Assembly: GCA_027339965.1 (NCBI GenBank)
Contig: DAHWNL010000034.1
Location: forward strand, 32,001 to 96,000
Reading direction: 5' to 3'
Length of the DNA stretch: 64,000 bases
Source of the DNA: Granulicella sp.
GTDB lineage: Bacteria; Acidobacteriota; Terriglobia; Terriglobales; Acidobacteriaceae
This document shows positions 1 to 64,000 of this stretch, one piece after another. The notes below the pieces were generated by a model. It was not told the origin of the DNA, did not search any database, and saw only the letters and a program-made list of their open reading frames with translations. A program made the position numbers and the translations under genes. Each line of letters starts with the position of its first letter. Position 1 is the stretch's first letter.

Positions 1-140
1 GCTGCCTGGTACGACTCGAGCCGGCGTTGCCGCTCTGGCTCCAGCGCCTGGAGATGCGCCATCAACCCCTGCGGCCGCTACTCGATCGCATCCTCTTCGC
101 GACGTTCGATACTCTCACGAACTCTGAGGACTGGAGCTAG
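1..140 (-). pseudogene. Probable FliJ-like flagellar export protein remnant (no start codon, in-frame stop, apparent internal deletion); runs off the window edge
   Basis: Manual translation of the minus strand from 140: LAPVLRVRESIERREEDAIE*RPQGLMAHLQALEPERQRRLESYQA. The first part recalls the FliJ N-terminus (L..VLRVRE..E.REE) and the second its C-terminal coiled coil; TAG at 80-78. Confidence 0.45.
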
Positions 141-275
141 GCCAGGAGTTCCGGCGACCTGTCCGGGAAATCAAGAAACGACTCACGAGATGGAAGGGGA
201 GATGAGGGGCAGAGACGAAAATCGGAATGCGGAAAATCAGCGGTAAGGATACGCCACTCACCGGTTGACAATGAC

Positions 276-980
276 TCAGGTATCGCGAAGCTCGTACCCG
301 AAGCCCCGGATGGTGTGGGTGAGCTTTCGCTCGCCCGGCCCATCCACCTTGTCACGAACATATTTCATGTAGACATCCACGATATTGCTGGACGGATTGT
401 GCGGAGTGTCCCACACCTCTTCAAATAAGGTTGCTCTCGAAACCGGCCGTCCGGAGTGGCGCAGCATACAGTCCAGGATCGAGAACTCCCGCGGAGTAAG
501 ATCGATCCTCCGTCCATTCCGCTCCACAAGATGCTCTTCGCGGTAGAGCCTCAGATCACCCACCTCCGAGAGATTGGGAACAACACCGGAGTGCCGTCGC
601 AGCAGCGCTTGCACCCGGGCCAGCAGCTCCGCAAAGGAGAACGGCTTGCTGAGAAAATCGTCCGCCCCGCTCTGCAGCGCCCGTACCTTATCCTCAACCT
701 GACAGCGCGAGGTAAGGACCAGAATCGGCATTCGCGGTCGCATGGGCCGAACCCGCCGGATCAGTTCCAAGCCATCCAGACCGGGTAGATTCAACTCCAG
801 AATCGCTAGGTCAAAGCGTCTCTGACGGAGAGCGGAAAGTGCTGCCTCCCCGTCCGGCAGAATCTCGACGCGGTAGGACTCCGCCTCCAGCTCCTGCCGC
901 AAGAGATCGGCCAGGGACACATTCTCATCGACAATCAAGCAACTCAATCTGGCAACTGGTCCGAGATCACGCCGTGTCAT
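276..980 (-). CDS. OmpR/PhoB-family response regulator with atypical receiver (Glu at the phospho-acceptor position)
   Basis: Receiver motifs LIVDE, DLAILELNLPGLDG, ILVLTS, GADDFLSKPF; winged-helix LTPREF...VDVYMKYVRDKVD...HTIRGFGY. Start placed at ATG 980 (MTRRDL); the ORF-track extension to 1127 crosses AT-rich DNA. Confidence 0.93.
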   Translation of the reverse strand: MTRRDLGPVARLSCLIVDENVSLADLLRQELEAESYRVEILPDGEAALSALRQRRFDLAILELNLPGLDGLELIRRVRPMRPRMPILVLTSRCQVEDKVRALQSGADDFLSKPFSFAELLARVQALLRRHSGVVPNLSEVGDLRLYREEHLVERNGRRIDLTPREFSILDCMLRHSGRPVSRATLFEEVWDTPHNPSSNIVDVYMKYVRDKVDGPGERKLTHTIRGFGYELRDT

Positions 981-1239
981 CGCCTGGCCTTCTGTTCTCC
1001 GGTTCTTTGAAACACTTTTATGAATTTGAAGACTCCTTAAGATCATCTTTATCAATGATATAGAGAGTAACAATCCATATTCACTTGAATTGACTCTCGG
1101 GGCTTGCTCTCGTGACCGTCTCCTCATCCGGCTGCAGTGATTTCACTTTCCTCGAGCCATGCGCCCTACCGCAAGAGCTTCTTATCGAAATCTCATTCTT
1201 ATTTCCTGAAACGGTGGCGCGACGGTAAAATTCCGTCTT

Positions 1240-1276
1240 TGGGAACCAGAGTCGCCGATGGCGACCCTGGTTCCCA
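1240..1276. repeat. Inverted repeat / stable hairpin in the regulator-lexA divergent intergenic region
   Basis: TGGGAACCAG-a-GTCGCC-gat-GGCGAC-c-CTGGTTCCCA: 10-bp plus 6-bp stems with one mismatch. Confidence 0.75.
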
Positions 1277-1292
1277 GAACATCAGTCCTCCA

Positions 1293-1315
1293 ATTCGCCT
1301 TTTATTCGCTAGAAT
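1293..1315 (+). promoter_or_regulatory. Putative LexA operator (ATTC-N7-ATTC direct repeat) abutting a -10 box TAGAAT; leaderless lexA
   Basis: ATTCgccttttATTC at 1293-1307; TAGAAT at 1310-1315, 6 nt before ATG 1322; no Shine-Dalgarno sequence. Confidence 0.65.
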
Positions 1316-1321
1316 AGGCGC

Positions 1322-1927
1322 ATGGCTATCACCCGTCGGCAAAAAGAGGTTCTGGACTTCCTCACCGCCTTTACCGCCCGCAACGGCTACTCCCCGTCCT
1401 ATGAGGAGATTGCCTCGGGTCTCGGTCTGAGTTCCTTGGCCACTGTTCATAAGCACATCACCAATCTTCACGCCAAGGGCCTGCTCCAACGGGCGCAAAA
1501 CCGCAGCCGCTCCATTGACGTCGTACCCCAGCGAGCTGCGCGCAAGGCTGCGGACCGCCTTCCGCTCCTCGGGCGTATCGCGGCGGGCAAACCAGTCGAG
1601 GCCATTCAGGCCGCCGAGACCATCTCGCTGAGCGACATCATCGGAGCCCGTGAGGTCTTCGCTCTTGAAGTTCAGGGAGACTCCATGCGCGACGAACACA
1701 TCATCTCCGGCGACTACGTTTTAGTGGAACGAGCCCGCACGGCTCGCGAAGGAGAGATTGTCGTCGCGCTTGTGGACGGCTCCGACGCTACCCTCAAGCG
1801 CTTCTACCATGAGGGCAACCTGATCCGCCTGCAACCCTCCAACAGCGAGATGAAGCCCATCTATGCTCCCGCAGGCAGCGTCAGCATTCAAGGCAAGGTT
1901 CTGGGCGTGTTGCGGCGCTACAACTAA
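1322..1927 (+). CDS. lexA: SOS repressor LexA
   Basis: N-terminal HTH (TRRQKEVLDF...PSYEEIA), cleavage site GRIAAG, catalytic Ser in GDSM and Lys in TLKRF. Confidence 0.97.
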   Translation: MAITRRQKEVLDFLTAFTARNGYSPSYEEIASGLGLSSLATVHKHITNLHAKGLLQRAQNRSRSIDVVPQRAARKAADRLPLLGRIAAGKPVEAIQAAETISLSDIIGAREVFALEVQGDSMRDEHIISGDYVLVERARTAREGEIVVALVDGSDATLKRFYHEGNLIRLQPSNSEMKPIYAPAGSVSIQGKVLGVLRRYN

Positions 1928-2030
1928 CCCGCTGGCCCCCTCGCAACGGATCACCCGCAGGGAACCTGCCCTCTCCCATCTGCGTACTCTAGCTCCGAAG
2001 ATCAAACGTTCCATGACCTTTGGAGGCCTT

Positions 2031-2522
2031 GTGAACCCGTCTCAAAGAATCAAGTCAGGATCTGTCAGACGGCGAGGAATCATCCTCGCTGCCATACTTT
2101 GCGCTCTCAACGGCGACCGCGTGGTCGCTGCGCGAAGCATGGATCGCGCGGACCCCATCGACCCCTCCCATCCCGCCACGGCGCAGATTCGGGGTATCAA
2201 GCGTTCGGTGACGGTAACCGGAAAGGTACAGCCCATTGCCGGGGTGCAGCTCTCAATTGACAACTCGGAAGGAGAGCTCAAAGCAAGCTTGACGGCCTGC
2301 AAGGAGATCGTCCTCAAAGAGCATAAAAGCGCACTGACCATCCCCGAGCCGGCAGTGCTCGATCACGAGGATCGCAACGCCTCCGTCTGGGCGCCCGACA
2401 TCCATCGTCGGGATGGCCATCGTGGCATCGCCGTCAAAACCGGCATCTCCGCCGGCAGCCGGATGGAGGTTCTCTCCGACCTGAAGCCGGGAGTTCAGGT
2501 CATCCTGCAGCAAACATCCTAG
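2031..2522 (+). pseudogene. Internally deleted RND/MacA-type membrane-fusion (adaptor) protein remnant
   Basis: GGAGG then GTG 2031. N-terminal MFP motif (IKRSVTVTGKVQPI) is joined directly to C-terminal MFP motifs (IDNSEGELK...LTIPEPAV...VKTGIS...EVLSDLKPGVQVIL); only ~163 aa with no lipoyl or hairpin domains. Confidence 0.65.
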
Positions 2523-2681
2523 CCTGGCAGCGCTCGGTCCGGCCTCGCTCGAAGTGGCTCAAGTTTTCCAGCAGCAAACGGCGGAGCGCCAGACTCTCGA
2601 CCATCTCCACATGCAGGATTTTACCCCTGAACCCCATCGGAACCCTTCAACCTCAAACTCTCGTTGCAGGAGCGAATCAAC

Positions 2682-3554
2682 ATGAAACTTCCCTTGCTCA
2701 ACGGCCTCGTACTGGCGCCTGCACTTCTGCTGGCAGCCTCTCCAGCGGCGGTAGCTGCTGACAACCACTTCGAACGCACGCTAAACGTCTCCTCGCAGCC
2801 GGATCTCTATGTCTCGACGAACGACGGCGACATCACCATTCGCCCTGGAAGCGACAACCAGATCCACATCGTCGGCCATATTCATGCCGGTTGGACCTTC
2901 TTCGGCAACCCCCAGAAGCGGATCCAGCAAATCATTGACGATCCTCCCATCTCCGACAGCGGGAGCTCCATCCGAGTCGGCCAATCAGGTGATCCAGCCC
3001 TCTACAGGGGCTTGAGCATCGACTATGACATCTCAGCGCCTGCCTCCGTAGCGCTCAATCTGCGCAGTGCCTCGGGCGACATTCTGGTGGACCATGTGGG
3101 CCGCTTCCTCTCGGCGGCGAGCGGCTCAGGCGATTTGCGCGTCCACGAGATTAACGGCCCCGCCGAGTTGGTCAGCGGTTCCGGTGACATTGAACTTGAC
3201 GAGTCGGGCGCCGGCGACATCAAGGCTAGAACCGGATCAGGAGATATCAAGATCCACGGCTTCAACGGCGGTCTCACAGTACGCAGCGGCAGCGGAGATA
3301 TCCAGGCCGACGGCCGTCTCACCGGCCCGTCAACTCTCTCCTCGGGCTCTGGAGACATCAAACTGCACCTGACCCCGGAGGCTCACTTCAATCTGGAGGC
3401 GGCAACCGGCTCTGGAGATATCGACTTGAACTTTCCGGGCGCCCCCCGCCACAGCGACCGCTCGCGGCATCACCTCACAGCGCCGGTGAACGGCGGCGGC
3501 CCACCGCTGCAGATCCGCACCGGCTCCGGCGATATCAAGATCAACCGCCATTGA
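2682..3554 (+). CDS. Exported DUF4097-family beta-strand repeat protein
   Basis: Signal peptide followed by many (S/T)GSGD(I/L) repeats; AGGAG upstream of ATG 2682. Confidence 0.88.
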   Translation: MKLPLLNGLVLAPALLLAASPAAVAADNHFERTLNVSSQPDLYVSTNDGDITIRPGSDNQIHIVGHIHAGWTFFGNPQKRIQQIIDDPPISDSGSSIRVGQSGDPALYRGLSIDYDISAPASVALNLRSASGDILVDHVGRFLSAASGSGDLRVHEINGPAELVSGSGDIELDESGAGDIKARTGSGDIKIHGFNGGLTVRSGSGDIQADGRLTGPSTLSSGSGDIKLHLTPEAHFNLEAATGSGDIDLNFPGAPRHSDRSRHHLTAPVNGGGPPLQIRTGSGDIKINRH

Positions 3555-4158
3555 ATCGCGCAAACGGCGTGTGCACCATCAGATCCTCCTGGCGACCGTT
3601 CTTACGCTACCAACTTTTCCGGATGGAACAAACCGCCGCGACAGCAACCGAAGGGAGCTCTCATCAAGCTGCTCAAAAGGCGAGTCACACCCAGATAGGG
3701 AGAAGAGTCTCCATCAGCGCAGATCATCCGCCCGGAAAACGCGAAAGTACTGCTCTCTGCTGCGGTCCAGCGTGCGTTTGAAACTCATCGCTGGAGTCGC
3801 CCCGTCGGCTTTGCAGTTCCGCGCGAAACACTCAGGCAGCAAAACCAATTTGTCGCATTTTTCAGCGTGGACGCAAGAATAGAGGCTGTCTCCGGCGGAG
3901 AGCAAACTACCAAGGGGCATCCACGTGAGACTTTCCAACGCCGAAAAGGGGCGGGGAGCGATGATGGATGTCCTTCCCGCCCCCCTCCCCAAAACATGCC
4001 ATCCTATTCTCCATGGGACGTTTTGACTCAGCGGCAACCCTGTGCGCCATTCGGCTTCCCGGATGGATACGGCAGACTGCTCCTGTCTCCAGCAATCTGC
4101 CGGGCGTCAGGGCGTTCACCCTCGCACGACGTCCACAGGGCTCAGGCTTATTCCACTC

Positions 4159-5943
4159 TCACAACGTGTAACGGCCGGCTTCCACCATCGCAGCCGCAAT
4201 CTCCCGGCCCAGCGTGACCGTATTCACCGGCTCGTGCTGGGCCAGTCTGCGGAAGATCGTCATCTGCGTGCGCAGCATGTCTCCTTCGGCCACCGCGGCC
4301 AGCACACGCTCGGCTGCCGTCTCCACAATACGGAATGAACGAGCCGCATAGTACTTGGTCATCTTCACAGCCAGCTCATTCTTGCCCGCCATCTTTTCCG
4401 TCCGCAGGATCGCCGACTCCAGCGCCAGCACTTCTATCAAAACATCGGCCAGCGCTCCCATTATCTCCTGCTGCTCGGCCATGTCCGTCCCAAAACGCTG
4501 TGAAGCGGAACCGGCGCAGAATAGCCCCAGCTTCTTCGCACTGGCCAGCAGCGAACGCTCCTCTGCCAGCGGCCCGTCAAAGCTGTCGCGCGCGCTGGAA
4601 CCCGCCATCACCTCGTCCATCACTCGCTTCATCGCCGGCAGCAGCGCCAGTCGGCCCTGCTGTGCTCGCTTGATCATCCATCCTGTAATAATCAATCGAT
4701 TGATCTCATTGGTGCCCTCGAAGATCCGGTTGATCCGGGCGTCGCGATAGCTGCGTTCGGCGGGAAACTCCTCCACGTAACCGTAGCCGCCGTGCAACTG
4801 CAACATCTCGTCCACCATGCGATCCAGCATCTCCGAACCCCACACCTTCAGAATCGAGCACTCGACAGCGAACTCCTCGATCCTCTTCTGTACCTCCTGG
4901 GTATAGTCCGGCGAGTGCTTATCCAGCCCCTGCAAGGCCACATCGATCGCTCCTACCGTGCGATAGACCAGCGCCTCTCCGGCATAGATGCCCGCGGCAC
5001 AGGTGGCGATCTTCTCCTGGATCAGACCAAAGGAGGTGATGGGTTTGCCGAATGCAATCCTCTCCCGGGCATAGCGCAGGCCGTCGCGAAAGGCCTTGCG
5101 AGCCCCGCCGATGGCCGCCGCAGCCAGCTTGTACCGTCCCACGTTGAGCACGTTGAACGCAATATGATGCCCCTTGCCAGCCTCACCCAGCAGATTCTCC
5201 ACCGGAACTTTGCAATCCTCCAGGCGCAGCGGGCAGGTAGACGACCCGCGAATGCCAAGCTTGTGCTCTTCAGCCGCCACGGTCAATCCCGGCGTTCCGG
5301 CCTCCACCAGAAATGCTGTGAACTTCTCGCCATCGATCTTGGCAAAGATCGTGAAGATGTTCGCCATGCCTGCATTGGAGATCCACATCTTCTCTCCATT
5401 GAGGACGTAGTGCCTGCCATCTGGCGTCAACTTCGCCTGGGTGCGGATGTTCATCGCATCGGATCCAGCCGAGGACTCCGACAGAGCATAGGCCGCAATC
5501 CATTCTCCACTGGCGATTTTGGGCAGGTACTTTGCCTTCTGCTCTGGTGTTCCGTACCACATCAGTGGCAGAGTTCCAATGCCTGCATGCGCGCTGAAAG
5601 TCACCGAGAAGCTGCCGGAGACCGCAATCCGCTCGGCGATCAGCGCCGAGGTCACCTTGTCCAGTTCCAGCCCTCCGTACTCCTCCGGCACATCAACGCC
5701 AAGAAGTCCCAACTCGCCGGCCTCGCGCATCAACTCACGGCTCACCGCAAAGTTCTTCGCCTCGATCTCCGGCACGCGAGGAAGGATCTTTTCTTCAGCA
5801 AAGTTCGCCGTCATCTCCGCAATCTGCCGCTGTTCCGGTGAAAGATCCTCGGGCGTAAAGACATCCTGCGGACCCAGATCCTCGATCAGAAAACTTCCAC
5901 CCGACTCCCGCTGCATGCGCTTCTCAACTGCCGCTGTTCCCAT
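4159..5943 (-). CDS. fadE: Acyl-CoA dehydrogenase (long, FadE/VLCAD type)
   Basis: AYALSESSAGSDA, LNGEKMWISNA, KLGIRGSST, QLHGGYGY, RIFEGTNEINR motifs plus C-terminal extension; 594 aa. Confidence 0.93.
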   Translation of the reverse strand: MGTAAVEKRMQRESGGSFLIEDLGPQDVFTPEDLSPEQRQIAEMTANFAEEKILPRVPEIEAKNFAVSRELMREAGELGLLGVDVPEEYGGLELDKVTSALIAERIAVSGSFSVTFSAHAGIGTLPLMWYGTPEQKAKYLPKIASGEWIAAYALSESSAGSDAMNIRTQAKLTPDGRHYVLNGEKMWISNAGMANIFTIFAKIDGEKFTAFLVEAGTPGLTVAAEEHKLGIRGSSTCPLRLEDCKVPVENLLGEAGKGHHIAFNVLNVGRYKLAAAAIGGARKAFRDGLRYARERIAFGKPITSFGLIQEKIATCAAGIYAGEALVYRTVGAIDVALQGLDKHSPDYTQEVQKRIEEFAVECSILKVWGSEMLDRMVDEMLQLHGGYGYVEEFPAERSYRDARINRIFEGTNEINRLIITGWMIKRAQQGRLALLPAMKRVMDEVMAGSSARDSFDGPLAEERSLLASAKKLGLFCAGSASQRFGTDMAEQQEIMGALADVLIEVLALESAILRTEKMAGKNELAVKMTKYYAARSFRIVETAAERVLAAVAEGDMLRTQMTIFRRLAQHEPVNTVTLGREIAAAMVEAGRYTL

Positions 5944-5983
5944 CGTCTCTTCTCCTGCTTCTTTGCTGTTGTCTTCTCAGCCT

Positions 5984-7168
5984 TTAATTCTGCAGATTTT
6001 CAAAGATCCCGGCAGCGCCCATTCCGCCGCCGACACACATGGTCACCAAACCATACTTCGCTTTGCGCCGCTTCATCTCGCCCAGCAGCGTCGCCGTCAG
6101 TTTGGCGCCAGTGCAGCCCAGCGGATGTCCCAGGGCAATCGCTCCTCCATTGACATTCACCCGCTCCTCATCCAGTCCCAGTGTCCGGATCACGGCCAAC
6201 GACTGCGCCGCAAAGGCCTCATTGAGCTCAATGACGTCGATGTCCTTGAGCGTAAGCCCGGCCATCTTCAACGCCTTTGGAACGGCATGGACCGGTCCAA
6301 TGCCCATCTCCTCAGGAGCACATCCCGCATAAGCGAAGGAGACGAAGCGGGCCAGAGGCTTGGCTTCCAGGGCCAAGGCATGCTGCTCAGACATCACCAC
6401 TGCCGCGGCAGCGCCATCTGAGGTCTGCGAACTGTTCCCTGCCGTCACCACTCCTTTGGCATGGAACGCCGGGCGCAGCTTGGCCAGCGCCTCCGCAGAG
6501 GTATCCGCCCGCGGCCCCTCATCCACCAGAAACTCTTTCTCCACCAGGACCGGCTTTCCACCTCCATTCCAGCTTGTAGACTTCACCGTCACGGGAACAA
6601 TCTCGTCAGCAAAACGGCCCTCGGCAACCGCCGCCAGCGCCTTTTGATGGCTGCGCAGGGCAAACGCGTCGCAGTCTTCGCGGCTTACGCCGTAGTGCTT
6701 GGCCACCCGCTCCGCGGTCAGTCCCATTGACATATAAGCGCCTGGAACGTTGTCGACGAGCCAAGGATTGGCCGAGATCTTGTTACCTCCAAAGGGAACA
6801 CAGGACATGGACTCCGTGCCCCCGGCTACGATCACCTCAGCGCCTCCGCCGCGAATCCGCTCCGCCGCCAGCGCAATGGCTTGCAGTCCCGAGGCGCAGT
6901 AGCGATTCACCGTCATCGCCGCGGACTCTACCGGCAGCCTGGCCCGCAGCGCGATCAACCGCGCCACATTCATGCCCTGCTCTCCCTCCGGCATCGCGCA
7001 GCCCATGATCACATCTTCAATCTGGCTCGCGTTCAACATCGGAACGCGTTCCAGCGCTCCCATCACGGCGATTGCGCCCAGGTCATCCGGCCGGCTGTTC
7101 TTCAAGGTCCCCCGCGGAGCCTTGCCGACCGCCGTGCGAACTGCGCTAACCAGAACTGCGTCTCTCAT
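5984..7168 (-). CDS. fadA: Acetyl-CoA C-acyltransferase (thiolase)
   Basis: [22 protein letters not shown] and CVGGGMG thiolase motifs. Confidence 0.96.
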
Positions 7169-7242
7169 CTTCCACCCCTTCCGGCTCTTTTCTCACAGCT
7201 TTGCGTTGCCATCTGTAGTCCGCGCCACGCCGGGCGCGATCC

Positions 7243-9681
7243 CTAGTTGCGCAAGGGCTTTCCTGTCTTCAGCGTGAATCCAACCCGCTCCAGCGTCTTC
7301 GCCTCGCCACAGAGTGACAGGAAGGCCTCTCGCTCCAGGTCGAGCAGGTACCGTTCGCTCAGCATAGTTCCCGCCGTCACGCCCCCACCCGTCAGCACCC
7401 TGGCTACGTGGTTGGCGATCTTTGCGTCGTGCGGACTGATGTACTGAGCCTCTAGCATCATGTTGACGCTCAGCCGTAGGGTCGCCTCCACTGAAGTCCC
7501 TGGAGCGGCAAGATCAGTTCGCAGCACCGGTGCCGTGTAGCCCGCCTGCGCCAAGCCCAGCGCCTGCTCCTTGGCGTCATGTACCAGCCGATCGCGGTTC
7601 ATCGAAATCCCATCATGGGCACCCACAATCCGCAGAGCCCGAGCTTCAAAGGCTGAGGTAGATACCTTGGCCATCGCAATCGTTTCAAAGATCCCCTTAA
7701 CGGCCTCGTACACCTCCACAGACTCCGCTCCGCCGCCAGGATGCACTGCCGCCGCCGAATCCAGCGCGCGCAGCACCATCTCCTTGCAGCCGCCGCCGGC
7801 GGGAAGCAGCCCCACGCCGGTCTCCACCAGCCCGCTGTAAAGCTCGATATGTGGCTGGCGCAACGCAGAGTGCAGGCAGATCTCCGTGCCTCCGCCCAGG
7901 CACATGCCAAAGGGCGCGGATACCACCGGGCGAGGGCAGAACTTGATGCTCTGCGTCATGGCCTGGAACTCGCGCACCACCAGGTCAATCTCATCCCACT
8001 CCTTGTCCTGAATCGCCAGCAATAGCTGCATCAGGTTTGCGCCAACCGAGAAGTTCTGCGCGTCACTGGTAATGATGAAACCGGTGAAGTGCTTCACGGC
8101 ATCCCCTTCCGGATGCAGATGTTTACGCAGAAAGCTCACGATGTCCTGACCAAGACTGTTCATCTTGGAGTGAAACTCGAAGCACCCAATTCCATCGCCG
8201 ACATCGATCAAGGAGACCCCGGGATTCTTCGCATAGACTCCATTGGTACGCTTGTAGCCGGCAACCGGCGCCAACTCCAGGGCAAGATTCACTGGCCGGT
8301 AACTTGCCGTCGCTGGATCGAAGAACTCGGCACCCTCTTCGCGATACCAGGAACTTCCGCCGGCGGCAAGCAGCCTTTCTACCGCCTCCGGCACGGGTAG
8401 CGAGGCCTCCCGCATTCTCGCAACCGTCTCCACAACCCCGGCCGCATCCCACATCGCAAACGGCCCTAGCTCCCAGTTGAACCCCGCCTTCATGGCGCGA
8501 TCGATCTCGACAATCGTATCGGCCACCTCTCCAATGCGATTGGCCGCGTATGTCCACATCTCCGGCAGAACCTGCCAGTAGAACTTCGCCACTTTGTCCT
8601 TAGCCGGGTTTCCGCTCAACAGAGCGCGAATCCTGCTCGGGAGCGAATCATTGGCCTTCGCCATCTCAATCTCCGGAAACGAGACCTTCGCCGCCGGCTT
8701 GTACTCCATCGTGCCAAGGTCCAGCACCAGCCGAAGCTCTTTGCCGTCCGCTGCGCGCGCCTTCTTATAAAACCCCTGCTGAGTCTTGTCCCCCAGCCAC
8801 TTGCGCGCCATCATCTCGGCGATCATCGGCGGCAGGGTCACGTCCGCCCGCTCATCCCGGATGTTGGCCTCAAAGTTTTTCGCTACGTTACCCAGCACAT
8901 CGATACCAACCATGTCGGCCAGACGAAAGGTGCCGGTCTTGGGCCATCCCATCGCCGCTCCCGTCAGCAGGTCAATCTCTTCAATGCTCAGCCCCTGCAG
9001 CTTCATGACGCGTAGCGTGTTGAGCATGCAGAAGGTGCCAATCCGATTCGCGATAAAGTTGGGAACGTCCTTGGCCATTACTACCGTCTTGCCTAGCCTT
9101 TTATCGGCAAACTGCGCAATGGCCATCAAGGCCTTCGGATCCGACTCCAGTGTGCGTATCAGCTCCAAGAGCCGCATGTATCTCGGCGGATTGAAGAAGT
9201 GCGTTCCGAACCAACGCTCTCGCACATGCTCCGGCAACGCCTCCGCAATCCTGGCCACCGGCAACCCGCTGGTGTTGGTGGTCAGGATGGCGTCGGCACG
9301 CAAAAACTCCACTACCTTGCTGAGCAGATTCTGCTTGATCTCCATGTTCTCGGCGACCACTTCGATCACCCAGTCGCAATCCTTCAGCCTCGGCAGATCG
9401 TCTTCAAAGTTCCCCACGCTCACCCGGCTGGCAAATGAGGGGTCCGCGAACGCCGCAGGCTTAGACCGCTTCAGCATCTCCAGCGCCCCAGCCGCCAGAC
9501 TGTTTCTCTCTCCGCTACTGGGAACCATGTCTAGCAGTAATACCGGCAGACCGGCGTTGGCCACATGCGCCGCAATGCGCGCTCCCATGGTTCCCGCGCC
9601 CAGAACCGCCACCCGCCGCACATCGTAGGAATGCTCTTGCTCATGTTCACCCATGTTTTCCTGTCCATCCTTCTCGCGCAT
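7243..9681 (-). CDS. fadN: 3-hydroxyacyl-CoA dehydrogenase / enoyl-CoA hydratase (FadN type)
   Basis: VAVLGAGTMG Rossmann motif, TNTSG, HFFNPPRY, C-terminal crotonase-like domain ending TGKPLRN. Start is 9681 or 9654. Confidence 0.93.
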   Translation of the reverse strand: MREKDGQENMGEHEQEHSYDVRRVAVLGAGTMGARIAAHVANAGLPVLLLDMVPSSGERNSLAAGALEMLKRSKPAAFADPSFASRVSVGNFEDDLPRLKDCDWVIEVVAENMEIKQNLLSKVVEFLRADAILTTNTSGLPVARIAEALPEHVRERWFGTHFFNPPRYMRLLELIRTLESDPKALMAIAQFADKRLGKTVVMAKDVPNFIANRIGTFCMLNTLRVMKLQGLSIEEIDLLTGAAMGWPKTGTFRLADMVGIDVLGNVAKNFEANIRDERADVTLPPMIAEMMARKWLGDKTQQGFYKKARAADGKELRLVLDLGTMEYKPAAKVSFPEIEMAKANDSLPSRIRALLSGNPAKDKVAKFYWQVLPEMWTYAANRIGEVADTIVEIDRAMKAGFNWELGPFAMWDAAGVVETVARMREASLPVPEAVERLLAAGGSSWYREEGAEFFDPATASYRPVNLALELAPVAGYKRTNGVYAKNPGVSLIDVGDGIGCFEFHSKMNSLGQDIVSFLRKHLHPEGDAVKHFTGFIITSDAQNFSVGANLMQLLLAIQDKEWDEIDLVVREFQAMTQSIKFCPRPVVSAPFGMCLGGGTEICLHSALRQPHIELYSGLVETGVGLLPAGGGCKEMVLRALDSAAAVHPGGGAESVEVYEAVKGIFETIAMAKVSTSAFEARALRIVGAHDGISMNRDRLVHDAKEQALGLAQAGYTAPVLRTDLAAPGTSVEATLRLSVNMMLEAQYISPHDAKIANHVARVLTGGGVTAGTMLSERYLLDLEREAFLSLCGEAKTLERVGFTLKTGKPLRN

Positions 9682-9787
9682 TCTCTGCTCCCCTTCCAGC
9701 ACGCCACAGGAGTCAGCGCTGCCGGCCACGGCCAACCGCGCCAACGTACGACAACAAAGAATTTGCGCCGCATACTCCAGCCCGTGA

Positions 9788-9817
9788 AGAATACTGAACG
9801 AGCGGTAAAAAAGTCAA
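9788..9817 (-). promoter_or_regulatory. Sigma70-type promoter of the fadN operon with an overlapping imperfect palindrome
   Basis: Minus strand TTGACT-N18-TATTCT; the spacer contains TGAACG-AG-CGGTAA (plus strand 9795-9808). Confidence 0.6.
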
Positions 9818-9945
9818 CAGCCGCAAAATTGCGCTGCCTCCCGCCCCGTCAAACCAGCGAGGAATGGACCTCTTTCCAGATGGTGAATTCGCGGGGTTGA
9901 TTCCGCCGGACCGGCACGCGCACACCCCGAAGCGAGACTGGCAGG

Positions 9946-10695
9946 TCAGCTCTTTCTGGCCCCAGGCCCACCTTTGGCCAGGGCCGTCTTTGTTGCACCG
10001 CCGACTGTCGTGGAGCCGGCCGTCAGATCCTTGCGCAGGCCTTGCGTCAGCAGGGTCGCAAACTCCGCGGCAATCTCATCCGGGGTCAGTTCTCCTTCCG
10101 GCCGGTACCAGGTTCCAATCCAGTTCACGGCTCCGGCAAGAGCAAACGATGCGAGCTTCGCATTGCAGGGCTGCACGGATCCGTCGCGAATACCCTCCTC
10201 GACATAACCCCGGATCGCCATGTCGATCTTGCGCTTGAGGTTGCGCACCTCGCGCCGGGTCTTGGCGGATAGCTCCGCATCATCCAGCATCGCCACGCAA
10301 CGGCCAAAGTCGAAACTTACCACCGCCTTGGTATACGCCTCCACATAGGCCTTTACCTTGTTGAGTCCGTTGCCGTGACTCACGGCGGCCTTATCCAGCA
10401 ATCCCTCAATCGCCAGAATTCCAAGGCGATAACACTCCACCAGAATCTCTTCCTTGTTGTGAAAGTAATAGTACAAGGCCGGCTTGGTAATCTTCAGGCG
10501 TCGGCCGAGATCGCTCATGGAAGTGCGCCGATACCCATGCTCCAGGAACAGATGCGCAGCCGTCTGCAGCACGGCATCGCGCTTGGCGTCCACATTGCGC
10601 TGCCGAACCAGGAACGCCTTCCATGGTTCTCGCGGCTGATTTTCCGCTCCACTGGTGTCTGCTGTCTTCGCCAACTCTCCCTCTTCCTTCGTCAA
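9946..10695 (-). CDS. TetR/AcrR-family transcriptional regulator
   Basis: AAHLFLEHGYRRTSMSDL...ITKPALYYYFHNKEEIL HTH; C-terminal GAVNWIGTWYRPEG. Confidence 0.93.
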   Translation of the reverse strand: MTKEEGELAKTADTSGAENQPREPWKAFLVRQRNVDAKRDAVLQTAAHLFLEHGYRRTSMSDLGRRLKITKPALYYYFHNKEEILVECYRLGILAIEGLLDKAAVSHGNGLNKVKAYVEAYTKAVVSFDFGRCVAMLDDAELSAKTRREVRNLKRKIDMAIRGYVEEGIRDGSVQPCNAKLASFALAGAVNWIGTWYRPEGELTPDEIAAEFATLLTQGLRKDLTAGSTTVGGATKTALAKGGPGARKS

Positions 10696-10976
10696 GGTGA
10701 ATGAGCCAACCTGAGTCTGGCCGCCATATTATTCCATAAAACAGATGCTCTTCCGCACCTTGCGAAAAAGCAGCGGAGATCTCATCCGCAGTCTCAGAAT
10801 CCCGCAGAAGAGGACCGCAGAGGCCAGATTCTCCCAGCACCCCTCCGCCAGCATCATGGTTCCGCTTCACGGATGGAGCTGGAACCCAAAAGTGCGATCG
10901 TGCATCAGCGTAGGCTGATCTTCGTCAGGCTGGATCTAGTCTTTCGGCATCCAGACACGGCCCTTTGGACAGCACC

Positions 10977-11795
10977 TCAATCCAGAAACAGATCCTTCTG
11001 CAACGGCCCTCCAGGGGTCAGCGCATAGCCAGAAAGATCCTGTACGCCGGCCAGCGAGAGCACCTGCTCATCGAGAAAGAAGTTGCCGGTGGTTGCCCGG
11101 CTATCCTGGGTTAGAATCCAGTGCGCCGCATCGGCCATGATCTCCGGCGTCCTGCCACGCTCGGGATGAACGCTGGGAATCACCTGCAGGGCGGCCGTTG
11201 CAATGATGGTTCGTGGCCACAGCGCATTGACCGCAATTCCCTGCGCCCGAAACTCCTCCGCCATTCCCAGAACGCACATACTCATTCCATACTTCGCCAT
11301 CGTGTAAGCTGCATGCCGCTTGAACCACTTCGCCTGCATGTTCAAGGGCGGCGACAGGTTCAAAATATGGGGATTGTTGGCCCGGGCCAGATACGGCAGA
11401 CAGATCTGAGAACAGAGAAACGTACCCCGAACGTTAACACCCATCATCAGATCAAAGCGCTTCATGGTGGTCTCCGCAGTTCCAGTCAGGGTGATCGCGC
11501 TGGCGTTATTCACCAGGATATCGATTCCGCCAAAGTGATCCGCACCTCGATTGACGGCCTTGCGGACCTGTTCCTCATCGCGGACGTCCACTTCAAGCGG
11601 GAGCGCCCGTCCGCCCAGCACCTCAATGGACTCGGCTGCCGTGTAGATGGTTCCCGGCAGCTTGGGATGGGGGGTTACGGTCTTGGCCGCAACCACCACA
11701 TTGGCTCCATCCCGTGCCGCCCGCAACGCAATCGCGAGCCCAATTCCTCGGCTGGCTCCGGTGATAAACACTGTCTTATCTTGCAACGTGCCCAT
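10977..11795 (-). CDS. SDR oxidoreductase, HSDL2-like
   Basis: TGASRGIG, VNNAS, YTMAK, NALWPRT motifs. Confidence 0.92.
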   Translation of the reverse strand: MGTLQDKTVFITGASRGIGLAIALRAARDGANVVVAAKTVTPHPKLPGTIYTAAESIEVLGGRALPLEVDVRDEEQVRKAVNRGADHFGGIDILVNNASAITLTGTAETTMKRFDLMMGVNVRGTFLCSQICLPYLARANNPHILNLSPPLNMQAKWFKRHAAYTMAKYGMSMCVLGMAEEFRAQGIAVNALWPRTIIATAALQVIPSVHPERGRTPEIMADAAHWILTQDSRATTGNFFLDEQVLSLAGVQDLSGYALTPGGPLQKDLFLD

Positions 11796-11890
11796 TTCCC
11801 ATGCTCGCTTTCTAAGTGTCTCTCGGATCGTTCCCGGCCGCTGAGCCCATCCCCCGCCCCACCCTGCAAATCGAAGTGTAAAAAAGGGAG

Positions 11891-11932
11891 GTGACAGATG
11901 TTGTCACTTTTAGTTATCTTACCCTTCGTTAA
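11891..11932. promoter_or_regulatory. Two palindromic candidate operators in the SDR / acyl-CoA synthetase divergent spacer
   Basis: GTGACA-N5-TGTCAC (11891-11907) and TTACCC-TT-CGTTAA (11919-11932). Confidence 0.5.
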
Positions 11933-11951
11933 GGAAATTGGAAGAACATTG

Positions 11952-13691
11952 ATGCTCTCCTTCGATCAAACCCGCTTTTCCGAGTCCATCGCTGTCGGCC
12001 CCGCCTTGCCGGATAGCGAACTGCCCCTGCCAAGGATCTATGCCTGCGAGCGAGATACGCCGTTGCAACCGCTCTTCACCCAGCCGCTGAACGGCGAACT
12101 CTTCCACTGGAACTGGTCAAGCGCCATGCAGGAGGCGCGGCGCGTGGCCGCATGGATTCAAGCTCAAAACTGGCCCAGCGGCTCCAACATCGCCATCCTC
12201 AGCAAGAACTGCGCGTGGTGGATCATGGCCGACTTTGCCATCTGGATGGCAGGACACGTCAGTGTTCCCCTGTTCACCTCCGCCAATGACGCCTCCCTGA
12301 GCAAGCTTATCCGGCATAGCCAGGCCGTTGCATGCTTTGTTGGCCAGTTGGATCATCCCCTGCCGATGGGACAGGAGGCCTTTGGAAGCCTGGCCTACAT
12401 TGCGTTCCCGAACTGCTCTGTGGAAAACATACCCCAGGGGAGCGTCTCGTGGTCCGAGATCATCGCGAAGCACTCTCCTCTGGGAGGCAATCCGCAGCGT
12501 GGAGCGGACGAGGTAGCCACCATCATCTACACCTCCGGGACCACAGGTGAATCCAAAGGGGCCATGCAAACCTTCCGATCCATGATCCTCATGGGCAAGT
12601 CCATGGAACCAGCCTTCGGCGTCAACCCTGATTCCGGGCTGGATCGAATTCTCTCCTACCTGCCGCTGGCCCATATCGCCGAGCGAGCCATCGTCGAGAT
12701 GAACTCCCTCATCGTCCCCATGCATATCTTCTTCAGCGAGGGGCTGCCCACCTTCCTCACCGACCTTGCCCGCTCCCGATGCACCCTCTTCTTCTCCATT
12801 CCTCGGCTCTACATACGATTCCAGCAGAGCGTCTTTGAAAAGATTCACCGGAGGAAACTCAATCTCCTTCTAGCCATCCCAGTCCTGGGCAGGATTGTTC
12901 GCAGAAAGATCGTCACCAATCTCGGCCTGGGCGAAACCCGGCTGATCTGCTCCGGCGGCGCGGCGATCCCGGTGGACATCATCCAGTGGTACCGCAAGCT
13001 GGGCCTCAACTTTCTGGAAGGCTACGGAATGACCGAGACCGGCATCACCCATGCGCCGCTGCCCGGCCAGGCGAGGCTGGGTTACGTTGGCAGCGCCAGC
13101 CCCTGGGCGCTTACCCGCATCTCCCCGGAGGGCGAGGTCCAGATCAAAGGCCCCATGAACATGCTGGGCTACTATCGCAATCCTGAACTCTCGCGCGAGG
13201 CGTTCACCGAGGACGGATTCTTCCGCACCGGCGATCGAGGAGAGATCGATAGCCTCGGCCGCCTTCGCCTCGTTGGCCGCATCAAGGATGAGTTCAAGAC
13301 CTCCAAAGGCAAGTACGTCGCTCCCGGCCAGATTGAAAAACTGCTTGCCGTCTCCTATCTCTTCGAGTCCGTTGCGGTCTTCGGCGACGGACTGACGGCC
13401 CCTTTCGCCATCGCCGTGCTGGCACCCCCCCTGCGCAAGAAGCAATCGAATCCCGAGGATCGCGCTGACATCGAAACCAAACTCACTGCGGAACTCGATT
13501 CGGTCAACTCCAAACTGGAGCACCACGAGCAACTCCGATTCATTGTCATCTCCGAGCAACCTTGGACAGTTGACAATCAACTTCTTACCCCCACACTCAA
13601 AGTTCGCCGGGTCGCCCTCGAACAGCGTCTCTCCCCCCGCTTCGCCGACTGGGAGGATTCCCAGAAGAAAGTGATCTGGATCGAGACGTGA
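11952..13691 (+). CDS. Long-chain fatty-acid--CoA ligase (AMP-binding)
   Basis: YTSGTTGESKG, SYLPLAH, EGYGMTE, FRTGD, LTPTLKVRR. Confidence 0.93.
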   Translation: MLSFDQTRFSESIAVGPALPDSELPLPRIYACERDTPLQPLFTQPLNGELFHWNWSSAMQEARRVAAWIQAQNWPSGSNIAILSKNCAWWIMADFAIWMAGHVSVPLFTSANDASLSKLIRHSQAVACFVGQLDHPLPMGQEAFGSLAYIAFPNCSVENIPQGSVSWSEIIAKHSPLGGNPQRGADEVATIIYTSGTTGESKGAMQTFRSMILMGKSMEPAFGVNPDSGLDRILSYLPLAHIAERAIVEMNSLIVPMHIFFSEGLPTFLTDLARSRCTLFFSIPRLYIRFQQSVFEKIHRRKLNLLLAIPVLGRIVRRKIVTNLGLGETRLICSGGAAIPVDIIQWYRKLGLNFLEGYGMTETGITHAPLPGQARLGYVGSASPWALTRISPEGEVQIKGPMNMLGYYRNPELSREAFTEDGFFRTGDRGEIDSLGRLRLVGRIKDEFKTSKGKYVAPGQIEKLLAVSYLFESVAVFGDGLTAPFAIAVLAPPLRKKQSNPEDRADIETKLTAELDSVNSKLEHHEQLRFIVISEQPWTVDNQLLTPTLKVRRVALEQRLSPRFADWEDSQKKVIWIET

Positions 13692-14551
13692 AGAACCTGA
13701 AGCACCAATCGGCCACCACCCCAGAGAGCATCCATGCTCAACGGCTGCACCTCATCCTGGACGGCAAGCGCACGGAGGTCGCCCACTACAGGCTCGGTTT
13801 TCCCCAGGGCAACGTCCTCCTGTTGCATGAGGCGCTGGGCTCGGTGAGCTACTGGAAGCGCTTCCCGCACAGTCTCGCCCAGGCTTCGGGCTACAACGTG
13901 ATCGCCTACTCTCGCGCCGGTCATGGCGACTCCGAGGGTCCACTCTCCCAACGCTCGGACGCTGATTACCTGCACCAGGTCCAAGTGCTGATTCCAGCCC
14001 TTCTGGCGCACTTCAAGGTCACTGCTCCCGTGCTCTACGGTCACAGCGAAGGCGCCGGCATCGCTCTTCTCTACGCTGCCACGCACCCACTGCCTCAAAA
14101 GGGCAGCACCGAATCCAGCGGCGTCCGCGCGTTGATTCTCGAAAGCCCCTTCGTCGTTGCTACCGGCTCGGCCGGCGAGCTGATCCGGAAGATGGCGGCG
14201 TCTTACCCCGGCAGCAAGCTCCAGGAGCGCCTCGCCCACTACCACCAGCACCCGGATGAGGTCTTTTACGCTTGGTCCAACTGGGCTGCGGGACTGGGCA
14301 AGGAGATCTTTCCCCTCCAGGACTTTCTGCCACGGATCACCTGTCCTGTCCTGGCCCTCCAGGGCGAACGGGACGAATTCGGAACCTCCGGTCAATTGGA
14401 GGCGCTGCGAAGATCCATCCCTCACTTGCAACACCAAACCTTCCCCAACACCGGTCATCTCCCACACAAAGAGCAGACTGACTTTGTTCTGAAGACTGTC
14501 TTTGCGTTTCTATCCAACCTTCAGCCGCAAGGGAACGGCTCCAAATCTTAG
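13688..14551 (+). CDS. Alpha/beta-fold hydrolase
   Basis: LLHEALG, nucleophile elbow GHSEG, QGERDEF, GHLPH; overlaps the ligase stop (GTGA). Confidence 0.9.
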   Translation: MKNLKHQSATTPESIHAQRLHLILDGKRTEVAHYRLGFPQGNVLLLHEALGSVSYWKRFPHSLAQASGYNVIAYSRAGHGDSEGPLSQRSDADYLHQVQVLIPALLAHFKVTAPVLYGHSEGAGIALLYAATHPLPQKGSTESSGVRALILESPFVVATGSAGELIRKMAASYPGSKLQERLAHYHQHPDEVFYAWSNWAAGLGKEIFPLQDFLPRITCPVLALQGERDEFGTSGQLEALRRSIPHLQHQTFPNTGHLPHKEQTDFVLKTVFAFLSNLQPQGNGSKS

Positions 14552-14580
14552 TCCTGTTCCAAGACTGATTGAGGTTTACC

Positions 14581-15336
14581 ATGCCACATCCCGCTCGCTT
14601 CACGCATCACCGCAATCTATTCCTCCTGATGACGTTGGTTCTCTCGCTGAGTACTCTTCGCTCAGCCTCTGCTCAGCAGAGCTACGTTGGCCGCTATGGG
14701 GTTTACACAGGATTCTCGGATCTTTACACCCCGGGACTGAATGATATTCAGCAATACGGTTTTCATCTCCAGGCAGGAGAAGACCTGAAGTCCTGGCTTG
14801 GGGCCGGCTTTGACTACAGCGTCCAGACTGGCAATACCAGCCTGATTCCGAGCATGGCCAGTTCGGCAGTGCTGGCCGGGATTGAAGAGTTGTACGCCCA
14901 GGGAGTCCTGCCGCTTACCTACAATGTGGATGTACCCATCTCTGCAACCACGCAGACCTTTACGATGGGGCCAACCTTCAACTACCGTCACTTCTCCAAG
15001 GTCACGCTGTTCATCCACCCCAGCCTTGCCGCTTTCCGTCTCGCCGCAACCGCCCATCCGCGCGCCGGAACGGATGATCCGATCGTCGTCGGAGCGTTGG
15101 AAGCCGGAAACTATATTTCGCCGCAGGGAACCATCTCCGATTGGACCGGAGCCTACGGTTTAGGCGGCGGCGCGGAGCTCGTTCTCACTCCGCACATCGG
15201 CGCCCGCGCACAACTGGATGCGGTGTGGAATCACCCTTTCAACGCCATCCTGGGCAGCGGCGGTTGGAGCTACCGCTATTCCGTCGGGCCGGTGTTCCAT
15301 TTCGGGCGCAACATTCTCAGAACTGGCGAGGAGTAA
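14581..15336 (+). CDS. Putative outer-membrane beta-barrel protein
   Basis: Signal peptide ending ASA-Q, alternating aromatic beta-strands, C-terminal YSVGPVFHFG. Confidence 0.7.
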   Translation: MPHPARFTHHRNLFLLMTLVLSLSTLRSASAQQSYVGRYGVYTGFSDLYTPGLNDIQQYGFHLQAGEDLKSWLGAGFDYSVQTGNTSLIPSMASSAVLAGIEELYAQGVLPLTYNVDVPISATTQTFTMGPTFNYRHFSKVTLFIHPSLAAFRLAATAHPRAGTDDPIVVGALEAGNYISPQGTISDWTGAYGLGGGAELVLTPHIGARAQLDAVWNHPFNAILGSGGWSYRYSVGPVFHFGRNILRTGEE

Positions 15337-15408
15337 GCCCTGTCGACGTCCGCGTGCGGCCACAGCAAATGAATCGCCGCCGCACGCTTCCCTGCACTGG
15401 AGACACGC

Positions 15409-15960
15409 ATGAAGCTCTCGTTCAGATCCCTTACCGCACTCCTGGCCGCCACAATCCTCTGCGGCGGACAACCCGCGCTGGCTCACCTCAGCCCCAACAC
15501 AGCCCCCTCGGTTAGCCCGGTCCACTCTCGCATGGACGCCAGGTCCTCAGATCCTGGTGGAGATTCTGCACAAATGGCAGCTCCTTCGGGCCCCTGCACC
15601 CTGATCATCCACGTCGATGGCTTTCGCAGCCAGAAGGGCGACGCTGGCATCTCCTTGTTCACCTCCGCCGATGGCTGGCCGGAGAACAACGACAAAGCAT
15701 TCTTCCACGGCCCAAATCCCTTCTCAGGCGCCTCGGCCACCATCACCCTCCACGTCCCAACCGGACGCTACGCTATCGCCGCCCTGGCCGACACCAACGG
15801 CGACCACCATATGGATCGCAACATCTTTGGAATCCCCAAGAAGGGCTTCGGATTTTCCAACAATCCCAAGGTCTTTCTTACCGCGCCATCCTTTGACAAA
15901 GCAGCTCTCCCGGTGGTCTGCCCAGTCACCCAAACCACCATCCATCTTCTCTATCGATAA
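15409..15960 (+). CDS. DUF2141-family exported protein
   Basis: Signal peptide; GRYAIA..D.NGD..MDRNIFGIPKKGFGFSNNP...PSFDKA. Confidence 0.85.
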   Translation: MKLSFRSLTALLAATILCGGQPALAHLSPNTAPSVSPVHSRMDARSSDPGGDSAQMAAPSGPCTLIIHVDGFRSQKGDAGISLFTSADGWPENNDKAFFHGPNPFSGASATITLHVPTGRYAIAALADTNGDHHMDRNIFGIPKKGFGFSNNPKVFLTAPSFDKAALPVVCPVTQTTIHLLYR

Positions 15961-16162
15961 AGTTTGCTAACCAGTGAATTCTGCTGTCTCGAATCTTCCG
16001 GGCGTTTTCATCCCTCCCCACAAGCTCGGCGACCAGGGCGCTGGAGGGAAAGGACCATTTCATCGCAACCGCGGGGCTGCCTCATCGGCACGGAACAGAA
16101 AGCCATGGGCTCACTTTGCTGCACCAGACTGAAAACCGTCCCAACGGTGCTGCGAAAGCGGG

Positions 16163-17218
16163 CTATTCCGCGTTACGCCACCAGCCGGAGCGAAGCTCCG
16201 TGCCGGCAACCACCTCAGTGGGCGCACCCGGCTCCGGCAGCCACAGCTTGATTCCCCGTTCATCGGCAAGTTCCAGGATCCGCTCCACCGGTTCTCTCCA
16301 GGGGTGCAGGGCCAGGTTGAAGAGTCCCCAATGAATGGGCATCAGCAATCCGTCTGGAGCCTCCATGGCTTGAAAGGCCCTGGCGGCATTGTCGGGTCCG
16401 AGATGAATGCTGGACCACAGAGGGTGAAAGGCCCCGATCTCCAACATCATCAGATCAAAGGAGCAAGAACGCCCGTCCGGATGGCTTCTGTAGTGGCCGG
16501 CAATCTCCCCGAATCCCTCCCACCAGCCTGAGTCCGCCCCATAAAAAATCCTGTGGCGCGGCCCCTCCAGCACGAACGATCCCCACAGCGTGGTGAACCG
16601 GTCGAAGATCCCCCGACCGGAAAAGTGTCGTGCCGGCCAGGAGGTGATTCTCAACTGCCTCATCTCCGCACTCTCGGTCCAATTCAACTCTGTAATCTTC
16701 TCCGCCGCAACGCCAAAACCACGCAGCCGCTTGGCCACACCCAGCGAGGTGATCCAATGCGCCCCGGCAGCGGCCTCCGCCCTCGCCAGCCGCATCACGG
16801 TCATTGCCCCCAGGTGGTCATAGTGATCGTGGGAGATCAGCACCACATCGATTCTGGGCAGGCTCTCCATTGGCATCGTAGGCGCAAAGAAGCGCTCAGG
16901 GCCCAGGAATGGGATTGGGCTGGCTCGCTGCTCCCATACCGGATCCACCAGCACGCACATCCCATCGATCTCGATGAGAGAGGACGAGTGCCCAAACCAG
17001 GTGACGCGCAATCCGCTGGCCGGCTGGGTGGAAAAGATCGCCGGATCAGTCCGGAAAGGCCCCAAAGGCCGGCTGGGTTCCACCATCCCCCGGTTCTTCA
17101 TGTACAGAGGCAGCACCTTGAACACCAAACCGGGCCCGCCGACCTTGGTCGGCACAGGATTCAAGAACCTGCGCCCTCTCTTTTCCGCTCGCTTTAGAAA
17201 ATTCACCGATCCATCCAC
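16163..17218 (-). CDS. MBL-fold metallo-hydrolase (NAPE-PLD/RomA-like)
   Basis: TWFGHSS, VDPVW, ISHDHYDHL, PARHFSGR, YGADSG, PIHWGLF. Confidence 0.9.
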   Translation of the reverse strand: MDGSVNFLKRAEKRGRRFLNPVPTKVGGPGLVFKVLPLYMKNRGMVEPSRPLGPFRTDPAIFSTQPASGLRVTWFGHSSSLIEIDGMCVLVDPVWEQRASPIPFLGPERFFAPTMPMESLPRIDVVLISHDHYDHLGAMTVMRLARAEAAAGAHWITSLGVAKRLRGFGVAAEKITELNWTESAEMRQLRITSWPARHFSGRGIFDRFTTLWGSFVLEGPRHRIFYGADSGWWEGFGEIAGHYRSHPDGRSCSFDLMMLEIGAFHPLWSSIHLGPDNAARAFQAMEAPDGLLMPIHWGLFNLALHPWREPVERILELADERGIKLWLPEPGAPTEVVAGTELRSGWWRNAE

Positions 17219-17290
17219 TCACGCAACAAACTCATAGAGTTAGACGCGCTCTGCCTCACATCGATGCAAGCGCCCCGGGCCGGCATCCCG

Positions 17291-19067
17291 CTATTCTCCG
17301 CCGTAGAGCGTTTCAATCCTCTCCTTGCACCGGTCCAGGATGACCCTGCGCATCAGCTTCATACTGGGCGTCAACTCACCGCCTTCGATACTCCACTCCT
17401 CGGCGAGCACGCCTATCTTCTTCAAGCGCTCATGGTCCTGCAACTGGGCATTGACGCGCCTTACGAGCGTCTCGTAGTGCTTCTTTACCCTTGGGTCTCG
17501 CACCAGCTCCTCATCGTCGCGCGCCATCACGCCGTGCTCCTCAGCCCATCGCCGCAGCGCCCCCAGGTCCGGCGAGATCAGAACCGCGGCAAACTTTCGC
17601 GCGTCTCCAATCACCGCCGCGTTTCCCACCAGTTCATCGGCCTTCAGCTTGCCTTCGATCGGCTGCGGCGCAATGTACTTTCCGCTGCTTGTCTTGATCA
17701 GTTCCTTCTTGCGGTCAGTGATGGAAATAAACCCGTCCTTGTAGTCTCCGATGTCTCCGGTTTTGAACCATCCATCCTCGGTGAACTCGGCCCTGGTTAG
17801 GTCCTCTTTGAGCCAATACCCGGCGAAGACCGTCTCTCCTCGCACCTGAATCTCTCCATCTTCGGCCACGCGCAGCTCCAGATTCGGAATCACCGGACTG
17901 ACCGTCCCGATCCGGTAGGCATCAAACGTGTTGCGCGACACCAGGGGCGAAGTCTCCGTCAAACCATAGCCTTCAAATATTCGGATCCCCATGTCCAGAA
18001 ACCACTTGGCCGCATCCATGCCCAGCGGCACCCCTCCAGAGACCCAGAGCTTCGCCTGGCCACCAAAGGCCGCTCTGAGCTTGCTGTAGACCAGCCTGTT
18101 GGCCAGCCGCCAACCGGGCGCGCTCGGGGTTCTTCCCTCCATCAACTCCTGGCGATGTCTCCGCCCCTGGAGCAGAGCCCAGTGCAGGATTCTCTTCCGG
18201 ATCCCTTTGGCATGGGCCTCCGTGCTCTGCCGAACCTTCTCGTACACTCGCGGCACGGCCAGAAAGATCTGCGGCCTCACGGTTTGCATCGCGCCCTTCA
18301 AATCATCAAATTTCGTCAGGTAAGCAATCCTTCCGCCATGGCCGTAAATGGCATAGCCAAGATGCCGAGCCAGGGAGTGGCTCAGAGGCAAAAATGAGAT
18401 TGTGCGATCCCCCTCTCCCATACTCAGCCCTTCCGTGGAGTAACGCAGATCCGCCGTCAGGTTGCGATGAGTCAGCCTCACGCCCTTGGGGTCGCCAGTG
18501 GTGCCGGAGGTGTAGACGATGGTTGCCAGATCCTCCGGGCGGGTCTGCCGCAGTAACGCATCGCATGTTGCATCCGCCCTCTCGAGATCTGAAGCGTGCA
18601 CGAAGATCTCAGCTAAATTGACGGCGTTGTCCAACTCGCAGTCGTCCAGCACACCAACAAACTCCAGGGTGGGAATCGCCCCTGCCGCCACTAGTTTCTT
18701 GTACTGCAGACGATTGGAAACGATAACCGCCCGCACCCCGGCATCGCGCAGGATCGAACCCACCTGACTCCGGCAAAAGGGTGTCGTAGAGCGGCACGTC
18801 AACCGCACCGATGGCCAGCACCGCAAAGTCCACCACCGGCCACTCCCAGCGATTCTCGCTGACCAGCCCGAAGCGATCTCCGCGCTCGATTCCCCAGCTC
18901 TGGAGCAGCGCCACCAACGCTCTGACGCGTCCGTACATCTGCTGCGACTTCACTTCCTTCCACTCCGAGCCGCTCTTCCACATCGCCACCGGGGTCGCGC
19001 CACGATGGCTCATGCGTTCAAACAGCTCGTTGATGGTAGAAAACTCCAGCCTCGAGAAATCGATCAT
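17291..19067 (-). pseudogene. Long-chain fatty-acid--CoA ligase split by a single frameshift (pseudogene or sequencing error)
   Basis: N-terminal ORF (SENRWEW...VPLYDTLLPE) and C-terminal ORF (QVGSILRD...YTSGTTGDPKG, EGYGLTE, FKTGD) join into one protein if one base near 18767 is removed. Confidence 0.85.
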
Positions 19068-19328
19068 CCAACAATGCTCCCTTTACCCCAGGTTCCCCGC
19101 TCGACGGCATTTTACCCGCCTGCGATGAAATTAGGCGTTCCTACCCAAATTCCATAGGTTCCACGCCTGCCGCGCCTCCGGTGCGTTTCACTCCAATGCG
19201 CCACCTCCTTCTGCCGTCAAACCTGCCCCCACCCGTCTCCGCAGCTTGAACGCTCTGCAGCGGCGGTCCTGCTTCGGATGGGCGGGGCAACTTTCCCGAA
19301 CTCGCCGGCGCAGGCCGGAGTAGCTCCC

Positions 19329-19890
19329 ATGAAAGACGCTCCGCAGGTCGGCCTATCCGCTCCAACTTGCGCACCGCCCTGCGACTTGCCACTCTCTTCT
19401 CCAGCGTCAAGTTATTCCTGCAGTTTGCTCTCACGTTCTGGACGCTGCATCTCGGCTATGGCTACTTCCGGGACGAGTTCTATTCCAACGCCTGAGGCAC
19501 CGCCTTGTCTGGGCTATGTGGACCACGCGCCGATTGTAGCCCCGCAGGCTCGGCTGGGCGAGTGGCTCTTCGGAGACTCCGTATTCGCGATTCGAGTGCT
19601 GTCCGCGATTGCCGGGGCGGGGACCGTCATTCTTACCTGCATCCTCGCCTGGGCGATGGGCGGTCGCCTACCCGCCCAGGCCCTGGCCATGTTCCGTGTT
19701 CTCGTCTGCTCTCCGTTCATCGGCGTCGACGGATTTCTCTCCATGGAACTCCTTTGAGCCGGCCTTCTGGATGATCTGTGTTTTGGCGCTTCTGCTTCTG
19801 CTGGAACGGGGTTTCCGAACGGCTCTGGTGGCCGGTCTTTGGCGTAGCCGCGAGAGTTGGTTTGCTCAACAGACCCTCGATGCCCTTCGA
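19329..19890 (+). pseudogene. Degraded GT39/ArnT-like membrane glycosyltransferase, 5' fragment
   Basis: Motifs spread over different frames: YGYFRDEFYSNA* (TGA 19493), GYVDHAP...FGDSVFAIR, NSFEPAFW, GLLNRPSM; then truncated. Confidence 0.75.
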
Positions 19891-20013
19891 GCGCCAAAGG
19901 ACCATCTACCTGCGGCGCGGAAGGCGAGCTTCAGCGCCATTCCACTGGTCCGTTGAGAGGTATTCTTTCTAGCCTTGGGCAGGCTTGCCGGCGGCTTTGA
20001 TACCCTCCCAACA

Positions 20014-21417
20014 ATGGCTCCGCGAAAAGCTCCGAGTTCAACGCAGCAGGAGTTGCCGCGTGTTCTAACCTCAACCCACGCGCTTTCCATCGTGGTGGGC
20101 ATCATCATAGGTACCGGTATCTTTCTGGTTCCACACGAAATCATGGCCGCGGTCGGCAGTTCAAGAATGGTCTATGGCGTGTGGATCCTCGCCGGCCTGC
20201 TTTCGCTCTTTGGCGCCATGACCTACGACGAGATCGCCGCGCTGCGGCCCCGGGTAGGTGGAGAGTACGCCTTTCTGCATGACGCTTATGGTCCGCTGAC
20301 GGCCTTCCTTTACACATGGACCTGGACCACAATCGCTCGGCCCGCTTCGATCGCCACGATCGCCGCAGGCCTGATGCGCGTCCTCGGAGCCTTCCCTCTC
20401 TTCACCTTCCTGGACGATCGGACCGTAGCCGGCCTGGACTGGGGCCAGATTCTGGCGATCCTGGTCATCTGGCTGATTACCGTGCTGAATATCGTCAGCA
20501 CTCGGGACTCGGCACTTGTGCAAACTCTGCTGACCTGGCTAAAGATCGCCATGATCATGGTGATCGCATGGATCTGCTTTGCCGGCATGAGGCATTCTGC
20601 CTGGAGCCACTCCCACTTCGTCTATCACCACGCGCAGGGAGGGTTCACCGGGTTCATGGTCGCCCTCATCGCCGCACTGTGGGCTTTCGATGGCTGGTCG
20701 GATGTTTCCCAGTTGGCCGGAGAGGTGAAACAACCCCAACGATCCATGCCCCTGGCTTTGATTGGCGGAGTCCTCATTGTGGGCAGCCTATACATGCTGA
20801 TCAATGCGGCGATTCAGGATGTTCTTCCCGCCCAGACCATCGCTATCTCGCAGCGGCCGGCGACCGATGCCCTGCAACGCGTAGCGGGCAGCCTGGGCGC
20901 CGGCCTGGTGGCTGCGGGAATGGCGGTTAGCATCGGGGCCGCGCTGGTGGGCAGTTCGCTCGCCGGAGCGCGCGTTCCGTTCGCCGCCGCTCGGGACCAT
21001 CTGTTTCCTTCCGTACTGGGGGCCATCCACCCTCGCTTTCATACGCCCTGGGCCAGCTTGCTGCTGCAGTCCATCCTGAGCACCCTTCTTCTACTGGCCA
21101 TCGGAAGATATCAGACGCTTTTTTCATTGACCATCATCGCCGAATGGCTGTTCTACTCCTTGACCGCTGCCACCGTCTTCGTATTTCGTGTGCGTGAGCC
21201 AGGGGCGGCCCGGCCCTATCGCGTCACGGGCTATCCTGTGGTTCCCGCACTCTTCCTCCTGGCCGCTGCGGTGCTGTTGGCCTTCAGCTTCCTGAATCAG
21301 CCCCGAGCCTCTCTCGCCGGTATGCTGTTCGTTCTCTGCGGAGTTCCTCTGCACTTCCTGCTTCAGCGCAGAACGACGGCCTTAAAATCAGACGGGGACT
21401 CCGTAGAAGACTCGTAG
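20014..21417 (+). CDS. APC-family amino acid permease
   Basis: GIIIGTGIF, GGEYAFL, WAFDGW, GEVKQPQR, HPRFHTP; about 12 hydrophobic segments. Confidence 0.92.
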   Translation: MAPRKAPSSTQQELPRVLTSTHALSIVVGIIIGTGIFLVPHEIMAAVGSSRMVYGVWILAGLLSLFGAMTYDEIAALRPRVGGEYAFLHDAYGPLTAFLYTWTWTTIARPASIATIAAGLMRVLGAFPLFTFLDDRTVAGLDWGQILAILVIWLITVLNIVSTRDSALVQTLLTWLKIAMIMVIAWICFAGMRHSAWSHSHFVYHHAQGGFTGFMVALIAALWAFDGWSDVSQLAGEVKQPQRSMPLALIGGVLIVGSLYMLINAAIQDVLPAQTIAISQRPATDALQRVAGSLGAGLVAAGMAVSIGAALVGSSLAGARVPFAAARDHLFPSVLGAIHPRFHTPWASLLLQSILSTLLLLAIGRYQTLFSLTIIAEWLFYSLTAATVFVFRVREPGAARPYRVTGYPVVPALFLLAAAVLLAFSFLNQPRASLAGMLFVLCGVPLHFLLQRRTTALKSDGDSVEDS

Positions 21418-21443
21418 GGCGAGGAAGTAGAGGGTTTCGGACA

Positions 21444-22259
21444 TTGTCGGCCAAGCGAAAGCCCAAGCTCGGACAGAATTTTCTGGTGGACCAGAACGCC
21501 TGCCTGCGCTTGGCAAACTCCCTCGGAGATCTCAGCCGCCGAACCGTAGTGGAGATCGGCCCGGGGCATGGAGCCATCACCGAGTTGCTCGCCGAACGCT
21601 GTAAGAACCTGCACTGCGTCGAGTTCGACTCAGACCTGGCGCGAGAGTTGCAGCTTCGCTTTCGCCACCAGACCCATGTCATCATTCACCACGCGGACAT
21701 TCTCACCTCAGATCTTCACGCCATGCTGGGAGATTCCCAGTCTCTGGATGTCGTCGGCAACCTGCCCTATTACATCACCTCGGAGATCTTGCTGCTTCTG
21801 TTTGCCGCCGCTCGTCAAAGCACGATCTCGCGTGCCGTCTTGATGGTGCAGCGCGAGGTCGCCGACCGCATCGCCGCCTGTCCCGGAGCCAGGGATTACG
21901 GTGCGCTCTCTGCGCTGACACAGCTTCATGCGGCAGTCAACCACTTGTTTATTCTGCCCCCTGCGGCCTTCAAACCTCCGCCGGATGTCTACTCGACCGT
22001 GCTTCGGCTGGATTTTGCCCCGCGATTTGCCGAACTCGGAGTCTCTTTTGAAGGATTCAACACCTTCTTGCGCCTCAGCTTTGCACGAAAACGGAAGACG
22101 CTGGCCAATAATCTGCGCTCTGCCGGATACTCTGCCGCAGAACTTGCCGCCGCATGGCCCGCAAGCATTGCCGCCCAGGCGCGCTCAGAGGCTGTTCCGC
22201 TGCAAGCCATGGCGGAGCTGTATCGCTCGCTGCAGGCGGCCCGAGGACAGCAGCCGTAG
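21444..22259 (+). CDS. rsmA: 16S rRNA adenine dimethyltransferase
   Basis: LGQNFL, EIGPGHG, GNLPYYIT, MVQREVA, FKPPPDVYS. Confidence 0.96.
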   Translation: MSAKRKPKLGQNFLVDQNACLRLANSLGDLSRRTVVEIGPGHGAITELLAERCKNLHCVEFDSDLARELQLRFRHQTHVIIHHADILTSDLHAMLGDSQSLDVVGNLPYYITSEILLLLFAAARQSTISRAVLMVQREVADRIAACPGARDYGALSALTQLHAAVNHLFILPPAAFKPPPDVYSTVLRLDFAPRFAELGVSFEGFNTFLRLSFARKRKTLANNLRSAGYSAAELAAAWPASIAAQARSEAVPLQAMAELYRSLQAARGQQP

Positions 22260-22271
22260 AAACGGGCCGCT

Positions 22272-22775
22272 TCAACGGAGCAGATGCTCCGCTGTCTGCG
22301 CGTGGTGGATGTGGCAGATGGCGATGGCCAGCGCATCGGCGGCATCGGCAGGCTGAGGAACCTTGTCCAGATTCAACAGCCGCGTCACCATGAACTGTAC
22401 CTGCTCTTTTGCTGCCAGACCGTAGCCCACAACCGAGTTTTTAATCGCCAAGGGAGCATATTCGGCTACCGGAACTCCGTAGTTGGCCGCCGCCAGCATC
22501 GCCACACCCCGCACCTGGCCCAACTTCAAGGCGCTCTTGGCGTTCGCCGAGAAAAAAACATCTTCAATGGCCACCACCTCGGGGCGCCAAAGCTGCAACA
22601 GCTCAGACAACTCGCCGTAGACCTGGAGCAGTCGCTGGGGAGTGGGATCCTTCTTGTTCAAGCGCACGGCCCCCGCACACAGCGGATGCAGCCTGGCGCC
22701 CCGCGCCCCGTCGCTGACCTCTACCACACCGTAGCCGGTGACCTCCGTCCCGCAATCGATGCCGAAGACCCTCAT
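22272..22775 (-). CDS. ruvC: Holliday junction resolvase RuvC
   Basis: GIDCG, AIEDVFF, LGQVRG, DAADALAIAICH; start at ATG 22775. Confidence 0.96.
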   Translation of the reverse strand: MRVFGIDCGTEVTGYGVVEVSDGARGARLHPLCAGAVRLNKKDPTPQRLLQVYGELSELLQLWRPEVVAIEDVFFSANAKSALKLGQVRGVAMLAAANYGVPVAEYAPLAIKNSVVGYGLAAKEQVQFMVTRLLNLDKVPQPADAADALAIAICHIHHAQTAEHLLR

Positions 22776-22932
22776 GGGTACGAGTCTAAATCGAGAAGAG
22801 CGAGGCACTGCGCCTGAAGTTTTCAAGCAGCACCCCGCTCACCAGCCGGGCTTTGGAACCAACAGAGGTCATCGATACAATCGTGCCAAGGGCACAGGCG
22901 GCTCATGCCCTCACGAAGGTTGACAGATTCCC

Positions 22933-23829
22933 GTGAACGCTCTGCGATCTCCCATTCCGGCCAGGTTTTTGTTCGCCGGTCTGCTGACGATGGCCGCATT
23001 CTCCGGTCATGCGCTGGGACGAGCATCCGGAAGATCACCGACGGCAGGATCCAGAGCACAGGCCATCCCGAGACCACCCATCTCCACAACGTCGCAACCA
23101 CCGGCCACCAGCCCCGCACCCGTATCCATCCTCGCGCCGAGCGTCGTGCAGCGCCGGGTCATCGTGCTTGACCCGGCGCATGGAGGTGCTGACCCCGGAG
23201 CGCAGATCAGCGACACAACCTCGGAGAAGGATGTAACCTTAGCGCTGGCCTTCCGGCTGCGGGCGATGCTAGCAGCGCGCGGATTTACTGTCGTGATGAC
23301 GCGCGACTCGGATGCGCCGGCCTTACCGGCTCACGGAGACGGCAGCCTCACGCTGGATGATCGCGCCGGAGTGGCCAACCATGCTCATGCAGCAGCTTGT
23401 CTGGTGCTGCATGCCAGCAGCAGCGGAGACGGCGTGCATCTCTATCGCTCCGAACTGGACGCTGCCCCCGCAGAACCTATCGTGCCGCCATGGCTGACCG
23501 CACAGGCCGCCTGGATCCCACAGAGCCATCTTCTGCAAAGAGAGATCGCCAGAGCCTTGATGCGTTCCGGCATTCCGCTGGTGACGGGTTCTGTCTCCGT
23601 GCGGCCGATGGACTCCCTGACCTGCCCCGCCCTGATCGTCGAGTTGGCCCCTGCCGACGAGAACGTGGACAGCATTAACCGAACCGGTTACCAGCAGCAG
23701 GTGGCACGCGCGATCGCCGGAGCCCTGTTGGTCTGGGAGGGCCAGGTTCAGGGGCCACCCCAACTCTGGGTGGCCGCCACCCCAACCTCGCCGGCCGGAC
23801 ACAGCGGCAGAACGGCGCTGCACCCATGA
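22933..23829 (+). CDS. N-acetylmuramoyl-L-alanine amidase (Amidase_3)
   Basis: VLDPAHGG, EKDVTL, VLHAS, IVEL zinc/catalytic motifs; signal peptide and Pro/Ser linker. Confidence 0.88.
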   Translation: MNALRSPIPARFLFAGLLTMAAFSGHALGRASGRSPTAGSRAQAIPRPPISTTSQPPATSPAPVSILAPSVVQRRVIVLDPAHGGADPGAQISDTTSEKDVTLALAFRLRAMLAARGFTVVMTRDSDAPALPAHGDGSLTLDDRAGVANHAHAAACLVLHASSSGDGVHLYRSELDAAPAEPIVPPWLTAQAAWIPQSHLLQREIARALMRSGIPLVTGSVSVRPMDSLTCPALIVELAPADENVDSINRTGYQQQVARAIAGALLVWEGQVQGPPQLWVAATPTSPAGHSGRTALHP

Positions 23830-24617
23830 GCGAAAGAAGCCAGCCAGCCCCGCGCCGCGCCCGGCCTGTCTCTCCGCATGCCGGGATTCAGAAGATCCAG
23901 CACCGTCAACGCAGCGTCTTCTGGTGTCTGATGCTGTGCATCTTCGCCATGGGTCTCCTTCTGGCGGTCGAGCGCCACAGGGAAAGACAGCGAATTGAGG
24001 CACTGGCCGAGCAGATGCCCATCGATGCGCCTACGGCGGTGGCAGAGACGGTGACCCTGGATCTGGCCAATGATCAGGACGGAAGCATTCATCCCGAGGT
24101 TCGCCAGATCGCCCTGCCGCAAGCCGTCAATGCGCGCGCCCGTGCCCTCATTGATCACCTGCTCGCTGCATACGCTCTGCCCGGCGCGGCCCATCCCCTG
24201 CCGCCGGGACCGGCCGTCGCCGAGGTGTTCCTGCTGCCCTTACCTGTGACGGGTTATGTAGCCAACCCCTCCTGGCCGGCCAGCAGCTCCGCTAAAGACC
24301 GAACAGCGACGCCCGTAGCCTCCAGAGATCCCATTGCCTTGCAACCACAGCGCCATGGCGGCGAACTGGCCGTCATCGACCTTCGCAACTCCTGGGTCAA
24401 CCAGCATCCCTCCGGCGTCGAGGTCGAGTCGCTCACCTTGAACTCGATCCTGGGCACCTTGCATCGCAATCTTCCTCAGATCGAGCAGGTGCGCTTTCTG
24501 GTGGATGGCCAGGCGCGTGAGACGCTGGCCGGCCATGCTGATCTTCTGCGCACCTACATCGTGCGCGACACATCCACCCAGACGGACGGAGACGCTCCTG
24601 AGCCGGTTCATCCATGA
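23826..24617 (+). CDS. GerMN-domain membrane-anchored protein
   Basis: Single TM segment; AVIDL...HPSG...E.LT..SI..TL..N.PQIEQVRFLVDG..RETLAGH.DL. Confidence 0.82.
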   Translation: MSERSQPAPRRARPVSPHAGIQKIQHRQRSVFWCLMLCIFAMGLLLAVERHRERQRIEALAEQMPIDAPTAVAETVTLDLANDQDGSIHPEVRQIALPQAVNARARALIDHLLAAYALPGAAHPLPPGPAVAEVFLLPLPVTGYVANPSWPASSSAKDRTATPVASRDPIALQPQRHGGELAVIDLRNSWVNQHPSGVEVESLTLNSILGTLHRNLPQIEQVRFLVDGQARETLAGHADLLRTYIVRDTSTQTDGDAPEPVHP

Positions 24618-24653
24618 AGAGCTCTCCCTGCAGAAGAAAATAGGAATCCAGGC

Positions 24654-25610
24654 ATGACAAAAGACAAGCACGAGAAAGCCATGGGTACTGCGCGGCCCCA
24701 CTCAAACCAGCTCGGGGAGCCCCTCGGCGCGCCGGGGCCGTCGGCGGCAGCCAGCCGCGCCGTAATCGCTGCGCCAGTCCGACGCGATGACCCACCGCAG
24801 CCACCCGTCATTGGCGTCTTTGACTCCGGCTTTGGCGGCCTCACCGTCCTGCGATCGCTGCTGGCGCGTATTCCCTCGGCACACTATATCTACCTGGGAG
24901 ACACAGCGCGCCTTCCTTATGGCGCAAAGTCTCCGGCGACCGTCGCCCGCTACGCCGTGGAAAGCGCCCGCTTCCTGGAGGAACGCGGCTGCCAATATCT
25001 GGTGATCGCCTGCAACACGGCCACGGCGCTGGCGCTCGAGGAGATCCGCATGGCTGTGCGGGTTCCTGTGCTGGGCGTGATTGAGCCCGGATCCCAGGCC
25101 GTCAGGCGCGAACTTCAAGATGCCGGCGGCGATGTTCTCGTTTTGGCCACCTCCGCCACCGTGCAGTCGCACGCCTATCGGGAAGCCTGCCGAAGGACTG
25201 GCCTGCGGGCCTTCGAGGTGGCCTGCCCTCTGCTGGTTCCTCTGGTGGAGGAGGGTTGGACAGACCACGATGTGACCCGGGCTGTCCTGCGCATCTATCT
25301 CTCCCAGGCCCTGGCGATCTGCCAGCCCAAAGCGGTTCTTCTCGGTTGCACGCACTATCCGCTGGTCGCCGGCGCGATCCAGGCGATGCTGCGAGAACTG
25401 GGATCAGATGCCATTGTGATCGACTCGGCCAAGGCGACGGCTGAGGCGGCCGAAACGGCACTTGGTGGTTGGTCCGCCACTGCGGCCGCGGAGGCCAAAG
25501 GCAACTTTGAGTGCTTTGCCACCGACTCCGTAGAGAAGTTTCAACGCCTCGGGAGCCTCTTTCTCGGTCAACCGATTGCGAGCGTGCACCTGCTCGACTT
25601 GGGCGGTTAG
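24654..25610 (+). CDS. murI: Glutamate racemase
   Basis: FDSGFGG, DTARLPYG, ACNTA, LGCTHY; true start may be downstream of 24654. Confidence 0.95.
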   Translation: MTKDKHEKAMGTARPHSNQLGEPLGAPGPSAAASRAVIAAPVRRDDPPQPPVIGVFDSGFGGLTVLRSLLARIPSAHYIYLGDTARLPYGAKSPATVARYAVESARFLEERGCQYLVIACNTATALALEEIRMAVRVPVLGVIEPGSQAVRRELQDAGGDVLVLATSATVQSHAYREACRRTGLRAFEVACPLLVPLVEEGWTDHDVTRAVLRIYLSQALAICQPKAVLLGCTHYPLVAGAIQAMLRELGSDAIVIDSAKATAEAAETALGGWSATAAAEAKGNFECFATDSVEKFQRLGSLFLGQPIASVHLLDLGG

Positions 25611-25683
25611 ATTCACCCTCAGGCGTCTTCCATCGGCAGGAAGATGGACACCCTAGATCCGGAACCAACTACACTGGAGAGGA

Positions 25684-26070
25684 ATGCACTACCTCCTGAA
25701 GACAGAACCGGAGAAATACTCCTTCGACGACCTTCTGCGCGACGGTGAAACCCTTTGGGATGGCGTAAAGAACGCACAAGCGTTGATGACGCTGCGCCAG
25801 ATGAGACGCGGCGAGACCTGCGTCATCTATCACTCCAATACAGGGAAGGTTGCCGTAGGCACTGCCAAAGTCATCTCTGTGACCGCCGACCCCAATGACC
25901 CGAAGACGCCTCTGGTCCGGCTTCAGGCCGGCAAGCGGCTCAAGCGGGAGAAGCCGCTGGCGGAGATTCGCCGGCAGGGCGCATTCCTTGGCTCCGTGAT
26001 GTTCCGGCAGTTTCGGCTCTCGGTTGTCCCTCTCTCCCAGGAGCAGTTCGATTGGCTTGTGCATGGCTAG
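25684..26070 (+). CDS. EVE-domain protein
   Basis: YLLKTEP..YS..DL, WDGVKN.QA, IYHS, RLSVVP. Confidence 0.9.
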   Translation: MHYLLKTEPEKYSFDDLLRDGETLWDGVKNAQALMTLRQMRRGETCVIYHSNTGKVAVGTAKVISVTADPNDPKTPLVRLQAGKRLKREKPLAEIRRQGAFLGSVMFRQFRLSVVPLSQEQFDWLVHG

Positions 26071-26273
26071 GCCGTGCTTTCCCTTCCAGAACCTGTGACT
26101 TCTCGGCATCGATGATGCCTCTTGACGTGGGCCAGCCCCGTTGCATGCCCGCTCCCACAGATGGATGGACAAGAATAGGTCTTCGGAAGCCGGCACAGCG
26201 CCAAAGCAAGCCGGAAACTGCTATCCTTACCCTCGGTTCGTTTGATTTTCCAGCCAGTTCAGGAGTCTTCAGC

Positions 26274-27050
26274 ATGATTGATATGAAGGGCAAGGTGGCC
26301 GTGGTCTTCGGCCTCGCCAACAAGCGGAGCATCGCCTATGCGATAGCCGAAAAGCTCTCCGATGCGGGCGCAACTCTGGTGCTGTGTTACCAGAATGAGC
26401 GGCTGCGAGCGGAGGCTGAGGATCTGATCGAAGCTCTTGGACAGAAGAGCGCAGCGCTGGCTGTTCAATGTGATCTTGCCGTTGACGCGGAGATCGAGAC
26501 GGCCTTTGCCAGGATTGCGGAGACCTTTCCGGTCATCCACACCGTGGTGCATTCCGTGGCTTTTGCCCCGCAAGACGCCCTGAAAAATGACTTTTTATTG
26601 ACCAAACGCGAAGACTTCCGGATCGCCCACGACGTAAGCGTCTACTCTCTGATCGCGGTCTCACGCGCCGCAGCGCCTCTCATGACGGAGGGCGGATCCA
26701 TCATGACCATGACCTACTACGGCAGCCAGAAGGTCTTCCCCAACTACAACGTGATGGGCGTTGCCAAAGCGGCGCTGGAGGCAACGGTGCGTTATCTGGC
26801 CGCCTCCCTGGGCAGCAGACAGATTCGCGTGAACGCGATCTCTGCAGGCCCGATCCGGACGCTTGCGGCGCGGGGCGTGGGCGACTTCTCTGTGCTGCTG
26901 GACGCGGTGAACGCGCGCTCTCCACTGCACAGGAACATCGAACAGGCAGAGGTTGGCAAAGTCGCGGTCTTCCTGGCCAGCGATCTCTCCAGCGGCATGA
27001 CCGGTGAAGTGACCTATGTCGATAGCGGGTTTCACATCACCGGAATCTAG
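26274..27050 (+). CDS. fabI: Enoyl-ACP reductase
   Basis: GLANKRSIA, HSVAFAP, YNVMGVAKAALE, NAISAGPIRTLA. Confidence 0.96.
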   Translation: MIDMKGKVAVVFGLANKRSIAYAIAEKLSDAGATLVLCYQNERLRAEAEDLIEALGQKSAALAVQCDLAVDAEIETAFARIAETFPVIHTVVHSVAFAPQDALKNDFLLTKREDFRIAHDVSVYSLIAVSRAAAPLMTEGGSIMTMTYYGSQKVFPNYNVMGVAKAALEATVRYLAASLGSRQIRVNAISAGPIRTLAARGVGDFSVLLDAVNARSPLHRNIEQAEVGKVAVFLASDLSSGMTGEVTYVDSGFHITGI

Positions 27051-27094
27051 ATTTCCGATTGGCGCATGAAAGTTTCACACGGAGGGATCCACAG

Positions 27095-27610
27095 ATGTCC
27101 ATCGCTGCATTGCTGCTGGAAGACTTTGACATAGAAATCTCCAATACTCGCCGCACCCTGGAGCGGGTTCCCAACGACAAGGCGGACTGGACGCCGCATA
27201 GCCGTTCCATGCCGATGGGCAAACTGGCGATGCACTGCGCCACACTGCCGTTGTTTGCCTTCTACGTCGTGGAGGACGAAGGCATGGACATGGCCAGCTC
27301 AAAACGCGAGCATGCGTCGCTGGTCTTCGAGTCGCGGGATCTGTGCCTGGCGCGCCTGGACGAGTCTGCCGCCATGTGCCGAAAGGCGCTGGCGTCAGCC
27401 AGTGATGAACACCTGGCGAAGCTCTGGCCGTTCTCTTTTGGCGCGCAGACCATCCTGAACGAGCCACGCTCCAAAACCTACAAGCTGCTTTTCCTGAACC
27501 ACATGATCCACCACACCGCCCAACTGGGCGTCTACCTGCGGTTGAACGATATTCCAGTGCCCGCACTGTATGGACCGTCAGCGGATGAGCAGTGGGAAAT
27601 GCGGAAATAA
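27095..27610 (+). CDS. DinB/YfiT-family protein
   Basis: TRRTLERVP, LAMH, NHMIHHTAQLGVYLR, VPALYGPSAD. Confidence 0.9.
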   Translation: MSIAALLLEDFDIEISNTRRTLERVPNDKADWTPHSRSMPMGKLAMHCATLPLFAFYVVEDEGMDMASSKREHASLVFESRDLCLARLDESAAMCRKALASASDEHLAKLWPFSFGAQTILNEPRSKTYKLLFLNHMIHHTAQLGVYLRLNDIPVPALYGPSADEQWEMRK

Positions 27611-27664
27611 GCGAAATGGAAGTGGGTGCCTCCCAGAGCTTCGGCCGGAGCGCAAAGACCGCAG

Positions 27665-29533
27665 CTAGCCTGCCTTCTCGCTCAGCTCCGCCCAACGCTG
27701 GTAGATTGCGTCGTGTTCGGCCCGAGCAGCGTTCATCTCTGCCAGCGCCTCGGTGAGCGCAACCGGGTTTGTGACGACGGCCGGATCTTCCAGCCTCTTG
27801 CTCGCTGCTGAGAGCCGGTGGTCTGCCTTGTCAACGCGCTCCTCCATACCGTCGAACTCCCGCTGCTCCAGATAGGAGAGTTTCTTGCGGCTCGGCGCAG
27901 ACGAGGAGGCCGACGCTGCGGCGGTGTTCAATGGCAGCTCCGTGCCCTGCTGCGCAGGCTCGGCGTCCGCGCCGCCAGATTCTTCCTCCCTCCACTGTTC
28001 CCATTGCCTGTAGTCGGCAAAGATCCGCGCCTGGCCGCGTCCATCCAGTCCCAGCACGATGTTGGAGACGCGATCCAGCAGATAACGGTCATGCGTCACC
28101 AGCACCAAAGCCCCCTTGAACTCAAGCAGTGCCTCCTCCAGAATCTCCAGCGTGGGTATATCCAGGTCGTTGGTCGGCTCGTCGAGCATGAGGACATCGG
28201 CTGGCTGCAGCATCAGCCGCGCGATCAGCACCCGGCCACGCTCACCGCCGCTCAACCGTTCCACAGGCTGGTTCAATTGGTCGCCAGTGAACAGAAACCT
28301 GGCCGCATAACTGGCTACATGGACCACACGGTCCTGGTAGACCACTGCATCGGAGTCCGGAGCTAATGCCCTCCGCAGAGTGAGTGAGGGGTCAATCTCG
28401 CGCATCTGTGAAAAGTAGACCGTGCGCAGACCCTGGGCACGCTTGATCTCGCCGCCCGCAATCGGGATTTCTCCGGAGATAGCGCGCAGGATGGTCGTCT
28501 TGCCGCTGCCATTGGGGCCTACCAAGCCGAGCTTCATGCCGTTGGTCACGCTAAAGCTGACTGCGCGCACAATCTCCCGCCCGCCCAGAGCGATACTCAC
28601 GTCGTTCAGGGCGATCAACCTCCGGGTCTGACGGTCGGTTGCTGCGAACTCGATTCCCGCGGTTGCTGTGCGGGTGCGGGCGTCCACGTCAGCGAGCTTG
28701 CCGATCAGCTCCTGGGCGTTGTCGATGCGCGCCTTGGCTTTGGTGGCCCGCGCTTTGGGCCCGCGCCGCAGCCACTCAATCTCTGTTTTGACGCTATTGC
28801 GCAGGCTCTCCTGCATCCTGCTCTGGGCCTCCTGGTACTGCTCGCGCCCCTCCAGAAACCTGGAGTAGCTGCCACGCACCCGCAGAATGCCCTCAGCATA
28901 AAGCCGATTCAACTCCACGACCTCGCTGGCTACGTTCTCCAGGAAGTAGCGGTCATGCGAAACCACCACGCAGGCAAAACGGGCTGTCCGAAGCACGCCC
29001 TCCAACCACTCAATTCCTTCCAGGTCTAGGTGGTTGGTCGGCTCGTCGAGCAACAAGACATCGGGGTCAGTCACCATGGCCTCGGCGATGGCCAAACGCT
29101 TGCGCCAACCGCCGGAGAGGCTAGCTGCTGCGGTGTCCATGTGATTGGCTGTGGCCGCGCCCTGATCCGCAAAGCCGGCGCGTCCCAGCGTCTCGCGTAA
29201 CCGTCCCTCCATCTCTTCACTTCCGAAGCTGGAGTAGGCCGAGTTCTCCGCACCCCGCAGGGCGGATTCCAAAACACCGCGCACCGTAAGTCCAGCGGCG
29301 AACTCGGAGATCTGGCGAACGTAGCCAACCCGGGCTCGACGGCGCACAGAAACCTCTCCGCGATCCGGCTCGACTTCACCGGCAAGCACCGCCAGCAGCG
29401 TAGACTTCCCAGCCCCGTTCGGGCCGATGAGGCCAATGCGGTCGCCTTCATTTACGGCAAAGCAGATGTCTTCAAACAGGGGTGTCGCCCCAAAGCGTTT
29501 CGAGACGCCTTGAGCATTCAGAATCGGCGGCAT
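27665..29533 (-). CDS. uup: ABC-F family ATPase, Uup-like
   Basis: Two ABC cassettes (GPNGAGKS, LSGG, DEPTN twice), linker WLRRGPKAR.TKAKARI, C-terminal KKLSYLEQRE coiled coil; no TM segments. Confidence 0.88.
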   Translation of the reverse strand: MPPILNAQGVSKRFGATPLFEDICFAVNEGDRIGLIGPNGAGKSTLLAVLAGEVEPDRGEVSVRRRARVGYVRQISEFAAGLTVRGVLESALRGAENSAYSSFGSEEMEGRLRETLGRAGFADQGAATANHMDTAAASLSGGWRKRLAIAEAMVTDPDVLLLDEPTNHLDLEGIEWLEGVLRTARFACVVVSHDRYFLENVASEVVELNRLYAEGILRVRGSYSRFLEGREQYQEAQSRMQESLRNSVKTEIEWLRRGPKARATKAKARIDNAQELIGKLADVDARTRTATAGIEFAATDRQTRRLIALNDVSIALGGREIVRAVSFSVTNGMKLGLVGPNGSGKTTILRAISGEIPIAGGEIKRAQGLRTVYFSQMREIDPSLTLRRALAPDSDAVVYQDRVVHVASYAARFLFTGDQLNQPVERLSGGERGRVLIARLMLQPADVLMLDEPTNDLDIPTLEILEEALLEFKGALVLVTHDRYLLDRVSNIVLGLDGRGQARIFADYRQWEQWREEESGGADAEPAQQGTELPLNTAAASASSSAPSRKKLSYLEQREFDGMEERVDKADHRLSAASKRLEDPAVVTNPVALTEALAEMNAARAEHDAIYQRWAELSEKAG

Positions 29534-29610
29534 GGCTTCAGTTTACCGGTTCTGCCGGCGGGGCACTGCATAGCGGCTGATCGCCAGCAACGGAGGAAGC
29601 GGCGGAAGCT

Positions 29611-29919
29611 CTACTCCAGATCGAAGTCACGCAGCGGCTTGCCCGTCAGCGGCGACTCCTTGGCCTTCTTCACCGCCTCAGCAAACTTCTTCGCCATCAC
29701 GTCTTCTTTGTTTTTTTCCGCCTGAACGGATTGGGCAAAGATCGACTCACGTCGTGCGTCCTGCTCCTTGAGCGCCCGGGCCGCTGCGCTCAGGTCCTCG
29801 AAGGTCTTCTTGCGCGGCGCCGGCGTGTGCGCGATCACCGTACGGCTGATCGGGTCTACCTTCAATATTCCACCACAATCCGGGCACATCACCTCAAATG
29901 GCTCATCGCTCAATCCCAT
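29611..29919 (-). CDS. Small hypothetical protein with one CxxC and a charged helical tail
   Basis: EVMCPDCGGILKVD followed by a coiled-coil-like region; GAGG upstream; fills the gap between same-strand genes. Confidence 0.75.
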   Translation of the reverse strand: MGLSDEPFEVMCPDCGGILKVDPISRTVIAHTPAPRKKTFEDLSAAARALKEQDARRESIFAQSVQAEKNKEDVMAKKFAEAVKKAKESPLTGKPLRDFDLE

Positions 29920-29965
29920 GACACACAACCTCAGCTAACGATTGTACGGCGGCGGAACATACCTG

Positions 29966-30178
29966 TTAGGAGAAGCGAGGAGTATCGCGCAGCGCCCAGA
30001 TGAGGGCCACCACCCAGCCAATCAGGGTCCAGCCAAAGAACAGGTTAACCAGAAAGATCCACCAGAAGTTGTTCGCGTGGCGGGAGCCAGCGACGAAGGT
30101 GGGCAAAAAGTGGATCAAAATCACCACGGCGCCCATCAGGACTAAAAGAAGAAGCGGTAATCCCAAAATATAAGCCAT
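29966..30178 (-). CDS. Superinfection immunity (T4 Imm-like) small membrane protein
   Basis: FLPTFVA..RH....IFLVNLFFGWTLIGWVVALIWA signature; 70 aa. Confidence 0.85.
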   Translation of the reverse strand: MAYILGLPLLLLVLMGAVVILIHFLPTFVAGSRHANNFWWIFLVNLFFGWTLIGWVVALIWALRDTPRFS

Positions 30179-30220
30179 GCCTTGCAGTATGCCTCTGAAC
30201 GCACTCTGTGTACATGGAAA

Positions 30221-31882
30221 TCAAAGAGAAAGCACCAGGTGCTCCGCCCGCTCGACGGACGCATGTTGGATCAGCTGTGCGGCCAGATCCTCGTCGTGGC
30301 GGGCCAGAAACCAGATTCCTCCCAGCACTCTTTCCTGCAGATGTCCCTCCGGGAACAGGTTCAGCATGATGGCCGACGCATGCCTGTTCAGGGAAGATTC
30401 TTTGTGCACCTCAAAGTTCGCCGCCATGCGGCGCAGGCGATTCATCTGGTAACGCATCTTGCTGGCTGAAACCCCTGCGGCGCGGCCCAGCTCCGCGCTG
30501 AGCGAAGCCATGTAAGCAGTGAGCGCTGCCAGCTCAGCTTCCAGGGTGTTCCCAACCGCTGCAAGTTTCCGTTTGCCTTCGATCGGCATGGCGCGGGCGC
30601 CCATCTTCTGTGCCAGGGCTGCCGCCGTCTTCGCCTCCAGCACATCGGAAAACCGCAACTCGTGGGCGGCCAGCGTGTTCGCAATGGCAGGCTCAACCAG
30701 CGTAGCCATCATTCGCGGCAGCACCGGTGTCACCCGGCCCAGAATCTGGCGGTATAACACCTCAGCTTGAGCGAAGTACGCCACTTCCGCTGGTCCCCCC
30801 ACGTACGCCGCCGTAGGCAGAATCGCATCCTGGAACACCGGGCGCAGCAGGGCGTTCGGGCTCAGACGCTCCGGCTCCGTCGCCAGAACTTCAAGCAGAT
30901 CCGCCGTTGTATACGCCTTTGCTCCCGCCTTCCACCCACCCTGCGCCAAACGGAGCAAAGGCCGCCTGGCGCCGCTCTCGTGATCCAGTAGAAAGAGCAG
31001 CGAATGGTCTGCGGTGACCAGTACCTGAGCGTGATATCCGTGCTCTTCCAACTCCAGCGAACGCTGTAAAAGCAACTCCCTCATCTCGTCGGAGCGCTCC
31101 AGGGCGGCCCGGAGCACACCTGCGCCCATAGCGTGGAAGGCGCGTGAGCCGGCATCCATCACCACCAGCCCGTGTGCGGCAAAGATCTTGCTGAGCAGCT
31201 TGCCGAAGGCAGATGCCATCGTCGCTCCCGGCGCATAACACTCGCGCAGCAGATCGCAGATGGGCGACCAGCCCAGCAGAGCGCAGGCGCGATCCAGCGT
31301 CACCTCAAGGCTCTCCTTGCTCGCTCCGCCTCCATCACCCAACCGCAGCCCCCCTACAGGAAGCGGACGGCTGACCTGGAGACCCAGACGTAAAGTTTCC
31401 ACCGTTGCCTGTCCCCCGGTCTTCGACAGCAGCGCCACCTGATCGGCCTCGGCTAGGTCGTGATCCTCACTAGCCATCCAAAAGATGGGCACATGCATCC
31501 GGCCGCTGGCCGCAGTGGCGTCTTGCGCCTTGCGAATGGCCGTGGCAGCCTTCAGCAGGGTCAACAATGGGCCGCCAAAGAGTGAAACTTGCTGGCCGGT
31601 CACCACGACGGCTGCGCCGTCACGCAGACTCGCGATGTTGGCCAGCGCCGCCGGACCCGCGGCCATCTGCTTGGCCTGTTCCGCCAGCGCACTCGCCAGT
31701 TCTACCCTTCGTTCTGCTTCCAGCCGGGGGGACGATCTCGCCCACCCCAGAGAGAACGGATCTGCCGGATACCAGCGCCGCACTCCTGTCCGGTCCGGAA
31801 AAGCAGCCATCTCCGTGAAGTTGCGAAACAGCGCCGTTGTTCCGGGTAAGGTCGAAAGGGGGTAGCTCTCTATTTCTTCCAT
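30221..31882 (-). CDS. bshC: Bacillithiol biosynthesis cysteine-adding enzyme BshC
   Basis: VVTGQQ.SLFGGP, FWMASEDHD..E, SPNALLRP..QD.ILP, YVGGPAE.AY, LQER. Confidence 0.92.
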   Translation of the reverse strand: MEEIESYPLSTLPGTTALFRNFTEMAAFPDRTGVRRWYPADPFSLGWARSSPRLEAERRVELASALAEQAKQMAAGPAALANIASLRDGAAVVVTGQQVSLFGGPLLTLLKAATAIRKAQDATAASGRMHVPIFWMASEDHDLAEADQVALLSKTGGQATVETLRLGLQVSRPLPVGGLRLGDGGGASKESLEVTLDRACALLGWSPICDLLRECYAPGATMASAFGKLLSKIFAAHGLVVMDAGSRAFHAMGAGVLRAALERSDEMRELLLQRSLELEEHGYHAQVLVTADHSLLFLLDHESGARRPLLRLAQGGWKAGAKAYTTADLLEVLATEPERLSPNALLRPVFQDAILPTAAYVGGPAEVAYFAQAEVLYRQILGRVTPVLPRMMATLVEPAIANTLAAHELRFSDVLEAKTAAALAQKMGARAMPIEGKRKLAAVGNTLEAELAALTAYMASLSAELGRAAGVSASKMRYQMNRLRRMAANFEVHKESSLNRHASAIMLNLFPEGHLQERVLGGIWFLARHDEDLAAQLIQHASVERAEHLVLSL

Positions 31883-32097
31883 GCAGGCTCTGTTCTGTCT
31901 CTCACCCTGAGACTCTTTGGATGTCGCCGCCGGCCGACCGATGCACAGAATTCAGGACCGGAGCCTTTAACAGAGTAAAAGCCTCCCGCTTCAGCGATGT
32001 GGAAGACAACTCCGGCCCCAGTCTTCGGCGTGGGGCGCCCGGCAACCCGCCGGGGCCCTTGTGCAGTTTCTCCTCAGAGGTCGTGTACCTTACCCTT

Positions 32098-32814
32098 ATG
32101 GCACGCAAAACGACAAAATTATCTTCCCGTCCGCACTCCTCCGCAGCCTCTCGCCGCAGAGCCGCATCTCTCTCGCCCGAAAAAAGCAATCCATCCGCGT
32201 CCTCAAAGACACGCAAGCTCACCGGCCAGGGACGGGCCATCACCTCCACAACCGTCTTCGCCGGCAGAACCTTCTGGGTCACCAAAGATGAGGTGATCGA
32301 GCCGGGTGGGGTCCAAGCTACCCGTGAGGTCATTCGTCATAACGGCTCTGTGGTTGTCTTGGCCGTGGACCGAGAGACCAATCCCAAAGATCCAGGCATC
32401 CTGCTGATCAGGCAGTATCGGCATGCGGCCGGCAAGTTTCTTCTTGAGCTGCCCGCCGGACGCATCGAACCAGGTGAAAAGCTGATTCCGGCCGGAAAAC
32501 GCGAGCTCATCGAGGAGACCGGCTATCGCGCCCAGCGTTGGTCCCGTCACGCCAATTACTATGCCAGCCCGGGCTTTCTTACCGAGACCATGACCATCCT
32601 GCTCGCTGAAGGCCTGACGCTGGGAAAGGCCGAACCCGAAGAGGATGAAAAGATCGAGGTCAGAATGACGCCTCTCTCCAAGGTGCTTAGAATGATCCAC
32701 GCGGGCAAGATTGAGGACGGAAAGACCTTGATCGGCGTCCTGCTCTTCCTTTCCCTGCACGGCGCAAAATTCCCGGTTAGAGGCAAAACATCCGGCTCTT
32801 TCGCCAGCCGCTGA
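32098..32814 (+). CDS. NUDIX hydrolase, ADP-ribose pyrophosphatase-like, with basic N-terminal extension
   Basis: QYRHA, ELPAG...[11 protein letters not shown]udix box, SPGF, DGKT. Confidence 0.92.
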
Positions 32815-33031
32815 CCGGCTTTGTACGAGTTGCGGTAAAGATTTCTTTTCAAGATACTTACCTGCCTTTGGGTGGTCTCCTCTTGGTTTTCTCTTGGTTT
32901 CCGCGATGCGCTCGCTGCGCAGAAATTCTCGATTCCTGCGGAACTCAGACCGCCTAATGGCCCTCGGATGCGTCTTAGTAGATAACTTCCGCCCAAGCGG
33001 TAAGGATATTTCGAGCATGGTAAGGGAACCC

Positions 33032-33247
33032 ATGGCACAGTACAAAGGCACGGTTAAGTGGTTCAATAACGCAAAGGGCTACGGATTTTTGGGGCGCGAG
33101 GATGGCCCCGATGTCTTCGTACACTACAGTTCCATCAAGTTGGAGGGGTATAAAACACTGAAAGAAGGCGATGAAGTGGAGTTCGATGTGATTCAGGGAA
33201 CCAAGGGACCGCAGGCTGACCAGGTCGTTCGCACCAAGGCGGGTTGA
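33032..33247 (+). CDS. Cold-shock protein (CspA family)
   Basis: [25 protein letters not shown]. Confidence 0.96.
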
Positions 33248-33515
33248 CCCACAAATGGCTTCCACGGAAGCAGATGAAGAGGGTAAGAGCGAATCGTCTC
33301 TTCAAAGAAGCCGTGACGACTCTGCGCTCTTGCCCTCACCCTAGCTGGATACGCTGCCTGGATCATGGGTTTGCACCTCGGGAGAAGTTCCTCCTTCTCA
33401 AAGCCACGAGCCCAGACCACAGACGTATGTTTCCGGCCCAAGCCCATCTTACAATCGAAGACAGCTCCCGATCCCAGCTCTGCTTCAGGGCCAAGCTCGG
33501 GATCTTCGGTTCACG

Positions 33516-35408
33516 ATGGACAATCCGACCATTGCCCGGCTGCTCGATGAGACAGCGGCGCTGCTTGAAATTGACGCCGGAGACCCCTTTCGGATCCGGT
33601 CCTACAGGCGCGCTGCTGAGGCCGTCCTGCAGCAGACCATTCAACTGGGGCCGCTCGCAGCCAAGGATGCTGATTCCAAGTCTCTTCTCTCCATCCCGGG
33701 CATCGGCAAAGGGATGGCTGCCAACATACGCGATCTCGTAGCCACCGGCTCCTTCCCGCTGCGCGAAGAGTTGCTTCGACGCTACCCAACGACAATCCTT
33801 GAACTGCTTCGGCTCCCCGGGATGGGTCCAAAGACCGTTGCCCTGGTTTACGCTGCGCTTGGCATAACGGAGATCGATGCTTTAGAAAAGGCGGCCCGGC
33901 AAGGCGACCTGCTCTCCTTGCCCCGCATGGGTCAGAAGTTTACCGATAAGCTCCTGAAGGGTATTGAGGATTACCGCAAGAACTCCGCGCGGTTCCGCAT
34001 CGACGTGGCGCGTAGCTATGCCGAACAAATCTGTGATTTCATAGCTACCGTTCCCGGCGTTGAGACGATCACCCCGGCCGGCTCCCTGCGCCGTGGCCGT
34101 GAGACGGTCGGCGATCTCGATCTCTTGGTCACGGGCCCGGCCTGCGAACCGGATGTCGTGGCCGCCGTGTCTGATCACGTCGCCTCCCTGCCTCTAATCG
34201 CAAAGCTGCTGGCGAAGGGCCCCAATAAGGTAAGCTTCAACCTGCACAACAATCTTCAGGTGGATGTGCGGCTGCTTCCCCCTGCCAGTTACGGAGCCGC
34301 GCTACAGTACTTTACCGGATCCAAAATGCACAACGTCGCGCTTCGCCAGCGCGCGATGAAGCGTGGCCTTACTCTCAACGAGTACGCCCTCCTGCGGCTC
34401 GAAGATCATCTCGTGCTCGGCTCCCGAACCGAAGCGGAGATCTATCACGCTCTGGGCCTTGAATTCATTCCTCCCGAGCTACGCGAGAATAGTGGCGAGA
34501 TTGAGGCGGCAGAAGCCCATACCCTACCCAAGCTCATCGAGCGCTCGGAGGTGCGTGGCGACCTCCATATGCACACCACCGAGTCCGATGGCCACAACTC
34601 CATTCGCGAAATGGCAGAGGCTGCGATCGAGCGTGGCCTGGAGTACATCGCCATCACCGATCACTCCAAAAATCTGGCGATGACCAACGGCATGGATGAC
34701 GTTCGCACACTGGCTCATGCGGACCGTATCCGCGCCGTCTCCGCCGAACTGGCTGAAGAGTTCGCCGCAGGCCGAGGGCCGCAGTGGGCACGTTACGAGC
34801 GGCTGCTGCACGGCCATCCATCCAGCCGCCCGCTCTCTCGTCACCCGCGTGAAGCGCAGCCTCAAGAGCCCACCACTCCCTTCCGCATCCTCGCCGGCGT
34901 GGAGGTGGACATCCTCCTGGATGGAACGCTCGATCTCTCCGACCAGACGCTCTCCAGTCTGGATATCGTCGTCGCCAGCGTGCACACAGGATTTAACCAA
35001 CCCACGGAAGAGATTACGGAACGAATGTTGCGGGCAGTGCAGAATCCGCATCTGCATATCCTCGGTCATCCCACCGGAAGAAAGTTGCTGGAACGCGAGC
35101 CTTACAAGGTCCAACTTCCGCCAGTTTTAGAAGCATGCGCACGGGCCGGAGTGGCCGTTGAACATAACGCGCAGCCGGAGAGGGCCGATTTGAACGACCT
35201 CCATCTGCGTCTCGCCCTGCAGCTCGGCTGCAAAATTGCCGTGAACACCGACGCCCACTCCACAGGTCAACTTGACCATATGGCTGGTGGTATCGTGCAG
35301 CTTCGGCGCGCCTGGCTCAAAGCTTCGGATGTCCTCAATACACTACCCGTCGAACGGCTGCTGTCCTACCTGAGCAGAACCGCCGCTGCCGCAGCTACCT
35401 CCGAGTGA
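33516..35408 (+). CDS. polX: DNA polymerase/3'-5' exonuclease PolX (PolX + PHP)
   Basis: HhH motifs, [26 protein letters not shown] motifs HMHT, TDHS, GHPTG, TDAH. Confidence 0.95.
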
Positions 35409-35579
35409 GACCAGCACTCCCATCAAAATGCTCGTGAAGAGTCTTCGCCATCTCTCCGCGATCAGCTTCCATGGCAATCCCCTCCCAGGCTCACGCAGCC
35501 GCGCTTCTCCTGCCGCAAACGGTCTCCGTTCTCCGGCGCCCCATCTCGACGCCTGAAAATTCTTTTATTCTTAGGGAGC

Positions 35580-36173
35580 ATGCACTCGCCCGAACTTCAT
35601 CTTCACCCGATCGAGGACAGAGATCGGCTTCTTCCCAAACTCCTGATTGCCGCAACCCTTATGATCACGGTGAGCGCAATCGTCTATCGCCTTCATCCAA
35701 GAAGAGTCCCCAAGCTCAACGTTCAAAAGGTGCAGATCTTCGCTCCGCACACCGTCATGAACCCGCCCCGCAGAGCCATTCACATCCTGGGCGCTGCTCC
35801 GGAGTCCGAAGATGATGTTTATGCCCTTGCCACTTTCACCATCACCAACACCCTGTCTCATCGCGTCTTCTTGGACAGTATCTCCTCAACCATGACCGCC
35901 GGGGATGGAGCCACCCGGCAGGCAACCATCATCGCGCCAGCGGATCTGCCTCGCCTTGAGGTTATCTTTCCGCAGATTCTTACCCTCATGAAGCCGCCGC
36001 AGCCTCCCTCGCTTGGCTTCCAGGAAGCCATCGAACCTGGCGACACACGCCTAGCGGCAGTCATGCTCCTTTTCCCGCAAACATCCCTCCAGGCTTGGCA
36101 GGCAAAAAGATCCGCTACGCTCAGCGTCTGGTTGCTTCACCAGACCGCGCCCATCTCCGCGAACTTCCGCTGA
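35580..36173 (+). CDS. Hypothetical protein with one N-terminal TM segment
   Basis: GGAG before ATG; hydrophobic LLIAATLMITVSAIVY; best ORF in the gap. Confidence 0.7.
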   Translation: MHSPELHLHPIEDRDRLLPKLLIAATLMITVSAIVYRLHPRRVPKLNVQKVQIFAPHTVMNPPRRAIHILGAAPESEDDVYALATFTITNTLSHRVFLDSISSTMTAGDGATRQATIIAPADLPRLEVIFPQILTLMKPPQPPSLGFQEAIEPGDTRLAAVMLLFPQTSLQAWQAKRSATLSVWLLHQTAPISANFR

Positions 36174-36202
36174 CCAGAACTCCCTCTTTCCAAAAGCGGG
36201 AA

Positions 36203-36227
36203 GGCTGCACGGAACGACCGTGCAGCC
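36203..36227 (-). terminator. Hairpin between convergent genes, probable terminator
   Basis: GGCTGCACGG-aacga-CCGTGCAGCC perfect 10-bp stem; followed on the minus strand by TTCCCGCTTTT. Confidence 0.65.
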
Positions 36228-36251
36228 CCGGCGTCGCATGGATGTTGCTCT

Positions 36252-37121
36252 TCAGGGAACCGAGATGGGTTGCGGAGCATTCTTCGGTGTGCTCAGATAG
36301 CCCGTAACCGTCTTCTTGGTCATCTGATTGACGACGATCTCAAAGAGTTGCGGCGTCTTGCCAGAGTAAAACTGGATAGGTTCATCGATGTTACGGTCTC
36401 TCTTCTCAATATTCCGGTCGTCGGAACTGACGATCAGGGTGAACTTGGAGCGCTTCGAATCCACCTTCCTCAACCGGATCTTGATCGTGCCGACATTCTT
36501 TGCCGGCGCTCCCTTGGTCAGCGTGAACTCGTAGTAGTTGCGATCGCCCTGATGTTCCAATTCGAGCAGTTCCGAGTGGTTTTTTGCAATCAGACCGCTC
36601 ATCACACCCGCATCGCCCACCACTCGCGTCAATTGTGTCTTGGTTGCAGCCAGGTCAGCCTTCGTGTTGGCCACATCGGTCTTCACACCGCCCACATCCG
36701 TCTTCACGTTGGAGACGTCGCCCTGGACGGCGCCAACCTGAGCGGCTGTCGCCCTCTGCTCACGCGCCAACCGCGCCGTCTGGATCTGGTTTCTCCGCTG
36801 CTCAGCCACTAACTCGTTCGACTTCTCCTGGAGCTGTTGCTGCGTCAAACCGACGCTCTGCGCGAGTGCCTGCCCCTGAGCCTTCATGCGCTCGTTCGTG
36901 TCTTCAATCTTCTGCGACAGATCGGCATTCTGTTGGCTGGCAGAGGCCAGTTTGGACTCCGCCGTCGTCAAACGGCTCTGCAAAGCGATGCTCCATACCA
37001 AACCCCCAACCGCCAGCAACAATGCAACAACGGCCACTCCTGCAGGCCACATGGCCGGCTTCTGTGCTTCATACCCGTGCTGGGCTGTTGTTCCCTCATC
37101 CTTCTCATCCAAAAGACTCAT
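36252..37121 (-). CDS. Membrane-anchored coiled-coil protein with a C-terminal beta domain
   Basis: GGAGG upstream; TM segment, long heptad region (VKTDV repeats), C-terminal GDRNYYEFTL...NIDEPIQFY...GYLSTPK. Confidence 0.8.
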   Translation of the reverse strand: MSLLDEKDEGTTAQHGYEAQKPAMWPAGVAVVALLLAVGGLVWSIALQSRLTTAESKLASASQQNADLSQKIEDTNERMKAQGQALAQSVGLTQQQLQEKSNELVAEQRRNQIQTARLAREQRATAAQVGAVQGDVSNVKTDVGGVKTDVANTKADLAATKTQLTRVVGDAGVMSGLIAKNHSELLELEHQGDRNYYEFTLTKGAPAKNVGTIKIRLRKVDSKRSKFTLIVSSDDRNIEKRDRNIDEPIQFYSGKTPQLFEIVVNQMTKKTVTGYLSTPKNAPQPISVP

Positions 37122-37281
37122 CTCGTCTCCTCCCGGCATCAAGTTGGGCTTCTTGTTGCTCTACAAAGCGTTGGAAAATAAGATGCGCATCAGGCGGGAG
37201 TGTTGCCCGCTCTCATCAAGATAGATACATCGTAAATCGATGTATTCCTCTCTTCCTGGTCTTCAGCATCCTAAGGAAAGT

Positions 37282-38328
37282 ATGATTCCACCAAGTTCCC
37301 CTACCGTTTCGCGCGCTTCATGCGATGTTGTGATTCTTGGCGCCGGCCTGATTGGCCTGGCGACTGCCCTGGAGTTGGCGAATCGCGGAGCCTCCGTCAC
37401 CGTTATCGAAAGAGACCGGATGCTCGCTGCGGCATCTACCGCCGCAGCGGGAATGCTGGCCGCCGACGACCCCTGTAACCACGACAGCCTGCGCGGTCTC
37501 TCTCGGCTCAGCATTCAGCGTTATCCCGAATTCCTGCACCGAATTGAACATCTCTCTGGACTCCCTATCCCTTTCCAAACGGAAACAACGTTGCAGTACA
37601 TGGCTGGAGGCCCTGCTCTTCGACTTCAGGAGCGCTCCATCGATCCCCGCCAGCTTGCATCCTCCCTGTCGGCCGCCATTCGAGCTACTTCCATCCAGGT
37701 GGTGGAGAAGACTCGCGTCTCCGCGATCAAAGCCAAACCATCCGGTAGCGAGCTGCATCTGGAGGATGGCTCTTGCATCTCCACGGGAGCAATCCTCTTT
37801 GCTACCGGAGCCTGGACGGCTGAGACCTCGAACGCTCTCGTAGGCAAACCGCTTTCGGTATCACCTCGCAAGGGACAGATGCTGCGAGTTCGCATCTCGC
37901 CGCCGCACTCTTTCCGGGAGGTTCACCGCAGCGAGCGGATCTATATCGTTCCTCGAACCCATGGCCCCCAGGCTGGTACCGCCGTCATCGGCGCCACCGT
38001 GGAAGAGGTCGGCTTTGATACAACCGTGTGCGGACGTGATCTGGATGGGCTGCGGGCGCTGGCGGCGGCCTTACTCCCCTGGCTCGGCTCAGCGGAAGAG
38101 GCACCCATGGTGGAGTCTTGGGCAGGGCTCCGGCCGGCAACTCCGGACCTGCTGCCAATGCTCGGAGCAGGTCTTCACAGGGGACATTTCATCGCCACCG
38201 GACACTATCGAAACGGCATCCTGCTCGCTCCGGCAACCGCTGTCGTGATGGCGGATCTGATCGAAGGAAAGTCACCTGGCGTGAATTTGTCCGATTTTTC
38301 ACCTCTTCGCTTCCACTCTGAACCCTGA
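37282..38328 (+). CDS. FAD-dependent oxidoreductase, glycine oxidase (ThiO/DAO)-like
   Basis: GAGLIG, ASTAAAGML, PRKGQM, IYIVPR, WAGLRP, GHYRNGILLAP. Confidence 0.88.
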   Translation: MIPPSSPTVSRASCDVVILGAGLIGLATALELANRGASVTVIERDRMLAAASTAAAGMLAADDPCNHDSLRGLSRLSIQRYPEFLHRIEHLSGLPIPFQTETTLQYMAGGPALRLQERSIDPRQLASSLSAAIRATSIQVVEKTRVSAIKAKPSGSELHLEDGSCISTGAILFATGAWTAETSNALVGKPLSVSPRKGQMLRVRISPPHSFREVHRSERIYIVPRTHGPQAGTAVIGATVEEVGFDTTVCGRDLDGLRALAAALLPWLGSAEEAPMVESWAGLRPATPDLLPMLGAGLHRGHFIATGHYRNGILLAPATAVVMADLIEGKSPGVNLSDFSPLRFHSEP

Positions 38329-38446
38329 TCCTGCGCCTCGGGCACGGCTGGCCAGCATCTCAACTTGTTTACACCATTCCAGGAGTTCGAACAGGAGAGC
38401 AACCGGCAGAGAAGGAGAAGCCCCAACTTCCATCTTGGCTCCACAT

Positions 38447-38478
38447 AAAAGGGCTCCGGCCGGTTTCGGCTGAAGCCC
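38447..38478 (-). terminator. Rho-independent terminator after korB
   Basis: Minus strand GGGCTTC-a-GCCG-aaac-CGGC-c-GGAGCCC-TTTT. Confidence 0.7.
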
Positions 38479-38505
38479 CGTCTCTGTGCTATGCTTTGCT
38501 GCGAT

Positions 38506-39552
38506 CTAAGAGAGCTCTTGCATCAGCCCTGCCAGAACCTCAGGACCGGGACGAACCCGAGCCTCGGAAGCCAGCGAAAGCGGCTCGTCAATCAGATTCA
38601 GCCGGGTCACAAAGTCCATTCCGTGCGGATTCACATAAAAGACCCCCGTCAACACCTCGCCTGAATCGTGCGCCTCAGTCAGCATACTGATCGCGCCCGT
38701 CTTGCTCGTCGGAGCATAATTTTCATGGATCTTCCGTAGACGCAAATGCGAGCCGTCATGCAGTTGCACGTCAACAGTGGTATTGGGATCGTAATCTACA
38801 GTTATATCCTCGAAGGGCGCGATGAAGCCGGCCTCGTTCACTGCCTCATCATGTTCCTTCATGTACCTGTAGCTCTTTGTGGAGCCCTCATGATCGTTGA
38901 AGGTGACACACGGCGAGATGATATCCAGCAGGACAGTTCCCTTGTGTGCAATGGCCGCCTTCAACATGGTGGAAAGTTGCTTCTTGTCCCCGGAGAACGA
39001 CCGGCCTACGAAAGTAGCACCTACCTGGATCGCCAGCGCGCAGATATCGATCGGCGGCATGTCATTGACCACACCTGTCTTCAGCTTGGACCCAATATCG
39101 GCCGTTGCGGAGAACTGTCCCTTGGTGAGCCCGTACACTCCATTGTCTTCGACAATGTAAATGATGGGCAGATTGCGGCGTAGCAGGTGCATGAACTGCC
39201 CGAGCCCAATGGAAACGGTATCCCCGTCCCCACTGATGCCGATGGACCGCATGGTCTTGTTGGCCAGCAGAGCTCCGGTCGCAACCGCAGGCATGCGTCC
39301 ATGCACGGAGTTGAAACTGAAAGACCGAGACATGAAGTACGCCGGCGACTTGGAGGAACAGCCGATGCCGCTCATCTTCATGACATCTTCCGGCGGAACG
39401 CCCATCTCGTAAAAAGCTTCGATCAAACGCTCGGAGATCGCATTATGACCGCAACCAGCACATAGGGTCGACTTGCCGCCACGATAATCAAGGATCTCAA
39501 GGCCGATCTGATTGGTCCGAGCAGGCGTGGATGGAACGGGTGAAGTTGCCAT
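38506..39552 (-). CDS. korB: 2-oxoacid:ferredoxin oxidoreductase beta subunit
   Basis: LCAGCGH, SGIGCSSK, HGRM, SGDGD, DNGVYGLTKGQ.S, SPCVTFN. Confidence 0.92.
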   Translation of the reverse strand: MATSPVPSTPARTNQIGLEILDYRGGKSTLCAGCGHNAISERLIEAFYEMGVPPEDVMKMSGIGCSSKSPAYFMSRSFSFNSVHGRMPAVATGALLANKTMRSIGISGDGDTVSIGLGQFMHLLRRNLPIIYIVEDNGVYGLTKGQFSATADIGSKLKTGVVNDMPPIDICALAIQVGATFVGRSFSGDKKQLSTMLKAAIAHKGTVLLDIISPCVTFNDHEGSTKSYRYMKEHDEAVNEAGFIAPFEDITVDYDPNTTVDVQLHDGSHLRLRKIHENYAPTSKTGAISMLTEAHDSGEVLTGVFYVNPHGMDFVTRLNLIDEPLSLASEARVRPGPEVLAGLMQELS

Positions 39553-39554
39553 GA

Positions 39555-41408
39555 TTACTTTCTTGCTCCTTCAAATTTGGTGATGGCCTCGCTAATCACC
39601 CTCGCCTCGATCGGCAAGCCGGCAAAGTAGGTGATCGAATGCAGCTTGACCGCCTCGGATGCGTCCAGGTCGGTCTTCAAAAGGTTTCGCATCTGACCGT
39701 CGCGGTTCTGTTCCACCACAAAGATGGTCTCGTGGCAAGCCACAAAATCATTGACCTCCTGGGTAAACGGATAGGCCCGAAGGCGCAGATAGTCGGTGTG
39801 GATTCTCGCTTCACGCTGCAACTGGTCCCGGCTCTCCAGCACTGCGGGATCGCTGCTCCCAAAGGCGATGATGCCGATCTTCTCCTTGCCCGTCCCCTTC
39901 AGTACGGGCTTGGGAACCAGAGTCTTTGCGGTTTCAAACTTGCGCGCCAGGCGCTGCATGTTCTGCGCATAGTCTTCCGGCCTCTCCGAGTACTGAGCCC
40001 TCTCATTCTTGCCCGTGCCGCGCGTGAAGTAGGCTGCCTTCGGGTGGTTAGTCCCAGGTAGCGTCCGGTAAGGAATTCCGTCGCCATCCACGTCCTGGTA
40101 GCGAGCGAACTCGCCCAGGTCTTCCAGTCGATTCGCGTTCAGGACCTTTCCTCGATTGATCGGCTTCTCTGGATACTCGAACGGTTCGGACATCCAGTTG
40201 TTCATCCCTAAATCCAGATCGCTCAGGATGAAGACGGGAGTCTGCAGCATCTCGGCGACGTCAAATGCCTCCACGGCTAGCTCGAAGCACTCCTTCACCG
40301 AGCCTGGAAGCAGCATCACGTGCTTGGTATCCCCGTGCGATAGCCCGGAGACAAAGGCGATATCGCCCTGTTGCGTGCGGGTAGGCAGACCTGTGGAAGG
40401 GCCCGTTCGCTGCACATCCAGGATGACGCCTGGAATCTCGGCAAAGTAGCCCAGCCCGGCGAACTCCGCCATCAGCGAGATGCCGGGTCCGGAGGTCGCT
40501 GTCATGGCGCGAGCTCCACCCCATCCCGCACCCAGCACCATCCCCATCGCGGCCAGTTCATCCTCGGCCTGCACAATGGCGAAGGTGGCCTTGCCGTCCT
40601 TCTCTACCCGATACTTCTTCATGTACTTGATCAGATCTTCCACTACGCTGGTTGAGGGTGTGATCGGATACCAGCTCACCACCGTCACTCCGGCGAACAT
40701 GGTGCCCATGGCGCAGGCCGCATTTCCATCCACGATGATCTTTCCCTGGGTCGCGTTCATCGGCTCAACCGTAAGCCCGTCCTGCTTGGTCAGCGCGCTG
40801 GAGGCATAATCAAAACCTAGCTGAACCGCTTTCCAGTTCAGGTCCGCCACCGCAGCCTTGCGGGCAAACTGCTGTCGCACAATGCCTTCCAAGCCCTTCA
40901 TGTCGATCGCCAAGAGCTGCGCCGCCACCCCCACATAGACCATGTTCTTGATCAGCTTGCGAACCTTCATCTCCGCACCGGTAGCTGCCGCCAGTTGATC
41001 AAAAGGAACCGGGTAGTAAACCACATCGGCGCGGCGATCTCCGATCGAGAAGCTCTCGTCATAGATGGCGGCCCCACCCGCCGGCAGTTTGCGAATATCG
41101 TCCAGCACGGTCTCCGGATTCAACGCAATCAACAGATCCACATGCCCCTTGCGCGCCACCCAGCCATCACGGTTGGCGCGGATCAGATACCATGTGGGCA
41201 GTCCCGCAATGTTGGATGGAAACAGGTTCTTGCCGGAGACCGGAACCCCCATGCGAAAGATGCTTCGGAGCAGGATGTTGTTGGCCGATTGCGATCCGGA
41301 TCCGTTTACCGTTGCGACCTGGATGGTGAAATCGTTCACCAATTTTTTGGGGTGAACAATCGAGTCCGCTGCGGACAGACTCTCAGCTTCGAGATTGGTG
41401 GTAGCCAT
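39555..41408 (-). CDS. korA: 2-oxoacid:ferredoxin oxidoreductase alpha subunit (gamma-alpha fusion)
   Basis: NGSGSQS, YPITPST, QAEDELAA, TSGPG, QRTGPSTGLPT, VEQNRDGQ; start at ATG 41408. Confidence 0.92.
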   Translation of the reverse strand: MATTNLEAESLSAADSIVHPKKLVNDFTIQVATVNGSGSQSANNILLRSIFRMGVPVSGKNLFPSNIAGLPTWYLIRANRDGWVARKGHVDLLIALNPETVLDDIRKLPAGGAAIYDESFSIGDRRADVVYYPVPFDQLAAATGAEMKVRKLIKNMVYVGVAAQLLAIDMKGLEGIVRQQFARKAAVADLNWKAVQLGFDYASSALTKQDGLTVEPMNATQGKIIVDGNAACAMGTMFAGVTVVSWYPITPSTSVVEDLIKYMKKYRVEKDGKATFAIVQAEDELAAMGMVLGAGWGGARAMTATSGPGISLMAEFAGLGYFAEIPGVILDVQRTGPSTGLPTRTQQGDIAFVSGLSHGDTKHVMLLPGSVKECFELAVEAFDVAEMLQTPVFILSDLDLGMNNWMSEPFEYPEKPINRGKVLNANRLEDLGEFARYQDVDGDGIPYRTLPGTNHPKAAYFTRGTGKNERAQYSERPEDYAQNMQRLARKFETAKTLVPKPVLKGTGKEKIGIIAFGSSDPAVLESRDQLQREARIHTDYLRLRAYPFTQEVNDFVACHETIFVVEQNRDGQMRNLLKTDLDASEAVKLHSITYFAGLPIEARVISEAITKFEGARK

Positions 41409-41756
41409 TGATAAATCCTTCCATCTTGTTGCGCCAATAGAGTTCTGCGGATGGTCGGGAAGGCAGGAAAGTTCGCGTTTCACTCCCGCAGCCGTCACAG
41501 CAACCGGCTCCTATTACGCCAACAGAGATTGTATTCCTTCCTCACAACAGTTCGCTATCAAGCCGAACCACGCCGCATCTGGAAATACCCCACCTTCATA
41601 AGGCGTCTCGGATGCGAAACAGCACCCTGCAGCCCATGTCGGCACCTTTTCGAACGAGTGGATCTGCTTGCTCCACAATCATTCCCTGGTGGTTTGCGCA
41701 GCATCCTGACTCACTGAAATGGCTGCCATCCACAGCAAGGATCCGCAGTGCGATTA

Positions 41757-44700
41757 TCAACCTCTAGGACCTGCGGGAGTATCAGGCGCAGAGGTTGAAA
41801 CACCCTTCTTCGAGGCCAAGTTGCCGGGCAAGGAACTGTCCCCAGAGGCGTATTCCTGATATAACCGCCATTTCCTCCGCACGTCTTCCTCTGCCTCTTC
41901 CAGAAGGCGCTTGGCAGCCTCAGGATGGCTGCGCGAGAGCATGGTATAGCGCGCTTCCTTGTAGCTATACTCCTTCAAAGCGATGGAGGGCGGTTTGGAA
42001 TCCAGTTGAAATGGATTTTTGCCCTGCGCCTGCAGCATCGGGTTGTAACGCATCAAAGGCCAGTATCCAGACAGCACAGCGTTCTTTTGTTGCTCCATTC
42101 CGAGGCCGAGATCATATCCGTGGGCGATGCATTGGCTGTAGGCGATGATGAGAGCCGGCCCGTCATAGGCTTCCGCCTCCTGGAACGCTTTTACCGTTTG
42201 GATATCGCTGCCGCCCATGGCCACCCGGGCCACGTAAACCGAACCATAACTGAGCGCCTCCATCGCAAGATCTTTCTTGCCCGTCAGCTTGCCTCCTGAA
42301 GCAAACTTGGCCACGGCCCCGCGCGGCGTCGACTTTGACATCTGTCCGCCGGTATTGGAGTACGTCTCTGTATCCAGCACCAGAATCTTCACATTTTTGC
42401 CCGAGCCCAGCACATGGTCCACGCCCCCAAAGCCGATATCGTAGGCCCAACCATCGCCACCCACCAGCCATACGCTCTTGCGCACCAACGAATCAGCCAG
42501 ACTGTGCAACAAGCGTGCCTCCGGCCTCTCCACTCCGTCTAGCCGGCCGCGGATTCGTTTCACTCGCTCTCGTTGCCGATCAATCCCGACTTCCGTCGTC
42601 TGATCGGCACTGAGCGCCGCTTCTACCAACTCCTCCCCAACAATCGCCGCTTGTTGCCGCAACAGAGCCTCAGCCTGCTCCTTTTGTTGATCCAGCCCCA
42701 GGCGAATTCCCAAACCAAACTCCGCGTTGTCCTCGAAGAGCGAGTTGGCCCAGGTCGGTCCGCGGCCCTCATCGTTCACCGTGTACGGCGTGGTGGGCAT
42801 GCTGCCGCCATAGATCGAAGAGCAGCCTGTGGCGTTGGCGATGTATAATCGGTCGCCGAACAACTGCGTGAGCAGCTTGATGTAGGGTGTCTCTCCGCAG
42901 CCTGCGCAAGCGCCGGAGAACTCAAACAGCGGCTCCAGCAGTTGAACATCCTTCACCTGATTGTGCGACAGAGTTGCTCGTTTCACCGGCGGCAGAGCCG
43001 CAAAGAACTTCCAGTTCTCCGCCTCCGGGGCGCGCAAAGGCTCTTGCGGTTCCATCTGCAGCGCCTTGCGCCGGGGACGGGCCGCCGGCTCCGTCCTGCT
43101 GACTGCCGGGCAGGTCTCCATGCACAGCCTGCACCCGGTACAGTCTTCGGGCGCAACTTGCAGGGCGTAGAGCTTCTTTTCCATATCGCGCCACTTCGGC
43201 TTGGCAGTCTTAAAGCTTTGCGGCGCCTCTGCCAGCAGAGTGCTGTCGAAGACCTTGGCGCGGATCGCCGCATGCGGGCACACCAGAACGCACTTCCCGC
43301 ACTGAATGCAAAGCTCCTGATCCCATACCGGGATCATCTGAGCGATGTTCCGCTTTTCCCAATGCGTGGTTCCCGTGGGGAAGGTTCCATCCGGAGGCAA
43401 CGCGCTTACCGGCAGCAGGTCGCCCCGGCCCGCAGCCATCTCCCCCAGAACGTTCGTAACAAACTCCGGCGCCGACGGCGAAAAGATCGGCAGCAGATCA
43501 ACCTGAGATGTGGCCTTCTCGGGCACTTTCACGCGATGGAGATGGGCCAGCGCGGCATCCACCGCGGCGTAGTTTCTCTGCACCACATCCCCGCGCCTTC
43601 CGTAAGTCTGCTGAATGGCCTTTTTGATCTGCTCAACCGCCTCGGCCAGCGGCAAAACACCGCTGATGGCGAAGAAACAGACTTGCATGACAGTGTTGAT
43701 GCGGCTTCCCATCCCCGTCTCGCGGGCCACGCCATAGGCGTCGATTACATAGAACTCTAGCTTCCGTTCCACAATGGTCTCCTGCACTTTGCGCGGCAGA
43801 TGTTCCCACACCTCCTCCGGTCCGTAGGGAGCATTCAATAAAAACACGGCGCCTGGAGCCGCGGCGGAGAGAATGTCCATCCGCTCCAGAAAGGAGAAGC
43901 TGTGGCAGGCCACAAAATTGGCTTGCGTGATCAGATACGTGGACAGGATCGGCGCCGGCCCAAAGCGAAGATGAGAGGTGGTCATCGAGCCCGACTTCTT
44001 GGAGTCATAAACGAAGTAGCCCTGGACGTAGTTCGGCGTCTCGTGCCCGATGATCTTGATCGAGTTCTTATTGGCGCCCACCGTCCCATCCGATCCCAGA
44101 CCGTAGAACAGGGCGCGGAAGGTGCGAGGATCCTCCGTGCAGAACTTCGGATCATACTCCAGACTGGTATGCGTAACGTCGTCTGTGATGCCGATCGTGA
44201 AGTGATTCTTCGGCTGCGGGTCCCATAACTCTTCGAAGATGCCCTTCACCATCGCCGGGGTGAACTCCTTGGAAGACAGACCGTAACGTCCGCCGATCAC
44301 CTTGGGAAGCCTGGCAAACCGCGGGCTCGCATCCTGCATGCTCTCGCCGATCGCCGTCAACACATCCTGGTACAACGGTTCACCAATAGCGCCCGGTTCC
44401 TTGGTGCGATCCAGCACCGCAATCGCTCGCACCGACTTGGGAAGAGATCTCAGGAAGGTCTCTGTGGCGAACGGACGGTACAGCCGAACTTTTAACAGGC
44501 CGAGCTTCTCTCCACGCGCATTCAAGTGGAGAATTGTCTCTTCGACCGCTCCGGCTCCTGAACCCATGATCACGATCACCCTATCCGCCTCGGGATCGCC
44601 CACATAATCAAACAGATGATAAGAGCGGCCGGTCAGCCGGGCGAAGTCATTCATCACGCGCTGCACGATCGAAGGACAAGCCAGATAATATGGATTCGAG

Positions 44701-45422
44701 GCTTCGCGCGCCTGGAAAAAGACATCGGGATTCTGTGCTGTTCCGCGCAAAATCGGGCGGTCCGCACTCAAAGCCCGCTTTCGATGAGCCTCGATCAGCT
44801 TTTCGTCCATCAGCGCGCGGATGGTCTCGTCGGAGATGCTGGCCACCTTGTTAATCTCATGCGAGGTTCGAAAGCCATCGAAGAAGTGCAGAAACGGGAC
44901 CCTCGCCTCCAGCGTCGATAGATGCGCAACCAGCGCAAGGTCTCCGGCCTCTTGCACCGAATCAGAGGCTAACATTGCATAGCCAGTCGCACGACAGGCC
45001 ATCACGTCCGAATGGTCCCCAAAGATCGAAAGGGCATGCGTGGCCACCGACCGCGCGGTGACGTGAACAACGTTCGACGTCAGCTCCCCGGCGATCTTGA
45101 ACAGATTGGGGATCATCAACAACAATCCCTGAGAGGCGGTGAAGGTGGTGCTCAAAGAGCCTGCTTGCAGGGCTCCGTGCATCGCGCCTGCGGCACCCCC
45201 TTCGCTTTGCATCTCCGCGATCAGCGGAACCGCTCCCCAAAGGTTCCGGCGGCCTTGTTCACTCCACTGGTCGGCCCACTCGGCCATCGTGGACGATGGA
45301 GTGATTGGGTAAATGGAGATTACCTCCGCCAGCCGGTAGGCCACATCCGCCACAGCCTGGTTGCCATCTACGATCTCGAACTGTTCTGAATTCAACTCAA
45401 CACCCCGCTGCTTCCCCACCAT
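41757..45422 (-). CDS. nifJ: Pyruvate:ferredoxin/flavodoxin oxidoreductase (single chain)
   Basis: YPITPSS, MQSEGGAAG, GLGSDGTVG, two CxxCxxCxxxCP motifs, GACAGCGE, GGDGW, YSNTGGQ; 1221 aa. Confidence 0.96.
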   Translation of the reverse strand: MVGKQRGVELNSEQFEIVDGNQAVADVAYRLAEVISIYPITPSSTMAEWADQWSEQGRRNLWGAVPLIAEMQSEGGAAGAMHGALQAGSLSTTFTASQGLLLMIPNLFKIAGELTSNVVHVTARSVATHALSIFGDHSDVMACRATGYAMLASDSVQEAGDLALVAHLSTLEARVPFLHFFDGFRTSHEINKVASISDETIRALMDEKLIEAHRKRALSADRPILRGTAQNPDVFFQAREASNPYYLACPSIVQRVMNDFARLTGRSYHLFDYVGDPEADRVIVIMGSGAGAVEETILHLNARGEKLGLLKVRLYRPFATETFLRSLPKSVRAIAVLDRTKEPGAIGEPLYQDVLTAIGESMQDASPRFARLPKVIGGRYGLSSKEFTPAMVKGIFEELWDPQPKNHFTIGITDDVTHTSLEYDPKFCTEDPRTFRALFYGLGSDGTVGANKNSIKIIGHETPNYVQGYFVYDSKKSGSMTTSHLRFGPAPILSTYLITQANFVACHSFSFLERMDILSAAAPGAVFLLNAPYGPEEVWEHLPRKVQETIVERKLEFYVIDAYGVARETGMGSRINTVMQVCFFAISGVLPLAEAVEQIKKAIQQTYGRRGDVVQRNYAAVDAALAHLHRVKVPEKATSQVDLLPIFSPSAPEFVTNVLGEMAAGRGDLLPVSALPPDGTFPTGTTHWEKRNIAQMIPVWDQELCIQCGKCVLVCPHAAIRAKVFDSTLLAEAPQSFKTAKPKWRDMEKKLYALQVAPEDCTGCRLCMETCPAVSRTEPAARPRRKALQMEPQEPLRAPEAENWKFFAALPPVKRATLSHNQVKDVQLLEPLFEFSGACAGCGETPYIKLLTQLFGDRLYIANATGCSSIYGGSMPTTPYTVNDEGRGPTWANSLFEDNAEFGLGIRLGLDQQKEQAEALLRQQAAIVGEELVEAALSADQTTEVGIDRQRERVKRIRGRLDGVERPEARLLHSLADSLVRKSVWLVGGDGWAYDIGFGGVDHVLGSGKNVKILVLDTETYSNTGGQMSKSTPRGAVAKFASGGKLTGKKDLAMEALSYGSVYVARVAMGGSDIQTVKAFQEAEAYDGPALIIAYSQCIAHGYDLGLGMEQQKNAVLSGYWPLMRYNPMLQAQGKNPFQLDSKPPSIALKEYSYKEARYTMLSRSHPEAAKRLLEEAEEDVRRKWRLYQEYASGDSSLPGNLASKKGVSTSAPDTPAGPRG

Positions 45423-45448
45423 TCTCGGCGGCTGGGAGTGGTCCGAAT

Positions 45449-45490
45449 TGTGACCAATGTCACATGGATTTGATTCGTTTCTGATAAGCT
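45449..45490 (+). promoter_or_regulatory. CRP/FNR-family (or Rex-like) box plus extended -10 of the nuo operon
   Basis: TGTGA-ccaatg-TCACA at 45449-45464; TGaTAAGCT at 45482-45490. Confidence 0.7.
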
Positions 45491-45501
45491 AAAGGCGAGC
45501 T

Positions 45502-45873
45502 ATGGTGAATCACACGTATCTCCCGGTTCTTGTGCTCTTGATTGCAGGTGCGGCTTTCGCCATCGGTCCCCTGGCTCTTGCATGGCTATGGGCCAGGAAG
45601 TTTTCTCCACAAAAGACAGGCCCGACCAAAAACGCGATCTACGAATGTGGCTTGGAGTCCAACGGAGATGCCTGGATCAAGTTCAAGCCAGGCTATTACC
45701 TCTACGCCATTCTCTTTCTCATCTTTGACGTGGAAGCTGTCTTCTTGCTGCCGTTCGCCGTCGCCTTCGGGGGCTTCACTGTAGCGGAGTCCGTCTCCAT
45801 GCTTGTATTTCTGCTTCTCCTGGTCGAAGGACTCGTCTGGGCCTGGCAGAAGAACGTCCTTTCCTGGATCTGA
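45502..45873 (+). CDS. nuoA: Complex I subunit A
   Basis: YECG, FLIFDVE, three TM segments. Confidence 0.95.
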   Translation: MVNHTYLPVLVLLIAGAAFAIGPLALAWLWARKFSPQKTGPTKNAIYECGLESNGDAWIKFKPGYYLYAILFLIFDVEAVFLLPFAVAFGGFTVAESVSMLVFLLLLVEGLVWAWQKNVLSWI

Positions 45874-46013
45874 TTCCAGAATCCGTATCCTTCAAGCATC
45901 CACCAGCCATCGGGCCACCGCTGTCACGGCATCAAAGCTAAGGGAAAACCGGAAGCAGCTGCGGTTCGATTCTGCAAGGCCAACGGAAACATCCGCGCAA
46001 AGGGTTCTAAGGT

Positions 46014-46655
46014 ATGGACGAACAGCTAAAAAGTGAGTTGAGACGCCAGGGCGTAGTCGCCACTTCTCTCCAGGAGCTTTACAATTGGGGCCGCAAAAGC
46101 TCCATCTGGCCGCTCAACTTCGGCCTCGCCTGCTGCGCGATTGAGATGATCGCCACTACCATGGCGCGTTACGATCTGGCTCGCTTCGGAGCTGAGGTCT
46201 TTCGTCCCTCGCCGCGTCAGGCCGATCTGATGATCGTCGCTGGAACCGTCACCAAGAAGATGGCCCCCCAGGTGGTGCGTCTTTACAACCAGATGGCCGA
46301 GCCCAAGTACGTCATATCCATGGGCGCCTGCGCGATCTCCGGCGGGCCCTTCAAGCAGGGCTACAACGTGCTCAAGGGCATCGACCGCTATATCCCCGTG
46401 GATGTCTTTATCCCCGGCTGCCCTCCCCGTCCGGAGGCGCTGCTGGATGCGTTTTTGATGCTGCAACGCAAGATCGACGAGCAACAGCTCACCGGCCCCG
46501 AACGCCCCCGTCATCTTCAGGCGGAGCAACCAAGCGAGTTCATCGTGCCGCAATACAGCGAACACGACCTGATCCCCACGCGGAACGACACGATCTGGCA
46601 TGCTCCGCTGGTCAACATCTCAAACGCAGGCGCCAATGAATCTGGAAGAGATTAA
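46014..46655 (+). CDS. nuoB: Complex I subunit B (cluster N2)
   Basis: [27 protein letters not shown]. Confidence 0.96.
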
Positions 46656-47289
46656 AATCCAAATCGAAGCCAATGTTCCAGGCTGCTTCCTGGAGATCCT
46701 CCCCAACGCCAGTCCTTCCGGGCAGCACTCCCTGATTGTGGACACAGAGCATGCTCTGACCGTGGCCAGCTTTCTGCGAGATGGCGCCAACCCACGGTTT
46801 GATTACTGCTCCAACGTCACCGGCGTCGATTGGCCCCTCAAAGAGACCTCCGCCAAGCAAAAGACAAAAAAGATCGTTGACGGCGTGGAGAAGGAGGTGG
46901 AAGAAGTGGTCAAAACCTCCACTGGCAACTATCTAGAGGTGGTCTACCATCTGTTTTCTCTGGAAGATCGCCAAGGCCCTGTCGTACTTCGCATGCGCAC
47001 CGAGGATCGCGCAGAACGGGTTCACCTTCCTTCCCTGACTCCGGTATGGCGCAGTGCGGAGCTTCAGGAGCGTGAGGTCTATGATCTGTTCGGCATCGTC
47101 TTTGACGGCCACCCCGATCTGCGCCGGCTGCTGATGTGGGAGGAGTTCACGGACCACCCCATGCGCAAAGACTACGTCGACCCGGATGACTACGAGTACG
47201 AGCCAACCCCCCACGACGAGATTCTCAAGCGAACCCAGGCCCACTATGCGGCACAAGAACCACGGTCCGAAGCAGGGGAAGCGAGATGA
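46636..47289 (+). CDS. nuoC: Complex I subunit C
   Basis: [35 protein letters not shown]. Confidence 0.94.
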
Positions 47290-48446
47290 GCGTTCTGACC
47301 GAAGTCTCCATCGATACCATCTCCCAGCCGGCCAACGATCATCTCCACGGCGATCTGCTGGAGATCTCCATGGGACCCCATCATCCCTCCACGCACGGAG
47401 TCTTCCGGATGAACATCGTGCTGGATGGGGAGCGTGTGATCAAACTGAAGCCGGTCTTTGGCTATCTGCACCGCAATCACGAGAAGATCGCCGAGCATGA
47501 GACCTACCTGGGCTCCATGCCCTATACCGATCGACTGGATTACATCTGCTCCATCACCAACAACTGGGCCTACGCGCTGGCAGTGGAGAAGCTAGCGGGC
47601 ATTCCAGTGCCGGAGCGCGCCGAGTACCTGCGCGTGATCACCGGCGAGCTGACCCGGCTGCAGAACCATGCCGGACTCATCGGCTTCCTTTTGCAGGATA
47701 TGGGAGCCAGCGGCACCCCCCTGATGTACGCCTTCCGCGAACGCGAGAAGATTCTGGATCTGTTCGAAGCCCTCACCGGCGCGCGCATGATGTGCAACTA
47801 TATGCGCTTTGGAGGCTGCCGCCGCGATCTTCCCTCCGGCTGGATGGAGCAGGCTCAGAAGGTGGTGGATGGATTTCCACGATTCCTGGATGAGTTTGAA
47901 CGGCTGCTGCGGACCAACGAGATTCTGATGGCTCGCACCCAGGGCGTCGGCGTCGTGACGCGCGAACAGGCTATCAACGCCGGAGTCAGCGGCCCGATGG
48001 CCCGGGCCTCCGGAGTCAACTACGATCTGCGCAAGGTGGACAAGTACGGCATCTATGACCGGTTCTCCTTCCGTGTCCCTCTGGGCGAGCATGGGGACGT
48101 TTACGACCGTTACATGATGCGCTTGCTGGAGATGCGTGAGTCCCTCGATATCCTCAAGCAGGCCATGCGCGACCTGCCCGCCGGCCCGATCATGGATCCC
48201 AACACCAAAATCCGCAACTTCCGGCCCAAGGCGGGGGAGGCTTACGGACGAATTGAGGCTCCCAAAGGCGAGCTGGGCTTCTACCTTATCAGCGACGGAG
48301 GACCCAATCCCTATCGCTACCGGGTGCGTCCGCCCAGCCTGATCAATCTCACCCTGCTGGAACAGATGTGCCTCGGGCACAACGTCTCTGACGTCGTCAT
48401 TATCCTGGGCAGCGTCGATATCGTCTTGGGCGAGGTGGACCGTTGA
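47286..48446 (+). CDS. nuoD: Complex I subunit D
   Basis: [27 protein letters not shown]-terminal DIVLGEVDR; no NiFe CxxC motifs. Confidence 0.96.
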
Positions 48447-48546
48447 ACTTCAAGATGCAAAGCAAAGGAGCAACTCCGGATCGTTGCGGTTTGACCGGCG
48501 AGCCGTCACTTCAGACCAAAAATACAAAGTGTGTGGGAGGCTGCCT

Positions 48547-49245
48547 GTGCTAGGGGACGGAATCATCAAAGGCCTTGCCGAGACGGCTCGCAACTTCTTT
48601 GGAAGCTACGTGGACAAAGAGCGTCTGACCACGGTTCAATATCCGGAGGAGCGGCTTCCGCAAATTGAGGGAACGCGCGACTTCCCTTTTCTGGTCTATG
48701 ACGGCGACGACTGGGAGAAGGGTCTGCGCTGCGTCTCCTGCCACATCTGCGAGAAAGAATGTCCACCCAAGTGCATCTTCATTGAAAAGAGCAAGGACAA
48801 AAAGCCTGACGCTGTCGGCAAGCTCCAGTTCTACCCCGTAAGATTCGATATCGATATCTCCGTCTGCATGAGCTGCCAGATCTGCGTCGAAGTCTGCCCC
48901 TTCGATGCCATCAAGATGAACGTGGAGTTCGAATTGAGCTCAGATGATCGCTTCGGCGGCTTACTCCTCTCCAAGGACAAACTGGCCCGCTCCAACGAGT
49001 ACTATCACGAGATTCATCCCACAGAAGCCGCAGCCGTTGATGCCGCCTTGGCGGAGGATCGAGAAAAGGAAAAAGAGAAGCAGAAACAGGCTGCTTTGGC
49101 AGCCGCTGCCGCCGCTGCTGCTAAAGCCGCGGCCGCCTCGCCCTCAGCCTCGGCAGCACCTGCTCCGACTCCGGCCTCCGGCGCAGGACCCGTCCCGGAC
49201 GCCGGCAATGGCGGCAACGCATCCAGCAAAGAGGAGACGAAATGA
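48547..49245 (+). CDS. nuoI: Complex I subunit I with a low-complexity C-terminal tail
   Basis: GGAGG then GTG 48547; TVQYPEE, CVSCHICEKECP, CMSCQICVEVCP. Confidence 0.93.
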   Translation: MLGDGIIKGLAETARNFFGSYVDKERLTTVQYPEERLPQIEGTRDFPFLVYDGDDWEKGLRCVSCHICEKECPPKCIFIEKSKDKKPDAVGKLQFYPVRFDIDISVCMSCQICVEVCPFDAIKMNVEFELSSDDRFGGLLLSKDKLARSNEYYHEIHPTEAAAVDAALAEDREKEKEKQKQAALAAAAAAAAKAAAASPSASAAPAPTPASGAGPVPDAGNGGNASSKEETK

Positions 49246-49299
49246 CCCTCTGGACGCCTATCGAAGAAAAAAGACTTTGTAGCGAACGGTAGCCAAATT

Positions 49300-50475
49300 A
49301 TGCCTGAGATGGTCGATCAGATCTTCGTTCTCCTGAAACACTGGATCATGGGGTATGTGCCCGGCAGCCTGCAGCCGCTCTGCTCCGCTATCCTGTCCGT
49401 GCTCCCAATCCTGGTCGTGTTTCCGCTCTTGTTTGCCATCACCACCGTACTGGAGCGCAAAGGCCTGGGCAGGATGCAGAACCGATACGGTCCCAACCGC
49501 GCCGGCCCGTGGGGCATCTTGCAGCCGGCGGCTGACGGCATCAAGTCCCTCACCAAGGAAGACATCGTTCCTCGCTCCGCGGATCAACTCGTCCACTTGT
49601 CAGCGCCTGTTCTCATCGTGATCGCCTCCCTCCTGGTGTACTCGGTAGTGCCGGTAGGCCGGAATATGGTGGTGGCCGATCTGAATGCGGGCGTCCTCTT
49701 CTTCTTCGCCATCGGAAGCATGGTGGAGCTGGCGGTCTTCATGGCGGGCTGGTCGAGCCGCAGCAAGTACTCTTTGCTGGGAGCCATGCGCGCCATCGCT
49801 CAGATGATCAGCTACGAGATGCCCATGGTTCTCTCCGGAGTGGTGGCGATTATGGCGGCGGGCTCGCTCTCCACCGTCACCATCGTCAACATGCAGGCCG
49901 GCTACACCGGCATCTGGCCACACTGGTATCTTTTCACTCCCTGGGGCATCACCGGCTACATCCTCTTCATGATTGCGGCCACAGCCGAGTCCAACCGCTG
50001 TCCCTTCGATCTGCCCGAGGGCGAGTCGGAGATTATCGCCGGCTACTTCATCGAGTACTCAGGCTTCAAGTTTGCCCTCTTTTTTGTCGCGGAGTATCTG
50101 GGCATGATGGCCAGCAGCGCCATGGCCATCACTCTCTTCCTGGGTGGTTGGGCCGCGCCCTTCTCCTTCCTCACCTGGATTCCCTCCTGGTTCTGGTTCT
50201 TCGCCAAACTGATCTTCATGCTCATGATCTTCATCTGGATTCGCGGCACGCTACCACGCCTGCGTATGGATCAATTGATGAACTTCGGATGGAAGTTCAT
50301 GCTGCCGCTCTCCCTGATTAACATCGTGTGCGCCGGGCTCTGGCATTATCTTCCCGCCGGCTTTGCGCGCTGGTCCGTCATCAGCCTTCTGCTCCTACTC
50401 TCTTGTTTCCTGTTGAGCCGGAGCCTCAGGCGCAACAAATGGTTTCAGGAACGCACCTATCGCTTCGCCAGTTAG
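49300..50475 (+). CDS. nuoH: Complex I subunit H
   Basis: ERK..GRMQNRYGP, QMISYE, PFDLPEGESE, RGTLPRLR.DQ. Confidence 0.96.
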   Translation: MPEMVDQIFVLLKHWIMGYVPGSLQPLCSAILSVLPILVVFPLLFAITTVLERKGLGRMQNRYGPNRAGPWGILQPAADGIKSLTKEDIVPRSADQLVHLSAPVLIVIASLLVYSVVPVGRNMVVADLNAGVLFFFAIGSMVELAVFMAGWSSRSKYSLLGAMRAIAQMISYEMPMVLSGVVAIMAAGSLSTVTIVNMQAGYTGIWPHWYLFTPWGITGYILFMIAATAESNRCPFDLPEGESEIIAGYFIEYSGFKFALFFVAEYLGMMASSAMAITLFLGGWAAPFSFLTWIPSWFWFFAKLIFMLMIFIWIRGTLPRLRMDQLMNFGWKFMLPLSLINIVCAGLWHYLPAGFARWSVISLLLLLSCFLLSRSLRRNKWFQERTYRFAS

Positions 50476-50574
50476 CCGAGTGCTGATCATCAGCGATGCT
50501 CTTCATCCCTCGGACATCGGGTTCCATATGTTCATCCACCATCACCAACTCCGCAGAACTGGAAACGTCTTAAA

Positions 50575-51078
50575 ATGACTCTCTCCTTTGTGCTGCTCGC
50601 CGCCATCGCGATCCTCGGCGCCGCCGCGGCGATGAATCTCAAAAGTGCCGTCCACTGCGTTCTCGCGCTCACCCTGGGCATGGTCGGCTTGGCTGCTCTC
50701 TATCTCCAGTTAGGAGCTCAATTTGTCGGATTGACGCAACTGCTTGTCTACGTCGGCGCAGTCGCGATTCTGGCAGTCTTCGCCATTATGCTGACCCGCA
50801 GCAGAACTGGGGAGAGTGTCGCGCATGGCCCGGCCTCCTCCAGGATCTCGGGAGCGCTGACCGCGCTGCTGGTCTTCGCTGTGCTGGCCTGGGCGATCTT
50901 CACCGGAGTCTCCCCGCAGCCGCTCTCCGGCGCACAGCCGGAGGCCTCCGTTCGCGAGGTTGGCGTGGCCCTGATGCAGCGCTTTGTCCTTCCACTGGAG
51001 ATCATCGGCGTGCTCCTGACCGCGGCACTGATCGGAGCCGGCGTCCTCGCCATCGAAGAAAAAGGAGGAGATCGATGA
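50575..51078 (+). CDS. nuoJ: Complex I subunit J
   Basis: QLLVYVGAVAIL, LPLEIIGVLL. Confidence 0.93.
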   Translation: MTLSFVLLAAIAILGAAAAMNLKSAVHCVLALTLGMVGLAALYLQLGAQFVGLTQLLVYVGAVAILAVFAIMLTRSRTGESVAHGPASSRISGALTALLVFAVLAWAIFTGVSPQPLSGAQPEASVREVGVALMQRFVLPLEIIGVLLTAALIGAGVLAIEEKGGDR

Positions 51079-51386
51079 GCCCGCTCTCCGGCTACCTGCT
51101 CCTCTCCGCCCTTCTGTTCTCCATTGGCCTCTCCGGCGCACTCACCCGGCGCAATGCCATCCTGGTTCTCATTGGCATCGAACTCATGCTCAACGCTGCC
51201 AACCTGAACTTCATCGCCTTCTGGCGCTACAGTCCTCACCCGGAGATGCTCACCGGCGTGATGTTCGTCATCTTCTCCATCGGCATCGCCGCGGCAGAAG
51301 CCGCCGTTGGCCTCAGTATCATCGTTGCCGTCTACCGGCACTTCCGGACGACGGATCTCGACAAGATCAACTTCCTGAAGGGGTAG
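51075..51386 (+). CDS. nuoK: Complex I subunit K
   Basis: RRNA, IELMLNA, AAAEAAVGL. Confidence 0.95.
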   Translation: MSPLSGYLLLSALLFSIGLSGALTRRNAILVLIGIELMLNAANLNFIAFWRYSPHPEMLTGVMFVIFSIGIAAAEAAVGLSIIVAVYRHFRTTDLDKINFLKG

Positions 51387-51497
51387 GCGCTACATCATGA
51401 ACGTACGACCTGGCAACATCTTCAACACCGCAACCGCCTGCGTTGTCGACAAAAAACCTGGCTCTCTTTCTCACCTGCAACTCTTGACTGGCGCTCA

Positions 51498-53615
51498 ATG
51501 AACTGGATCGTGCAAAATCTCTGGCTGATTCCTGCGTTACCCCTGCTTGCGGCGGGGATCATTGCCCTTACCCCGCAGAAGGGCCACGTACGCGGAGCTG
51601 CTCTCGCCATCGGTTCGATGGGCATCTCCTTGCTTCTCTCGATCTGGGCATTTGCGCACGTGCTATCCCTGCGCGGCAGCGGCCAACTCACCACTCAGGT
51701 CTTCAACTTCCGCTGGTTCCAGTTTGGCAACGACTGGCTGTCGCTCGGCTGGGTCTTGAATCCCCTCACCGCGGTCATGCTGGTCATGGTCACCTTCGTG
51801 GGCCTGCTGATCTTCATCTTCAGTGTCGGCTATATGGCGCACGATGAGAACTTTACTCGGTTCTTCTGCTTCCTTGCCCTCTTTGCCGGGGCCATGCTCG
51901 GCGTCGTTATCGCCAACAGCCTGCTACTGCTGTTCATGTGCTGGGAGATCGTTGGCTTGACATCCTATCTCCTGATCGGCTTCTGGTATCACAAGCCCAG
52001 CGCCGCCGCCGCCTGCAAGAAGGCATTCATCACCACCCGCATCGGCGATCTGCCCTTCTTCCTCGGCATGGTCTGGCTCTACTCCCAAACCGGAACTCTG
52101 CTCTTCTACAACAATGGCGGCGGATGCATTGAGCCAAGCGCCATCACCCACATGCTCTCCCAAGCCACGCCCCTGGGAATCTGCGCGGCCACCGCCATCG
52201 CCCTGCTCGTCTTCTGCGGAGCTGTGGGCAAGAGCGGACAGGTTCCGCTGCACGTCTGGTTGCCCGACGCCATGGAAGGCCCCACGCCCGTCAGCGCGCT
52301 GATCCACGCCGCCACTATGGTCGCCGCCGGCGTCTTTCTGGTCGCTCGCGTCTACCCTCTCATGAGTGCGCAGCACTCCATCAACGGCATGCTGACTACC
52401 TCAGCCGCCCTGCAGGTGGTTACCTGGGTTGGCGCCATCACGGCTTTCTTTGCCGCCACCATCGCCGTCGCGCAGTGGGACATCAAGCGGATTCTGGCCT
52501 ACTCAACCGTCTCCCAGCTCGGCTATATGATGATGGGCCTGGGAGTTGGCGGTGTCGCGGTTGGAATCTTTCACCTCATCACCCACGCCTTCTTTAAATC
52601 CCTGCTCTTCCTCGGCGCCGGCTCCGTCATTCACGGCTGCTCGGACGAACAGGATATTCGCCGCATGGGCGGCTTAGCCAAATACATGCCGGTGACCTTT
52701 GCCGCTTATGCGGTCGGCATGCTCGCCCTATGCGGCTTTCCGCTTTTCTCCGGCTTCTGGAGCAAGGATGAGATCCTGCATGCGGCCAGCACCTGGAACG
52801 TCTCCCACGTGCCGTATCTTCTCGGCGCAGCAGGAGCTCTACTGACGGCCTTCTATATGTCCCGCCAGGTGATCTACGTCTTCTTCGGAACCCTTCGCGC
52901 GGCGCCGATCGCCCATCAGGGCGCTCACGGAGCCAGTCTCGCTCCAGCCCATGCGGATGCTCACCACCATGCTTCGGGAGTCCCGCATGAAAGCCCTGCT
53001 GTGATGACAGTCCCTCTCGTGCTGTTGTCCATCTTCGCCGGGCTGCTCGGCTTTGTCGGAACAGCCGCTTGGCCCTGGTTCCAGTCCTTTGTGGAGGACG
53101 CTCCGCTCAAGCTGGACTTTGGCGCTTTTACCCAAGGCGGAATCCTCCCCGTCATGCTGACCTCCTCGGTGATCGTCCTGCTCGGCCTTGGTTTAGGTTG
53201 GTGGTTTTACGGTCGCCGGCCCTTGGAAGGAACCGACGCTCCCGACAACCTTGGGAGGCTTGCGCCCTCCGCCTTCAGCTTCCTCGGTCACGCTGCCTAT
53301 GTGGATGCGCTCTATGGAGCCACCTTCATTCGTCTCAATACGCTCTTCTCCAAGATCTCCGATTGGTTTGACCGTTGGATCTGGAACGGCGCCGTCAAGA
53401 CGGTGACCCAAACGGTCTTTGGATTTGCTCACTTGGACAACTTCATCGATACACACGTGGTGAACTCAGGCTTTGACGAAGGGTGCGAAGGCGTCTCCGG
53501 CGGCGGAAGGCTCCTAGCATTGCTCCAGGCAGGCCGTATTCAGGGATATCTCAAGATCATCGCAGGCGCGTTGGTTGTGTTCACCGTCCTGCTGCTATGG
53601 AAGGCACGCATATGA
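51498..53615 (+). CDS. nuoL: Complex I subunit L with an elongated amphipathic helix
   Basis: WEIVG, GKSGQVPLHVWLPDAMEGPTPVSALIHAATMV, HAFFKS, WSKDEI; 705 aa. Confidence 0.96.
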   Translation: MNWIVQNLWLIPALPLLAAGIIALTPQKGHVRGAALAIGSMGISLLLSIWAFAHVLSLRGSGQLTTQVFNFRWFQFGNDWLSLGWVLNPLTAVMLVMVTFVGLLIFIFSVGYMAHDENFTRFFCFLALFAGAMLGVVIANSLLLLFMCWEIVGLTSYLLIGFWYHKPSAAAACKKAFITTRIGDLPFFLGMVWLYSQTGTLLFYNNGGGCIEPSAITHMLSQATPLGICAATAIALLVFCGAVGKSGQVPLHVWLPDAMEGPTPVSALIHAATMVAAGVFLVARVYPLMSAQHSINGMLTTSAALQVVTWVGAITAFFAATIAVAQWDIKRILAYSTVSQLGYMMMGLGVGGVAVGIFHLITHAFFKSLLFLGAGSVIHGCSDEQDIRRMGGLAKYMPVTFAAYAVGMLALCGFPLFSGFWSKDEILHAASTWNVSHVPYLLGAAGALLTAFYMSRQVIYVFFGTLRAAPIAHQGAHGASLAPAHADAHHHASGVPHESPAVMTVPLVLLSIFAGLLGFVGTAAWPWFQSFVEDAPLKLDFGAFTQGGILPVMLTSSVIVLLGLGLGWWFYGRRPLEGTDAPDNLGRLAPSAFSFLGHAAYVDALYGATFIRLNTLFSKISDWFDRWIWNGAVKTVTQTVFGFAHLDNFIDTHVVNSGFDEGCEGVSGGGRLLALLQAGRIQGYLKIIAGALVVFTVLLLWKARI

Positions 53616-55180
53616 GCCCCGCTACGAGCCCTATTCCCTGGATTACGACGCTGACGGCGCTTCCCCTGGTAGGGGCCCTCCTGGTGCTCGCTTTGGGCAG
53701 AAACAAAGCCATGGCGCGCTGGACGGCGCTAGCGTTCAGCCTTGTTGCCTTGGTCTTTACCCTGATCCTCTGGCACAACTTCAACTCCGCGGCCGCTGCC
53801 TTCCAGTTTCAAGAGATCCACACATGGATTCCCTCGCTCCATGTTGACTACCGCGTTGGAATCGATGGCCTCGGCCTGCTGATGCTCCTGCTCACCGCCG
53901 TCGTGATTCCCATCAGCGTCTTGGCTTCCTGGCATGTCGAACACAAGGTTGGGTTGTATTTCTCTCTGGTCCTGGCCCTGCAGGCATGCCTCTTTGGCAC
54001 CTTCACCGCCCTTAACTTCTTCCATTGGTTCATCTTCTGGGAACTGGGCCTGATTCCTGCCTTCTTCTTGGTCAAGCTTTGGGGAGGCCCGGGCAGCGCC
54101 AAAGCCGCCATGCAGTTCCTGGTTTACACCATGGTGGGCGGCGTGGCCATGCTGCTCTCCTTCCTGGCCATCTTCCTGGCTACGGGAACATTCGATTTCA
54201 CTGAACTGGCCACCATGGCTCAGAATGGCACTCTCATGCCGGCTGTGGTCGCCCGGCTCAACTGGCATCTTCTAACCCCGCAGCATGTGGCGATGATCAT
54301 CTTCTGCGGAGCTCTGCTCGGCTTCGCAGTCAAGGTTCCCTTGTTTCCCTTCCACACATGGCTGCCCTCCACCTACTCCGAGGCACCCTCAGGCGTTACC
54401 ATTCTGCTGACCGGAGCCATGTCAAAAATGGGCCTCTACGGCTTCCTGCGAATCCTGCTCCCGATCTTCAGCGCGGAGATGCAGCGCGCGCTCAACCTCC
54501 TGCTCTGGCTCGCTGTGGCCACCATTGTTCTGTCCGCTTACACCGCTCTGGCGCAGAAGGATCTCAAGCGCATCTTCGCCTACTCCTCCATCAACCACCT
54601 GGGCTACTGTTTGCTGGCGATCTTCGCAGTGGTCAGATTCACCGGCGGCGATCCTTTGCTCACCAGTCAGAAGTTTGCCGCCATCAATGGCGTCTTTCTG
54701 CAGATGTTCAACCACGGCCTTACCGCCGCCACCCTTTTCTGGTTTGTCGCCATGCTGGAACACCGCAGCGGCGGCCTGCGTGGTCTGGATGACTTCGGCG
54801 GCTTGCGCAAGGCCGTGCCGGTCTTCACGGGGCTGATGGGCATTGCGCTCTTCTCTTCTCTTGGCCTGCCCGGCCTCAATGGCTTTGTCGGAGAGTTCCT
54901 CATCTTCAAAGGCGTCTTCCCCCTCACGATGTGGGCCGCCTCGCTGTCGATCATCGGCCTGCTCATCACCGCCCTCTTCATTTTGGGCATCCTGCAACGT
55001 GTCTTTTCCGGTCCACTTAACGAGCGGTGGGCGCATCTGCCCGATCTCACCCTCGGCGAGCGCCTCGCGCTGATTCCCGTGATCGGACTCATGTTCGTTC
55101 TGGGTCTCTATCCCCAGTTGATCCTCGGCGTCGTCAACCACACCGCCATCCAGATGGCGCTACATCTGCGGACTTTCTGA
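53612..55180 (+). CDS. nuoM: Complex I subunit M, first copy (canonical charged residues)
   Basis: GIDGL, FWEL, AVKVPLFPFHTWLP, SKMGLYG, GFVGEF. Confidence 0.94.
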   Translation: MSPATSPIPWITTLTALPLVGALLVLALGRNKAMARWTALAFSLVALVFTLILWHNFNSAAAAFQFQEIHTWIPSLHVDYRVGIDGLGLLMLLLTAVVIPISVLASWHVEHKVGLYFSLVLALQACLFGTFTALNFFHWFIFWELGLIPAFFLVKLWGGPGSAKAAMQFLVYTMVGGVAMLLSFLAIFLATGTFDFTELATMAQNGTLMPAVVARLNWHLLTPQHVAMIIFCGALLGFAVKVPLFPFHTWLPSTYSEAPSGVTILLTGAMSKMGLYGFLRILLPIFSAEMQRALNLLLWLAVATIVLSAYTALAQKDLKRIFAYSSINHLGYCLLAIFAVVRFTGGDPLLTSQKFAAINGVFLQMFNHGLTAATLFWFVAMLEHRSGGLRGLDDFGGLRKAVPVFTGLMGIALFSSLGLPGLNGFVGEFLIFKGVFPLTMWAASLSIIGLLITALFILGILQRVFSGPLNERWAHLPDLTLGERLALIPVIGLMFVLGLYPQLILGVVNHTAIQMALHLRTF

Positions 55181-55182
55181 TT

Positions 55183-56691
55183 ATGCTTGCTTGGACGATC
55201 TACCTATCCTTTCTTGGAGCACTGGCGCTTCTGCTGTTGCCCAGCCGCAGCGCCACCTTGGCGAGGTTGCTGGCATTGCTGGTCAGCGTCACCACCTTTT
55301 CGCTTGCTCTCATGGGATTCCTCCAGCATCGCTCCGGCGAGATGTTCACCGTCGCCGGCGTTCCCTGGATTCAATCCCTGGGCATCCAATATTCCCTTAA
55401 AGCCGACGGTATCAGCTTGACTCTGCTTCTACTTACCGGTGTTATCGGCATTTGCGGCGTTCTTCTGTCCTGGGATATTAACGTTCGCGTCAAGGAGTTC
55501 TTCGCCTTTTACCTGGTGCTCATCGGCGCCGTCTACGGCGTCTTCCTCAGCTACGACCTCTTCCTCCTCTTTGTCTTCTACGAAATTGTCGTCATCCCCA
55601 AGTACTTCCTGATCGCCATCTGGGGCTCAACGCGGCGGGAGTACGGAGCCATGAAGCTGGTGATTTACTCCTTCATCGGCAGCGCCATGGTCCTGGTTGG
55701 TCTTGTCGCCGCTTATGTCTGCTCTGGCTCCAGAAGCTTGTCTCTGGACTACTTGGCCGGTTACCACTTCTCGCCACACTTCCAGATGTGGGCGTTCCCT
55801 CTGGTCTTCACCGGCTTTGCCGTTCTTGCCGGTATGTGGCCCTTTCACACCTGGGCCCCCACCGGACACGTCGCTGCGCCCACTGCTGCTTCCATGCTCC
55901 TGGCCGGCGTCGTCATGAAGCTCGGGGCCTATGGATGCCTTCGAGTCGCCATGACGCTCTTCCCTCTCGGATTGGGTCCATGGGGCTTTCACGTCCTCGG
56001 GTTTGGATCCTGGCGTGACGTCTTTGCCGTCCTGGCCGTGATCGGCATCATCTACGGCGCGTTGGTCGCCCTGGTGCAGAAGGACTTCAAATTCGTCATC
56101 GGTTACTCCAGCATCAGCCACATGGGCTTTATTCTGCTGGGCTTGATGACGTTGAATCAGATTGGCCTCTCCGGTGCCGTCGTGCAGATGGTCTCCCACG
56201 GTATCCTCGCAGGATTGCTCTTCGGCGTGGTCGGCCGCATGGTCTACGCTCGCACCCATACCCGGGAGCTGTCGGCCCTGGGCCCCATGCACCTCAGCAA
56301 GGTCATTCCCTTTGCCGCAGCTACTTTCGTCATCGCCGGCATGGCCAGCATGGGGCTGCCCGGATTCAGCGGTTTTGCTGCCGAACTCATGATTCTCATC
56401 GGCGTCTGGCGCTCTTATCCAACCCTGATTCTCTTCGTGGGCGTCGGTCTGGTCGCCGGCGTTGCCTATATCTGGCGCGCCATGCAACAGGCATTCTTTG
56501 CCGGAGGGCCCCCGGCCACCGCTCCTCCCGATCATCCGCTTCCACCCATCTCCCTCCCGGAACGCGTGGCCGCTGTCATCCTCATCGCATCAAGCGTGAT
56601 CGTCGGCATCTTCCCCCAGATCTTTCTCAGTGTCATCCATCCAGCCCTGAATTCGCCGATGTTTGACGGCCTGCGCAAGGGGGGCTGGTAA
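55183..56691 (+). CDS. nuoM: Complex I subunit M, second divergent copy
   Basis: ADGIS, FYEI, AVLAGMWPFHTW, MKLGAYG, YSSISHMG, GFAAEL. Confidence 0.92.
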   Translation: MLAWTIYLSFLGALALLLLPSRSATLARLLALLVSVTTFSLALMGFLQHRSGEMFTVAGVPWIQSLGIQYSLKADGISLTLLLLTGVIGICGVLLSWDINVRVKEFFAFYLVLIGAVYGVFLSYDLFLLFVFYEIVVIPKYFLIAIWGSTRREYGAMKLVIYSFIGSAMVLVGLVAAYVCSGSRSLSLDYLAGYHFSPHFQMWAFPLVFTGFAVLAGMWPFHTWAPTGHVAAPTAASMLLAGVVMKLGAYGCLRVAMTLFPLGLGPWGFHVLGFGSWRDVFAVLAVIGIIYGALVALVQKDFKFVIGYSSISHMGFILLGLMTLNQIGLSGAVVQMVSHGILAGLLFGVVGRMVYARTHTRELSALGPMHLSKVIPFAAATFVIAGMASMGLPGFSGFAAELMILIGVWRSYPTLILFVGVGLVAGVAYIWRAMQQAFFAGGPPATAPPDHPLPPISLPERVAAVILIASSVIVGIFPQIFLSVIHPALNSPMFDGLRKGGW

Positions 56692-58187
56692 TGAACATCA
56701 TCGACTTTGGACAACTTCTTCGCCTTCTCTGGCCTGAGATCACCATCATCCTCGCCGCTCTGCTCGCCCTATCGGTCGATCTGGTCGCGCTCCGGCACTC
56801 TCACCTCCGCCTTCGCTTCCTGACTGCCAGCATCATCGCATCCGTCGGATGCCTTCTTGCGATCGACGAGCTTCTCCATGCCTCAACCCAAGGAGCGCTT
56901 CTCGATAAGATCCTCGTCACTAGTCCGCTGACACAAATGGTCCAGATCGCCTTGCTGGGCATCGCCATCCTGACCCTCTTTTTGGCAGTCGACGCCGATT
57001 TCACCGAACATGTCGGAGAATTCGTCCTTCTCATTCTTCTAGCCACTACAGGAATGATGTTCCTGGTGTCTGCCCAAGATCTCCTCGTCCTCTTCCTCTC
57101 GTTGGAGTTGCTCAGCCTGTCAGCCTATGCTCTTTCCGGTTTTGACAAACTCCGCCCCCGCTCCTCAGAGGCTGCGTTGAAGTACTTCCTCTTCGGCGGC
57201 ATGTCCGCCGCGTTCCTCCTGTTCGGTTTCAGCCTGCTTTACGGCCTGGCCGACTCCACCAACTTCGTGGACATAGCCTACGCGGTTCAAGGACATCCCT
57301 TCAGCCCCATCCTGATGCTGGCCATCGTCACCACCGTCATCGGCTTCGGTTTCAAACTCGCTGCCGCTCCCTTCCACTTCTGGGCGCCGGATGTTTACCA
57401 GGCCGCGCCCATCCCCAGCGCAGCCTTTATCGCCTCCGGTTCCAAGGTTGCCGGCTTCTTTATCTTCTTCCAACTTCTGGTTCTCGGGTTTGCCGGTGCG
57501 GAAGGCGCAGCATCCCCGCTTCACTTTCAGAGCGGCTGGGTGCCGGTTCTGGTGGCCGTCTCCGTCGTCTCCATGATTCTGGGTAATCTGATCGCAATCA
57601 CCCAGACGAGCCTCCGCCGCCTGCTCGCCTACTCCGCCGTAGCCCATGCCGGCTACATGCTGCTCGCGTACGTGGCCCATTCGGAGCAGAGCTTGGCAGC
57701 GCTTCTCTATTACGTTGTGACTTATGCTCTGGCGACGCTCGGGATCTTTGCAATCCTGGCGGTCACCGAGAAGCATCTGGGCAACGATCATATCGCTGAC
57801 CTGGCCGGCCTTAGCCGCCGCGCACCCTTTCTTTCAGCCTGTCTCTTCGTCTTAATTCTGTCTCTGGCCGGTATTCCACCGCTCTCTGGCTTCTTCGCCA
57901 AGTTCTTCCTGTTTGTCTCCCTTCTCAACACGAATCCAGGATCGAAGTTACTGCTTTGGCTCATCATCCTGGCCATCGGCATGAGCGCGGTCTCGCTTTA
58001 CTACTACCTGCGAGTCCTGAAGAGCGCCTTCGTCGCCGATGCGCCGCCTGAGGCCGCTCCAATCCAATCCACCATGCTCATGCGCCTGCTCGTAGGGGTT
58101 CTGGCGGGAGGAGTAATCGTTCTGGGATGCGCGCCCGAACTGATTCTTCATCAGATCCTGAAGGTCATCCAGGCCTCCGGCCTTTAA
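56691..58187 (+). CDS. nuoN: Complex I subunit N
   Basis: SLELLSL, EAALKYF, FKLAAAPFHFWAPDVY, SKVAG, SLAGIPPLSGFFAK. Confidence 0.96.
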   Translation: MNIIDFGQLLRLLWPEITIILAALLALSVDLVALRHSHLRLRFLTASIIASVGCLLAIDELLHASTQGALLDKILVTSPLTQMVQIALLGIAILTLFLAVDADFTEHVGEFVLLILLATTGMMFLVSAQDLLVLFLSLELLSLSAYALSGFDKLRPRSSEAALKYFLFGGMSAAFLLFGFSLLYGLADSTNFVDIAYAVQGHPFSPILMLAIVTTVIGFGFKLAAAPFHFWAPDVYQAAPIPSAAFIASGSKVAGFFIFFQLLVLGFAGAEGAASPLHFQSGWVPVLVAVSVVSMILGNLIAITQTSLRRLLAYSAVAHAGYMLLAYVAHSEQSLAALLYYVVTYALATLGIFAILAVTEKHLGNDHIADLAGLSRRAPFLSACLFVLILSLAGIPPLSGFFAKFFLFVSLLNTNPGSKLLLWLIILAIGMSAVSLYYYLRVLKSAFVADAPPEAAPIQSTMLMRLLVGVLAGGVIVLGCAPELILHQILKVIQASGL

Positions 58188-58350
58188 CCGAAGGTCCGTT
58201 CTCATCCCTGTTGCCCCTTTGCTCCTAGAATTTCTTTTTTGGGATGCGTTTTCCCATATAGAGTCCTGTTTCTACCATATGGCCGACGCAACTCTGTGGG
58301 GTTTTTCTTTTGTAAACAAAGCTCCGTGCCAATCGTTTTATAATCCTTGC

Positions 58351-58674
58351 GTGAGCCGTCGATTCCACATCTTCTTCTCGATCGCCGCCATCCTTCTGAT
58401 TGTTGGCTCACAGCTATGTCAGCTCTGCGATCGTTGGGACACCATCGCTGACTTTGGACATGATTCTGAGTTCATGTTCTTTGTCATAGGGCTCTGCATT
58501 GGGATGTGTCTCCTTTTAGCATGGCTGGCCGTGCGGCTCATCAGGGTCATGCTTCTGCTGATCCTACGGATCTTCGAGGCCGCGCCAGCTGCCTGCGAGA
58601 TGCATTTTCCTGACACCGGGTATCTACGCCTGCTCTTCTCTCCGCCTTTGAGTTCGACCTCCCTCCGCATCTAG
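58351..58674 (+). CDS. Small leaderless two-TM protein with CxxC; candidate regulatory leader ORF of the efflux operon
   Basis: TATAAT (58339-58344) 6 nt before GTG 58351; MSRRFHIFFSIAAILLIVGSQLCQLCDRWD..GHDSEF, second TM, C-terminus SPPLSSTSLRI. Confidence 0.7.
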   Translation: MSRRFHIFFSIAAILLIVGSQLCQLCDRWDTIADFGHDSEFMFFVIGLCIGMCLLLAWLAVRLIRVMLLLILRIFEAAPAACEMHFPDTGYLRLLFSPPLSSTSLRI

Positions 58675-58758
58675 GCCCAGCTCTTCGTAGCGCGTGTCCG
58701 TGCACGTACAAGTTGCCGTGCGCTCATTTTCCTTCGGACAGCCATCAGCGGAGTCGTT

Positions 58759-59832
58759 ATGAAGACCCATCGCTTTGCCCCGTGGCGCAGCGCACTCCTT
58801 AGCTCGCGCGCTTCAGGTATCTGCGCCATTGCGCTAGCCTGTGCCCTATCTTCCCGTGGCCAAACACCCGATGCGAACACGATCACCGTCACGTTGCAAC
58901 CGTTCATCGCCAAGCTGATCGCCTACGGCCAGGTGGAGCCCATCCAGCTTGTTCCGCTCATTGCCGCGGAGACAGGCGTCGTAGAAGGTCTGCGTGTCGT
59001 TCCCGGGACTCACGTTCATGCCGGCCAATCCCTGGCCACTCTCGCCGGTCCCACGATGCAAACGTTGCTTCTACAGAGTCAAGCCGAGGTCCGCAGCGCT
59101 CGCTCTGCCCTCGACGCTGCCCAAAAAAGCCTCGCGATCGAACGAGAGCAGTTGCCATCACACCTCACCACTCGCCAGGCCGTCCAGCAAGCAGATAGCG
59201 CCACAGCGCAGGCGCAGGCTGTCTACGATAGCGCCCAATCAAAGCTCGCCTCGGTGCGCCAGATGATGACGCTGACTGCTCCCACCGGGGGAATCGTCAT
59301 CGCCATCAACAGCTCGAATGGCCAGCTCGTCAGCACTGGCCAGACGGTGATCACCTTGCAGCCTGCCCTGGGCCTTTGGCTACACGCCAACTACTATGGT
59401 TCTGACCTTAGCTCAATCCATCCCGGTATGACCGGCACATTCGTGCCTTCCGATGGCAGCGCCTCCGTCCGCGTCCGCGTCTGCTCCGTCGCCGGAAGTC
59501 TTGCCGCCGGCGGCGGCGAATCTGTCTTTCTCTGCCCCCCGCGTAACAGCCATGCGTGGATCAATGGAGAGGCCGGTGAGGCTCGTATCGACCTTCCAAA
59601 GCAGAACTTCGCCATCGTACCCACCCGTGCGCTGGTTCTCAGTCAAGGCAAATGGTGGGTGCTGGTTCATAACCGCAAGGGTGACCATGCTCAGCAAGTG
59701 GAGCCTGACCATGCTCAAGGCTGGAATACCTTTATCAAGAATGGTCTGACGCCTGGAATGCAGGTTATCGTCAACAACGCCTATCTTCTCTTCCACGCAA
59801 AAATAGCCGAACAGTTCCAGATACCCGACTGA
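58759..59832 (+). CDS. RND efflux periplasmic adaptor (MFP)
   Basis: YGQVEP, lipoyl halves (ETGVVEGLRVVPGTHV / LTAPTGGIV), alpha-hairpin, VPTRALV, GLTPGMQVIV. Confidence 0.9.
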   Translation: MKTHRFAPWRSALLSSRASGICAIALACALSSRGQTPDANTITVTLQPFIAKLIAYGQVEPIQLVPLIAAETGVVEGLRVVPGTHVHAGQSLATLAGPTMQTLLLQSQAEVRSARSALDAAQKSLAIEREQLPSHLTTRQAVQQADSATAQAQAVYDSAQSKLASVRQMMTLTAPTGGIVIAINSSNGQLVSTGQTVITLQPALGLWLHANYYGSDLSSIHPGMTGTFVPSDGSASVRVRVCSVAGSLAAGGGESVFLCPPRNSHAWINGEAGEARIDLPKQNFAIVPTRALVLSQGKWWVLVHNRKGDHAQQVEPDHAQGWNTFIKNGLTPGMQVIVNNAYLLFHAKIAEQFQIPD

Positions 59833-59837
59833 CGCCC

Positions 59838-62800
59838 ATGACTGAGAAGAACTTTCTTCGCAATCTCCTTTTGCAGCCAATCTTCTGGGTCCTGATCTAC
59901 GGTGCTCTTGTTGCCTATGGTGTCTATGCCTGGTGGAAGATTCCTGTGGAAGTGCTGCCTCGCTTCAACTATCCGATGATCAGCGTCATCACTCATCAGC
60001 CCGGCGCCACGGCCACGGAGCTCGAAACCGGGATTGCATGGCCGTTGGAAGGTGAGCTGCTATCTCTACCCAATATCGTCGATGTCCGCTCCAGCATGGG
60101 TAACGGCGTTGTGGAGACCGATATCCGCTTTCGCGAGGGCACCAGTAACCAGATGGACCTCATGTCCGTCAACGGAGCCATTGATCGTGCCCATCCAGAG
60201 ATGCCGCCCGGCGTGCAACCTGTTTCAGAGATTATGGGCAATGCCATCGACGAAGTAGCTGATTATGCTCTTCAGATCCCGGCATCGGTGTCCCCTACCG
60301 AAACCCAGCACGCTATCATGGCCAACATTGCGCCTGAACTCCGCGCCCTGCCCGGCGTCGACCAGGTTGAAGTGTATGGCGCTGGCGAAGAAGCTCTCTG
60401 GGTCCAGCCCGATCTGGGCGCTATGGTTCGCTACGGCGTTTCCGTCACGGCCCTGCTCAGTGCTCTTCAACAACAGGTCCTTCTGAACCCCGGAGGTTAC
60501 ATCACGGCAGGCCATCAGGATATCTTCATCGAGGTCCGGAGCCTTCCCCGCCATATCGCCGATCTGGAAGACATCCCTGTTGCATCTTCCGGCGGCCCTA
60601 TTCCGCTGCATGACCTGGCACACGTTGTGCGAGCCGCTGTACCCACTCTGAATGCAGCTCTGCTGGACAACCATGCCAGCGTGGCCATGATTATTTTCAA
60701 GCAACCCGATGCATCCACCATCCCTGTGGCTGAAAACATAGAACAGTACTTGAACGCCAACATCCGGCAACTGCCGCCGGGCGCTCACTGGGTGCGAATT
60801 TACAGCCAGGGCCATTTGGTCAAAAGCGTCGGCACGGATCTCAGCCGCAATCTTCTCTTGGGCGGCATACTCGCGATTGGCGTTCTGCTCTGGGTTCTCG
60901 GCGCCGGCCGCGGCATCTGGATCCTTTCCCTTAGCATCCCTCTCTCTCTGTTGCTGGGCATCGCCGGCCTATACGCCGCCGGACAAAGCCTCAACCTGAT
61001 GACCCTTGGTGCTCTCACCGTCGCCGTAGGCTTGCTCTGCGACGACGGCATCATCGTTCTAGAGAGCATCTACCACCGTTGGGAAAAGGGCGACGACCGC
61101 TGGACCGGCGTCGTACAAGGCCTTAAGGATATCGCCGGTCCCGATGTCACTGGCACCCTCGCCACCGTCTCCACCTTCACGCCTTTGCTTTTCGTCGGCG
61201 GCCTCGCCGGCCTCTTCTTCCTTCCCTTTGCCCTGGCGATGACCTTCTCGCTGCTCGCCTCCTTGCTGATCTCGGTCAGCTTGATTCCGCTCTGCCTTGG
61301 CTTCCTGGGAGCCAAGGCTCGCACCAAACCTACTCTTGCGGGCAAAGCGCTTGAGTTCCTGCGTGGAAAGAATCGGCTTCTTTTTGGAATCGTATCCCGT
61401 TACCCGCGCTGGAGCATGAGCGTCTGTGTCGCTCTCCTTCTTGCCAGCCTCGCCGGCCTCATCCTTGTGCCGATTGATTTCCTTCCGCTACCGAATGAAG
61501 GGGTATTGCTTGAAAGCTTCACTTTGCCTCCCGGCAGTTCGCTGGTGGATACCCAGGCCGCAGTCATGACCATGACGAAACACATGGCGTCCGACCCCGC
61601 TGTTAAGCATATCTACGCTCGCATTGGCTCCTCGTCCAACAGCATCTACACTGATCCTGCTTACTCCGGCGAGATTCAGATCACCCTCAGGCACAGCATC
61701 AAGGTCAACTCGCTGGATGCTATCAGCAAGCGGCTGACGGAAGAAAGCCGGTTGGCCGGCGTGCAAACCTCCATCGACACACCCACCATCGAGCGAGTCG
61801 GCGAAAGTCTCTTTGGTCTGCCCCAGCCCTTCGTTCTTGACGTCTATGGCAGCAGCATTGCCACGATGCGCTCACTCGCCGCGCAGATCACCGATCGTCT
61901 TCGTCCCATCCCAGCGCTCAGCGGCATCTTCAATAATGACGGCTACCTCATCACACAAGTCCAAATCACACCGAAGACCGCGGCCCTCGCCGCGCGGCAT
62001 ATCACCCCAGCACAGCTTTATGCGCAGATCTCTCCGTTGCTCAACGGTGCCATCGTGGCGCAGATACCCCAGGATAACGTCTCCCTCGCGCTGTACCTTC
62101 GACTGGCGGACGCACCCGGCCAGTCCCTGAACACACTCTCCCGTCTGCCCATCCGCACGGATGGCTGGACCCCTCTGGGTCAGTTGGCCAACATCAGCCT
62201 CGGCCCCGCTCCCAGCACCATTCGCCACATTGACGGCGCACGCGCTCTTGAAATTCTCGCCACGCCCACCGGCCCTTTGAGCACCACGATGGCAGCCGCG
62301 CGCAAAGCCCTCTCCGGCCTGCCCCTTCCGCCCGGCTATCGCTACGAGTTCGGGGGTTTGCTCCCCCAGCTTGAAGATGCCGCCATCGGCTTGGTCGCCG
62401 CTGCCCTGGCGGCCTTCCTGCTGTTGGTCGCAATCCTGATTCTACAGTTTGACGGCCTGCTCATCCCCGGTCTCCTTCTCCTGCAGATTCCGCTGGCCTT
62501 CACCGGAGGCGCCATCGCTCTGGTCATCAGCGGGGTGGGGCTCAATGCCGTCGGCATGATCGCCTTCCTCACCCTGGTTGGCATCGGCCTCAACCATGGC
62601 ATCGTGCTCCTCTACCGTACTCGCCGGAATGAGGCTTTCGGCATGGACCCGGAAGCGGCGGTTCGTGAAGCGGTCGAGGTTCGCTTCCGACCCATCGCTC
62701 TCACCACCCTTACCGCCGTTCTGGGCATGCTGCCCACGGCGATGGGCTGGGGCCAGGGAGCAGCGCCGGAACAGGGTCTCGCCGCCGTGGTTCTCGGAGG

Positions 62801-62894
62801 AATCCTATGGAGCGCCATCCTCAGCACCAACCTGTTACCCGCGCTCTACCTTCACATGCGCCGCAAGCAAATCTCCAGGGAGATCAAGGCATGA
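59838..62894 (+). CDS. RND efflux permease (AcrB/CusA/CzcA superfamily)
   Basis: 1018 aa; PVEVLP, NLMTLGAL..AVGLLCDDGIIVLE, RFRPIALT, LGMLP. Confidence 0.94.
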   Translation: MTEKNFLRNLLLQPIFWVLIYGALVAYGVYAWWKIPVEVLPRFNYPMISVITHQPGATATELETGIAWPLEGELLSLPNIVDVRSSMGNGVVETDIRFREGTSNQMDLMSVNGAIDRAHPEMPPGVQPVSEIMGNAIDEVADYALQIPASVSPTETQHAIMANIAPELRALPGVDQVEVYGAGEEALWVQPDLGAMVRYGVSVTALLSALQQQVLLNPGGYITAGHQDIFIEVRSLPRHIADLEDIPVASSGGPIPLHDLAHVVRAAVPTLNAALLDNHASVAMIIFKQPDASTIPVAENIEQYLNANIRQLPPGAHWVRIYSQGHLVKSVGTDLSRNLLLGGILAIGVLLWVLGAGRGIWILSLSIPLSLLLGIAGLYAAGQSLNLMTLGALTVAVGLLCDDGIIVLESIYHRWEKGDDRWTGVVQGLKDIAGPDVTGTLATVSTFTPLLFVGGLAGLFFLPFALAMTFSLLASLLISVSLIPLCLGFLGAKARTKPTLAGKALEFLRGKNRLLFGIVSRYPRWSMSVCVALLLASLAGLILVPIDFLPLPNEGVLLESFTLPPGSSLVDTQAAVMTMTKHMASDPAVKHIYARIGSSSNSIYTDPAYSGEIQITLRHSIKVNSLDAISKRLTEESRLAGVQTSIDTPTIERVGESLFGLPQPFVLDVYGSSIATMRSLAAQITDRLRPIPALSGIFNNDGYLITQVQITPKTAALAARHITPAQLYAQISPLLNGAIVAQIPQDNVSLALYLRLADAPGQSLNTLSRLPIRTDGWTPLGQLANISLGPAPSTIRHIDGARALEILATPTGPLSTTMAAARKALSGLPLPPGYRYEFGGLLPQLEDAAIGLVAAALAAFLLLVAILILQFDGLLIPGLLLLQIPLAFTGGAIALVISGVGLNAVGMIAFLTLVGIGLNHGIVLLYRTRRNEAFGMDPEAAVREAVEVRFRPIALTTLTAVLGMLPTAMGWGQGAAPEQGLAAVVLGGILWSAILSTNLLPALYLHMRRKQISREIKA

Positions 62895-64000
62895 ACACCC
62901 GACAAGTCGTTTTTTCTCCCACTGTTTTGCTCTTCTGCCTTTCTCTCGTGGGCTGCGCACACTACCATGCGGATCCGCTGCCCACTGCGCCCGATCTCCA
63001 AAGAACCCCACAGCTCACGGTAACTGCCAGAGAGTTCTGGCTGCCCGGCCTCACCGAGCACGCTGTTTCTACGAGTGGCCTTGATCAAACCACGGTGATG
63101 ACCCTGGCTGTCTTCAACAACCCTAATCTCAAAGCGGCGCGACTTCAGGCCGGCATCGCCGGCGCCCAACTTCTCCAGGCGGGCCTGCTTCCCGATCCTC
63201 AGTTCAATACCGGTTTCGCAACCTCCGCACTGAACTACGGCGGCGCATTGGGGCTCAACCAACAGATTCAGACGTTGCTTACCCGCGGCGCAGCCAAGGC
63301 CGCCGCACGGGCGTCGGCACAGCAGGTCAATCTCAATATTCTCTGGCAGGAATGGCAGGTCGCCGAGCAGGCCCGCGAGCTCTTCATCCAGACGCGCACC
63401 AACTCACAGCTGCTTTCCGTTCTCCGCTCGGCGCGGCTCCTTGTCGCCAATCGCTACCTCTGCGACCGGGCTGCCATGCAGCGCGGAGACGCCACCGCCG
63501 CCACCGTCGCAACTGACCTGTACACGCTCTCCAGCGCGGATGCATCCCTGCGCCAACTGCAAGCCCAAATCAGCCTGAACCATCAGACCCTCAACGCTCT
63601 GCTTGGCCTGGATCCGAGTGTGCATCTGCATCTCATCGGCCCCATCTCCGTGCCGGCGCTCAGCGATGCTGAATATAGATCTGCCGCCGCCGCGCTGCCG
63701 CATCACCGCGCTGACCTTCTGGCTCTCCAGGCCGGCTACCAAAGCCAGGAAGAGACCCTCCGTCGAGCTATTCTTGCTCAATTTCCGGCACTCAGCGCCG
63801 GCGTGGAACTGGAGCGCGATCCAGTGGAAGGCGTCAACGCCGGTGGTCCAGAGATTTCCTTGAGCCTCCCTCTGTTCAACCGCAATCGCGGCCAGATCGC
63901 AATCGAGCGAGCCACCCGAGCCGTCCTCCGCCAGACCTACCAGGCTCGTCTCGACTCCGCCCAAAGCCAGACCGAACAGGTCTGGCAGGCATCCAAGATC
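62891..64000 (+). CDS. TolC/OMF-family outer-membrane efflux lipoprotein, partial (runs off the window)
   Basis: Manual translation from ATG 62891: MNTRQVVFSPTVLLFCLSLVGC (lipobox)...AVFNNPNLKAAR...LLPDPQ; SLPLFNRNRGQI near the window end. Absent from the ORF track, consistent with no stop codon in the window. Confidence 0.9.
   Translation, partial: MNTRQVVFSPTVLLFCLSLVGCAHYHADPLPTAPDLQRTPQLTVTAREFWLPGLTEHAVSTSGLDQTTVMTLAVFNNPNLKAARLQAGIAGAQLLQAGLLPDPQFNTGFATSALNYGGALGLNQQIQTLLTRGAAKAAARASAQQVNLNILWQEWQVAEQARELFIQTRTNSQLLSVLRSARLLVANRYLCDRAAMQRGDATAATVATDLYTLSSADASLRQLQAQISLNHQTLNALLGLDPSVHLHLIGPISVPALSDAEYRSAAAALPHHRADLLALQAGYQSQEETLRRAILAQFPALSAGVELERDPVEGVNAGGPEISLSLPLFNRNRGQIAIERATRAVLRQTYQARLDSAQSQTEQVWQASKI

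Follow-up and report, generated by a model that had tools for sequence, protein, structure and literature searches.

In a 64,000-nucleotide stretch of a Granulicella genome (the window), genes for a complex I devoid of the NADH module lie head-to-head with genes for 2-oxoacid:ferredoxin oxidoreductases (OFORs). This raises the question of which electron donor serves such a complex, in which direction it operates and how many protons it pumps. The genes encode two NuoM subunits, and this 2M class is said to have been defined by Chadwick et al. in 2018 (ISME J 12:2668). Donor, direction and proton yield of 2M complexes are still hypotheses, since no report of a purified complex was found in the literature searched.

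Gene content and subunit architecture

The identity, strand and order of the genes were found as given in a preliminary description, with every frame open: korB, korA and nifJ lie on the minus strand and twelve nuo genes on the plus strand in the order A-B-C-D-I-H-J-K-L-M-M-N (45502-58187; Table 1), with intergenic distances of -17 to 140 bp within the operon. As also stated there, nuoE, nuoF and nuoG are absent from the operon. The 79 bp reported between nifJ and nuoA apply to the ATG codons at 45422 and 45502, but the gap is 106 bp if nifJ starts at TTG 45395. The latter is probably the true start, because the proteins of relatives begin about nine residues ahead of the DGN motif and a putative -10 hexamer spans ATG 45422. 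NifJ is matched by TIGR02176 over its full length and contains two [4Fe-4S] motifs and a TPP domain. KorA passes the broad model TIGR03710, the substrate-specific models for KorAB are all below cut-off, and KorAB has no ferredoxin (delta) domain; KorAB is accordingly a candidate 2-oxoglutarate:ferredoxin oxidoreductase.

Table 1. Genes and putative regulatory elements of the locus (window positions)
Feature	Position	Strand	Basis
korB, 2-oxoacid:ferredoxin oxidoreductase beta subunit (TPP-binding)	38506..39552	-	PF02775; TIGR02177 203 bits, below cut-off 262
korA, fused gamma-alpha subunit	39555..41408 (longest ORF to 41498)	-	TIGR03710 570 bits > 483
-10-like hexamer TACAAT 5' of korA	41528..41533	-	conserved block; putative own promoter
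nifJ, homodimeric pyruvate:ferredoxin oxidoreductase	41757..45422 (probable start TTG 45395)	-	TIGR02176 1773 bits, cut-off 911
-10-like hexamer GAGAAT for nifJ, 22 nt from box	45421..45426	-	putative; similar hexamers at about the same spacing in close relatives
Perfect CRP/FNR-family palindrome TGTGA-N6-TCACA, nifJ-nuoA divergent region	45449..45464		motif match
Extended -10-like element TG-n-TAAGCT for nuoA, hexamer 20 nt from box	45480..45490	+	motif
nuoA	45502..45873	+	PF00507; D79 and E81 retained
nuoB, N2 cluster (tandem CC and two Cys)	46014..46655	+	NF011394 349 bits > 312
nuoC	46639..47289 (longest ORF from 46600)	+	PF00329
nuoD	47286..48446	+	quinone-site His/Tyr retained; no NiFe CxxC
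nuoI, two [4Fe-4S] motifs, Ala/Pro-rich tail	48550..49245 (longest ORF from 48484)	+	sequence
nuoH	49300..50475	+	six acidic key residues retained
nuoJ	50575..51078	+	profile match
nuoK	51075..51386	+	E36 and E72 retained
nuoL, lengthened lateral helix at 53304-53534	51498..53615	+	all nine tested charged/His residues present
nuoM M1 (adjoins nuoL)	53612..55180	+	TIGR01972; E144, K234, K265, E407 retained
nuoM M2 (adjoins nuoN)	55183..56691	+	TIGR01972; K234 replaced by Leu215; Lys140 on TM5
nuoN	56691..58187	+	TIGR01770 363 bits > 333; E133, K217, K247, K395 retained

The twelve nuo genes of this Acidobacteriaceae genome specify an intact 2M complex I, with two NuoM subunits and no NuoEFG. 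The eleven core subunits are all intact and carry their coupling residues, with K234 of M2 as the sole exception. NuoD was claimed to keep the quinone-site motifs and to lack the NiFe cysteines, and alignment to E. coli NuoCD agrees: HPSTH and YTDRLDY are present and the N- and C-terminal CxxC motifs are absent, by which a group 4 [NiFe] hydrogenase was ruled out.

The assignment to the known 2M class was borne out by the long NuoL helix and by two genes that follow nuoL, precede nuoN and are both matched by TIGR01972 (447 and 411 bits against a cut-off of 264); this architecture is already published and not new. Because the two NuoM proteins are just 31% identical, an assembly duplication or a recent tandem copy is excluded. 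The NuoL helix (D603-G679) comprises 77 residues in 78/78 rows, whereas in single-M complexes it comprises 53 residues (the canonical complex of the same genome), 52 (63 of 65 relatives) or 48 (E. coli). The difference of 24-29 residues matches the ~26-residue HL insertion of the 2M class. The NuoI inter-cluster hairpin is lengthened and Lys-rich, with 33 residues in 89/94 loci; it contains KK, whereas the genome's own canonical NuoI has a 33-residue hairpin without KK and with a net charge of -1, and that of E. coli has 27 residues.

The two NuoM proteins differ in their conserved residues. In M1, the E144/K234/K265/E407 set is complete in 79/79 rows. In M2, K234 is Leu in 81/81 rows, so that the canonical NuoM set is incomplete; E144, K265, H322, H348 and E407 are retained, and an extra TM5 lysine (Lys140) is invariant. 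The predicted model of M2 has a normal NuoM fold (pLDDT 92.6, TM 0.92 to 8QBY_M). M1 places among the K234-bearing NuoM proteins and M2 in a K234-less clade that includes the sole NuoM of the headless complexes of Bacteroides and Prevotella; in this related clade, K234 is missing from 82/82 NuoM proteins and 75/75 loci have the order L-M-N with a single NuoM. M1 and M2 have separate origins. M1 is probably the added pump: the 2M complex probably arose from a headless one, already without the TM7 lysine in its single NuoM, by gain of a NuoM of canonical type and a helix module of 25 residues. The Acidobacteriaceae probably obtained the 2M complex laterally. With one TM7 lysine lost and a TM5 lysine gained, this differently derived pair represents a natural experiment on the number of pumping modules.

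Neighbouring oxidoreductases and a CRP/FNR-type site

Two sets of loci were compared, an evenly drawn sample of the family (25 loci) and Acidobacteriota picked by similarity (41 informative loci). In the family sample, an OFOR gene was identified directly upstream of nuoA at nine loci and represents three enzyme families, namely nifJ (four loci), korAB of the window type (three) and a second korAB family of ~30% identity (two). The linkage noted for the window therefore recurs in relatives, but as a minority state, since 14/25 family loci have no OFOR upstream. Among the similarity-picked loci, an OFOR lies at most 600 bp from nuoA in 29/41. Of 16 informative Verrucomicrobiota loci, none has one upstream. 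The arrangements occupy separate clades on the tree, and nifJ is the direct neighbour of nuoA in two separate clades. Among 300 genomes of the family, korA is near-core (252) and nifJ was identified in 141, both far commoner than the 2M complex (36). Of the 36 genomes with the complex, 34 have a korA orthologue; nifJ is weakly enriched in these 36 (21/36 versus 120/264), in counts where kin are not independent. The recurrent adjacency to three different ferredoxin oxidoreductases and the shared regulator site are independent evidence, at the genomic level, of a ferredoxin partner in a heterotrophic lineage.

A consensus promoter scan of the nifJ-nuoA intergenic region found nothing. In class II promoters of E. 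coli CRP, TGTGA-N6-TCACA lies ~21 nt before the -10 hexamer, and the spacing from the palindrome (box) to both hexamers in Table 1 fits this geometry. A box with up to two mismatches was identified in 18/18 nifJ-adjacent loci, versus 9% in shuffles, and upstream of nuoA in 8/14 family loci without an OFOR neighbour, versus ~10% in shuffles. In the window and in 8/18 relatives, 15-17 nt separate the box from a TCTGnTA element, which is farther away in five relatives and unmatched in five. The genome holds 11 perfect copies of the box, versus 0-2 for other spacer lengths. Near-perfect boxes elsewhere in the genome precede two Usp genes, hcp/ric, haem-synthesis genes, multihaem cytochromes and an NrfD-type complex. 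Other genes behind the box (sucA, citrate synthase, efflux) are not obvious low-O2 genes, and the signal could therefore be carbon-related. Eight CRP/FNR genes of the genome scored above cut-off, two of them coding for an N-terminal Cys cluster and a RETVxR-type helix; Rex was not found in the genome.

Going by these motifs, nifJ and the nuo operon are probably switched on jointly at low O2 from one shared putative site, with an O2-sensing FNR-like protein carrying a CRP-type recognition helix as the presumed activator of both. Co-regulation had been proposed for the whole island. It holds to the extent that nifJ and nuoA share the candidate site, but korAB has no CRP/FNR box and a conserved -10-like site of its own, so that it probably has its own promoter and is expressed separately.

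A 2M operon of the same family has been described for A. capsulatum 161 (ACP_2565-2576), with the same gene order by locus tag, no nuoEFG and a second, canonical nuo operon; unlike in the window, the locus tags of por (ACP_2686) and korAB (ACP_0328/0329) place neither of them next to the operon (PMC11636273). At low O2, nuoA (+3.18) and nuoB (+2.84 log2FC) of this operon increase and nuoD-N decrease (log2FC -0.16 to -2.72); korAB decreases (-1.8, -2.1) and por hardly changes (+0.75) (PMC11636273). The rise of nuoA and nuoB speaks for low-O2 induction of the operon; the other changes speak against it and, in the case of korAB, against co-regulation of the whole island. In the passages cited, the complex is termed NADH dehydrogenase, and neither a ferredoxin donor nor a regulator site is named (PMC11636273).

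Electron donor, direction and proton yield

In the 98.9% complete genome, a separate canonical nuo operon with complete nuoEFG was identified; orphan nuoEFG genes are absent, the sole nuoF being inside that operon. As noted before, the window contains no ferredoxin gene. One was found on contig C17, coding for an 86-residue protein with a net charge of -10, and no flavodoxin was found in the genome. Genes of the futalosine pathway for menaquinone and of NAD-linked oxoacid dehydrogenases are present. The OFOR neighbourhood and the charges argue, indirectly, for the ferredoxin-side electron input that had been proposed. The cell probably has two parallel chains. In the NAD-linked one, pyruvate and 2-oxoglutarate dehydrogenase would feed the canonical complex I. 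In the other, NifJ and KorAB would reduce the C17 ferredoxin, from which electrons would pass via the Lys-rich NuoI tip, the two NuoI clusters and N2 to menaquinone. On balance, the operon encodes an intact complex I with four antiporter-like subunits, a lengthened clamp helix and no NADH module, which likely couples electron transfer from free acidic ferredoxin to menaquinone with proton pumping and is probably co-induced with nifJ at low O2. Forward pumping is the direction that we favour with moderate confidence as the most likely one. The redox span from ferredoxin to menaquinone is ~350-430 mV, versus ~250 mV from NADH, and would cover the cost of a fifth proton per electron pair near equilibrium only, for which reason the 2M complex is probably reversible. 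At a proton motive force of at least 180 mV, moving five protons per electron pair would cost more than the ferredoxin-menaquinone span provides, and therefore reverse flow or fewer protons would be favoured.

Reverse transport, in which the proton motive force drives electrons from menaquinol to ferredoxin and NifJ and KorAB act as carboxylases (in acetate assimilation, anaplerosis or a reversed oxidative TCA cycle), is possible but doubtful. Five protons at 180 mV correspond to 450 mV, which is enough to reduce a -500 mV ferredoxin with menaquinol, whereas four are insufficient; the genome encodes the CO2 transporter DabAB, a citrate synthase-ScpC operon sits behind a perfect box, and isocitrate lyase gave only partial hits. 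This direction has been hypothesised for the 2M complex of Nitrospira (PMC6606698, PMC12342949), and the reversed oxidative TCA cycle differs from the oxidative one in direction only, the enzyme set being identical (PMC13147460). However, RuBisCO, NifH and ATP-citrate lyase were not found in the genome (the control of the ATP-citrate lyase search was silent), ScpC shows no association with the 2M complex (3/36 versus 31/264), and heterotrophs such as A. capsulatum carry the operon. An oxidative TCA cycle using KorAB also produces an excess of reduced ferredoxin. It is unlikely that a low-O2 FNR-like switch turns on a backward-running complex together with CO2 fixation by NifJ and KorAB, helped by DabAB, and with the lysine of M2 moved from TM7 to TM5. 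If true, CO2 fixation of the reversed oxidative TCA type would occur in a family regarded as heterotrophic, and M2, the distal NuoM, would exemplify natural rewiring, with the 'essential' lysine relocated from TM7. Only tentatively can it be proposed that ferredoxin is the donor but three antiporter modules pump, M2 being a spacer or relay and M1 restoring the four-proton yield. The invariant Leu of M2, the place of the E144/K234 pair in a proposed coupling wave (PMC9271201) and the marginal energetics of five protons agree with this, but the same loss characterizes the related clade with a single NuoM, M2 keeps its other key residues and the TM5 lysine, and the equivalent K217A variant of E. 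coli NuoN retained 68-109% pumping (PMC13073174).

Two further proposals concern the donor. That the complex borrows the canonical NuoEFG as an alternative NADH dehydrogenase, with the OFOR neighbourhood reflecting shared low-oxygen regulation only, would agree with the complete nuoEFG set, with boxes before nuoA where no OFOR is adjacent and with the N-module gene sharing suggested for Chloroflexus (PMC3150298). It is decidedly unlikely, as the NADH-menaquinone span is insufficient for five protons, the 2M NuoI hairpin is unlike the canonical one, and three OFOR families occur as direct neighbours. That NifJ docks directly on the peripheral arm through its ferredoxin domain, in place of the N-module, considered conceivable in the preliminary description, is highly improbable. 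The two clades with adjacent nifJ, the shared box and the absence of a free ferredoxin gene from 114 loci (save one OFOR delta subunit) would be in line with it. However, nifJ was not found in 15/36 genomes carrying the complex, is a fragment at locus L002 and is absent from the closest relative (L001), which has korAB and an intact 2M operon; KorAB, without a ferredoxin domain, needs a carrier anyway, an acidic ferredoxin exists elsewhere, and the NifJ ferredoxin domain (net charge +4) would face the Lys-rich NuoI hairpin. For the favoured transfer from free ferredoxin, the reagents of a direct test are named by the locus and genome (the 86-residue ferredoxin, NifJ, KorAB and the 16-bp site), and cultured relatives are A. 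capsulatum and Granulicella sp. S156 (locus L028).

Comparison with 2M and headless complexes of other phyla

In Chloroflexus aurantiacus (Caur_1987-1976) and C. aggregans (Cagg_1620-1631), a 12-gene cluster with duplicated nuoM and lengthened NuoL exists alongside a canonical 14-gene operon (PMC3150298, PMC8004040). In C. aurantiacus, nuoI precedes nuoH and the gene order equals that of the window (PMC3150298). These clusters belong to another phylum, and the passages cited mention neither an OFOR neighbourhood nor a CRP/FNR site (PMC3150298, PMC8004040). The 2M complex of Nitrospira and complex I_3 of Manganitrophus share the extra NuoM, the ~26-residue HL insertion and a proposed ferredoxin partner, but belong to rTCA autotrophs for which the reverse direction was proposed, and have a different gene set, with a clade 3 cluster without nuoH (PMC6606698, PMC12342949, PMC9040806). 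The headless 11-subunit complexes (cyanobacterial NDH-1, Bacteroides/Prevotella Nuo, Moorella Nqo) likewise have no N-module, and ferredoxin was shown to be the donor in cyanobacteria and proposed in the others (PMC3144371, PMC13040438). Like the window, Bacteroides and Prevotella have a Lys-rich hairpin in NuoI and a NuoM that has lost the lysine of TM7; unlike it, the headless complexes have one NuoM, a short helix of 52 residues and Met at the position of the TM5 Lys of M2.

Composition of the operon and the two NuoM subunits

All 15 genes named in the preliminary description (nifJ, korAB and twelve nuo genes) were identified at their positions with open frames, and the profile cut-offs were passed by nifJ (TIGR02176), korA (TIGR03710), both nuoM genes (TIGR01972) and nuoN (TIGR01770). 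The 79 bp assigned to the nifJ-nuoA interval were confirmed as the ATG-to-ATG distance; the true start of nifJ is probably a TTG codon (Table). As claimed, NuoD contains the quinone-site His/Tyr motifs and lacks the CxxC of NiFe enzymes. Similarity searches identified Acidobacteriaceae and then Verrucomicrobiota as nearest relatives, and a further homologue search retrieved close relatives alone. The 2M class, with two NuoM and no NuoEFG, is said to have been defined by Chadwick et al. in 2018. An identical nuo gene order is given in reports on A. capsulatum (PMC11636273) and C. aurantiacus (PMC3150298). The operon is real, intact and of a kind already published; added here are the neighbourhood of oxoacid:ferredoxin oxidoreductases (OFORs), the site shared by nifJ and nuoA and the separate origins of the two NuoM. 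In the literature searched, neither an OFOR linkage nor a CRP/FNR site was found for an acidobacterial 2M operon; Chadwick et al. (2018) may already mention OFORs beside the operon or the missing lysine described below.

M1, encoded beside nuoL, and M2, encoded beside nuoN, share 31% identity. In M1, E144, K234, K265 and E407 are kept in 79 of 79 rows; in M2, K234 is replaced by Leu in 81 of 81, and the predicted structure is a normal NuoM fold. In a FastTree analysis of 118 NuoM rows, M2 was placed in one clade of 29 sequences lacking K234, and M1 among those bearing it. Members of the K234-less clade are the sole NuoM of their operons, with the order L-M-N in all 75 loci which span L to N and were picked by the K234-less pattern, among them Prevotella nigrescens and Bacteroides finegoldii. 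The loss of K234 would thus be older than the duplication, with M1 as the probable added pump. A further invariant residue of M2 is Lys140, on TM5 (81/81). A TM5 lysine is present in 10 of the 29 K234-less and 0 of the 89 K234-bearing sequences, the Bacteroides-type set keeping Met; a relocation of the M2 lysine from the K234 position to TM5 would be plausible.

The NuoL segment D603-G679 comprises 77 residues in 78/78 relatives, compared to 53 in the canonical NuoL of the same genome and 48 in E. coli; of 65 single-M relatives, 63 have a 52-residue segment. The charged residues tested in NuoA, H, J, K, L and N are all as in E. coli. A few loci (e.g. L014/L109 and L061/L117) belong to both of the locus samples described below, so that these counts overstate independence slightly. 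NuoI carries a lengthened hairpin rich in Lys, which resembles those of Bacteroides and Prevotella. For NdhI, the hairpin may have a ferredoxin-binding role. The available part of PMC12170339 gives no support for such a role.

The C-terminus of NuoI, compared in about 100 loci, consists of a predicted helix that is conserved and, beyond it, a variable tail of 20-90 residues rich in Ala, Pro and Lys. Two loci from Chthoniobacterales (L046 and L080) have a split operon, with nuoABCDI on one strand and nuoHJ(KL) divergent on the other. Among the genes flanking the cluster in the window, only the ThiO-like gene was seen beside it in a relative, the closest one (L001, korAB only).

Coordinates of features in the window, the source genome (G000, contigs C) and fetched loci (L)
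Feature	Sequence	Positions	Remark
Flanking genes	window	30221-38328 and 58759-62894	bshC, Nudix hydrolase, PolX-PHP, ThiO-like oxidase, RND efflux pair
Probable nifJ start	window	45395	TTG
Box TGTGA-N6-TCACA	window	45449-45464	perfect
NuoI C-terminus	window	49100-49245	
nifJ remnant and decayed box	L002	6348-6705	between korA and nuoA
Acyl-CoA dehydrogenase gene	L119	14137-15327	after korB
Dihydroorotate-dehydrogenase-like gene	L107	15028-16035	after nifJ
Cluster rich in boxes	G000:C21 (L090)	9000-24500	
Box upstream of sucA	G000:C6	78611-78630	perfect, immediately upstream
Canonical nuoB	G000:C49	8258-8683	
Canonical nuoI	G000:C69	20746-21360	
DabAB and LysR genes	G000:C28 (L085)	L085:2708-6738	divergent LysR gene
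Hyf/Ehr-like cluster	G000:C17 (L082)	L082:3684-11446	

Distribution and oxidoreductase neighbours

M2 (>60% identity) was detected in 36 of 300 Acidobacteriaceae genomes drawn evenly from the family, and in a sample of the phylum in 8 of 22 family members and 0 of 278 other genomes. In the tree, rooted at the midpoint, sequences from Acidobacteriota group in a single clade adjoining the verrucomicrobial ones, and the complex was likely acquired laterally. From the 36 genomes 34 loci were fetched; nuoA was contained in 27, with enough upstream DNA in 25. The nifJ-nuoA linkage is present in part of them: nifJ is adjacent in 4 of these 25, and 14 are without any OFOR. Counting all OFORs, nine loci carry such a gene no more than 600 bp from nuoA (besides nifJ, window-type korAB in 3 and a second korAB family in 2); in two more it lies within 9 kb, one of these being Vor-type. 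In 80 similarity-picked loci, an OFOR was adjacent in 29 of the 41 Acidobacteriota and 0 of the 16 Verrucomicrobiota that were informative.

This neighbour pattern may reflect repeated recruitment or repeated loss, being compatible with both. In the tree, the nifJ-adjacent loci form two separate clades and the korAB arrangements, which occur both divergent and co-directional, three further groups. Since three different enzyme families occupy the neighbour position, more than one event is needed. Loss is documented in L002, where a 44-codon nifJ remnant (E 3e-10) and a decayed box show that nifJ was lost from this arrangement. A similar remnant suspected in L001 from DNA alignment was rejected, the tblastn match not being significant. 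OFORs occur in many more genomes than the complex (korA in 252 and nifJ in 141 of 300 family genomes, tallies which include two unpublished genomes that no conclusion depends on), which argues for the complex as an optional sink and not an obligatory partner.

Among 114 loci, none was seen to carry a dedicated gene for a ferredoxin or an accessory protein next to the operon. Among 60 scanned of 106 listed neighbour proteins, no common redox partner was identified except two, both absent from the window: an acyl-CoA dehydrogenase after korB in korAB-adjacent loci (L119 and eight similar) and a dihydroorotate-dehydrogenase-like gene after nifJ (L107 and four similar).

The site between nifJ and nuoA

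A match to the box with at most two mismatches was present in all 18 nifJ-adjacent similarity-picked loci, versus 9% of shuffles; elsewhere it was found in 1 of 11 korAB-adjacent loci, 8 of 14 family loci without OFOR and 2 of 16 verrucomicrobial loci. In the window, the box is separated by 20 nt from a -10-like hexamer towards nuoA and by 22 nt from one towards nifJ, and the two transcription starts are predicted around 45497 (+) and 45414 (-). Eight relatives have the nuoA-side spacing as well, and four loci of the second nifJ clade contain two boxes. The genome holds 11 perfect copies, versus 0-2 for other spacers. Near-perfect copies number 53, of which 37 were listed, mostly intergenic; in the 18 surrounding regions annotated, nearby genes are those for Usp, hcp/ric, haem synthesis, multihaem cytochromes, an NrfD complex, sucA and citrate synthase-ScpC, together with unrelated genes. 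N-terminal cysteines and a CRP-type helix occur together in two CRP/FNR proteins, whose own genes are preceded by boxes. In Bacillales, TGTGA-N6-TCACA is a binding site of Fnr proteins. A Rex box was rejected as the regulatory site, as no Rex was found in the genome.

About seven box-like sites are gathered in the C21 cluster, which encodes a Cys-rich CRP/FNR regulator, a multihaem cytochrome, Usp, an AhbD-like radical SAM gene with protoporphyrinogen oxidase and citrate synthase-ScpC, and looks like a regulon core. The box before sucA could mean that an NAD-linked enzyme is repressed by the same regulator.

The proposal of a co-regulated island is supported for nifJ and nuoA, which share the box, but not for korAB, which has a conserved TACAAT of its own, with no box. 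In the available sections on A. capsulatum (PMC11636273), low O2 raised nuoA/B/C and lowered nuoD-N, korAB and distal genes of the canonical operon, with por little changed. These changes speak for an inducible promoter, but not for the chain being induced as a whole. Three metatranscriptome contig sets yielded short pieces alone, from other organisms.

Electron donor, direction of flow and genome context

Direct docking of NifJ, considered conceivable before, is unlikely, NifJ being dispensable for the complex. Since, in addition, KorAB requires a carrier, free ferredoxin would be the simplest link. A motif scan limited to the dicluster type identified one small ferredoxin on contig C17, of 86 aa and with a net charge of -10.

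From midpoint potentials, and with 150-180 mV to pump against, NADH to menaquinone was calculated to allow 2.7-3.3 protons per two electrons and ferredoxin at -500 mV to menaquinone 4.7-5.7, so that a five-proton complex would work near equilibrium. Reverse electron flow through the complex may occur; flow from ferredoxin to menaquinone is favoured, because heterotrophs are among the organisms carrying the operon, and neither a dedicated fixation pathway nor a nitrogenase was identified. Searches of the source genome (98.9% complete) did not detect flavodoxin, NifH, RuBisCO or Rex; ATP-citrate lyase gave no match, the search control being equally blank. Futalosine-pathway genes are present, as are 2-oxoglutarate dehydrogenase E1, a second E1, a second korAB and two haem-copper oxidases. 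A suspected link between ScpC and the complex was rejected on their co-occurrence.

A separate canonical operon with nuoF and nuoG was located on contig C80. Its nuoF is the sole one of the genome, so that orphan nuoEFG, which could have supplied NADH activity, were not encountered. The canonical nuoB and nuoI are encoded on other contigs; in the A. capsulatum table (PMC11636273), the canonical operon is likewise given without either. A DabAB inorganic-carbon transporter is encoded in this genome, in which no RuBisCO was found. In the Hyf/Ehr-like cluster, the large subunit has no NiFe CxxC motifs in the alignment; the cluster encodes HyfB, HyfF-like, NuoCD-like and NuoB-like subunits and lies behind an ArsR-like gene.
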